This document shows, piece by piece, positions 1 through 64,000 of a DNA stretch of 64,000 nucleotides. The notes under the pieces were generated by a model. It did not search any database. It was not told the DNA's origin and worked only from the letters and a program-made list of their open reading frames with translations. The first letter of the stretch is position 1. Every line of letters starts with the position of its first letter. The stretch is from Mytilus trossulus (lineage: Eukaryota), in assembly GCF_036588685.1 (NCBI RefSeq), contig NC_086386.1, positions 3,348,001 to 3,412,000 of the forward strand, in the 5' to 3' direction. The position numbers were made by a program, and so were the translations under genes.

Positions 1-103
1 AAAATCAATATCAGTATCAATGAAACAATATTCAAAGATCTAATTACAGGGCTGAATTGGTAATCTTTTAGAATGAGTTTATCTAAATGATTAATAAGTT
101 TAC

Positions 104-142
104 CAGGATCGTTTGAAAATTTCCTTGCGATAAACAACATTT
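104..142 (-). CDS. Candidate 39-nt downstream micro-exon of the giant-exon gene
   Basis: Flanked by tttttttacag| and |gtaaac on the minus strand. Open in phase 1 (EMLFIARKFSNDP) and phase 2 (NVVYRKEIFKRS). No homology support. Confidence 0.3.
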
Positions 143-536
143 CTGTAAAAAAAGTATGTGCTACATGTATCCCATTTGAAATAAGTTTTAAGGTACAACC
201 TAACTTTAAAACCTAATCTTTATATCTATATATGGAAGAATTAGGCAAAGGTTTTAAGTATTTGTGGTAACGAAATCCATAACTTATGCATAGTCGTGAG
301 AAGCATAGTTGGTGGCAGACGTGAGGAGCAGTGTCATCATATGCGCTAGAATGGTAACTCCTAGATATTCTAGTTCATGTTTGAAAGCGTGCTGACAATA
401 TTTGGTGTTATTTTTTTCTTTATCACCCATTTCCCGCACACAGAGCAAGCCAACATTCTCAAGAACTTACAACGTTTCTGATTCTGTCAATTTTCTCTTA
501 GTTTGATCTCTTAATTTCCCATGATTCCCTTATAAT

Positions 537-885
537 AGCTCATCATAATAGAGAAAAACTATCATAATGAAAAACCTCATCATAATAGAGAAAAAGCTCA
601 TCATAATAAAGAAAAAGCTCATAATAATAAAGAAAAAGCTCATCACAATAGAGAAAAAGCTCATCATAATAAAGAAAAAGCTCATCATAATAGAGAAAAA
701 GCTCATCATAATAGAGAAAAAGCTCATCATAATAAAGAAAAAGCTCATCATAATAGAGAAAAAGCTCATCATAATAATGAAAAAGCTCATCATAATAATG
801 AAAAAGCTCATAATAATAATGAAAAAGCTCATCATTATAGAGAAAAAGCTCATCATAATAAAGAAAAAGCTCATCTTGATAAAGA
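537..885. repeat. 21-bp minisatellite, about 16 copies, unit AAAAAGCTCATCATAATA(A/G)AG
   Basis: Directly visible tandem array. The unit length is divisible by 3, which explains the three repetitive ORFs at 530-965. Confidence 0.95.
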
Positions 886-2612
886 AAGAAGTACCATAAG
901 GCAGTTACGGCGTTCCATAGTTTTACACTACATGACATATATATGTAAATGCTATTGACCTTCATATTTACTTAAACACATACAAGACATAGTTAGATAA
1001 TGCGTATTTATTTGTTTTTGTGAGTGTCATTAAATGCTATCAATCAATCAAGAAATTATTTCCCTCAGTACAGTGCTGTTGCGTTTGTTTAATATGAATG
1101 AATGAATATTTTATTTGCGAAAGCATAAATAATATGCTATGGCAATACATAAACAGACAAAACAACAGATTGCAGAGAACAATTCATAATATAATAAAGG
1201 TACAATTAATTTACAATACATGATCTAATATGTGTAATGTTGCCCTTCAATTTAATTTGGAATAAAGTATATTCTATTCTATTCTATTCTATACAAAATT
1301 TAATTCTTATTTCATATTTTCTAGCGTTTCATGTTCAGATCGTTTAAATCGACATTAGTGATCGTGTGAACTGGGGATATTAAAAGCTTACAGAAGGGAT
1401 AGAGAAGTTTGCATCAATTCTTTTCCAAGTGGCCAGCCTTTGTAAGTCGTATCAATAAACTCATCTTAACTTACGTAACCGTCAATTGACGAAGACACAT
1501 GACCCCCAGGGTACTTCATGGTAATCCTTCAGTGTTATAAAATTAGATTTTATCTTTTCTTTACACATCTACTGAAGTTTAGTAACTTGCTAGAATTTGA
1601 AATATTCACCACTAAATTAATGGGTTTTTTTTGTGTCTAAAATAACTCGAGAAATAATAAACACGCATGCCAGTTTACTTAGTGATTCCTTTTATCTGTC
1701 CACCTTATTTATTTTACCTTATTCATATTAAAGTTGATGTAACTTTTAAAGACAAATTTGACCTAAGACGTTACAATTATCCAGTTAAAAAACCATGGTT
1801 CAACTAAAGAAGTAATTGGAATTTTCTCTGAAGCATCGGATAATGCAAATATAGACATCATCAATATAATTTCATTGTTACGAAGTCACGCCCATTATTT
1901 TACATCTAACTCATTGATACTGTAACGACATACTTCACAAACTTTTAGTAATTTTACGCTTAAATAAAATAAATATACTTGTTATTACTATGTACATATT
2001 TTATGACAGTTATACACTTTACAGTAAGGAAGATTAATAGAGCACATTAATTTACATGAAATAAGATGACAATCTTAGCATTCAATTTCTTTTCTGAATG
2101 GAATTAAGGTTGATGTTCGAGTTTAAGTATCAAAAGGAAGATTAAGTGTACTTGTGTGAACTTTATATATTGTCAATATCTAAAGTAATCTTTAATATTC
2201 CAACATTTACCTTTCTCAGGAATTGCTACAATAATATCATTTAGACATTAACGATCATTAACTGATTAAAATAAGATTTCAAGGTATGACACTAGTTTTG
2301 CAATTTTCGCTTATCAACACTTTAGATCACTTTTGGAGTGCGCAAACTAATTACATAGCACTACGTATATACAAGAAGACTGTATTTCACCCCCACCTCA
2401 CCCCATTCCACAAAAAAAAATAGAAACCGAAGATATCTGCAAAGTAGCATTACCCCACCTGCAAAAACTTGGTCCTCGTCCGTTATTGGTACCCGTTTAT
2501 TTTTAAATGACCGTATTAATCTACAGTGCGACAGATTTAAAACATTCCAAAATCCTAATATAAAAAACAACTTCAAATTGTAGAGTTAACATATCATATA
2601 TTTGACACTTAC

Positions 2613-5600
2613 CATTTTTGGATTTAGAAAATCTGTCAACAGTTTCAAACGCCATATTTTCCATTTCTCTGATATCTCTCTCCTGTTGAACCCTTTTTTC
2701 CTCCTCGTACCTCTTATATATATCCTCATCACTATGGTATAGAGGATTAGTCTTACTCATGTTAAACTTGTTGTCAAACATATTAATGTTATCATTGTAC
2801 TCATCTAGATTCTCATCGAAATTGTTCTTAATCAGTATATTACCCCTTACGACGCGCATGTCTCGGTCAACATCAGTGTATGTTTTCCTTTCTGGTTCCG
2901 GCGTTCCTTGGTAATTTTGCTGGTGGTTGAGTATGCTAGATAGTTTCGACTGGTACCCATCCATTTGGTCGTACGATTTCTGTCTACCACTACTACCACT
3001 ATTGACCTCGACTGATGATCGGAATTGGCGACCTTGACCCTCGGTAGAAGGTCGTCCTACATTTAAAGTTCTCTCGGTGGAATATCTCGGTGCCATAAAC
3101 TCAGCATTTCCATTAAAAGCAATCGGTCGATTATGTCCCACATCTATAGAGCTTACATTTCGATTCTGGTCTACAAATTGTCCACCAGTGACGTTGTTGA
3201 CGTTTTCTGTTTTCATTGTAGTTATAGTTTTTGTTGTCTCTTCATATTCCATCGTTTCCTCCTTGACGTCATCAGAGGCACTCGATTTGACAACTTTATA
3301 CTTTCGTCCACCGTCAACTTCGTCTGTCGGTGGTTCATATGGCCGATGTTTCTTTGCTGTATGCCACTTTGGTGACTCGTAAGGGCCTTTGACTAGAGCT
3401 ACAGATTTATACACGGGTCGTTCTTGAAACTGTTTCGAGTCAGTTTCATCAATCCTAGCCACGATAGTGTGTTCCTGTTTCGGTTTAGCGATTTGACGAT
3501 TCTCCTCTTTGTGTGTAACGATTTGATATTCCTCTTTAGGTTGTGTCATCACCTGAACACCTGTAGTTACCTTTTGTGGAATAGGTTCTATCTGGAGAAG
3601 GTTGTATTGAGGAACCTGAATTTGTGGAACCGGAAGTTGTGGTAACATAAATGGCTGTTGAACATAATAAGGATTAATCTGAGGTATCGGAGGGACGGAA
3701 GAGTTAGCCTCTACCATGTAGGCTGCTGACATGGCGTTAAGTCCACTTTGGTCGTACGAGGATGATTGATTAGTCACTTCCTTCTTCATGTTCACATCTT
3801 GGTTGCCAACGTAACTAGATTTACCATCTGTTACCCATGGACCGTCAGAAGACATTTCGTAAGACTGTTTAACAGTTTTAAGGGATGATGAACCATACGG
3901 ATTCTGTTGTGGAGCACAACCATCTTCGTACTCGTACGATGTGGTCCGTTTATTGGAGGAGCTGTCACTGTATCCATAAGGCTGCAACTGTTGACCTTGA
4001 CCTTGCCTTAATCTTTCGTCCGTGTATTGTCCCGACTGATATCGGTTGTCAGTTTCAGTGTATTCCATTGAATTCGGATTATACAAACTAAGTATGACTT
4101 CCTCAGCGGTATTATAATCAACGCCAGAATTTCCATGAGCTCTGAGATTATGAATTCTCTGATATGACGGACTGCCCCTACTAGGACTTGCACTATCATA
4201 TTCTGAGCTGTATCTATGATCAGAGGTGCTGTACTCGTAGCTTTCATCAGTAATATCCTCTATCATATAGGTATCCCCTTTATGATCTTGAACTATATAT
4301 TGATTCCTATTACCATGATTACTCGGATCCGAAACTACCGGAAGTGACGCAGTATCTGACTTGTCTCCATCCTCCTCCTCTTCCTCTACAACCCGGTGTG
4401 TGAGAGTAGTAATCACTAGGTTCCCTCCATTTAACTTGGTGATCGTCTGGTTAATTTCAGGTATAATATCGTCATTATTTTCTCCATTAAGTTTAGATAT
4501 GGCATCAGTCAGGAGTGCAAGATTCCGTTTTTGTGCTGTCTGCTCTTCATCATTAAAACCATCACTATTAACAGAGCTTGATGTTTTCGTCGTTATCTTT
4601 TTACCCCCTTTATATTCCGACATTTGGGAGGTTTTAGTATTTCCCGACGATTTCTCTGGCATTGTAGAACCAGTCCTTAGTTCCTGTATGATCGCTATTT
4701 TGGAATCGTTAGATGCACCACCGATTGTTTTATTATCCAAATCTGTTGTATGCACGTCCACAGTTGTCGAGAATCTACAGTCCTTATAATCTAGATGAGG
4801 ATTTAAAGGTGTAAAAGTTTTACCTGTAAAATTATCTGTCACATGATCACAGCCTGCGGTATGACACGCGTGAATGACTTCACTTTCTTCTGTTGTATTT
4901 ACATCAAATGTAACTGATCGCTTACTTTTGTGCTCCGTATTATTATAATCTTGTGTATGTTTATTTACTTTATTGTTCGTTAGAGGTAATTTTTCCACTT
5001 TATTTGTAGCTTCAAGCAAAGATGTTTGACAGTCTCCATCTATTTCTTCTTCATCTTCCGCCTCTTGTAAAAAGTCAAGATTAAGTTTCAGGGCAGATCG
5101 TAAATCCTCTGTATTATCAGTGTTTTTATTATCGTGTGTTCCTGGATCATCCAATGGAGTTTCGAACTGATGCTCATCGCTTCTTATTTGAACCATTTCC
5201 ACCTCATTTGTATCACAATTATTTTCTATTTCATTAATTTCATCTATTTCTTTAGGAATAACTTCGCCGTTTTCATCGTATTGAGTGAAATCACCGCTAG
5301 AGAATATTTCAAAAGTCTGGTCTTCCCGACAAGTCGTTAAAACTTCATTTTCTTTAGCAATCGCTGTTTCTACTATATATTCCCCTTCCACAGAACTATC
5401 GTCTTGCTCAGAACTATCTGACGATTCTGATTGGTCAGAATGTTTATGTGAAATGTCATGGTTTATTTCAGATTTTGCATTGTATGTATCATTATTGTTA
5501 TTGGTCTTTCGGTTCTTTGTCCGTTTTGCTAACCAGGTATCCATTAAGTCTAGATACGTCTGACACAATTCTTGTTCGGTATTTTTTAAAACGTCATCCA

Positions 5601-8600
5601 TTGGAGGTGTATCGGTAGATCTAGCAATATCAGGATTATTTGGTGAAGAATTGCTAGAAAAACTAACAACATCAGAATTACTTAAAACGTTTTGCGTGTT
5701 TGTCAGATCAACAGTTATATTTTCGTTTGTATTATTATTACTAGAAGTTTGGTAAGAATTTGTAAACTGTAAAACATCGTTTTCCGTACGAGAATCATGT
5801 TTAATGTCGCACTCTTTTTTATTTTTGAGCATAGTACCGTTAGTTTTATACTGGCTTATATCATACCCACAATTTCCTTGTGCAAAGTCTGTCTTTACGT
5901 TACCATGGATATCTGTGGTATTAACGGCAGTTGTCTCCCCTTTAAAAGAAGATACGTTATCTATATCGATTAATGTTGCTTCATTCACATCTGCATTGCT
6001 AGCTTTTCTTCGATCCAACCCACCTAAACAAGGAGATGGTGGTGCTCCTGTTCTAGGTGTCTCAATTACTATTTGACTTTTTAACTTCACATTATTATCG
6101 ATTGAGTTAGACGAAATATGACTAGAACTTTTAGTTTTATTATCAGATTGGAATTGTATTGAATTGTCATTATCCTGTTCAGCAAAACTTTTATTTTTAA
6201 GCTCGATATCATTAATAGAAGCAGATTTAACACTTTTGTCGGGTGAATCAATACTAAAACGAGGCTCTGTTAAATCCACGCAGCTTGGTGACGGATCGAC
6301 ATAGGTTTCTACAATAGATTCTTTAAATTCCTGAGGTAGCGTTTCAAAGTTCGGGTTAGATTTCTTTTTTCTTGGTGGTTTCTTTGGAGGAGTCTTTTTC
6401 GGATATATACTTATAACATCGGTACATGTGTCCGTTCTATTTTGAACATCGCTAATTATGTCCGTTCTATTGTGGTCCATACGTAAGACATCCACAGCTT
6501 CATTTTTAGTTGTATTTAGATTGTCATTTACAAAAGTATACTTTAACGGAATATCCGGTTCAACTATTCTATAATGTTCAGCGGACTCCTCGCGTTTTTC
6601 GGTAATTTCTTCAACAGTTTCTATAGTCAATTGTAAATTATCTATTACTCTTTGATCTTGTTCATGATACAAGACGTGAGATGAATCACGTTCTTCAGTT
6701 TGTAGGATATTTTCCTCAACAGCGAAACACTTCGTCTGATTACTTACGACTGTCGATTCTCTAGAGTTATGTGTAAGCTGTGATCCGTTTGTTTCGCACT
6801 TTTCAGTAGGTCTTAAAGGTAATACCGACATTTCAGCCGGCATATCAGCAATTTGTTGTTCTCTGTTTTCTTCCAAATTTAAATTGTGCACATATGTATT
6901 ATTATCATGGCCATTAACTATTTCTTTTGTATTATTTTCAGACAGGGCAGCAACCTGTTCTGTATACTTTGGAGAGCTTAATTCAACTTTTAAATATGAC
7001 GTTTTTGTTTCACGACTGTTTGCATGTCCCTGTGTAGTAGAATGATGTAATAAATCCGGTGTATATGTTCCGGATATATCACCTAAGTCGTTAGTGTCGT
7101 TACAGGTTTCACTGTTAATGCACACATCCGAAGTCAAAATATCCTCGCTTATTACACACTGAATAGAAGCTGCAGCGACATTAGAAGCACTGTTTTTCAT
7201 TGAGCATGATTCATTGTAATGAATACTATTAGATTGTTCAGGCCCATCTAGTGTATATGTATTTTGATTGTGTAGATAATTATCATTCCCGATTGGTGAT
7301 TCCAGGGCAACATTCAAATAACTACTGACATTTTCGTTTTCATGTCGTTCTGGAAGAGACGTCGGTTTTTCAGCACCAATAGGCTGGTGTTTCGTGTTTG
7401 GTAATTGTTTTTCCAGCTCTAACTTTTGTTTATAACAGGAAACAGGGTGTTCAGAAATGTCTTTACCAAGTAGAGTTGTCGTTCGTGAAGTGACATTTTC
7501 TTGTCGAAAAGATGTCGGTGGAGATGAAAATTCTGGTAAAGTGTTGTCAGAAAAATAACAAGAATCTACTGTGTCCGCTAGATCTCTTTCCGCTAGATCT
7601 CTTTCTGCATCTTTTTGTTGATAGCTTGCATTTTCATGTGATTTATCCAATAGTTGAAATGGTAAATCTAAGTTTTGTTCTTGAAAGTGTTCATGTTTAT
7701 AAAGAGTACTATCAGACTGGGTTTCTGGGAAAGGCGTTGGTATATCTATTCCTCGTTCTTGAAAGGTTTCATTATTTTCATATACTGATTGAGTTTCTAT
7801 GATTGGATTAGGACATTGGATCAGCCTCGGTTCCATTTGACGAGAGGAAGGCGACGATTGCGAAAATTTACCTCTATGTTCTTCAATTTTAGATTGCGTT
7901 ATTTTATCCCAGTCTCGTTCTGACTGGTGACCTATTCCAAATTTAAAGATAAGACGATCTATTTCAGTTTCCTCTTTATTATCGTCCGGACTATCAGATA
8001 ACTGATCAATGTTTGTATTATTTGATTCGTCCTCTCGTGAAGGGTATCGCTTACGTAAGAAACTTTTTAACGCATCAGCTGATGTTGCCGATCTGTTAGG
8101 ATCTGTTCTGTTGAAAGGTGAACTTGATGTTTCTTTTTGCTTTGACGACGTTCTTGCTCTTTCGCTGACAGGTTTTTGAAAGTTTGATTTTTTATCATTA
8201 ACTGATTGTGTGATCGGTTTTGGACTATTTTCTATTTGGTTGCTTCTAGCTCTATGAAATATGGGTCCATTGTTGAAACTCTTAGTTTTCGACCGATCCA
8301 AGTCATCCTCTGTAACGTTACTTCTGTTTTTACTTTCAACTGGTTTTTGTTCAATGTTATCTTTACCTACAGCTATTGCGTTTGCGATTCGTTCACTAAC
8401 GCTGCGTTGTAATATTGACCTCCTATGTGCAGGAGCTTTATCATATGACTTTGATTCTATTTCTGTCAGATTGTCATTGTTTCTGTTATATTCTGTGTTA
8501 ACTTCTGTATGATGAACACTTTTGAAAAGTAATTCGCCATGTTCAGTTTGTCTGCTTGTGTCTACTAATCTAGGGCTATATGTCGACTTTTCATTTTGAT

Positions 8601-10098
8601 TTGATCGAGGTGAAAACAGTTTGTCAGCTGCTTCGTTCTTGTAATTGTTAGTTTTAGGTTGAGTTATTTTATCCCAGTCGTCTTTTCCTTTAAAATCAGG
8701 TTGCATGACAAAATTATTGACCTCTGTATTATTTCCGTCTTTGCAAATTTCAACTGTTACGGATTGATCAAATTCTTTATCAATGTCTTCTTCGTCAGGA
8801 TATTGTTTCTGAAGGAAATTTTTTAATGCACTCGTTGAGCGCATACTACCTGTTCGATTAATAGCTTCGTTCGTCCTTGTGTCAAGTTGATGTTTGTTTG
8901 GTATGTGCATGCTCACCGAACGCTGTAAACTATTAGTATTTTCAGCAGATCCAACAGTCCACAACCTTCCAGAGCTTGCCATACTTTGATTGTTTGTATT
9001 ATTGACCATGTGTGATTTTCCCGACAATTCTCCTTTTGGGCGGACTCTTTTCCTATTTTCGGGTATTTGGTCAGGTTTATTTCTACTGTTACTGATGTTC
9101 ACTTTATCTTTGTGTGTCTGATGATATTGCCCTTCTGTTATGATATCGTCAGAGTTTACCTTGAAATCTGAGACGTATGTGTCTGTTGGGTTAAATCTGG
9201 CCTGTTCGTGTTGTGGTTTAAAAGCTAGATTCTCTGTTGATTTAGAACGTAGGATGTACGGCTCGCCACGTTCGTCATAAGATTTGCGTAACGAAGCAAC
9301 GTCTGCTTTATTGTTAATGTTAGTTAATGAATTAGTCCTCTGTGAAGGTGTTATAGTCGTTTTAGCGACAGACAAATATCTGTTGGAAACGTCATTGGCA
9401 CTATTATGTCTTTTGAGCGAACTTGTCCTTGAACGTATATCCATATCTTTAGTAAGTGAATCATCCTGTGACGAAAACATCTTTTTTAATTGAGACACGT
9501 ATCCTGGTTTAATTTTTTGCCGAACGGATTGTTTATTGTCTTTAAGTTTTTGCACTATGGGTTGCCAATCAGAATCTTCAGTGGTTTCTTTTACCTTTCG
9601 CTTACGTTTAACTTTTTCCTTCGGATCTTGAGTATTTATCGTATAAAATCCAATGTTACTGTCCGAATCAGAATCAGCAAATGAACTGTCATGTGACTCT
9701 TGTGGAAGACTTAGTTTGAAACGTACTGAATCTTTTCTGTCCAGAGACTGTTTTTGTGACGAACTCCAAGAAGTCATACGCTGACTTGATGTCCTTAAAA
9801 TCGACGCTCGTGTAAGTACCGGCGTAGAAGTTTCTGGAACTACTTGATTCACTTGAGTGTGAGCATGCGTGATGCTTTCCTCCATTCCATTTGTAGTGAA
9901 ATATTCTTGTACATTTGGAGGTGTAGAACATCCGCCATGTATAAACCCTGAGTCGAGCGATGAGAACGAGGTAGAAGGTGACAATGTCGGAGTATCATTC
10001 AGTGAGGAGTAAATTATTTTGGGTGTTCTTCCTCTCTCGTGATATGTCGGCTTATCTCCCTTGATAAATGGTGCAGTGAGAGTTTCTGACTTTTCCAT
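2613..10098 (-). CDS. Giant first coding exon (about 7.5 kb) of an uncharacterised, largely disordered S/T/N/D/E-rich protein; the gene continues toward or beyond the left edge
   Basis: 2525-codon uninterrupted ORF. Acceptor tttatttcag| at 10115 is followed by 16 nt of UTR containing in-frame TAA stops before ATG 10098. A strong donor AATG|gtaagt at 2612 (phase 1) means the last ~30 aa of the listed ORF are intronic. No globular domain recognised. Confidence 0.85.
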
Positions 10099-11559
10099 TT
10101 TGTTTTAAGTTTACCTGAAATAAATGTAAAATAGTACATATAATATCTTCTAAATATAATATACAGTTTTACAAGGCATTTAAACAAAAATCATTTGCAC
10201 ACAAAAATATACAATTTGTGCATGTTTGCCTAATGAATTGGCGTACACCTCTATAATATGATGTTTTGTGTAAGAACGTACCCTTTTTGATAATGTTGTT
10301 TTTCTTTAAATTATTAATTGTTTCTTGTTGGGCCACATTATGTATAAGTATATGTATGGCGAACTTGCAGATAAATCTAGGATTTTTTATTTGTCACTCC
10401 TATATTTCTCTTCCAAAACACTTTTATATGCTCTGAACATATTTAATCATGACATTACGATTTTTGTCCTGTCCGCAGAAATGTTACTACTGTGAAATAA
10501 ATCTTAAAACTAGAGATATTGCAAATTAAATGATGCGTTTTTGCGTTATTTTTATTTTCAAATGATAACGTGGGTGTTTTTTGTGATCTTTGTAACATGA
10601 TGCAAATTCACAAAATTAAGAAGCGAAAGAAAGTCGATGTTTTAAATGTTTGTTATTTTGGATACAGCATTCGCAGTTGGAAATATATACAATTTGTATT
10701 GTTTTAGAAACTAAAGTCTCGATTAAATTCTTGAATAAACTAAATGTTCTAAACGGGACCACGAAAACCCCCGTGGAAGTTAAATGTAATGTTTAATGAA
10801 ACGCGCACAAAATTTATATTTTATATCATTGTACATGTAAATTAAAGTTTTTTTTTAAATGATTTAAATATTCTGATACCACAATCGGGTAGGATTAATT
10901 AGATTTCCCTTTTTATCAGTCGGATTGTGTTTATAGTATGGCACATCATATTGTATACTGAATGATATAAAGTAAATCATAAATCATATATACGACTTAC
11001 ACTTGCAACTTTGAAATAATTATGTTGACGTAAAGATGCATTCTACGAAGGACATTTCAGACTAATACAAAAGACTAATAAGTCCCAAGTGAAGATAAGT
11101 GTAAAATTAGATATGTGCTATTATAGATGTATTTTATCAAAATATTCCTCAACTTTTTCGTGTACATTGAGTAGAATTGGACTTACACTCTGATTTGAAA
11201 AATATTCGGAGGGGGGAGGGATATTCTCAAGTGTGTGCATATTTTGGTTATGGTTATTCAATTTGTATCATATGGACCCGTTGTTTTAAGAAGGTTTATT
11301 ATGGTATCTCTCTATAATAAATAAAACTATATCAAGTGGTGTCATCTAAATCAATGTTCTTTGTTTAAATATTTAATCATAAATAGCATATTTAATGTTG
11401 ATTTAATAAATAAATGTGAGTTTTACCAATAAAAGTCCTGATAAATATAAGTAGCATATAAATCAAAGTGGACCATAACAACATTCTTCTATCTAGTCCC
11501 ATTGATCAGACCGTTTAGGCTTTCTCGGGTCATTTACCGTAAACTCCCGAAAAATTCTC

Positions 11560-11775
11560 GTTTGAGTTGTTTTACATTTGTCATTTCGGGGCCTTTTATA
11601 TCTGACTACGTTGTGTGGGCTTTGTTCATTGATGAAGGCCGTACGGTGACCTATAATTGATAATTTTTGTGTCATTTGGTCTCTTGTGGAGATAGTAGTT
11701 TTATTTATTATAGAGGATACCATAATACACGTAATAAAAACAAAAGCAATCATACCAAATCTTCTTTTTCATATG
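11560..11775 (-). repeat. Degenerate copy of the abundant SINE-like interspersed repeat
   Basis: Reverse complement matches the ccacaagagaccaaatgacac...ataggtcaccgtacggccttca...aaaaggccccgaaatgacaaatgtaaaacaa motif also seen near 45260-45440 and 49960-50016. Confidence 0.65.
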
Positions 11776-13183
11776 TTATATTACTTACTCTTTTATAAAG
11801 AATGTGTGTTTCTTTTGTAATTATATCAAAAGCTGGCCATTCAATCTGTAACGTAGGACTGCTTCACTGTTTCAATAATGGTGTACTACATAAAAAAAAT
11901 ATAGATAAATTACCGGTATAGTCACTAAAATCAAAATCAATTAAAACATTCCATGGTGAAAAAAATAAACAAAACCGAAAAAAGTAAAGTCAACAATGCT
12001 GAAATAAATCTTTTTTTTTTTTATAACAGTTCAAAATTATCGAATTTACAAATATATCTTAAATAAACAAAAAAAAACATTGTGACAGTCGCGTTACAAA
12101 AGGAGTTTGTATTTTAGTTGTATAACGAAATAACGTTTAACAAGTTAAGAATGTTGTGGGCCCAAGATAAGTAATAATATACACACACAAGTCAATATCC
12201 CCCATTTGCATTCACAATTTTATCATTCTATTTTGCATGTTCACTTTTGTAAAGCATGCATATAAAAGTTAAGTTACGCTAATTTTGTTTAACTGTGATG
12301 TGAATTAAAATAAGTTACGATTACCGTACATGTAACAAGTCCATGTCTTCTAAAATCCAATACATGTAGATAATGCTAATGAGAATGAAAAGAGATATAG
12401 TCTTTGATGCATGCGGGAGCACAATAACACATTTCAATAAAAATAGTACAATACTATTTGTAACGTTTGGACACCATTACATATGTAGGACGTAAACTGA
12501 AGTATGATATTATTTTCCAATACTGCACATCTTATCCCTATTTATTTAGAACTAGGTAATTCTGACGTGAGGTGGGTGTACATTCCACTGTTATCCTAAC
12601 TTACAATGATATCTAATATATATAGGTAAATATACACTCTAAAATGCATGCTCATGGTGCAATTTTTACTCCCGCAGAGGGTAAAAAAAATCATTAGAAT
12701 ACGCCTTAAAACTATTGGCAAATATTAGCATTTTCCTCTTAATAAAGCGATTGAATCAACTTGTGACTTTTTTCAGGACATATTTTGGCGGGAGTTTGCG
12801 AATGATCGTCGAATGTGAGTGTTCATACTTTGACCTTCAGTAATGAAGCAGTCGGTGCTTTTGTTAATATTAAAAAAAAAAGGACATTTCAATTTTATTT
12901 CAATTTTATCTAGAAGACATAGACTGTATTTCTTTAAACTTGGTGACGTTATTTCAGAGACTTTTAAAAGAATTATTTAATCTTTCAAAAAGATAAACTA
13001 AATCAATGTCTCTTATCACGGACTTAAGCGATAAATCGCAACAAAACAGAGAACTGTCGCTGACCTAGACGTAGGTTGCTGCATCTTATTATTTTTTTTT
13101 GTTTAAAATTTTATAAGCTTAAGTAAAACAAAAAAATCAAAGCTCATACCACCATATGTATTGACATGAGATATACTGTTCCG

Positions 13184-13543
13184 AGATACCACATAGCACG
13201 TTATACAGACACCACATAGCACGTTATACAGATACCACATAGCACGTTATACAGATACCACATAGCACGTTAAACAGATACCACATAGCACGTTATACAG
13301 ATACCACATAACACGTTATACAGATACCACATAGCACATTATACAGATACCACATATCACGTTATACAGATACCAAATAGCACGTTATACAGATACCACA
13401 TAGCACATTATACAGATACCACACAGCACGTTATACAGATACCACGTTATACAGATACCACATAGCACATTATACAGATACCACACAGCACGTTATACAG
13501 ATACCACACAGCACGTTATACAGATACCACATATCACGTTATA
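13184..13543. repeat. 23-bp minisatellite, about 15 copies, unit AGATACCACATAGCACGTTATAC
   Basis: Directly visible tandem array with a few substitutions and one shortened unit near 13440. Confidence 0.95.
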
Positions 13544-26862: not shown

Positions 26863-29019
26863 TATAATTACATTTTTTAGCTATAATCATGAAAACACGA
26901 ATTTAATAATAGTTTTATTTACTTCACCTAGCACTTTATTGTGAGACCACATGTTATCCTGAACGAAAGTTTTATTGAGTAATGCAATTGCTTAAGGAAT
27001 AACATGTGATGTGCAGTTAGCCAATTAGAGTAAAGTATTATAATGAAACATACATCTGTTAACGTAATTATTAAATGTTAAAAGACTCCTTGAATCAATG
27101 TTACCTTGACATCATTTTTAAAAAAAAGTCTTTGTTTGCAACTTTTACCATGTACATCATATTTACATGAAGATATGTATATAATATTTTTTTCATTTCA
27201 GGTCAAAAATTAAATAAAATGTCTACCATTAACTTAAAATATCATCCAGATATTGAATCTGCTTATGCTGCAATTAGAAAGTATGAACTGGAGACCACTT
27301 CTAAGTACATATTATACTACAGAGAAGCTGGTTTCAATCAGAAAGGTAACTGTTTTGTCCCCTGCCACACAATGGCAGGAAATATATTTAATATTTTTAA
27401 AGCTTTTTTTTTCATCCTGCTAAATACAACAATACTCGTATATAGACCTTAACTTATTTGTAAAGTTCACAGCAGTAAGAAACATTAAGTTAAGGCAGAG
27501 TTATCTTCTTTCCTTTCATAAAGTTCATACAACAGGCTTGTTCTTATTGGTTTTGTAAATCCATTTAACAACAGAAAAAAGATATTGTGTTAAATTCTTT
27601 GATAATTACAAGTAAATTATAATTTTGATATATATATATACTTAACAGATAAATCATATTATTAAAGGAGGGATATTTGCAAAAAATACCATTCGAGAGA
27701 ATGTTAATTTTCACGAGTCGTAAGGCGAGGGAAATTCATTCTCAAGACTAGTAGTTAACGTTAAAAAACACATTGATGATCGTGACATTACAAACGTCCA
27801 GTCAGATAGTGTATTTTTTGGCAAACAACACGGCATAGAGGGTAAAAAAGGCTTATCCTTTTTGCTTATACCTAGGCGGCGTTAAAAAATGAAAAATTTT
27901 CTTTTGATAACAGTAAATTGGTGAAAAATACACTGGCTATCAACCAATCAAAACCAAGGATTCTTACATAAGGTGTAATTAAGTCCAAAATTATATACCG
28001 GTAACGTGCGCTGGCAATATTGCATGTGCTTACAGGTTCAGTTTCTCTTGTAGACTTGGATAATTTGGACAAGAAAAAAATATGGTGGGATAACCATATC
28101 CCCTTTGATGGTATTCCGTATTGCCTTTTGGGGTCTGAAGTGTGGGACTGTCATCACGGGCCAGACAGACACGTGAATGATAAAAAGAAACTTGTTGCCA
28201 AAAAGGTATTTCAAAATTTTCTTTTTAGCAATAAAAATAAGAAATTTATTTATTAACTTGAAAGACATTGTACATTTTACAGATTAATGTGTTAAATACA
28301 AACTAAATATATATGTTCTTTTAATGTCTTCAATAGTTAATATATTTTAACAGTTTTGATTAGAATTAGTTTAATTTATAATACTCCTATCTCTTACATA
28401 GGTTTGGTAGATTCAAGGAAGTACATTGTGCAACCTTTGTACACTGGGTCCTATAAACAAGGTGATAGGTTGTGCTGCTGGAATAGGTCACCTTTTTCAG
28501 CTTGGAAATATTTGAATAGGGCGGTAAAACTATCAGAAATATTATTCAATAAAGTTCCCACAACTGCGTCAGTAATCTTTCTTGGTCAGTGTTTTATCAA
28601 CCAATTTTCTCACATTTGACACTTTGTTATTCCACTTTTACATAACATTACATAGAAACCCAAATAATATTGGAAAAGAGATATAGGAAGATGTGTTGTG
28701 AGTGCCAATGAGACAACTCTCCATCCAAATAACAATTTATAAAAAAGTAAACCATTATAGGTCAATGTACGACCTTCAACATGGAGCCTTGGCTCACACC
28801 GAACAACAAGCTAAAAAGGACCCAAAAATTACTAGTGTAAAACCATTCAAACGGAAAAACCAACGGTCTAATCTCCATAAAAAATGAGAAACAACAAGAA
28901 ACATGTATATATTACATAAACAAATGACAACAACTGTACATCAGATTCCTGACTTAGGACAGGTGCAAACATTTGCAGTGGGAATTAAAAGTTTTAATGG
29001 ATCCAAACCTTCTCCCTTT

Positions 29020-29886
29020 TTGTCGAGCCTTCGATTTTTGTCGAAAAAGAGAGACTAAGCGATCCTACATTCCGTCGGCGGCGGCGGCCACAAATATTCA
29101 CTCTGTGGTTAAAGTTTTTGAAATTTTAAAAACTTTCTTAAACTATACTGGATTACTTCCAAACATGGACAGAAGCTTGTTTATGATCTTAAGATAGTAT
29201 CCAGAAATTAATTTTGTAAAAATAAATTCCATTTTTTCCGTATTTTACTTATAAATGGACTTAGTTTTTCTGCGGGTAAAAATTACATTCACTCTGTGGT
29301 TAAAGTTTTTAAAATTTCCATTACTTTCTTAAACTATCCTGGGTTTGTACCAAACATGGACAGAAGCTTGTTTATGATCATAAGAAAATATACAGAAGTA
29401 AATTTTGTAAAAAAATTAATCCATTTTTTCAATATTTTACTATTACAATGTATTAAATGGACTTAGATTTTCTGCCAAGAAACAACACATTCACTCTGTG
29501 GTTAAATTTAAAAAAAAATAATAACTTTCTTATACTACTTTTAATTTGTACCAAAGTTAGATAGAAGCTTGTTTATGATCAAAGCTAGTATTTAGATGGA
29601 AATTTTGTTAATATTTTGTACATGTGTATGTGTATTTTACTTATAAATGGATTTAGTTTTTTTTTCCAGTTAACATTACATACAGGCTGCAGTTAAAGTT
29701 TTTAAACATTTATTAGATTCATAAACTATCCTGGATTTTTTTCCAAACTTGGTCAGAAGCTTCTTACAATCAAAAGATTATATCAAGAATGATATTTTTA
29801 ATTTTTTTTCCCTCATTTTTGTTGAGCCTGTGTTTTTCAGCAAAAGTAGGCGAGACACTGGGTTCCGCGGAACCCTTACAAATTTT
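29020..29886 (+). mobile_element. HINE-like element inserted in a T-run inside a SINE-like repeat (28680-29930); duplicated at 53182-54048
   Basis: Host repeat is contiguous at 19431-19470. Insert has a (GGC)n tract, about 190-bp internal tandem units (cactctgtggttaaa at ~29099, ~29290, ~29492) and a 3' hairpin GGGTTCCGCGGAACCC. Confidence 0.85.
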
Positions 29887-30724
29887 GCTGAAAAAATAGC
29901 ATAACATCACAACATAGAAAAACACATGACAAAATATCAATTGGCAGACTTAACTCAATCAAAAAACATAAATTAATACATAATAGGTATACGTTTTTGA
30001 AATTTAAATTTTATGAAAAGGGTGGGGTAACAGAAACCCAATGACACCCCCTTTCAATTAAGTATTGAAGTACGTGCATCTTAAAAAAATCAGTACCCTG
30101 AGATAACCTTTTAATACTAAGGAGTCAATGAATTAAATTTAGTATTTTATAAGTTGTTATATGTGAAACACCTATAATTAATTGTGATACATAAAATTGA
30201 GAATGGAAATGGGGAATGTGTCAAAGAGACAAAAACCTGACCATAGAGCAGACAACAGATGAAGGCCACCAATGGGTCTTCAATGTAGGGAAAAACTCCC
30301 GCACCTGGAGGTTTCCTTCAGCTGGCCCTTAACAAATATGTATACTAGTTAAGTGATAATATAGATGATACATGCATGGATGTTGTATGTGCATTTTTTC
30401 CATTTTTTTTACAGGATGAGATGGAAGAAGAACATCCATACACCAAAAATTCAAAGAAAAGGTTTTTAGTTCAGAGTACCAAGAAGATGGACTGCAAGTC
30501 ACAGATCACTCTTAAAGCTGTTGTTAAGTTTCCTGACTTTAAGGTAAACTATTCTTTTTCTTTCTTAAAGTAACTATATTCCTTAAATGGAAGATACCTA
30601 AAATGTTACCAGGAAATGGTTGTTTATGTTGCTTAAAATTGTTATAACACTCAATTCATGGTATCCTGATGAACATGGAAAATTATAGTACGAGCATGCA
30701 TTTTGTACTTAAGACACATATTCT

Positions 30725-30985
30725 TTTTATGCCCTTACCTACAATAGTAGAGAGGCATTATTTTTTCTGGTCTGTGTTTGTTCGTCCGTCTGTTAAAGGT
30801 TAAAGTTTTTGGTCGAGGTAGTTTTTGATGAAGCTTAAGTCCAATCAACTTGAAAACTTAGCACACATGTGCCTTATGGTATGATTATTCTAATTTAAAT
30901 ACCATTTGATTTTTTTCCCCATTTCACGGTCTATTGAACATGGAAAATGATAGTTCAAGTGGGGCATCCGTGCACATTCTTGTTC
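30725..30985 (+). mobile_element. Short HINE-like element, same family as 37452-37932; duplicated at 54887-55147
   Basis: Shares the 5' stem-loop atgccc..acctac.atagtag..gggcat, a tccg/tctg tract and the 3' end gtggggcatcc...cacattcttgtt. Confidence 0.75.
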
Positions 30986-33443
30986 TTCATCTTCTTTTCC
31001 AATACATAGAATTACAGGTGGGGATATAATTAGTACTACAAGTAGAGTTTACTTTGTAGTAACTTTGAAAAGTACCTGTATAGCAATAATGTCCATTGTC
31101 CTATTATGACAAAAATGTTTATAGTTATTATTCATTTATATGAATATAAAAAACTGATCCATTGTTACAGGTTGATGGCCTTGATAGCACTTACAGGAGA
31201 AAAAAATGTGCATCCAACCTTAGAGCAGCCAATTTCAATCATGTAAAGAAAGACGTGAAGATTGTGTTAATTCTTCCTGATACCAAATCTCATCAGAATC
31301 ATCTAATTGGTGAAGTAATGCATATATTTATCATCTTAATACAGTGCATACAAATAATGTAAAAATGTTTATAAAGTCATTGTTAATTTAGAAATTAGTG
31401 TGTTCATTTATTAATATGAAACTTAAAAAAATGTGAAATATAATTAAAGCAATTACCAAAAAAAATATTACAGCTGAAATGATCACTGCAGATTTTAATA
31501 ACTACGAATTTTGCAATAATTTACAATTAATTTGTGTGAGTTCTTTAATTTCTTTCCTACGATCTGATTTCTTCGGTCATTCTTTTTTTGTCATACGTAG
31601 GTTCAGATGTGCAGTTTCATATTTTATTAAACATGTTAAATATTTCATTCTTATAAATGTGAAGAAAAAGATATAGTTCCTCACATTTTTTTATTTAATT
31701 ATCCAATTGTCAATGAATAAATAAAGAGAGTAACTTATCAAAGAATTCAAATATTGAAAACGTATTCAATAAGTGACCAAAGAACACAATGATTCTTGTA
31801 TACACCAGGGACAGTCTACAATGTATACTAGTGGGACTAGTCACTTATAACCATGTCTATACAAATTTGCAGACAGAACTGTGCTGTTGCTGATGTCACT
31901 TGACTTCATAGCAATTTTTTTATATTTACGAATTTTTCTTCATAACTGTACGTTCAAGTTAAACGAAAAAACATTTTTATCAAAATTTATACATTTTGTC
32001 ATTGCAAAATGCTGTTTTTGAAAACATTCCTCAGATAGTTTTATAAAATATAAGATCTTTTGAACTTTGAGGTATTTTGTTAGTGAATTACAAGTAGTGG
32101 CCATCTTGTTCGATATGTAAACCCTTCTACACGACTGGAGTGTTCTTCAAAACGATACGTCTCAATCTTATATTTTTTGTCATGGTAAATTGATATTAAT
32201 CAGATTTTATATTAACAAATATGTACTGTGAAATAAGCAAATAGCTAGTAGGTTCCTATATCAGAGATACGAAACCAAGTGTTTTGTTCAGTGGTATCGA
32301 AAGAAATGAGTCCCGTTAGTATAGAAAGTCCCTGAATACACATAAAATCAATAGGTTGTAATGTTGCTCATTGAATGTTTTCAATATATGTGAATTCTTC
32401 CATTACTTATTGATCAAAGTGGTCAAGTGACCCCTTAAGGAACTAATGTTCTTTAAATTAATTTTTTAACAATGTTTATAAATTTTTAACAATTTTTACA
32501 AAATATTTCCCACTGTCACTTCTGGGCCAATTTCATTATAGATAGAGATAATTGTAAGCAGCAAGATTGTAAAGTAAGATCCACAAACACATCACCAACA
32601 CCAAAACATAATTCTGTCATGAATTTATCTGTGTCCTTTGTTAAATATGCACAAAGACTGAGATGATCCACACAGGCTCTTTAGAGCCTCTAGTTCTTAT
32701 CATTTTTTTTTCTTCATTTTTTCCCCTATAAACATGATAAATCATTCCAATATTTTCTATAATATATCATCTGAATATTGTCGATGATATGGTTCAAGAA
32801 TGAAGTCTTTTGCAAAAGGGGGATACCATTTATAAAAAACACAAAACATTTTTTTGGATTGTTTAATGGTATGATGTTGTCATCATCTGCGTTGTTGTTG
32901 TCAGACAACCAGATCCTAATAGAGTTTAAAAAGTAAGAAATTTGTATTTATGATTTTTTTTCAGGTTTTCAAAGAATGATCAACAGAATTTACAATGTCT
33001 GGTGAGGAAATGGGAGGCTGAATATACATTGGATACTTTTTTTTTAAGACTGGGGTGAGAATTATTAGTTACCTTATGAATATAAGAAATAGGAAAGATT
33101 ATCAATGCGTTTTTGATGCTTTCTGTCTTTTTACTTTGTTTATAGGAGATTGAAGTTTATGATATTGTAAGTTTTGTTGGGAAGATATCCAAAAATATTT
33201 GAGGACACATCCTTTATGTTTGATAGATTTCCTTTATGCTATTAGAATTCCAGTATACAGTAACATATCTTGGTTACCTTAATCCATTTCTCAAATTAAT
33301 AGATATAGGAGGGTCTCTAAAGTTCTTCCTTTGACAATAAGTATGCTCTTTGTGAAAAAAAATTAGTGTTAGCTTGATGTAAATGAGAGACTGCAATGCC
33401 AAGTGGTGTTTCTTATTCTTTCTTTTTCTCTTACAATATGCAG

Positions 33444-33799
33444 ATCAGATGGTAAACAAAAAGAAAAAAGTAATGATGATGTTGAGGAAGTTCCCCAGTT
33501 TCTTTTTGTTCATCAATCGGAAACACAGAAGAGGCTTCTAAATATTTATGGCCAGGAGATTTGCTTGTTGGATGCAACATATAAAACATCGAGATATGAC
33601 CTTCCTCTGTTCTTGGTTTGCGTCAATACAAATGTTGGATATAGTGTTGTAGCGTCTTTTATAGTTGCTAATGAGAATCGCTACACCATTCAAGAGGCAC
33701 TCATTAAATTGAGAGATTGGAATCCCATGTGGAAGCCCAAATATTTCATGTGTGATTTTGATTTGAGAGAAATTTGGGCGCTTGAACAAACATTTGAAG
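33444..33799 (+). CDS. MULE transposase catalytic exon (first two Asp residues)
   Basis: ICLLDATYKTSRYDLPLF...PKYFMCDFDLREIWALEQTF. Later exons supply CDFH (CxxH) and TTNGLERQH (catalytic Glu). Confidence 0.9.
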
Positions 33800-35652
33800 G
33801 TAAACTCAGGAAAAATTCATGAAACATTGTAACTGAATTATCAATTTCATGTTTTACAAATTACCTTCGATATCACTACTAACATATATTTACTTTAATA
33901 AAAAAAAAGATTTTTTTTGCAAAATCAGCATAACTATTCAGAATAAGTGGATTTTATGCAAATTGAAAATATTATACAAACTATTGATCATTTCCTGAAT
34001 TTATGATTAACTTTAATTTTTGAATATCAATGCATTGCTTAAATTTTTAATTTTGTTTCTAGATTATATCCTCTACTTGTTGGTACGTATGATTTGGTAA
34101 GTGGGTGGTTGTGCTTTTTAATTGTTGTACTGGCATTTATATCACTATATATTCACATACGTACATACATACATCCTGAACATACATTGTACAAGCTTTT
34201 TTTAATCACACAAGCTTTTGTTTATATCACCTGCTTATTATTTTTCTTTAGATTTATGCTCTTTTCTTTATATCATGAAGAGCACATTTTCATGTCAATA
34301 CTTCATAATATGGCTGAAAGTTATTATAATGTTGTATACATATACATTGAAGGTAAACTTATAGTTTGGATAAAGAATTAGGATAGTGTTATTTTCCCTG
34401 ATTAATTTATTATTAGTTTTACCATTGTTTCAGTTCTTAAAATTTTTTAAATATTATAATCAAAAATTCAATTTCCCTTATTGTTTTCCTTAAGAGTATA
34501 AATTTCATACATTTTAATACTTATGATTTTCAGTTCCAGTTATCATAAAATGGACACATTATGGAAATCTTTCAGCTTTAATATTGTCATCTTTATACTT
34601 TTCTGATTGGTGGCTTAGTGTTTCAATATATATGTTATATATATATATATAAAGTCAGGGGCAGATCCAGCCAATTTCAAAAAAGGAGTAAAGAGGGATT
34701 TCAACTTTATACTCCCATTCAAATGCATTTATTATCCTAAAAAAAGGGGTGTCCTACACCAGGACCCTTTGGATCTGCCACTGATATAGTGTACAGTGTT
34801 ACATTCAGTGTTCTTATTTTAATTGATATTTTAGAGAAATAATTTAGTATAATTACTACTTTATTTCTAATAATTTGATGAACTAACTATCAGAAAGAGA
34901 AAACCTGCATTGTTTTTGAAAGTTTATAAATCACATTGTAAAAGTAAAAACTTTTTATATTCTGGCATATATGGTTTTTAAAAACACTTATATGAAAATA
35001 AAATACAAAATAGATAATTTTACTGCAATTATATGGTTGGTCTACCTTGTTGCATCTTACTTTAAATTCCTTATTACAATTATTAGCTGATATTTCAAAA
35101 GAATTTTATTCCTTTTAAATAAATTTTTTTTTTACACGACATAAAACCATATAGTTAACTCCTTACATTGATTTTATAAAAGTGAATTTATTGTTTATGT
35201 CAGTTGCAAATTACAGTATGAATGCATGTTACTTAGTTATCAAGTGTTTAGATGTGTTGATTTATGTAAAAGATTCTTTTGAAGTGTGCCATTGAGCACC
35301 TAAATACATAGCCTAATAATATTTTAACTTTGTAATTGAATAGAACAATTTGTATGTTTTAGGTTTAATGGTGTATCTTTGTGACTTCCATAGGGAACAA
35401 GCCTGGCACAGATGGCTAAGAGAAATTAAGCATGATTGCATTGATGAGAAAGATGAAATTAAAAAAATGTAATGCTTATTTATAAAGTTAAAAAGATATA
35501 TTTATTGTCACATGTACTTCTGAACTCATAAAAAAATACTAAATTATATAATGTAGTTGATGCTACATGATGGTTAAAATTCAATGTTACTTATTGCATT
35601 TTACCAGCAACATACAAACGTTAAGATGTTTAATTATATTTCCAACAATCAA

Positions 35653-35918
35653 TACAGCTCTTCTATAAAAGCATGCAAAACAAAACTTTGGTCGGCTTGC
35701 TTACTATGTTTGCTTGGATGGTTGCAAACAATAGGTAGGTGGAGTTTCAATATATACTGGGATTTGATTGGACATAAATTGAAGTTAATGTTTATTGTCC
35801 AATCAAATGCCAGTATATAGTAAACAAACTACCTACCTGTTGTTTACAAACATCCAAACTATCACAGCAAGCAAGTTGATCAATGGTTTGCTTTGCATGC
35901 TTTTATAGATGAACTGTA
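35653..35918. mobile_element. Foldback MITE (TA-CAG...CTG-TA, Tc1/mariner-type ends); duplicated at 60635-60900
   Basis: The whole element is an imperfect palindrome: tacagctcttctataaaagcatgcaaa ... tttgcatgcttttatagatgaactgta. Confidence 0.8.
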
Positions 35919-37451
35919 AGTATTTAGTTTGCATACAGCACATGACTATGAGTAACAGTTTTCAATCCATGACAATTCTTTTAGAGTGCATAAATGGAAA
36001 ATGACCATGTTTAAACGAAAGTAGGCTCCCTGAAAATATAGCCCTCAATTAGGAAACATTTATTGATTTTGTCATACAGTCAGTTGTGAATAAATTCTGG
36101 AATGCACCAGTAAGACAAAAATTTCAAAGTTATCAAAATGTGACATATCCGTTTGTTAGTTACATGAATTAGTTACATATTTTTTCAAATGATTTGATTG
36201 AATAATTTTACTTTCAGGTTAAGAGAAATAGCTGATGCTGATTCTGCAGAGTCATATGCAAATGCTTTGCAACAATTAAGAAGCAGTGATATTTTCAAGG
36301 CAAAGGTCTCCTTGAGAAATTGGCTCGAAAACAAATGGCTCCTGAACTGCAAGGTTTGTTAATTTAAAATTTAAATTTTGACACCAATTACCACCAGCTT
36401 AATTTTTTTGAATAGTACAGGTATATAAAAGGGATAGTAGCTACAATTTTGACAAAATTATAACCAAGTTTTATAGCTGTTATAATCAAAGATATGTACT
36501 TAAAATATAAAATAAGATTGTTGTAATGTTAACATGAACTACAGATGTGGTAATACTTCATTATAAATATTGTGTTGTGTGTCTAGTCTTCTCATTGATT
36601 ATGCATCTGTGGTGGAGAGTTGTCTCATTGTCAATCATACCACATCTTCTTATTTTTATATTATCAACAGTTGAACAGTTCAAATAACTTGCAACATTAT
36701 CACACATTTTATACAATTGAAAAGTTGTTTATTACACAATGTTATTAGGTGTCTGTTTATTATAAATTTTTCAGAGATGGTCAAAACTTTTCAGAAATTC
36801 ACTCTTTAACATCAGAGTGAATACAACCAATGGCCTTGAAAGACAACACAAAGAACTCAAGGAAAACTACTTGACAGAGTATATAGATAAATCTCTGTCA
36901 AGTATGGTGACATCATTGGTAACCAAATACTTACCAGATAGTTATGAGAGGTATTTTTTACTCTGATAAGAAATTAATTTATTGTTTGAGACCATTTGCA
37001 GCCACTTTAAATCCCCAAAATGATTACTCTCATTATTTATTAGTAGTTAGGGAATACGTACTTAATGCAATTATTGACTGCATATATTTGTTTAAAACAA
37101 TGTTAATTTTTGGTCAGTTTTATTTTGTTGGTATATTGTATTATGAATATCTCTTTTGTAATCTAATAATGTTTTAAAAAGGTTGATTGAAGCACATTTT
37201 AAGAATGAAGTGTTCTATCCTTCTGACATTATGTGTGTGTTTCTGTCAATGCTTTTACACCAATAAAATTACAAAAGAAAGCTTTCAATTCTTAGTTAAA
37301 TCAAAGTTAGAGAAGCTGATTACACCAATACCATGAATACAGTAAATATTAATGCACATGAACAGTTCCTGTTATTCAAATTGTTGATTTTTATTCAGAG
37401 ACCATGTTTGCCCATTCCTTAAGTTGTTTTGATTGTATCTCAAAGTAATAC

Positions 37452-37932
37452 TTTTAATGCCCCACCTACGATAGTAGATGGGGCATTATGTTTTCTGGTC
37501 TGTGCGTCCGTTCGTATGTTCGTTTGTCTGTCCATCCGTTCGTTCGTCCGTCTGTCCCGCTTCAGGTTAAAGTTTTTGGTCAAGGTAGTTTTAGATGAAG
37601 TTAAAGTCCAATCAACTTGAAACTTAGTAAACATGTTCCCCATGATATGATCTTTCTAATTTGAAGGCCAAATTAAACTTTTGACCCCAATTTCACGGTC
37701 CACCTAACATAGAAAATGAAAGTGCATGTTTCAGGTTATAGTTTTTGGTCAAGTTAGTTTTTGATGAAGTTGAAATCCAATCAACTTGAAACTTAGTACA
37801 CATGTTCCCTATGATATTATCTTTCTAATTTGAATGCCTAATTATATTTTTTATCCAATTTCACAGTCCATTGAACATGGAAAATGATAGTGCGAGTGGG
37901 GCATCCATGTACTTTGGACACATTCTTGTTTT
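37452..37932 (+). mobile_element. HINE-like element with two internal tandem units
   Basis: 5' stem-loop, (tccg/ttcg)n microsatellite, two about 170-bp units, subterminal inverted repeat atgccccac/gtggggcat, T-run flanks. Confidence 0.8.
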
Positions 37933-38132
37933 ACTGTATTTCAAATTAATACTTTTTACACAATTTTAATTAAATCAAATAGATTGGATGAAACTCACAA
38001 GTCAAAAGTTCAAATATTTTTTAATTTTGTTAATTCACTTTTTTCGTTTTATTTGAAAACTAATGTTATAAAATGTCATTCTATCTTATTTACCAAATCC
38101 CATTCATCATTAAGGATGGTTCTATTTTCCAG

Positions 38133-38848
38133 GTATAAAGAATACAACATTCAGTCCTTGGATAACTATAGAAAGTATTCTAATGATGTTCCAGAGTTTT
38201 TAAGAAGCCGTCCAAGAAAATTTGTTGACCATTGTTTAGCCAGAATTCCACCTGCGGCTACACTGATCCCCATTGAAAATATGGAAGAAGTTAACCATGA
38301 TCTGCTGGTTAGAAGTGTTGAGTCTGACAATTTATACCAAGTTAGACTCAATGATGATTTACCAAAATGTTCATGTCCAGATTGGAGAAAACATCACTGG
38401 CCATGTAAGCATATGCTGGCAGTCATGATGAACATGCCAAACAAAGATTGGAATACACTGCCAGAGTACTACAAAGCAACCCCTCATTTCAACATTGATT
38501 TTGGACTTCTGGAAACAAATAGAACAGAAACACTGATTGTTAACAATGCAAGCAGCTCAATGAAAGATGAATGCCAACAAGATTCAACTGCTTGCAGAGA
38601 TAACACAGTAGAAAATTCCTCTTCCAAAGCTCGAAACTTATGTTTAGACAACATTAAACAAATTACATCTAATTTATTTTGTATTAATAACAGCCAATAC
38701 CTAGAGGAGTTAAATAATAGACTGGCAGTGTTGGTAAAGGAAACGGAAATGGAAGCACCTCATCAAAATGGTCTACGATTAAATTTGCCTGCTACCAAAA
38801 AGAAGACCATAAGTAGAAAGCAGAAAAACAACCTTCAGCAAAAAAAAA
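38133..38848 (+). CDS. SWIM zinc-finger exon
   Basis: YQVRLNDDLPKCSCPDWRKHHWPCKHMLAV fits CxCx(n)CxH. Acceptor ttttccag| and donor |gtaagt. Confidence 0.9.
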
Positions 38849-39000
38849 GTAAGTTCCCCGTACAATTTTTTTGGGATAAAATTATGATTAAATTGTTGAT
38901 TTTAATGATCACCTATCTAAAATGTCAAGAACAGTTTGTATTAAAAAGATCTGCTAGGAAAAAAGCAATTAAAAAGCAGTAAGGAACAGGTGTAATAAGT

Positions 39001-39055
39001 TTTTATACGACCGCAAATTTTGAAAAAATTTTCGTCGTATATTGCTATCACGTTG

Positions 39056-39111
<56 letters not shown>

Positions 39112-40986
39112 CGAATACTTTTAGTTTTCGCACTCTAACTTTAGTAAAAGTGAATAGAAATCTCTGAAATTTTAACACAAGGTTTATGACCATAAAAGGA
39201 AGGCTGGTATTGATTTTGGGAGTTTTGGTCCCAACATTTTAGGAATTAGGGGCCAAAAAGGGCCCAAATAAGCATTTTCTTGGTTTTCGCACTATAACTT
39301 TAGTTTAAGTTAATAGAAATCTATGAAATTTTGACACAAGGTTTATGACCACAAAAGAAAGGTTGGGATTGATTTTGGGAGTTTTGGTTTCAACAGTTTA
39401 GGAATTAGGGGCCAAAAAAGGGCCCAAATAAGCATTATTCTTGGTTTTCGCACAATAACTTTAGTTAAAGTGAATAGAAATCAATGAAATTTAAACACAA
39501 TGTTTATGACCACAAAAGGAAGGTTGGTATTGATTTTGGGAGTTTCGGTCCCAACAGTTTAGGAATTAGGGGCCAAAAAGGGACCCAAATAAGCATTTTT
39601 CGTGGTTTTCGCACCATAGCGTTAGTATAAGTAAATAGAAATCTATGAAATTTAAACATAAGGTTTATGACTATAAAAGGAAGGTTGGTATTGATTTTGG
39701 GAGTTTTGGTCCCAACAGTTAAGGAAAAAGGGGCCCAAAGGGTCCAAAATTAAACTTTGTTTGATTTCATCAAAATTGAATAATTGGGGTTCTTTAATAT
39801 GCCGAATCTAACTGTGTTTGTAGATTCTTAATTTTTGGTACCGTTTTCAAATTGGTCTACATTAAGGTCCAAAGGGTCCAAAATTAAACTTAGTTTGATT
39901 TTAACAAAAATTGAAACCTTGGGGTTCTTTGATATGCTGAATCTAAAAATGTACTTAGATTTTTGATTATTGGCCCAGTTTTCAAGTTGGCCCAAATCGA
40001 GGTCCAAAATTAAACATTGTTTGATTTCATCAAAAATTGAATAATTGGGGTTCTTTGATATGCCAAATCTAACTGTGTATGTAGATTCTTAATTTTTGGC
40101 CCAGTTTTAAAATTGGTCTAAATTAAAGTGCAAAGGGTCCAAAATTAAACTAAGTTTGATTTTAACAAAAATTAAATTCTTGGGCCTCTTTGATATGCTG
40201 AATCTAAACATGTACTTAGATTTTTGATTATGGGCCCAGTTTTCAAGTTGGTCCAAATCAGGATCTAAAATTATTATATTAAGTATTGTGCAATAGCAAG
40301 TCTTTTCAATTGCACAGTATTGTGCAATGGCAAGAAATATCTAATTTCACAATATTGTGAAATAGCAAATTTTTTTTTAATTAAGAGTTATCTTTCTTTG
40401 TCCAGTATAGTAAGCAAGAAATATCTGCAAGAATTTTTTTTAATTGGAGTTATCTTTCTTTGTCCGGAATCAACTTAAATCTTTGTTATATACAATATAC
40501 AATGTATATTCACTATTTACTACCAACTGGTAAATTTAAATAATCTTTACCATTCAGTGATAACAAGCAGTTTTTTTACATCTTAATATTTTATGATGTA
40601 TTTAAATGAGTAGTAGTTGTTGCAAACTCCATTAGAATATTTTAATTGATATTAGTTTTGGAATAAGGGAAAGGGGGATGTGAATAAATAATTGGGTTCA
40701 ATTTTTCTCATTTGAAATTTCATAAATAAAAAGAAAATTTCTTCAAACATTTTTTTGAGAGGATTAATATTCAACAGCATAGTGAATTGCTCTAAGAGAA
40801 AACAAAAATTTTAAGTTCATTTGAATACATTCATTCTGTGTCAGAAACCTATGCTGTGTCAACTATTTAATCACAATCCAAATTTAGAGTGGAATCCAGC
40901 TTGAATGTTGTGTCCATACTTGCCCCAACCGTTCAGGGTTCAACCTCTGCGGTCGTATAAAGCTACGCCCTGCGGAGCATCTGGTT
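39001..40986 (+). mobile_element. 2-kb HINE-like element carrying a (GTC)n microsatellite and two satellite-like internal arrays
   Basis: Subterminal inverted repeat ttatacgaccgca (39003) / tgcggtcgtataa (40948). (GTC) repeated about 18 times at 39058-39111; about 160-bp units 39125-39740; about 120/240-bp units 39740-40260; T-run flanks. Confidence 0.88.
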
Positions 40987-42009
40987 TAAAGTTGATGCTG
41001 CTTCACCTTGACCAAAACTTTGACCTAATACAGGATAAATGAACATGATTAATAGATGGACACACAGACCGGCAAACATAATGTCCTGGTACTTTCTATA
41101 GTATTGAGGGCATAAATATAAACACTTCAAATTAAAGTGTGTAAAAGTGCTTCTTACACTAAAATTATTTCATGTATAAAGAAATTTGAGATTAAATGTG
41201 TTTTAGCATAGATGTTCATGTTCATAAGTATCTATGGTTTGTTTAGTTTTAATTGTGTGCTACCTTGACTGTTTGGAAGTTATGGCTTTTGAAAGATTGG
41301 AAAATGGCAAGACACAATTTAATGTAATAAAAATCTGGTTAACCGTCTTTAAGACAGCCTTTTGATTAATTTGAGTAATGTAGAACAGTTGAAGCAATAT
41401 TAAATGCTTATTAACTTTAATTCAAATTGCAGGCAATTTCACAAGACGTCTTACCAAGAGATCTGCAAGCATAAAAAAAGTGCCATTTATGCGAAGACCA
41501 CATTGGAGAAAGTACGCAAAGACACTATCACCGGTTAAAATGAGTTCAAATGTATATTCTGCAGGTAATAGTTATACATTGTTTGAATTTAGTTACCCTT
41601 TTATAATTGTACAAAGAATTAAGGGAGACAAATCTTACATTTATCAATTATTGTGTAAAAATATGAGAATCATTGTAGAGTGTTTGATCTTATATTGTAA
41701 ATGATCTTTTCTCGATCATTCATTGAGGATTGTTGTGTTACCTTCCTTTTCTTATCTTATAATTCTTTTAGCATATATTCTCAAAAAAATGGTAATATAA
41801 AAACTTACATGATATATGTAATCAGATAGATCAACATTTATGTCCCCTACTAAAAAATATGAGAATAGCCTATGCACATTAATTTCATTCTATAAGGTTT
41901 TTTTTAATGAATTTCTAATGGAAATCATATATTCCTACATTCATATAAGTGTACTACAATACATATATAATTTTGATAAAGCTTGAGTCTTTCTGAACTT
42001 TTTAATTGA

Positions 42010-42149
42010 TTACACTGACTTGACTGTTAGTTATTACTGCTCTATGACTATTGCAACTCATTTACAATTCTAAGCAAATTGCAATTTGTTATATAAAACC
42101 ATAAGTTGCAATCGGTGGAGAGCAACACTAACAGTCAAGTTACAGTAAA
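42010..42149. repeat. Small degenerate foldback element
   Basis: ctgacttgactgttag...ttgcaact pairs with agttgcaa...ctaacagtcaagttacag. Confidence 0.65.
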
Positions 42150-42939
42150 ATGTAACTATTGAGAGTGGAGAAATACGGTACTGAAAATTATAAAAAAAAA
42201 ATTGATGTTTTTATTATTGCAAAAAATGCAACAGGGTTATAAACTGCAATAATTAAAAAACTTCCAATTTGAAATCTTTTATATGAATCAAAAAGGATTT
42301 TTCAGGATATCACAAAAAATAATATCTCATTTTAGTCTAAAAGGACATTGAATAATTTCTGAATTTACAAATCATTTGCCAAGGACAGACATTTCAAGAG
42401 TTAAAAGAAAGATTTATTAACAAGCAGTTGGGAAATGTAAAACAGCACATACTTCTATTATTTGATATATGGTTCAAGGAACAAACCTGCTAATGCATAA
42501 AAGAATTTAACAGAAAATGAATACTACAGCTGCCATTGAATTTTTAGGGCTAGGCAATGAAGAGTCAAAGGATTCAATGACAATCAGCCTCACAGAAATA
42601 GATAGAAGAAATGGTAAGTATGAATTTTTAAATTGTTCTAACAATAATTTATATTTTCCAAAACAAATAAATGATGGTGTAGGCACAGTAATGCATTTTG
42701 AAATTTTTCACACGATTAAATTATAGTGCTAGATGTTTTTGATTCTTACAATCTATCAATGTTAGTTGACAATATACTTCTTTGAAAATAATTCATAAAT
42801 TTATAAGCCATAGATTTGTTGGAAATTTACACATGGCCTGCCTGGGTTATGATATTGTAATTTTTGAGATCTGTGTCTGTGAAGTATTAATGAAATTGGA
42901 ATTCAACTTTATCATTTGTATACTTTTGTATAATTTCAG

Positions 42940-45703
42940 CAACTGACTTGTTGAGAAAAATTCAGTCAATTGGAAATGCATCCCATTATATTCTGGCCAA
43001 GGTTTATGGGGTAAATGTAACAGACATTGATATCGCATCACTTTTTGGGAATCGTTGGTTAACTGATCAGGTAAGTTTTAAAATATTCAAATATTCCAGA
43101 TTAATTCTAATATTTTATATATTACATTTTTGAGTTGAAACCTATCAAGATCATGATTTTTTTTTACTTTGGTGGACATTGAAAATTGAAAATGGCCATG
43201 GAGGCCCTAATTTTCATAGAAACTATAGATTTTTTTGATTTTTTTTAAATTTTTAATTTCAATGGATGTGGTTTAATGCAAACTTTCTTTGTAGGATTGA
43301 TCATTAGTAGGTGCCTTCAAAAGATCTAAAAGGGTAAAATTGATGGATATTTTAATGACTTTTTTTAACAACATTTTGTATTGAAGATACATACTAGTTT
43401 TAATGTATATACTATATTCACTTCAAGGTGTGGAAGAATGTTATGACTTTGATGGTGTAATACTATACTAATACCTGCATTAAAGTGGTAACAATTGAAA
43501 ACTGTATATTCTTTAAGAATTATAAATACTATAATCCTAAACTAAGGTTCTAACAGTAATTTAAGTGCTGATATATTTAAATTTTAAAAACATCACATTT
43601 TTATTAAGGTTATTGATGCCTACTTGGCTGTACTTTGTCAAGCACAACAAGACAATGGAAGAAATATCTTGCATATAACTGCTGCAGTAATGACCAACAT
43701 ATGCAAAGGAGATTCAATTGGAAATCAGAATCTATTCCAAATGGTAAAAGTCTATTGATTTAATGAACATTCAGTTAAAATCAATGCTGATACACTATCA
43801 TAACATACCAGGGCTAATAATATACAGCATATTACATTTATTACAGTCAAAGGATTTTGAGAAAAATTTGAATTGATGATTTTACATGCTAAACATACAT
43901 GATATACTAGTTAAAAACATGCATTGTTTTAATTCTGTCTTCTTTTTTTAATGATTAACAACCAAAATAATAGCAAGGAACAAAGAGACTTAAAACTTAA
44001 AATCTATATAGAAAAAACAACAAACCATTATCTACATGTAAGATTTTTTTTTTATATATTTTTAGAAAATCTTAACAGATTATGAGATGATATGTGGAGT
44101 GTATAATCAAGCAGGGAATCACTGGGACCTAGTGGTAGTTGACATTTAATAACATGCATGTCAGCTTCTTGTGATTTTGATTTCTGATTTTTTACATGAT
44201 GTACCCTCATTTCTTTTTTTACTGCCTTTTAAGATGATATTAGGAATAGCATGTAGCAGTCATCACTGGAAATCTAAGTTTTTTTTTATACCCCTCCCCC
44301 TTTAAAAAGGGGGTATACTGTTATAACTCTGTTGTCTATTTGTCAGTCTGTCATTCCCAAATTTTGATCACATTTTTCTCAGGAACTATAATACAAGGAT
44401 ATCTGAAATTTGGATTCAGGGTCTATAAAAGTCAGCCATATCGTGTGTTGTTTTTTAGATTTATCACTCAACTACTTCCTGTTAACCAAAATATTTCGAC
44501 GGGTGTATCATCAGTGAGCAGTAGCTCACAGTTCTACTTGTATTTTTAAATTATTTTTTTTTTTAGATATTAACACCAACTGATGGACGAATACAGTTTT
44601 ACAATCCAATGGGTTTCGAGGCACCAGTTGCGTATCAAGTTCAAAGAAACTGGAGGTACTTTATATTTTATGTATTGATTGTTGTATGGCTGTTTATTGG
44701 ACTTATTATGTTTAACCATTGTCTCTCCATCTGTTTGACTGTCCATCCTCATCATGTGGGACTATTTCTGATATGACATTGAGGATTTATGTAACTTTAT
44801 TCTTTAAAAAGCAAGGAGCTTATCATGGGATCCTGGCACAGCAGAATATTTTATAAGATCTGCAAATCTATGTATACAACATGAAAATAGTTATATATAT
44901 AGTCAAATAAGTGAAAATTGCTAACGAAAATAATTCTATTATCAGTTTGAAAACAGCAGACAACATATAGTTTTCTTTTGAAGGTCAAATGACTTTTTTT
45001 ATATGATTTGACAACATTTTTTCATTTCTTTCAGTGACTATTTGGCATATAGAACCCACTTATTTGCAGAAAAAACAATAGAATGGAAATTGTATGTTGA
45101 AAAACATGCTTTGCAGTTAGATGGTTACAATTGTGGTGTATATTGTTTAATGGTAATTAGTCTGTTATCTTTTTCCAATTGTTATGCTTATTTTAATTCA
45201 TTCAAATGCTTTGGATACAACATCTTGATGTTTTTAATGAATTAAAATTGTATCAATGTATAAGACCAAAAGACACAGAAATAAATAGGTCACCATACAG
45301 CCTTCAAGAATGATCAAAGACCATTCAGCATAGTCGGCTACAAAAGGCCCCTAAATGACAAATGTAAAACAATTCAAGAAGAAAACTTACATCCTAATTA
45401 ATGTACAAAAATATGAACCAAAAATAAATATGTAACACAGCAACAAATTACAACCACTTTGTACAGTTATTAATAAGGGATGATATGGAGATATTAATAT
45501 ATATGTAAATAATTATAAATGATGATATTCACATATTATTATTTTCATGGAAATATGTGAAATAAACACCATGAACTATAAGTTATGCCAAATATTGTAG
45601 TTTGCAGAGAGAATACTGTCAAAAAAAGAATTAACAGGCATTACACAAATAGAGGTCCAGGAAAAAAGGAAAGAAATTGCAGAGACCTTATTACTGTATG
45701 AAG
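42940..45703 (+). CDS. Ulp1/SENP-like cysteine protease domain (6 exons)
   Basis: SLFGNRWLTDQVIDAYL ... GNHWDLVIL ... IQFYNPMG ... QLDGYNCGVYCLMFAERIL. Confidence 0.87.
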
Positions 45704-46375
45704 GTAATTATATAGAAATTAAAATATCTTATGAAGAATTGACTTTCAGAGTATTTCTCTCCTTGTACAGTACTTTAAAAAAAAAATCCTTTGTATGTAT
45801 GTTTTTGTATAATCTGATGGATATATTTGATAATTTTCACAAATTCAGATGCATTCATCCCTCATTTTTTTTCAAAGACCAACCTTAAAATTAGTATTTT
45901 ATAATCCACAGTTATAGGGGAAGAGATAAAATCTTCTTTTACCATCTTATATATAATTTTTGTAAACATTGAACATTTTTATTTAGATTCTACAAATGTG
46001 TGACAGTCTTGAGATTTCAGAAAATATCAGTGTTTATCATCAATTTCTCAGCAAATTCTGTTTGGAAAATTAGATCTTTACAAATGTAAATTGTTTTTTG
46101 ATTGAAACTTGTCCATCAAATGATCATTGTTATCAGCATATTTTCAAGTAAACTTCAATTATATTCTTTCCTTATTTCATAATTGAACCATCTGAGCACA
46201 CTCAACCTCTCTTCAACAAAGAGTGTCACTCAAAACTCAAATGCAGTTGAACTGTTGCATTCAATTCAAATATATATCAACCATTTGGCTGATCTGAAAT
46301 TAACAACTCTGACTGTTTTATTTTTATTTGTTTTTAATTTTGTAATAATTAAAACTTCCAAAAAATGTCTTGCAG

Positions 46376-47065
46376 TTTATATGAAAGATGCTTGTCCCTG
46401 CTGTGGATTTAATGTTCAAGAACAGCCTTGTGTAAGTAAAATCATATGGTATAGAATCAAGACATTCGTTTACAACAGACTACTGTAAATAAAGAAATTA
46501 TTCCTGCATTTATTCTTCTGTTTTTTGAAGAATGAAAAAGAATGTGAGATGATTTTTTTTGTGATTTCATGTTAAATCTGTATTGAGATATATGTATTAG
46601 ATATCAGAATGAGAGTCTTAATAATTGCAATAATCACATAGCATTAAAAAAGTTGTAATAATTTCTAAATTAACAGTATATACAAGGAAAAATTTTCATT
46701 GTTTGCCCCTGTTGTGGCGTAGGAAGCATTGAGTATGCTTTTATTAATTGAAATTATTTAATACTGTATATTCTGGCATTTGTTGAAGCCAGCACTCAGC
46801 TAAATGTTTTAAATCTATATTTGATTGTGTCTTACAATATCTATACCTGCTTATTATATGTAATGATTTTAACATACTGATGTCAACGTAATATAATTGT
46901 TTTATTTTCAATTTTGTGTATAATTTTTATATAAACAAATATTTTATGCAGATTGGTTGTTTAATTTGTGGTAGACACTTCCATAAACTTCCTTTCTGTG
47001 TTGGTGAGAGCCTTGCCAAGGAAGATGCTAATTTTTTCACTTGCAAGATGTGCGAAAACAATATC
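46376..47065 (+). CDS. PHD-like finger (2 exons)
   Basis: CPCC...IGCLICGRHFHKLPFC...FTCKMC gives a C4HC3 pattern. Confidence 0.75.
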
Positions 47066-47171
47066 GTAAGTAAATGTCAATTTTGAAGTTCATATGATAT
47101 AAAAATATGAAGATTTAGTATGAGTGATGGCTAATGAGACAACTCTCCATGCAAAAAGTTTACACATTTAT

Positions 47172-48042
47172 AAAAACTTCTCCCCTGAAACTACTGGACC
47201 AAATTTAACCAAACTTGGATACAACCATCACTAGGGTATCTAGTTTAACAAAGAACATGTCCCCGCCTGCCAACCAACATGGCTTAAAATAGAACATAGG
47301 GATAAAATGCAGTTTTTGGCTTACATCTCTGACTTAAGCATTTGACAATCAGATGTTGGTTGCTGCGTCTGAATTAATAATTTTATGGAAATTTTGCAGT
47401 TTTTTTGTTATTATTTAATATTATTATTAATAGAGATAAACTGTAAACAGCAATAATTCTTCGGCAAATTAAGATCTACAAATAAGTCAGACATGACCAT
47501 AACTTTCAGTTGACCCTTAAGGAGTTATTGCCTTTTATAGTCAATTTTTTTTTAAATATCACAAATTTTTGTAACCTTTTACAAAAATCTTCTCCTCTGA
47601 AACTACTGAGACAAATTCAACCAAACTTGATCATAATCATCATTAGGGTATATAGTTTAGAAAATGTGTCTGACAACCTTGCTTTCCAACCAACATGGCC
47701 GACATGGCTAAAAATAGAACAGGGGTAAAATGCAGTGTTTGGTTTATATCTCTGAAACTAAAGCATTTAGAGCCAATCTGACAGTGGACATAAATATTCA
47801 TCATATTAGAATTTATCTACACTGAAATTTTCAGACATATACCCATTGTTGGGTTTCTGCCCCTGAGTTAGTTATTGTACGAAAATTTTGCAGTTTTTTG
47901 TTATTATCCTAGATATCATTATAGTATCTAATAATATCTAAAGATCTAATGCTCCAAATTATGTTTTTACCTTAATTTACATGATTTCCAAAGCATCAGT
48001 AAATACAGGTGAGCCACACAGGCTCTTGAGAGCCTCTTGTTT
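47172..48042 (+). mobile_element. HINE-like element fragment with about 410-bp internal repeats; related pieces at 32411-32697 and 57268-57679
   Basis: Repeated cttctc(c)ctgaaactactg...gctaaaaatagaaca...atatctctga. The 3' end cacacaggctctt.agagcctct.gtt is shared with ~32670. Confidence 0.7.
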
Positions 48043-48688
48043 TAAATTAATAGGCACATGCCTCTCTGGTATCAAAGTGCAATTGGTATACCAAAATTTC
48101 TTTATATACATGAATTGTATACTAAGAACTTTATCCATTCTGGATTTGAAAAGCAGACCCTTTTAACCTTTTGTGAAGTATCAGTTGTTTGTCAAACATT
48201 CTTTTTTTTTTCAGATAACTTGTTATATATCAACATACTAAACTTCATAATTGTTTTATGCATTAATGTTTTATCTTCTGCAATTTAAATTTAATTGAAA
48301 ATAGAAAAATAATTATCCTGTTCAAGAAAAAAATATAAATTATAAAATATATATTTTGTTTTCATTTATCTTAAAATTGTTATTTCAACCAGCAATTTTA
48401 ATTTGTTGTAAGAAGTCAATAAAAAAAATCACAGAAAAGCTGAAAACACTCCTTAAAAAAGTGATATCATTATTAACCAGACATCAAATAAAAATAAAAT
48501 TGAAATATTATTTAACCACATATTTTTTTTATATAAAGATTCCAGACACAATAGATTTAGGTGGAATATTGGAAGAAAAGCCTGTTAAAGATTCAATTAA
48601 TCCAGATCAATGTAAGTAAAGCTTAACAAATCTACAAAACTTTTTCTGCTTCATTCATCCCTAGTTATTTTCATTTCATTGATAATTT

Positions 48689-49147
48689 GTTATACCCCCG
48701 CTTTAAAAAAGGGGGGTATACTGTTTTACCTCTGTCTGTCCTTCCGTCAGTCAGTCAGTCGGTCCGTCCCATGAATATTTTTGTCGCATTTTTCTCAGCA
48801 ACTACCATACAAGGATTTCTGAAATTTGGTTTCAGGGTTTATCTAAGTCAGCTATATCGTGTGATGTGTTTCCAGATTGATCACTTAACAAATTCCTGTT
48901 TACCGAACACGTGTATGATTTTACACATGATAGCCAAGTTGAAAATTTTCGTCACATTTTTCTCAGGAACTACAATACAAGGATTTCTGAAATTTGGTTT
49001 CAGGATTTATATAAGTCAGCTATACCGTGTGATGGGTTTTCAGATTCAATACTTGACAACTTCCTGTTTACCGAACACTATTAAATATATTATCCACTTG
49101 CGGCGGGGGTATCATCAGTGAGCAGTAGCTCGCAGTTTCACTTTTTT
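48689..49147 (+). mobile_element. HINE-like element; shorter relative at 44283-44545
   Basis: tataccccc...gggggtata stem-loop, (gtca/gtcc)n, two about 170-bp units, 3' gggggtatcatcagtgagcagtagctc hairpin. Confidence 0.8.
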
Positions 49148-50016
49148 ATAAACTCCTTCATTTTAAAAGGCAGACATACAGCATTAAATGTATCATTTAT
49201 GTCTTTATACAATGCTATATTTATGACTTATAAACTCTCCTTGACATTGTGAAAACAATTTGCAGGAATTCAAAAAACTTTAATATGTACTTTATATTTC
49301 CTGATAAGTTTTTATACTAGGCAAGTAACATAAGGAATTACCATTGTCTGTTTATAGATTTCTATTATATGTAGGTGTATTTAAGCCTATGTTCACCTGT
49401 ATTTTTTATGTACATCTTACAGACTGTGAACCAAAACCAGAAATGAAGAAGACTTTTACCGGAACAACTGCCCTGTTTGTGAAAAACCTCATTGAATCTG
49501 TAAGACAAATAATATGGACTACTAGCATAAGTAACATTACTGTTTGATGGTCCATAAAATATTTTATATGATACTATTATAACACCTAAACCAATTGATT
49601 TCAACACCTGTCTTATTACTGCAAAGTTAAATGACTCAACCAAATGGTATGCAACTTATACACAATATGTATTACCACAAAACTTACATCAAGTTGGAAT
49701 TTGGAAACTGTCATTTCACTAGTTGAGTACCTTTTAAATGCTGAATTTGTCATTTCTATATTGTCTTTCTTATAAATAAAAGATGTCTGCCATGACCAAA
49801 TGTTATAGAACTTAAAAACTTAAAACATTGTTACAAAATAAACAGATCAAGCTTAAATTTGGGTTGCATAACTTTTATTAGTCATGTTCCTTTTAAAATG
49901 GATAAATGGAAAAATAACTGAATTTGTTTCTTTTTACTTCTTAAATATAAGAAAAAAAGATGTTATATGATTGCCAATGAGACAACTCTTCACAAGAGAC
50001 AAAATGACTGCACAAT

Positions 50017-53000
50017 AAAGGTTGGTGTTGGAAGGGATAGCGTAGAAGTAGATATGAATATTCATGTACACTCGGAAGTTCTCTTAACGGAAGTAAATAT
50101 GGGTCGTGCTAAAACAAGTAAACAAAATAGAAAAACGCACGCGCACATGCACGTGGGGACATCTATGAGAAGAAAGACTATATATTACAGATTACTTATG
50201 ATTACAATTATTATATTTAACATGATTGAACAAAGCTAATAACATTTTAAATATATAGATTCTAACTGGGTACGATGATGAGTTAAGTTACGTTAGAGAT
50301 CGTTAGAACACAGGAGTTTGGAATTTCGAGAGAAGCTCTACTGTGATAATCGACTTTATATTTTTACCCCCTTATTGATAGGATTTCAAACTCCTGTTCT
50401 TAGACATTTACAAGAAGTTCAGGTCACAGTAGTATAATTGAACGGACTTTTGTTAATTTAAAGGTAAATTAATAGATCAGCTCTAGTGTGAGATGATTTC
50501 CAAATGTTTTCAAATATCAATGCTATGTACATATACATATAAGTTTAACAATGTTTTAATAACCAAAAACCATGCCAGGAAGTTAATGATTGGACCTATT
50601 GTCATGATTTTCTTTTTATTTTCTCTTTCATCCTTTTTTTCAAATTTTTTAAACATGGCCAGAAATTTTTAACATGCATGTATTTAAGAATTGACGTATT
50701 TACACTTGTATGCAAATTTGTCCGCCATTACATAAAATCACACAGGTTCCCGTAAACTTTGATATCATTATTCAAAACATTTGATGTTACAACTAAAATG
50801 TGATTGTTGCATGACGTGAAAAGGTTATTCGGAGGTGATATAAGGTCATTTGGAGGCAATATACAGCTAAATACCAAGAGTGTAAACAGGTTTATTGAAT
50901 GCTTCTATTTGGTAATTCATTGGGGTGTAAAAGTGTTGACAGTCCTAAGCGCTTCATTCTAAAAATGTGCGCACGGTCAACACTGTTACAACCCTATGAA
51001 GTTACAAAAAGAAGCATTCAATAATATAATTACATTTTTTAGCTATAATCATGAAAACACGAATTTAATAATAGTTTTATTTACTTCACCTAGCACTTTA
51101 TTGTGAGACCACATGTTATCCTGAACGAAAGTTTTATTGAGTAATGCAATTGCTTAAGGAATAACATGTGATGTGCAGTTAGCCAATTAGAGTAAAGTAT
51201 TATAATGAAACATACATCTGTTAACGTAATTATTAAATGTTAAAAGACTCCTTGAATCAATGTTACCTTGACATCATTTTTAAAAAAAAGTCTTTGTTTG
51301 CAACTTTTACCATGTACATCATATTTACATGAAGATATGTATATAATATTTTTTTCATTTCAGGTCAAAAATTAAATAAAATGTCTACCATTAACTTAAA
51401 ATATCATCCAGATATTGAATCTGCTTATGCTGCAATTAGAAAGTATGAACTGGAGACCACTTCTAAGTACATATTATACTACAGAGAAGCTGGTTTCAAT
51501 CAGAAAGGTAACTGTTTTGTCCCCTGCCACACAATGGCAGGAAATATATTTAATATTTTTAAAGCTTTTTTTTTCATCCTGCTAAATACAACAATACTCG
51601 TATATAGACCTTAACTTATTTGTAAAGTTCACAGCAGTAAGAAACATTAAGTTAAGGCAGAGTTATCTTCTTTCCTTTCATAAAGTTCATACAACAGGCT
51701 TGTTCTTATTGGTTTTGTAAATCCATTTAACAACAGAAAAAAGATATTGTGTTAAATTCTTTGATAATTACAAGTAAATTATAATTTTGATATATATATA
51801 TACTTAACAGATAAATCATATTATTAAAGGAGGGATATTTGCAAAAAATACCATTCGAGAGAATGTTAATTTTCACGAGTCGTAAGGCGAGGGAAATTCA
51901 TTCTCAAGACTAGTAGTTAACGTTAAAAAACACATTGATGATCGTGACATTACAAACGTCCAGTCAGATAGTGTATTTTTTGGCAAACAACACGGCATAG
52001 AGGGTAAAAAAGGCTTATCCTTTTTGCTTATACCTAGGCGGCGTTAAAAAATGAAAAATTTTCTTTTGATAACAGTAAATTGGTGAAAAATACACTGGCT
52101 ATCAACCAATCAAAACCAAGGATTCTTACATAAGGTGTAATTAAGTCCAAAATTATATACCGGTAACGTGCGCTGGCAATATTGCATGTGCTTACAGGTT
52201 CAGTTTCTCTTGTAGACTTGGATAATTTGGACAAGAAAAAAATATGGTGGGATAACCATATCCCCTTTGATGGTATTCCGTATTGCCTTTTGGGGTCTGA
52301 AGTGTGGGACTGTCATCACGGGCCAGACAGACACGTGAATGATAAAAAGAAACTTGTTGCCAAAAAGGTATTTCAAAATTTTCTTTTTAGCAATAAAAAT
52401 AAGAAATTTATTTATTAACTTGAAAGACATTGTACATTTTACAGATTAATGTGTTAAATACAAACTAAATATATATGTTCTTTTAATGTCTTCAATAGTT
52501 AATATATTTTAACAGTTTTGATTAGAATTAGTTTAATTTATAATACTCCTATCTCTTACATAGGTTTGGTAGATTCAAGGAAGTACATTGTGCAACCTTT
52601 GTACACTGGGTCCTATAAACAAGGTGATAGGTTGTGCTGCTGGAATAGGTCACCTTTTTCAGCTTGGAAATATTTGAATAGGGCGGTAAAACTATCAGAA
52701 ATATTATTCAATAAAGTTCCCACAACTGCGTCAGTAATCTTTCTTGGTCAGTGTTTTATCAACCAATTTTCTCACATTTGACACTTTGTTATTCCACTTT
52801 TACATAACATTACATAGAAACCCAAATAATATTGGAAAAGAGATATAGGAAGATGTGTTGTGAGTGCCAATGAGACAACTCTCCATCCAAATAACAATTT
52901 ATAAAAAAGTAAACCATTATAGGTCAATGTACGACCTTCAACATGGAGCCTTGGCTCACACCGAACAACAAGCTAAAAAGGACCCAAAAATTACTAGTGT

Positions 53001-56000
53001 AAAACCATTCAAACGGAAAAACCAACGGTCTAATCTCCATAAAAAATGAGAAACAACAAGAAACATGTATATATTACATAAACAAATGACAACAACTGTA
53101 CATCAGATTCCTGACTTAGGACAGGTGCAAACATTTGCAGTGGGAATTAAAAGTTTTAATGGATCCAAACCTTCTCCCTTTTTGTCGAGCCTTCGATTTT
53201 TGTCGAAAAAGAGAGACTAAGCGATCCTACATTCCGTCGGCGGCGGCGGCCACAAATATTCACTCTGTGGTTAAAGTTTTTGAAATTTTAAAAACTTTCT
53301 TAAACTATACTGGATTACTTCCAAACATGGACAGAAGCTTGTTTATGATCTTAAGATAGTATCCAGAAATTAATTTTGTAAAAATAAATTCCATTTTTTC
53401 CGTATTTTACTTATAAATGGACTTAGTTTTTCTGCGGGTAAAAATTACATTCACTCTGTGGTTAAAGTTTTTAAAATTTCCATTACTTTCTTAAACTATC
53501 CTGGGTTTGTACCAAACATGGACAGAAGCTTGTTTATGATCATAAGAAAATATACAGAAGTAAATTTTGTAAAAAAATTAATCCATTTTTTCAATATTTT
53601 ACTATTACAATGTATTAAATGGACTTAGATTTTCTGCCAAGAAACAACACATTCACTCTGTGGTTAAATTTAAAAAAAAATAATAACTTTCTTATACTAC
53701 TTTTAATTTGTACCAAAGTTAGATAGAAGCTTGTTTATGATCAAAGCTAGTATTTAGATGGAAATTTTGTTAATATTTTGTACATGTGTATGTGTATTTT
53801 ACTTATAAATGGATTTAGTTTTTTTTTCCAGTTAACATTACATACAGGCTGCAGTTAAAGTTTTTAAACATTTATTAGATTCATAAACTATCCTGGATTT
53901 TTTTCCAAACTTGGTCAGAAGCTTCTTACAATCAAAAGATTATATCAAGAATGATATTTTTAATTTTTTTTCCCTCATTTTTGTTGAGCCTGTGTTTTTC
54001 AGCAAAAGTAGGCGAGACACTGGGTTCCGCGGAACCCTTACAAATTTTGCTGAAAAAATAGCATAACATCACAACATAGAAAAACACATGACAAAATATC
54101 AATTGGCAGACTTAACTCAATCAAAAAACATAAATTAATACATAATAGGTATACGTTTTTGAAATTTAAATTTTATGAAAAGGGTGGGGTAACAGAAACC
54201 CAATGACACCCCCTTTCAATTAAGTATTGAAGTACGTGCATCTTAAAAAAATCAGTACCCTGAGATAACCTTTTAATACTAAGGAGTCAATGAATTAAAT
54301 TTAGTATTTTATAAGTTGTTATATGTGAAACACCTATAATTAATTGTGATACATAAAATTGAGAATGGAAATGGGGAATGTGTCAAAGAGACAAAAACCT
54401 GACCATAGAGCAGACAACAGATGAAGGCCACCAATGGGTCTTCAATGTAGGGAAAAACTCCCGCACCTGGAGGTTTCCTTCAGCTGGCCCTTAACAAATA
54501 TGTATACTAGTTAAGTGATAATATAGATGATACATGCATGGATGTTGTATGTGCATTTTTTCCATTTTTTTTACAGGATGAGATGGAAGAAGAACATCCA
54601 TACACCAAAAATTCAAAGAAAAGGTTTTTAGTTCAGAGTACCAAGAAGATGGACTGCAAGTCACAGATCACTCTTAAAGCTGTTGTTAAGTTTCCTGACT
54701 TTAAGGTAAACTATTCTTTTTCTTTCTTAAAGTAACTATATTCCTTAAATGGAAGATACCTAAAATGTTACCAGGAAATGGTTGTTTATGTTGCTTAAAA
54801 TTGTTATAACACTCAATTCATGGTATCCTGATGAACATGGAAAATTATAGTACGAGCATGCATTTTGTACTTAAGACACATATTCTTTTTATGCCCTTAC
54901 CTACAATAGTAGAGAGGCATTATTTTTTCTGGTCTGTGTTTGTTCGTCCGTCTGTTAAAGGTTAAAGTTTTTGGTCGAGGTAGTTTTTGATGAAGCTTAA
55001 GTCCAATCAACTTGAAAACTTAGCACACATGTGCCTTATGGTATGATTATTCTAATTTAAATACCATTTGATTTTTTTCCCCATTTCACGGTCTATTGAA
55101 CATGGAAAATGATAGTTCAAGTGGGGCATCCGTGCACATTCTTGTTCTTCATCTTCTTTTCCAATACATAGAATTACAGGTGGGGATATAATTAGTACTA
55201 CAAGTAGAGTTTACTTTGTAGTAACTTTGAAAAGTACCTGTATAGCAATAATGTCCATTGTCCTATTATGACAAAAATGTTTATAGTTATTATTCATTTA
55301 TATGAATATAAAAAACTGATCCATTGTTACAGGTTGATGGCCTTGATAGCACTTACAGGAGAAAAAAATGTGCATCCAACCTTAGAGCAGCCAATTTCAA
55401 TCATGTAAAGAAAGACGTGAAGATTGTGTTAATTCTTCCTGATACCAAATCTCATCAGAATCATCTAATTGGTGAAGTAATGCATATATTTATCATCTTA
55501 ATACAGTGCATACAAATAATGTAAAAATGTTTATAAAGTCATTGTTAATTTAGAAATTAGTGTGTTCATTTATTAATATGAAACTTAAAAAAATGTGAAA
55601 TATAATTAAAGCAATTACCAAAAAAAATATTACAGCTGAAATGATCACTGCAGATTTTAATAACTACGAATTTTGCAATAATTTACAATTAATTTGTGTG
55701 AGTTCTTTAATTTCTTTCCTACGATCTGATTTCTTCGGTCATTCTTTTTTTGTCATACGTAGGTTCAGATGTGCAGTTTCATATTTTATTAAACATGTTA
55801 AATATTTCATTCTTATAAATGTGAAGAAAAAGATATAGTTCCTCACATTTTTTTATTTAATTATCCAATTGTCAATGAATAAATAAAGAGAGTAACTTAT
55901 CAAAGAATTCAAATATTGAAAACGTATTCAATAAGTGACCAAAGAACACAATGATTCTTGTATACACCAGGGACAGTCTACAATGTATACTAGTGGGACT

Positions 56001-59000
56001 AGTCACTTATAACCATGTCTATACAAATTTGCAGACAGAACTGTGCTGTTGCTGATGTCACTTGACTTCATAGCAATTTTTTTATATTTACGAATTTTTC
56101 TTCATAACTGTACGTTCAAGTTAAACGAAAAAACATTTTTATCAAAATTTATACATTTTGTCATTGCAAAATGCTGTTTTTGAAAACATTCCTCAGATAG
56201 TTTTATAAAATATAAGATCTTTTGAACTTTGAGGTATTTTGTTAGTGAATTACAAGTAGTGGCCATCTTGTTCGATATGTAAACCCTTCTACACGACTGG
56301 AGTGTTCTTCAAAACGATACGTCTCAATCTTATATTTTTTGTCATGGTAAATTGATATTAATCAGATTTTATATTAACAAATATGTACTGTGAAATAAGC
56401 AAATAGCTAGTAGGTTCCTATATCAGAGATACGAAACCAAGTGTTTTGTTCAGTGGTATCGAAAGAAATGAGTCCCGTTAGTATAGAAAGTCCCTGAATA
56501 CACATAAAATCAATAGGTTGTAATGTTGCTCATTGAATGTTTTCAATATATGTGAATTCTTCCATTACTTATTAGATATAAATGTTATGACATTCTCCTT
56601 TACTGTATACCATTTTATTAGTTGTCCCTATCCATTTCAGTTTTCAGGATACTCCCAACCACTTGATAGCCAAGTGAAAGAACACATCAGGGAATTGGTT
56701 TTTGATGGTGTCAGGAAAGTGTCCGAAATGAAGAGGCACCTAAACATCTTTGTTAAGAGAGAACTTTCTTTGGACATGCCTATAACTAACAGAAGATTTC
56801 ATCCAAATGAGCGAGACATAAGAAATCATATGTATTTAGCCTTAACCAAGACAAGGTAGGATAATAGTCAGTACTATGGTCATGTGTTTGATTTTAAGTT
56901 TATCAGTCCACTACCAACATAGGTTGAAGGGGACCTTAGGTTTGCATCTGTCTGTCAGTTATAATCAGTTTTCCACACTTGTTTTCTTCATGCTTTAAGA
57001 CGCTGATTTGATAACTGGTATGTAGTTTTTTAATGACAAGTTACAGATGTTCAATTTTTTGTTCCAGTGTAATGATTTTGAGTTATGGTACTTGGACTTG
57101 TAAAATTCACTCAAATAATTAGTTTCCACACCTTTTTCATCAAGCTTAAAGATTTTGTTATATTCTTTACATCATAAGAAGTTATAGCATTGTGTTCCAG
57201 TAAAATGAAATTTTAATTAGTAGTGACTAAGAATTGAGCCTCACCGAAAGCTTTTTTTAACATGTTTTTATTAGCTCACCTTGCCTGAAGGGAGGGCAGC
57301 TTTTGGTTTTTATCTTAAATATTATTATAAATAAAGATAAACTGTAAATAGCAATAACGTACAGCAAAATAAGAGCTCCAAATAAGTTCACTTGATCAAA
57401 GTGGTCAAGTGACCCCTTAAGGAACTAATGTTCTTTAAATTAATTTTTTAACAATGTTTATAAATTTTTAACAATTTTTACAAAATATTTCCCACTGTCA
57501 CTTCTGGGCCAATTTCATTATAGATAGAGATAATTGTAAGCAGCAAGATTGTAAAGTAAGATCCACAAACACATCACCAACACCAAAACATAATTCTGTC
57601 ATGAATTTATCTGTGTCCTTTGTTAAATATGCACAAAGACTGAGATGATCCACACAGGCTCTTTAGAGCCTCTAGTTCTTATCATTTTTTTTTCTTCATT
57701 TTTTCCCCTATAAACATGATAAATCATTCCAATATTTTCTATAATATATCATCTGAATATTGTCGATGATATGGTTCAAGAATGAAGTCTTTTGCAAAAG
57801 GGGGATACCATTTATAAAAAACACAAAACATTTTTTTGGATTGTTTAATGGTATGATGTTGTCATCATCTGCGTTGTTGTTGTCAGACAACCAGATCCTA
57901 ATAGAGTTTAAAAAGTAAGAAATTTGTATTTATGATTTTTTTTCAGGTTTTCAAAGAATGATCAACAGAATTTACAATGTCTGGTGAGGAAATGGGAGGC
58001 TGAATATACATTGGATACTTTTTTTTTAAGACTGGGGTGAGAATTATTAGTTACCTTATGAATATAAGAAATAGGAAAGATTATCAATGCGTTTTTGATG
58101 CTTTCTGTCTTTTTACTTTGTTTATAGGAGATTGAAGTTTATGATATTGTAAGTTTTGTTGGGAAGATATCCAAAAATATTTGAGGACACATCCTTTATG
58201 TTTGATAGATTTCCTTTATGCTATTAGAATTCCAGTATACAGTAACATATCTTGGTTACCTTAATCCATTTCTCAAATTAATAGATATAGGAGGGTCTCT
58301 AAAGTTCTTCCTTTGACAATAAGTATGCTCTTTGTGAAAAAAAATTAGTGTTAGCTTGATGTAAATGAGAGACTGCAATGCCAAGTGGTGTTTCTTATTC
58401 TTTCTTTTTCTCTTACAATATGCAGATCAGATGGTAAACAAAAAGAAAAAAGTAATGATGATGTTGAGGAAGTTCCCCAGTTTCTTTTTGTTCATCAATC
58501 GGAAACACAGAAGAGGCTTCTAAATATTTATGGCCAGGAGATTTGCTTGTTGGATGCAACATATAAAACATCGAGATATGACCTTCCTCTGTTCTTGGTT
58601 TGCGTCAATACAAATGTTGGATATAGTGTTGTAGCGTCTTTTATAGTTGCTAATGAGAATCGCTACACCATTCAAGAGGCACTCATTAAATTGAGAGATT
58701 GGAATCCCATGTGGAAGCCCAAATATTTCATGTGTGATTTTGATTTGAGAGAAATTTGGGCGCTTGAACAAACATTTGAAGGTAAACTCAGGAAAAATTC
58801 ATGAAACATTGTAACTGAATTATCAATTTCATGTTTTACAAATTACCTTCGATATCACTACTAACATATATTTACTTTAATAAAAAAAAAGATTTTTTTT
58901 GCAAAATCAGCATAACTATTCAGAATAAGTGGATTTTATGCAAATTGAAAATATTATACAAACTATTGATCATTTCCTGAATTTATGATTAACTTTAATT

Positions 59001-62000
59001 TTTGAATATCAATGCATTGCTTAAATTTTTAATTTTGTTTCTAGATTATATCCTCTACTTGTTGGTACGTATGATTTGGTAAGTGGGTGGTTGTGCTTTT
59101 TAATTGTTGTACTGGCATTTATATCACTATATATTCACATACGTACATACATACATCCTGAACATACATTGTACAAGCTTTTTTTAATCACACAAGCTTT
59201 TGTTTATATCACCTGCTTATTATTTTTCTTTAGATTTATGCTCTTTTCTTTATATCATGAAGAGCACATTTTCATGTCAATACTTCATAATATGGCTGAA
59301 AGTTATTATAATGTTGTATACATATACATTGAAGGTAAACTTATAGTTTGGATAAAGAATTAGGATAGTGTTATTTTCCCTGATTAATTTATTATTAGTT
59401 TTACCATTGTTTCAGTTCTTAAAATTTTTTAAATATTATAATCAAAAATTCAATTTCCCTTATTGTTTTCCTTAAGAGTATAAATTTCATACATTTTAAT
59501 ACTTATGATTTTCAGTTCCAGTTATCATAAAATGGACACATTATGGAAATCTTTCAGCTTTAATATTGTCATCTTTATACTTTTCTGATTGGTGGCTTAG
59601 TGTTTCAATATATATGTTATATATATATATATAAAGTCAGGGGCAGATCCAGCCAATTTCAAAAAAGGAGTAAAGAGGGATTTCAACTTTATACTCCCAT
59701 TCAAATGCATTTATTATCCTAAAAAAAGGGGTGTCCTACACCAGGACCCTTTGGATCTGCCACTGATATAGTGTACAGTGTTACATTCAGTGTTCTTATT
59801 TTAATTGATATTTTAGAGAAATAATTTAGTATAATTACTACTTTATTTCTAATAATTTGATGAACTAACTATCAGAAAGAGAAAACCTGCATTGTTTTTG
59901 AAAGTTTATAAATCACATTGTAAAAGTAAAAACTTTTTATATTCTGGCATATATGGTTTTTAAAAACACTTATATGAAAATAAAATACAAAATAGATAAT
60001 TTTACTGCAATTATATGGTTGGTCTACCTTGTTGCATCTTACTTTAAATTCCTTATTACAATTATTAGCTGATATTTCAAAAGAATTTTATTCCTTTTAA
60101 ATAAATTTTTTTTTTACACGACATAAAACCATATAGTTAACTCCTTACATTGATTTTATAAAAGTGAATTTATTGTTTATGTCAGTTGCAAATTACAGTA
60201 TGAATGCATGTTACTTAGTTATCAAGTGTTTAGATGTGTTGATTTATGTAAAAGATTCTTTTGAAGTGTGCCATTGAGCACCTAAATACATAGCCTAATA
60301 ATATTTTAACTTTGTAATTGAATAGAACAATTTGTATGTTTTAGGTTTAATGGTGTATCTTTGTGACTTCCATAGGGAACAAGCCTGGCACAGATGGCTA
60401 AGAGAAATTAAGCATGATTGCATTGATGAGAAAGATGAAATTAAAAAAATGTAATGCTTATTTATAAAGTTAAAAAGATATATTTATTGTCACATGTACT
60501 TCTGAACTCATAAAAAAATACTAAATTATATAATGTAGTTGATGCTACATGATGGTTAAAATTCAATGTTACTTATTGCATTTTACCAGCAACATACAAA
60601 CGTTAAGATGTTTAATTATATTTCCAACAATCAATACAGCTCTTCTATAAAAGCATGCAAAACAAAACTTTGGTCGGCTTGCTTACTATGTTTGCTTGGA
60701 TGGTTGCAAACAATAGGTAGGTGGAGTTTCAATATATACTGGGATTTGATTGGACATAAATTGAAGTTAATGTTTATTGTCCAATCAAATGCCAGTATAT
60801 AGTAAACAAACTACCTACCTGTTGTTTACAAACATCCAAACTATCACAGCAAGCAAGTTGATCAATGGTTTGCTTTGCATGCTTTTATAGATGAACTGTA
60901 AGTATTTAGTTTGCATACAGCACATGACTATGAGTAACAGTTTTCAATCCATGACAATTCTTTTAGAGTGCATAAATGGAAAATGACCATGTTTAAACGA
61001 AAGTAGGCTCCCTGAAAATATAGCCCTCAATTAGGAAACATTTATTGATTTTGTCATACAGTCAGTTGTGAATAAATTCTGGAATGCACCAGTAAGACAA
61101 AAATTTCAAAGTTATCAAAATGTGACATATCCGTTTGTTAGTTACATGAATTAGTTACATATTTTTTCAAATGATTTGATTGAATAATTTTACTTTCAGG
61201 TTAAGAGAAATAGCTGATGCTGATTCTGCAGAGTCATATGCAAATGCTTTGCAACAATTAAGAAGCAGTGATATTTTCAAGGCAAAGGTCTCCTTGAGAA
61301 ATTGGCTCGAAAACAAATGGCTCCTGAACTGCAAGGTTTGTTAATTTAAAATTTAAATTTTGACACCAATTACCACCAGCTTAATTTTTTTGAATAGTAC
61401 AGGTATATAAAAGGGATAGTAGCTACAATTTTGACAAAATTATAACCAAGTTTTATAGCTGTTATAATCAAAGATATGTACTTAAAATATAAAATAAGAT
61501 TGTTGTAATGTTAACATGAACTACAGATGTGGTAATACTTCATTATAAATATTGTGTTGTGTGTCTAGTCTTCTCATTGATTATGCATCTGTGGTGGAGA
61601 GTTGTCTCATTGTCAATCATACCACATCTTCTTATTTTTATATTATCAACAGTTGAACAGTTCAAATAACTTGCAACATTATCACACATTTTATACAATT
61701 GAAAAGTTGTTTATTACACAATGTTATTAGGTGTCTGTTTATTATAAATTTTTCAGAGATGGTCAAAACTTTTCAGAAATTCACTCTTTAACATCAGAGT
61801 GAATACAACCAATGGCCTTGAAAGACAACACAAAGAACTCAAGGAAAACTACTTGACAGAGTATATAGATAAATCTCTGTCAAGTATGGTGACATCATTG
61901 GTAACCAAATACTTACCAGATAGTTATGAGAGGTATTTTTTACTCTGATAAGAAATTAATTTATTGTTTGAGACCATTTGCAGCCACTTTAAATCCCCAA

Positions 62001-62216
62001 AATGATTACTCTCATTATTTATTAGTAGTTAGGGAATACGTACTTAATGCAATTATTGACTGCATATATTTGTTTAAAACAATGTTAATTTTTGGTCAGT
62101 TTTATTTTGTTGGTATATTGTATTATGAATATCTCTTTTGTAATCTAATAATGTTTTAAAAAGGTTGATTGAAGCACATTTTAAGAATGAAGTGTTCTAT
62201 CCTTCTGACATTATGT
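50017..62216 (+). repeat. Segmental duplication, copy 2 (12.2 kb), retains the 820-bp segment missing in copy 1
   Basis: Identity begins at aaaggttggtgttgg and ends at ctgacattatgt. The left junction truncates a SINE-like repeat and the right junction enters a different repeat family. Confidence 0.97.
51381..61932 (+). CDS. CaRF-MULE gene copy 2: exons 1-10 in frame (CaRF-like domain plus complete DDE core), 3'-truncated with no SWIM, Ulp1 or PHD exons in this window
   Basis: Exons 51381-51507, 52198-52367, 54577-54705, 55333-55476, 56641-56855, 57947-58036, 58426-58781, 60345-60450, 61200-61335, 61757-61932. Read-through of the last donor stops at 61948 (about 554 aa). Confidence 0.8.
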
Positions 62217-64000
62217 TTACGGGGCTCGGATATAACTTACTGTATACATCTGCCTTTACTCCATCCCTTTTTCTTTAGGGAGGAGAAGACTTTTTTTAAC
62301 GGAAAAACCAATACCTTTGTTCTTTGATTTTTACCAGTACAAGCAATGTAACAGTTTCAACCGATCGCATTCATGTAGAGATAGGGGCTCGATTCATAAA
62401 TGAAACAGACCAAAGATAAATTTGTTGTATAAAATAGACCACTTGTTGGCAAATCAATGAAACACAAATTTCGGAAATACAATCTTGAATGACTTGTTTT
62501 GTTAACGAGATAGGTTCTCATATGTATCAACCTCTCAACAATTACAAATGCAGGTATATCATGATCATGGTCTAGTACATAGCAAACTTTATGTATACAC
62601 ATTTGTTGTACTTAATTTGTATGTAATACTCGCTGCTGGACGTAAAAATCTGTTCAAATGCTATAATGTCCTTATAATGCTCTTTTACAAATTGTGACTT
62701 TGATGGAGAGTTGTCTCAATGGCACTCATGCCAAATTTCTTATATCTACATGTTGCTTCTACTCCAATCGACTAGAAGGATGTCTCCATTTCTCTGAAAC
62801 CCTTTCACATGAAGCTGCATGTGTCTCCCTTCGCTCCATCTCCTCGAAATGAAGTTCATATTTTGTTTAGTATACATTTACCAATTGCCCCTCAATCACT
62901 TCGGTTGAGGAAAATGTTTCATTTGTACTTATCTGATTTGCATGATGCCTCTTACCGATCATCTGCTTTTGCTACATCCCTTGAAATTTTAATCTTATAT
63001 ACCTATATACGTTTGCTCTATACTACCAAACAATGTAAATATGTCTAATGGATACATCTATACTTGGACCCCTTCACGTAACAGATCTATATATGATAAA
63101 TATACCTTTGCTCCATGTTATATTCCATTACCTTTACGGGGCTTGGATATAACTTACTGTATACATCTGCCTTTACTCCATCCCTTTTTCTTTAGGGAGG
63201 AGATGACTTTTTTTAACGGAAAAACCAATACCTTTGTTCTTTGATTTTCACTAGTACAAGCAATGTAACATTTTCAACCGATCGCATTCATGTAGAGATA
63301 GGGGCTCGATTCATAAATGAAACAGACCAAAGATAAGTTTGTTGTATAAAATAGACCACTTGTTGGCAAATCAATGAAACACAAATTTTAATCTTATATA
63401 CCTATATACGTTTGCTCTATACTACCAAACAATGTAAATATGTCTAATGGATACATCTATACTTGGACCCCTTCACGTAACAATCTATATATGATAAATA
63501 TACCTTTGCTCCATGTTATATTAAACATAATTTCCTCGCTAAGTTTACATATGTTCAGTTATACTTGTACTCTATCCCCTGAAGAAAACTTTGATTTTCA
63601 TTGTGTATATTTATCTAAATTTGATGTACCTCCCTAATAAGTTATCGAAATGCCTCACTTTACTTATATATATTTGCTCAATCCTCTTTGCATGATTTTG
63701 GAATAGGCTACTATGATTTGACAATAGTAATTCCATTACCTTTACGGGGCTCGGATATAACTTACTGTATACATCTGCCTTTACTCCATCCCTTTTTCTT
63801 AAGGGAGGAGGTGATTTTTTTTTAATGGAAAAACCACTACCTTTGGTCTTTGATTTTCACTAGTACAAGCAATGTTACAGTTTCAACCGATCGTATTCAT
63901 GTAGAGGTAGGGGCTCGATTCATAAATGAAACAGACCAAAGATATGTTTGTTGTATAAAATAGACCACTTGTTGGCAAATCAATGAAACACAAATTTCGG
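62217..64000. repeat. Modular tandem repeat region: module A (about 260 bp, ttacggggctcggatataac...) at ~62217, ~63134, ~63742; module B (about 135 bp) at ~62987 and ~63387
   Basis: Direct sequence comparison; runs off the window end. Confidence 0.85.

Follow-up and report, generated by a model that had tools for sequence, protein, structure and literature searches.

Bao, Kapitonov and Jurka (2010, PMC2836005) describe hydra and lancelet Mutator elements as coding for Ulp1 domains, and their Figure 1e aligns the Ulp1 and PHD regions found in Mutator transposases. The closest described systems are MuDR-type elements from Hydra magnipapillata and Branchiostoma floridae, whose transposase bears a Ulp1 (C48) domain at its C terminus, as predicted for the animal Mutator transposase of Mytilus described here (Bao and Jurka, Repbase Reports 2008 and 2009, cited through PMC2836005). 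Ginger1 of Hydra likewise has a C-terminal Ulp1 in its transposase, with a PHD finger in Ginger1-9_HM, but its DDE domain is Gypsy-integrase-like rather than a MULE core, and it measures 2.6-7 kb with 0-4 introns (PMC2836005). In plants, KI-MULEs (Kaonashi) and further MULEs also possess a Ulp1-like protease (Hoen 2006 and van Leeuwen 2007, as cited in PMC2836005). Set beside the hydra and lancelet MuDR elements, the Mytilus element is marked by its length of about 47 kb, a recognisable gene stretching over 30 kb or more and a further predicted C-terminal tail. According to the first-pass annotation, plant MULEs often have the protease as a gene of its own.

The window analysed here is a 64,000-nt stretch of the Mytilus trossulus genome (Table 1). 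We interpret the locus as a portion of a very large Mutator-like (MULE) DNA transposon of autonomous type, about 45-49 kb long and with a single recognisable gene, and assign to this explanation as a whole a probability of roughly 80%. The locus is a Mutator-like transposon, not a host gene. MULE membership was assessed by a MULE-type RNase-H-like DDE domain, a target site duplication (TSD) of 8-11 bp, typically 9 bp, and terminal inverted repeats (TIRs); the element has the DDE domain, 9-bp TSDs and TIRs. The TIR is imperfect, with 36 of the 47 terminal bases matching between the left end and the reverse complement of the right, and both TIRs contain the 12-bp palindrome ATGAATATTCAT, with no further occurrence in the window. 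The genome contains exactly five left termini and the same number of right ones, giving five copies, which are spread over three chromosomes, have unrelated flanks and all stop at the same bases. Perfect 9-bp TSDs flank three copies, whereas no matching TSD was found at the flanks of the copy at C14:66.8 Mb. Together, the TIRs and 9-bp TSDs indicate DDE cut-and-paste movement. The copies on C3, on C14 and in the window are 98-99% identical, introns included. The host (outer) copy in the window spans 64.6 kb in total, or about 45.5 kb once the copy nested in it is subtracted. The element adjoins a housekeeping NDK gene in a head-to-head arrangement.

Table 1. Features of the element in the 64,000-nt window (positions count from the first nucleotide of the window; a point marks features given without strand).
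Feature	Position	Strand	Evidence or remark
Left 9-bp TSD of host copy, GGCAGAAAA	25849..25857	.	partner outside the window, G000:C14:3438483-3438491
Left TIR, host copy	25858..25904	+	palindrome ATGAATATTCAT at 25892-25903
Host (outer) copy, 5′ 24.2 kb	25858..50019	+	continues beyond the window after the nested insertion
Exon 1, start codon	27219..27345	+	matches P0001
Exon 2, ALS2CR8 (CaRF-type DNA-binding domain)	28036..28205	+	Pfam E 1.6e-9; splice sites
Exon 3, ALS2CR8	30415..30543	+	Pfam E 1.6e-7; splice sites
Exon 4, ALS2CR8 middle part	31171..31309	+	tblastn to P0156 and P0151; splice sites
818-bp deletion junction, host copy	32410..32411	.	comparison with the nested copy, which retains the 818 bp
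Exon 6	32965..33054	+	homology; splice sites
Exon 7, DDE core, first two catalytic Asp motifs	33444..33799	+	Pfam ZSWIM1-3_RNaseH-like E 1.5e-12, MULE E 3.4e-9
Exon 8, CDFH motif	35363..35468	+	motif, homology, splice sites
Exon 9	36218..36353	+	tblastn to P0151; splice sites
Exon 10, TTNGLE motif (catalytic Glu)	36775..36950	+	motif, homology, splice sites
Exon 11, SWIM zinc finger, donor phase 1	38133..38848	+	Pfam SWIM E 8.5e-10; 1302 homologues
Foreign 2-kb repeat, 161-bp tandem units, intron after exon 11	39005..40985	.	missing from C3 and C14 copies
Candidate linker exon, 132 nt, phase 1 to 1	41433..41564	+	no match in homology search
Candidate linker exon, 66 nt (84 nt if from 42530)	42548..42613	+	no match in homology search
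First protease exon, WLTDQV	42940..43070	+	homology; phase-1 acceptor
Protease exon	43609..43743	+	homology
Protease exon, catalytic His (NHW at 44117)	44066..44134	+	homology
Protease exon, FYNP motif, Asn in catalytic Asp place	44567..44655	+	homology
Protease exon, oxyanion Gln and catalytic Cys (QLDGYNCG)	45035..45152	+	homology
Protease C-terminal exon	45601..45703	+	homology
PHD-type finger, first half (CxxC)	46376..46431	+	homology
PHD-type finger, second half (C4HC3 pattern), strong GTAAGT donor	46952..47065	+	Pfam PHD E 0.009, below cut-off
Penultimate exon of first-pass annotation, doubtful or alternative 3′ end	48539..48611	+	present in M. edulis model P0004
Last exon of first-pass annotation, with stop, doubtful or alternative 3′ end	49423..49547	+	homology, splice sites
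Left 9-bp TSD of nested copy, CACAATAAA	50011..50019	.	partner G000:C14:3417113-3417121
Nested copy	50020..64000	+	reaches 69112 if the window numbering is continued
Exon 5, ALS2CR8 C-terminal part, 208 nt	56648..56855	+	Pfam E 9.6e-10; in the window, nested copy only
Internal deletion junction, nested copy	62209..62216	.	intron after exon 10 fused to the element's 3′ repeat region

What the first-pass annotation had taken for a second gene copy is a nested, internally deleted transposon copy. This 19.1-kb sister element retains only exons 1-10 and was inserted at 50019, in the intron 3′ of the PHD exon. The empty site is visible in the C3 copy, where the 9-mer CACAATAAA is single. Nested and host copies are 100% identical across 11.4 kb (6,557 and 4,825 bp), and the insertion of the sister copy into the host copy is very recent. 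Such identity could also come from misassembly or from simple tandem duplication, but the second copy begins at the element's exact first base and finishes at its last, is bounded by the 9-bp duplication found singly in the C3 copy, has an internal deletion of its own and keeps 818 bp missing from the first; we therefore consider an origin other than transposition very unlikely. Among the five copies, the evidence for ongoing activity comes from this single 100%-identical nested copy.

The first-pass annotation had proposed a 23-exon open reading frame of about 1,191 aa at 27219-49547, which is only partly sustained. With exon 5 taken from the nested copy, 21 exons with GT-AG boundaries join in consistent phase over 3,366 nt, or 1,121 aa, free of internal stops. 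The two remaining exons, the candidate linkers, gave no match in the homology search and are not counted in this length. Nor is the frame intact at the locus: the host copy lacks 818 bp containing the 208-nt exon 5, and this deletion causes a frameshift and a stop at codon 202. With this deletion and the 2-kb repeat in an intron, the window copy is dead. The copy at C14:66.8 Mb, on the same chromosome as the window, is open throughout, with all 21 of the 21 checked exons, the GT-AG sites and the 3,366-nt frame preserved. Between copies, divergence in exons is two to three times lower than outside them (Fisher p 1.2e-4 and 1.2e-3), and the codon changes comprise nine synonymous and four non-synonymous ones.

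Purifying selection on the exons, the intron-rich structure, the low copy number and the position head-to-head with NDK are all compatible with the alternative of a domesticated chromatin regulator raised in the first-pass annotation, which would here be a MULE-derived host gene (ZSWIM/CARF-like), segmentally duplicated and no longer a transposon. This reading is, however, already refuted by the TSDs, perfect at 9 bp in three copies, and by the empty site; the element moreover has TIRs, its copies share exact end bases on three chromosomes with unrelated flanks, and a nested, internally deleted derivative exists. We regard it as extremely improbable. Vertebrate CARF (ALS2CR8), ZSWIM1 and ZSWIM3 have the ALS2CR8 DNA-binding domain in common with the element, to which ZSWIM1 and ZSWIM3 add RNaseH-like and SWIM domains, as the Pfam family names indicate. 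CARF, ZSWIM1 and ZSWIM3 are single-copy host genes that are not known to have TIRs, TSDs, a protease or a PHD finger, whereas the Mytilus element is mobile. A domesticated gene of the ZSWIM/CARF type, expected at a single locus without TIRs or TSDs, was rejected as a candidate, the element having five copies with common termini and TSDs.

Regarding the protein, the transposase would combine an ALS2CR8/CaRF-type DNA-binding domain, an RNase-H-like DDE core with a CxxH motif and a SWIM finger, followed by a clan-CE Ulp1/SENP-like cysteine protease, a PHD-type finger and a probable tail with a second PHD-like finger. The motifs quoted earlier (LLDATYKT, FMCDFD, CDFH, TTNGLE and WLTDQVI/NHW/QLDGYNCG) all lie within open stretches of the + strand. 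When the proposed domains were checked against profiles, ALS2CR8, MULE and SWIM scored above cut-off, but the protease exons had no match and the PHD exon fell below. The ALS2CR8 matches on three exons, in the open stretches at 28005-28253, 30349-30570 and 56524-56856, scored 38.4, 31.9 and 39.2 bits respectively, all above the cut-off of 28.9, and take in positions 6-90 and 166-231 of the profile. The open stretch of exon 7 (33373-33819) scored 48 bits for ZSWIM1-3_RNaseH-like (cut-off 27.2) and 37.5 bits for MULE (cut-off 27.6), and the D, D, E and CxxH motifs of the core were all found. SWIM reached 38.4 bits against a cut-off of 19.6 in the open stretch 37891-38979.

Searching single protease exons against Pfam gave no Peptidase_C48 match, and the near-identical M. 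edulis model P0004 scored 20.0 bits, below the cut-off of 20.7. Both the protease exons and the PHD exons align in order with the M. trossulus paralogue P0156 and the Mercenaria homologue P0151, and Peptidase_C48 passes in all three homologues aligning in order (P0156, 31.2; P0151, 44.4; P0046, 47.2 bits). Through P0151, NHW and QLDGYNCG align to the His and Cys motifs of SENP1, and the protease keeps the catalytic His, Cys and oxyanion Gln. The position of the SENP1 catalytic Asp is occupied by Asn (FYNP) in the element, P0151 and P0156, and the triad thus departs from SENP1 at this residue. Asn or Glu occurs at this position in other clan-CE proteases. The PHD exon scored 16.5 bits against a cut-off of 24, with the C4HC3 pattern spanning both finger exons, whereas the homologous PHD fingers of P0046 and P0047 pass.

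The sequence suggests that the exons would be joined into one mRNA. The exon-11 donor is a consensus GTAAGT whose phase equals that of the first protease acceptor, permitting direct in-frame joining without the linkers. Alternatively, two products could be made, with the transposase ending soon after the SWIM exon, either at a stop at 38980 reached by reading on into the intron or at a polyA site, and the protease-PHD part arising separately from an internal promoter or an alternative isoform. In line with this, the M. galloprovincialis model P0001 (764 aa) stops seven residues past the SWIM exon, the open stretch of exon 11 runs beyond the donor to the stop at 38980, the linker exons lack homology support, and isoforms of an M. 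trossulus paralogue lack the SWIM part. Against it stand the phase-matched consensus donor, the intact copy in which the entire 21-exon chain is open, and single full-length proteins with both parts in many species. One of these, a 1,197-aa homologue with ALS2CR8, MULE, SWIM, C48 and PHD, is encoded on a 4,267-bp contig, which leaves no room for introns. Two products therefore appear unlikely to us, and a single transposase is preferred. The earlier proposal that DNA binder, DDE core, SWIM, C48 protease and PHD share one frame holds, being open in one genomic copy and recurring in other animals.

The stop at 49547, where the first-pass annotation had placed the end of the gene, is probably not its true end. 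Four more exons (X1-X4), located past the nested insertion and beyond the window, show conservation when compared with the M. trossulus paralogue P0269; splicing X1 to X2 restores an FGDG-YI motif common to the element and P0269. Most likely, these exons would extend the transposase by some 350-400 aa that include a second PHD-like finger. This tail was absent from those predicted proteins of other animals with the same domain order that were compared.

The domain architecture itself is already known in animals, and what is unusual is the size of the element and its intron-rich gene. The possible novelty of the architecture is thus not upheld, given the Ulp1 domains in hydra and lancelet Mutator elements (PMC2836005) and predicted animal proteins with the same domains. 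Our search across animals recovered homologues with all five domains in one protein; RefSeq/GenBank contain such predicted proteins from bivalves, echinoderms, Ciona and Branchiostoma. ALS2CR8, MULE, SWIM, Peptidase_C48 and PHD occur in the same order as in Mytilus in Solemya velum (KAL5013870.1), Ciona intestinalis (LOC144746767), Lytechinus variegatus (LOC121411820) and Mercenaria (LOC123553026). The predicted homologues are 30-40% identical to the element over the SWIM exon and transposase part, and all are annotated as uncharacterised.

We infer that the protease and PHD finger would be active, their most likely roles being chromatin or target-site interaction and removal of a ubiquitin-like modifier during transposition. 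DNA transposition is considered to lose efficiency at sizes far below about 47 kb. A bolder proposal, which we consider a long shot, is that a transposon of this size, moving by cut-and-paste and carrying a transposase gene of at least 25 exons, still transposes whole in mussels, perhaps enabled by its chromatin-directed tail. If this were true, the Asn-variant Ulp1-like protease and two PHD-type fingers may, for example, steer integration to promoters or remove SUMO-type silencing marks from the element, an anti-silencing role of the kind suggested in the first-pass annotation.

The element also contains a repeat array of approximately 1.1-kb units, 5-9 kb from its 3′ end. Rehavkus elements have a minisatellite next to the 3′ TIR (Repbase; Dupeyron 2019, PMC6446971), from which the Mytilus array differs, since its unit length and distance from the end show that it is not a TIR-adjacent minisatellite. 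Also in comparison with Rehavkus, the Mytilus core matches Pfam MULE and ZSWIM1-3 directly.

The locus is a very large transposon. Searches of the M. trossulus genome with its Mutator-like element (MULE) exon returned at least five near-identical matches, two of them in the window and the others on contigs C3, C14 (at 66.8 Mb) and C12. Identity between the window and the C3 and C14 copies is 98-99%, in exons and introns alike, and all copies share the same start, at the base corresponding to window position 25858, and the same end base. The two ends are imperfect inverted repeats of each other (36 of 47 bases match), and the 12-bp palindrome inside the terminal repeat has no other occurrence in the window. 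Perfect 9-bp target-site duplications (TSDs) flank three copies; no matching TSD was found at the ends of the C14:66.8 Mb copy, and a search for an empty-site haplotig of the outer copy in the window found none. The genome holds exactly five left ends and five right ends; the family is cleanly delimited and its copy number very low. Published MULEs are a few kilobases long, with a range of 1.4-10 kb in a 2026 survey of arthropods (PMC13359780), whereas the C3 and C14 copies measure 46.7 and 48.9 kb and the window outer copy, including its nested content, 64.6 kb; scale is the feature by which this element stands out. A search for other genes in its 3′ 20 kb detected no Pfam family at cut-off, the best match being a weak zf-RVT (E 0.027) inside a C3-specific insertion. 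The 3′ part also contains a tandem array (period about 1.1 kb, three or more units) situated 5-9 kb from the right end; TRF missed it because the program's longest period was 500.

The second copy, from which the first-pass annotation had borrowed exon 5, is a sister element, 19.1 kb long, whose insertion point in the outer copy is 50019; the C3 copy shows the same target uninterrupted, with a single CACAATAAA. The deletion in this nested copy runs from the intron after exon 10 to the 3′ repeat region; with the exons that remain, the copy could be mobile only if another copy provided the transposase. Over 11.4 kb it matches the outer copy at 100% identity, so its insertion is very recent, and it retains an 818-bp segment, with the 208-nt exon 5 in it, which has since disappeared from the outer copy. 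The family supplies one intact copy together with dated defective and nested derivatives, and a MULE of about 47 kb that inserted into its own sister at 100% identity would be a good natural case in which to study how cut-and-paste elements of large size remain mobile.

The window is AT-rich eukaryotic DNA (about 30% GC, no Ns), none of which was judged to be human, and all motifs quoted in the first-pass annotation were recovered within plus-strand open stretches at 27219-49547. Exon cores were anchored by tblastn with M. galloprovincialis VDI37107.1, M. edulis CAG2210188.1, the M. trossulus paralogue P0156 and the Mercenaria homologue P0151, and phase-fitting GT/AG sites were then enumerated. 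Given exon 5 from the nested copy, the resulting chain of 21 exons comprises 3,366 nt with no internal stops, as counted by scripts that covered only length, phase and stops. A longer model of 23 exons and 3,576 nt had been proposed; 21 of its exons are phase-consistent, but the two further linker exons lack homology support, tblastn with 14 homologues against 38849-42945 yielding only chance-level matches. The SWIM exon has a consensus donor (38848, phase 1) that can pair directly with the first protease acceptor at 42940, and the linkers are therefore dispensable. Among the closest database proteins, CAG2210188.1 (348 aa) is 97-100% identical per exon over most exons and VDI37107.1 (764 aa) 92-100% identical per exon, identities that mark the genome as that of a Mytilus-type mussel. 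Both proteins are fragments of the element's gene, and their annotation is corrected here; a search with the M. edulis model found no transcript-derived proteins. Residues 1-53 of VDI37107.1 form an N-terminal extension absent from the element and resembling a fusion with another gene's upstream exon, so that this model is probably an annotation chimera.

Pfam, run on single exons rather than on the joined protein, bore out the ALS2CR8, MULE and SWIM domains of the earlier description, but the short protease exons taken singly gave no match and the PHD exon remained under threshold (E 0.009). For the protease, homologous proteins provided the link. P0156 contains Peptidase_C48 (Pfam) at residues 463-624 and aligns in order to every exon across the protease and PHD region, and P0151 matches the solved SENP1 and SENP2 structures (best E 1.8e-5) with conserved His and Cys motifs and an Asn opposite the catalytic Asp; the window protease carries the same residues as P0151 (NHW, FYNP and QLDGYNCG). 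The finger that follows has a C4HC3 pattern and is homologous to fingers of Solemya proteins that pass Pfam PHD. The element would be a good case for testing the role of the putative protease-PHD module.

The combination itself, whose novelty the first-pass annotation left to a search, is on record. Mutator transposons of hydra and lancelet encode Ulp1 domains (Bao, Kapitonov and Jurka 2010, citing Repbase Reports 2008 and 2009; PMC2836005), and the same authors aligned Ginger1 and Mutator transposases over their Ulp1 and PHD domains. Among the elements listed by Dupeyron et al. 2019 (PMC6446971), MuDR-6_HM carries an OTU domain, and Rehavkus has both a PHD finger and 9-bp TSDs. Our database searches found the transposase-protease fusion in several bivalves, three echinoderms and Ciona, with a PHD finger on several of these proteins and also in Branchiostoma; every domain occurs together in only some of these homologous proteins. 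One homologue of 1,197 aa must be a continuous open reading frame, since its contig is only 4,267 bp long. Together with the published cases, these homologues establish the domain fusion as real, old and already recorded, and as an old, widespread animal MULE architecture it is not in itself a discovery.

The gene appears to extend beyond the stop of the earlier model. The RefSeq paralogue P0269 (M. trossulus, 1,141 aa) has about 440 residues beyond its PHD finger, and four open stretches of the element (X1-X4), downstream of both that stop and the nested insertion, match this tail in order. The splice from the PHD-exon donor to the X1 acceptor is in phase 0 and scored highest among all options, the X1/X2 splice restores an FGDG-YI motif that is continuous in P0269, and all four stretches are open both in the intact copy and in the window outer copy (G000:C14:3417866-3424722, outside the window). 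On this evidence, the exons at 48539-48611 and 49423-49547, which are present in the M. edulis model too, represent an alternative 3′ end or are artefacts of prediction, and the full protein would probably reach about 1,400-1,450 aa. The tail was assigned no Pfam family and had no ESM Atlas match, and relatives were not found among the fetched non-Mytilus homologues; its AlphaFold model, from a 7-row alignment, had a mean pLDDT of 30.6 and was unusable, with no assignable fold. An OTU-like motif considered in X2 was dropped as unsupported.

Element copies and features. Positions are in the window unless stated otherwise.
Feature	Position	Observation
Outer copy	from 25858	TSD GGCAGAAAA (9 bp, perfect); frame shifted by the loss of exon 5, stopping at codon 202; a foreign 2-kb repeat is also present
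Nested copy	50020-69112 (extended window coordinates)	TSD CACAATAAA (9 bp, perfect); exons 1-10 only
C3 copy		TSD GGTTTTTAC (9 bp, perfect); 1.8-kb insertion splits exon 6 (exon 6 of the outer copy: window 32965-33054)
C12 copy		Degenerate
C14:66.8 Mb copy	G000:C14:66,835,326-66,884,180, minus strand	Intact; 21/21 exons, all splice sites and full open frame retained
ALS2CR8 exons	28005-28253; 30349-30570; 56524-56856	Above Pfam gathering score on 3/3
MULE exon	33373-33819	Pfam ZSWIM1-3_RNaseH-like and MULE
SWIM exon	37891-38979	Pfam SWIM
Candidate linker exon	41433-41564	Phase-compatible; no homology support
Candidate linker exon	~42548-42613	Phase-compatible; no homology support
Protease and PHD exons	42933-47074	P0156 alignment
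PHD finger	46376-47065
X1	27649-27837 (C3 joined coordinates)	P0269 alignment
X2	28594-28785 (C3 joined coordinates)	P0269 alignment
X3	30550-30915 (C3 joined coordinates)	P0269 alignment; second PHD-like finger (Pfam E 0.008)
X4	33832-33930 (C3 joined coordinates)	P0269 alignment
~1.1-kb tandem repeats	62209-64000 and beyond; 80602-85651 (extended coordinates); 38423-43215 (C3 joined coordinates)
Foreign 2-kb repeat	39005-40985	Intron following the SWIM exon; window outer copy only
NDK gene	25577-25804, minus strand; second exon near 22199-22354	Pfam NDK E 4e-12 and 7e-8
Short interspersed repeats	19107-19444; 28679-29021; 52841-53183	Some within element introns; also elsewhere in window and genome
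Repeat	47345-47924	Many copies on C12 and C3
Related MULE-core loci	G000: C6:50847989; C125:17668; C192:7896; C4:40851677; C1:14865984; C6:65367764; C9:70911867; others	28-59% identity to the element's core

Substitutions between copies point to purifying selection. Between the window and the C14 copy, 9 of 3,019 exon sites differ against 154 of 16,425 non-exon sites (Fisher p 1.2e-4), and between the window and the C3 copy 15 of 3,158 against 198 of 18,525 (p 1.2e-3); codon changes between copies comprise 9 synonymous and 4 non-synonymous. The pattern is consistent with selection along an active lineage and lends support to the exon model as well.

Only 54 bp separate the start codon of a nucleoside diphosphate kinase (NDK) gene, at 25804, from the left terminus of the transposon insertion (64.6 kb), which places the element within the NDK promoter or 5′ UTR region. 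MULEs prefer the 5′ ends of genes, and this position would fit that preference. Near the ends of the outer copy's foreign repeat lies a 10-bp inverted repeat (ATACGACCGC and GCGGTCGTAT); the foreign repeat also contains a long microsatellite of CGT type and tandem units that measure 161 bp or about 130 bp. Further copies of it are found on C14 and C12 outside the element, and it may resemble the satellite-carrying MITE- or Helentron-type repeats of bivalves. The insertion in exon 6 of the C3 copy is of the 47345-47924 repeat type. About 20 more loci carry MULE cores, many of them with open frames, so that the genome holds several related ALS2CR8-MULE families. In the paralogue family of P0156 and P0269, some isoforms lack the SWIM half of the transposase.

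Follow-up and report, generated by a model that had tools for sequence, protein, structure and literature searches.

The window, a 64,000-nucleotide stretch of Mytilus trossulus DNA, carries on its + strand a tandem pair of copies (A and B) of a gene that joins an ALS2CR8-type, CaRF-like module to a MULE transposase core (Table 1). All four of the peptide stretches quoted in the preliminary description of this DNA were found in + strand open frames (52182-52418, 54538-54735, 55324-55524 and 56533-56859), and its MULE-like stretch lies in a + strand open frame at 58385-58804. The span given there, 51381-58781, covers exons 1 to 6 only; the gene in copy B continues to 61932. In total, the fused gene has at least 10 introns across ~12 kb, with exons up to 2.4 kb apart.

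Table 1. Features of the tandem pair in the window. Numbered exons and the micro-exon are those of copy B; X1 and X2 are the two sequencing runs from which contigs were assembled.
Feature	Positions	Strand	Evidence and content
Copy A	25855..50019	+	full duplicated unit, 24 kb or more, carrying the same gene; exon 5 lost through an 815-bp deletion
Last coding exon with SWIM zinc finger	38131..38862	+	PF04434, 39.7 bits, above cut-off; 92% identity to P0004 residues 518-764
Copy B, entire	50020..62216	+	incomplete second start of the duplicated unit in tandem, 12.2 kb; 99.985-100% identity to 25855-37234
Exon 1	51381..51507	+	ATG; GT donor after 51507; 92% identity to P0004 residues 54-106
Exon 2	52216..52367	+	PF15299, 38.7 bits, profile positions 6-50; first conserved Cys (WDCHHG); AG acceptor, GT donor; 100% identity to P0004 residues 106-162
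Exon 3	54577..54705	+	PF15299, 32.4 bits, profile positions 56-90; second conserved Cys; joints 54705>55334 (X2), 54703>56639 (X1)
Exon 4	55333..55476	+	joints 54705>55334 and 55476>56641 in X2
Exon 5	56641..56855	+	PF15299, 39.3 bits, profile positions 166-231; helix-turn-helix-like C-terminal subdomain
Exon 5b	57947..58036	+	joints 56853>57945 and 58035>58425 in X1 and X2; open in the needed frame
Exon 6	58426..58781	+	PF21056, 48.3 bits; PF10551, 37.7 bits
20-nt micro-exon	59045..59064	+	joints 58779>59043 and 59063>60344, each GT..AG, in the contigs of X1 and of X2
Exon 7	60345..60450	+	CxxH motif (LCDFHREQAW); frame and splice sites; contigs span 60344-60452 into exon 8
Exon 8	61200..61335	+	splice sites; 93% identity to M. 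coruscus protein P0154 residues 175-219
Exon 9	61757..61932	+	third catalytic residue (NGLERQ); splice sites; donor without a partner exon in copy B

We searched six pieces of the window against Pfam with hmmscan, with a cut-off of 28.9 bits for PF15299 (ALS2CR8). Three of the six pieces scored above it, colinear along the profile (exons 2, 3 and 5), and these matches far exceed chance. One piece scored above the cut-offs of both PF21056 (ZSWIM1-3_RNaseH-like) and PF10551 (MULE). No Pfam family was found for the exon 1 piece (51381-51614) or the exon 4 piece (55324-55524), each searched alone. Exon 1 contains the start codon and encodes an N-terminal strand-strand-helix-strand element lying ahead of the Pfam ALS2CR8 boundary; the region homologous to this exon falls within the hhalign match to CaRF-like proteins described below. 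Exon 4 encodes the conserved His pair, LPDTKSHQNH, whose P and H are near-invariant in our alignment of relatives (A2). In the same alignment, columns C87, C128 and H187 are near-invariant, and the corresponding motifs in exons 2, 3 and 4 of the window are WDCHHG, MDCKSQ and SHQNH; judged by this conservation, the Cys, Cys and His residues of the module are ligand-like and occur in order. The module would comprise two subdomains, a Cys/His beta-sheet and, after it, a three-helix one, and its presence suggests that the protein binds DNA specifically.

The transposase part is conserved in its key columns, whose assignment as catalytic D, D, E and CxxH residues we take from the MULE literature. 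The two D columns are invariant in 90/90 and 89/89 fused relatives, the E column in 28/28 long fused relatives, and the CxxH columns in 87/88 (C) and 88/89 (H) relatives. Exon 6 supplies both Asp residues (LLDATYKT and FMCD) along with the first half of the RNase-H-like DDE core, and all of the catalytic residues are retained in window exons 6, 7 and 9 and in the public M. galloprovincialis orthologue VDI37107.1 (P0004). The CxC...CxH columns of the SWIM finger are conserved in 24-26 of 26-28 long relatives. P0004 (764 amino acids) matches the window at 92-100% identity exon by exon and contains PF15299 (96.5 bits), PF10551, PF21056 and PF04434. Similarly, a paralogue, L016 (4819-5562, - strand), holds ALS2CR8 (34.2 bits), PF21056 (52 bits) and MULE (37.5 bits) in one 248-amino-acid open frame. 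The linker within this frame is homologous to exon 5b, which connects ALS2CR8 to the MULE core and had been missed in the preliminary description.

Contigs assembled from X1 and X2, which we presume to be RNA (the run type was guessed by a program), splice the ALS2CR8 exons to the MULE exons: exon 3 to 4, exon 4 to 5, and exon 5 through exon 5b, exon 6 and the micro-exon to exon 7, all with GT..AG ends. Contigs of 1646 nt and 2162 nt connect exon 5 to exons 5b, 6 and 7, and the loose end of the X1 contig past 60452 reads into the first bases of exon 8. With three colinear PF15299 matches followed by a PF21056/PF10551 exon and joined to it in these transcripts, the claim that a CaRF-like N-terminus is linked to a transposase is borne out. 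Exon 4 is left out in the X1 contig, where exon 3 is joined to exon 5, and in the public model P0004. Inclusion of the 20-nt micro-exon, seen in both assembled transcripts, shifts the frame and places a stop codon at the start of exon 7; the public models P0004 and P0154 do not contain it. The product of the micro-exon transcript would keep the DNA-binding module but lose the second half of the catalytic core; alternatively, the transcript could be degraded. Read depth on the exons was 0 in two true RNA runs, of which 6% and 18% of the reads were examined.

The window locus is 97-100% identical to its copies, and the genome has five copies of exon 6 at 99-100% identity. The segments that the copies share measure at least 24-33 kb, with similarity extending into flanking DNA. 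Copies A, B and a third copy, C3, have a common left end and differ in the DNA that flanks it. For the large duplicated unit the true right end was not found, which leaves a small chance of a giant element. The right end of copy B is a duplication breakpoint inside the gene: similarity to the other copies stops at 62216, and no SWIM exon was found within 11.8 kb downstream. Within the tandem pair, the SWIM exon is present only in copy A, and because copy B lacks it, a full-length protein is beyond the reach of copy B. In copy A, the deletion corresponds to copy B 56578-57391, and, from the exon phases, a direct joint between exons 4 and 5b is predicted to be out of frame. In the C3 copy, ~1.8 kb of inserted sequence interrupts exon 5b; the C12 copy is degenerate; and the copy at C14:66.87 Mb, the only one with all exons, lacks ~1 kb upstream. 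None of the five examined copies (0/5) was demonstrated to be both complete and expressed. The transposase had been called intact; that description does not fit a copy B that ends at a breakpoint without a SWIM exon, and whose two transcripts both carry the stop-introducing 20-nt exon.

We compared the fused proteins with CaRF-like proteins using hhalign and obtained a probability of 99.9% and an E-value of 2.5e-35 over 243 columns; on this profile evidence, the entire DNA-binding module is certainly homologous between fused and stand-alone CaRF-like proteins. Lingula P0396 and Amphiura P0392, both named calcium-responsive transcription factor at NCBI, have the same motifs in the same order. 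The fused gene shares with CaRF the strand-strand-helix-strand element, the Cys/His subdomain and the three-helix subdomain. By contrast, the module lies mid-protein in CaRF-like proteins (residues 201-447 of 765 and 211-421 of 644) and at the N-terminus in fused proteins, and Pfam ALS2CR8 scores are 148-197 bits for CaRF-like proteins versus 96-129 for fused ones. CaRF-like proteins also have a shared C-terminal motif of their own and no MULE or SWIM part. The mussel's orthodox stand-alone CaRF gene is at G000:C10:44.319-44.329 Mb, on a chromosome other than that of the window; hence CaRF, introduced in the preliminary description as a vertebrate factor, is not a vertebrate novelty. The comparison of intron positions proposed there was run, and none of the approximately four intron positions in the mussel CaRF domain coincides with one in the fused gene. 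We considered and rejected the window gene as the CARF orthologue: a MULE core and SWIM finger come after its module, P0004 falls across a 99-supported split from the CaRF-like clan, and the orthologue is on C10.

PF15299 and PF10551 occur together in 110 of the 120 relatives of P0004 listed, and the ALS2CR8+MULE(+SWIM) architecture is widespread, from cnidarians to fish. In an unrooted tree, stand-alone CaRF-like proteins of the sponge Oscarella, the jellyfish Rhopilema, Lingula and Amphiura form one old clan (branch SH-aLRT 99), and other stand-alone forms (P0146, P0011 and P0073) are nested among fused ones; the tree needs at least four changes of the stand-alone label, three of which are forced by its starred branches. 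The proposal that CaRF derives from this MULE lineage stands in part: the whole module is homologous and occurs in the same transcript and protein as the MULE core. On an unrooted tree, descent from transposase to CaRF is no more than likely. CaRF would most likely have originated in a single event, before the divergence of animal phyla, with the DNA-binding end of a transposase of this kind as its source.

The reverse direction, in which the ancestor is a CaRF-like host gene standing alone and all fused forms stem from one capture of its module by an early animal MULE, is in our judgement unlikely, albeit the strongest of the competing readings. It would fit the age of the CaRF-like clan on one side of the SH-aLRT 99 branch, a root on that branch being permitted by the tree, and no trace of a MULE core was detected downstream of the domain in CaRF-like proteins (hhalign; Pfam at E up to 5, 8/8 proteins). 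Against it, the N-terminal subdomain finds its best structural match in AFT2, a protein with a WRKY-GCM1-type fold, and structure leads from the ESM Atlas include plant FAR1/MULE clusters, with a TM of only 0.29. The stand-alone forms nested among fused proteins likewise speak against this reading. The differing introns of mussel CaRF and the fused gene argue only against recent capture at the DNA level. In addition, the module is N-terminal, the position at which, according to Babu et al. (2006; PMC1702500), MULE transposases carry a Cys/His DNA-binding domain.

Returning to descent from a transposase, its fuller form is a proposition to which we give about even weight: that CaRF is an animal-wide gene exapted once, before sponges, cnidarians and bilaterians separated, from the entire DNA-binding end of an ALS2CR8-type Mutator transposase, and that mussels keep both CaRF and expressed transposase-linked paralogues with a truncating 20-nt exon. 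If so, these micro-exon-truncated paralogues would be a living example of how a CaRF-like factor can emerge. The locus itself had been thought to preserve the ancestral state; it is instead a recent duplicate of a multi-intron gene without terminal repeats, and only the domain architecture is old.

We also compared substitutions in exons and in surrounding DNA. The counts were 5/1632 in exons versus 98/10123 outside them (p 0.006) in one comparison, and 6/1632 versus 88/9486 (p 0.019) in another, such that coding exons change approximately three times more slowly than surrounding DNA, a ratio that rests on 5 to 6 exon substitutions. Synonymous and non-synonymous changes numbered 6:4 and 7:2, counts too small to prove selection. 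The window gene is very probably a copy of a low-copy, multi-exon descendant of a MULE transposase, with an ALS2CR8/CaRF module, a DDE core and, in complete copies, a SWIM finger. Segmental and tandem duplication have spread it, with no terminal repeats involved. In the mussel it would now behave as a host gene in residence, or as a decaying family of such a gene, and not as a jumping element.

It is highly improbable that the gene belongs to an active autonomous MULE transposon that uses an ALS2CR8-type DNA-binding domain and made its near-identical copies by recent transposition. Such activity would be consistent with the retained DDE and CxxH residues, the near-identity of the five copies of exon 6, the shared left end with different left flanks in three copies, and relatives that include many-member clusters (e.g. 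P0179, with 263 member sequences) and, in some cases, a Ulp1 protease domain (PF02902), a domain associated with MULEs. It is opposed by the lack of any inverted repeat linking 50017-50100 to 62130-62216 and of any target duplication shared by the flanks of copies A, B and C3, as well as by the introns, the long similarity between copies into their flanks, the break of copy B within the gene and the slower change in exons than in introns. That the annotation is an illusion created by a CaRF-like gene beside a transposase-like gene, encoding two separate proteins, is scarcely credible: the wide exon gaps and the zero reads in two raw RNA runs would allow it, but the contigs join exon 5 to exons 5b, 6 and 7, the L016 frame is uninterrupted across both domains, and both domains occur in a single protein in nearly all of the relatives listed.

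Work on CaRF has concerned its regulation of BDNF and neuronal genes; to our knowledge, its DNA-binding domain has been assigned no fold or origin, and a literature search found no paper on a link between CaRF and transposases. Sharing of the domain with widespread animal Mutator-type transposases provides an evolutionary context for it, and hundreds of varied sequences from which to model it and predict which DNA contacts it makes. The ALS2CR8+MULE combination already shows up in automatic database annotation, and within the Mytilus genome there is nothing unusual about the locus, a transposase-derived gene duplicated recently and incompletely; its value is accordingly one of interpretation rather than of a new kind of system.

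Among known systems, the gene resembles Mutator-superfamily transposases (MuDR MURA, Muta1 and Jittery; PF10551) in its RNase-H-like D, D, E core with CxxH, its N-terminal Cys/His DNA-binding domain and, in complete copies of the window family, its C-terminal SWIM finger. It differs from them in having at least 10 introns and neither terminal inverted repeats nor target duplications, and in spreading within segmental duplications of at least 24 kb. Moreover, its DNA-binding domain is of the ALS2CR8 type, and not of the FAR1, WRKY or DBD_Tnp_Mut types named in Pfam. In a comparison of Pfam models on the core, the model of vertebrate ZSWIM1/ZSWIM3, PF21056, outscores generic MULE (48.3 versus 37.7 bits in the window and 52 versus 37.5 bits in L016), and in both families a SWIM finger follows the catalytic core. 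Plant FHY3/FAR1 and yeast Aft1/Aft2 are transcription factors that arose from MULE transposases or their DNA-binding domains, and CaRF is likely an animal case beside them.

All peptides on which the preliminary description of this window (G000:C14:3348001-3412000, in an assembly of 1.30 Gb with ~31% G+C) based a resemblance to calcium-response factor (CaRF) at 51381-58781 were found in plus-strand frames. Using hmmscan against Pfam, three of six pieces matched the CaRF domain, ALS2CR8 (PF15299), scoring 38.7 bits (profile positions 6-50), 32.4 bits (56-90) and 39.3 bits (166-231), all above the cut-off of 28.9 bits, which confirms the proposed resemblance. The piece at 58385-58804 matched ZSWIM1-3_RNaseH-like (48.3 bits) and MULE (37.7 bits), and two of the six pieces had no Pfam match in this search. 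Coding exons of copy B, the gene copy under study, were set from splice sites and reading phases. Compared with the window one exon at a time, P0004, a Mytilus galloprovincialis protein of 764 aa (VDI37107.1) with domains PF15299, PF10551, PF21056 and PF04434, showed 92-100% identity; its model leaves out exons 4 and 8.

Coding exons of copy B and the SWIM exon, in window coordinates, with the MULE-core residues present
Feature	Position	Strand	Residues or remarks
Exon 1	51381-51507	+	
Exon 2	52216-52367	+	
Exon 3	54577-54705	+	
Exon 4	55333-55476	+	
Exon 5	56641-56855	+	
Exon 5b	57947-58036	+	
Exon 6	58426-58781	+	LLDATYKT, FMCD
Exon 7	60345-60450	+	LCDFH
Exon 8	61200-61335	+	
Exon 9	61757-61932	+	NGLERQ; ends on a donor site, further exon needed
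SWIM exon (last coding)	38131-38862		PF04434, 39.7 bits; only downstream of copy A

The ALS2CR8 half and the MULE half are one gene on two independent grounds. First, a diverged paralogue, L016, has one open frame of 248 aa (4819-5562, minus strand) with scores of 34.2 bits (ALS2CR8), 52 bits (PF21056) and 37.5 bits (MULE). Second, we compared contigs of two public runs, X1 and X2, with window positions 54500-60499, and observed GT..AG joints from exon 3 to 4 and exon 4 to 5 in X2, from exon 3 to 5 in X1, and from exon 5 through exon 5b, exon 6 and a micro-exon to exon 7 in both; the loose end of a contig continues into exon 8. X1 and X2 are RNA by guess only, and are argued to be RNA because of these spliced joints. 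Exon depth was 0 in two certain RNA runs, for which 6% and 18% of the raw reads were covered, indicating that expression is low or limited to some tissues. The fusion of a CaRF-type domain with a MULE core, as first described, is therefore upheld by the single frame of L016 and the spliced contigs. The micro-exon (20 nt, 59045-59064) lies between exons 6 and 7 in the contigs of both runs and is skipped by public gene models; no direct joint between exons 6 and 7 is listed in these contigs, which show presence rather than absence. With the micro-exon included, exon 7 starts with a stop codon, and the product would still have the DNA-binding module, but its catalytic core would stop after the first half. 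Depth over two intronic stretches, 54900-55100 and 57500-57700, was very high in each of the four runs, well beyond that of the exons, and loose ends were numerous there; these stretches are copies of abundant transcribed interspersed repeats, with kin at 19107-19444, 28679-29021 and 52841-53183.

In the MULE-core columns that we take to be catalytic, relatives had D in 90/90, D in 89/89, C in 87/88, H in 88/89 and E in 28/28 sequences, and the window has MULE-core residues in exons 6, 7 and 9. In a self-comparison, identity was 99.985-100% between 50017-56577 and 25855-32414 and between 57392-62216 and 32410-37234. A repeat unit confined to 50017-62216 was rejected, since the DNA downstream in copy A, the sister copy, shows a unit of 24 kb or more; the duplicated unit is 25855-50019, and copy B (50020-62216) is a 12.2 kb partial re-start that begins where copy A ends and stops at a breakpoint, 62216, with no SWIM exon in the following 11.8 kb. 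Thus, the transposase described as intact keeps its D, D, E and CxxH residues, but copy B is incomplete, and the locus, instead of preserving an ancestral state, is a truncated copy of recent origin. The A/B tandem may have arisen by duplication very recently, or may be an artefact of the assembly or of haplotypes. The A/B junction (50019/50020) falls within a short interspersed repeat. Right after the copy B breakpoint, 62217-64000 contains repeated units ~0.6-0.9 kb apart with recurring frames ...DITYCIHLPLLHPFF....

The unit recurs on C3 (85.46 Mb) and at a second site on C14 (66.87 Mb) with 97-99% identity, and on C12 with 93-96% identity; exon 6 is present at five places in the genome. 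Copy A is missing 815 bp including exon 5 (equivalent to 56578-57391 of copy B), so that its frame would shift. The C3 copy has an insertion of ~1.8 kb within exon 5b, the C12 copy has indels and is without exons 3 to 5, and the copy at 66.87 Mb has all exons, with ~1 kb missing upstream. Head-to-head with copy A lies a nucleoside diphosphate kinase gene (PF00334, 29.9-44 bits; exons at 21299-21433, 22232-22351 and 25664-25786, minus strand), whose first coding exon ends ~70 bp away from the unit's left end.

The ends of the 12.2 kb repeat were joined by no inverted repeat and showed no target duplication; the recurring inverted matches proved to be copies of a short interspersed repeat. Similarity between copies extends at least 33 kb into flanking DNA, and the gene contains ten or more introns. 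Between copies, substitutions numbered 5/1632 in exons versus 98/10123 elsewhere (Fisher p 0.006) and, in a second copy comparison, 6/1632 versus 88/9486 (p 0.019), all of these being small counts. There is a small chance that the large unit (at least 24 kb) represents a giant element; nonetheless, the lack of terminal repeats, the flank similarity, the introns and the rarer exon substitutions argue for a resident gene, and we conclude that this resident gene now multiplies through segmental duplication. Four paralogue loci (L016, L017, L018 and L020) checked for transposon ends yielded a tandem array and an inverted duplication: at L018 (499-3972), a diverged paralogue has 127-bp tandem repeats, spanning 3.4 kb or more, between its ALS2CR8 exons, and the C11 copies L016 and L017 are arranged as an inverted duplication with 99% identity over 5.5 kb.

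Stand-alone CaRF-like proteins, including those of Oscarella, Rhopilema, Lingula (named calcium-responsive transcription factor) and Amphiura, scored 148-197 bits for ALS2CR8, and none of eight had a Pfam match to MULE, RNaseH-like or SWIM at E up to 5. A domain-restricted search with the protein P0126 returned invertebrate CaRF-like proteins and no vertebrate CARF; the Lingula domain was nearest to a chordate CaRF cluster in the ESM Atlas (feature score 0.92, TM 0.67). Profile-profile comparison (hhalign) of invertebrate CaRF-like with fused proteins, those with ALS2CR8 and a MULE core, gave a probability of 99.9% and an E of 2.5e-35 over 243 columns, in a match that begins upstream of the Pfam boundary and ends straight after the three-helix part, with no trace of the transposase core in CaRF-like proteins. 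The resemblance to CaRF is true homology. For the fold, AlphaFold modelling of P0003 (276 aa, the L019 product type) with a 112-row alignment gave a mean pLDDT of 91.3. There was no WRKY or GCM chain among the 50 matches listed for each VIA search of PDB (nor FAR1 in the later of them), no WRKY, GCM or FAR1 match from Foldseek against PDB at E <=0.001, and no WRKY, GCM or FAR1 match for a sequence profile against PDB, which found only Ulp1/SENP proteases, for the optional C-terminal domain. The WRKY/GCM1-like fold proposed for the DNA-binding module is therefore plausible rather than established.

The mussel also has an orthodox stand-alone CaRF gene, at G000:C10:44319200-44329260 (L033 and L034), located by mapping Lingula and Amphiura CaRF onto C10 at 44.304-44.344 Mb. 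Its first domain exon is 72-76% identical to these proteins, and the CaRF-specific C-terminal motif is present. Compared via alignments and Pfam coordinates, exon breaks in the domain fall after FVNTG, TCPAR, GFGQE and IRKQL in this gene versus FNQK, VAKK, PDFK and LIGE in the window gene, and none coincides. This argues against recent DNA-level capture of host CaRF exons and does not bear on ancient capture.

We built a quick, unrooted maximum-likelihood tree (223 columns) of 112 of 114 proteins with a near-complete domain, leaving out isoforms P0151 and P0153. Architecture labels came from custom HMMs, by which, but not by Pfam, P0090 is fused. The eight CaRF-like rows lay on one side of a branch with SH-aLRT 99; a central split (99) had fused proteins on both sides, with P0004 opposite the CaRF clan. 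Among the fused proteins were stand-alone P0146, P0011 and P0073 and a Mercenaria/Mya group with another domain; some of these rows may be fragmentary gene models. Being unrooted, the tree fits equally a core that was lost and a module that was gained. As to the earlier proposal that CaRF derives from this MULE lineage, the homology and the fusion are real, and transposase to CaRF is the more likely direction, albeit unproven.

In the clams Mercenaria and Mya (P0112, P0271, P0276 and P0311), ALS2CR8 is fused to an unrelated conserved C-terminal domain, also found in animal proteins named zgc:193801 or mis-named TAPT1 homolog isoform X2; this fusion is a second way of re-using the module. A search with P0112 returned no CaRF sequences, its matches being dominated by the zgc:193801-like C-terminal domain.

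No paper linking CaRF or ALS2CR8 to MULE, Mutator, SWIM or transposases was found in searches of open-access main texts. WRKY-GCM1 domains in MULE transposases have been described, in a text whose accessible portion mentions neither ALS2CR8 nor CARF (Babu et al., 2006; PMC1702500). A ZSWIM family paper, in the portion available, says of MuDR transposases only that the SWIM domain occurs there (PMC10236294), and the link is also absent from the available portion of PMC10898136. A profile built from five paralogues over the exon-5 region, run against 1.84 billion representatives, matched 1185 clusters at E <=0.001 and 313 at E <=1e-10, mostly short fragments; by Pfam, the ten longest of the best 150 comprised five with ALS2CR8 and a MULE core and five with ALS2CR8 alone. 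Among 120 proteins listed in a search with P0004, 110 had both PF15299 and PF10551, nine were without PF15299 and one was without PF10551. Hosts of these relatives include bivalves, Priapulus, Hydra and other cnidarians, Lingula, a bryozoan, a stick insect, sea urchins, sea stars, a sea cucumber, amphioxus, Ciona and cyprinid fish, and some relatives carry an additional Ulp1 protease domain (PF02902) or PHD finger. The Mya arenaria copy is already annotated as CARTF-like; animals commonly have the ALS2CR8 plus MULE architecture, and automatic annotation already shows it.
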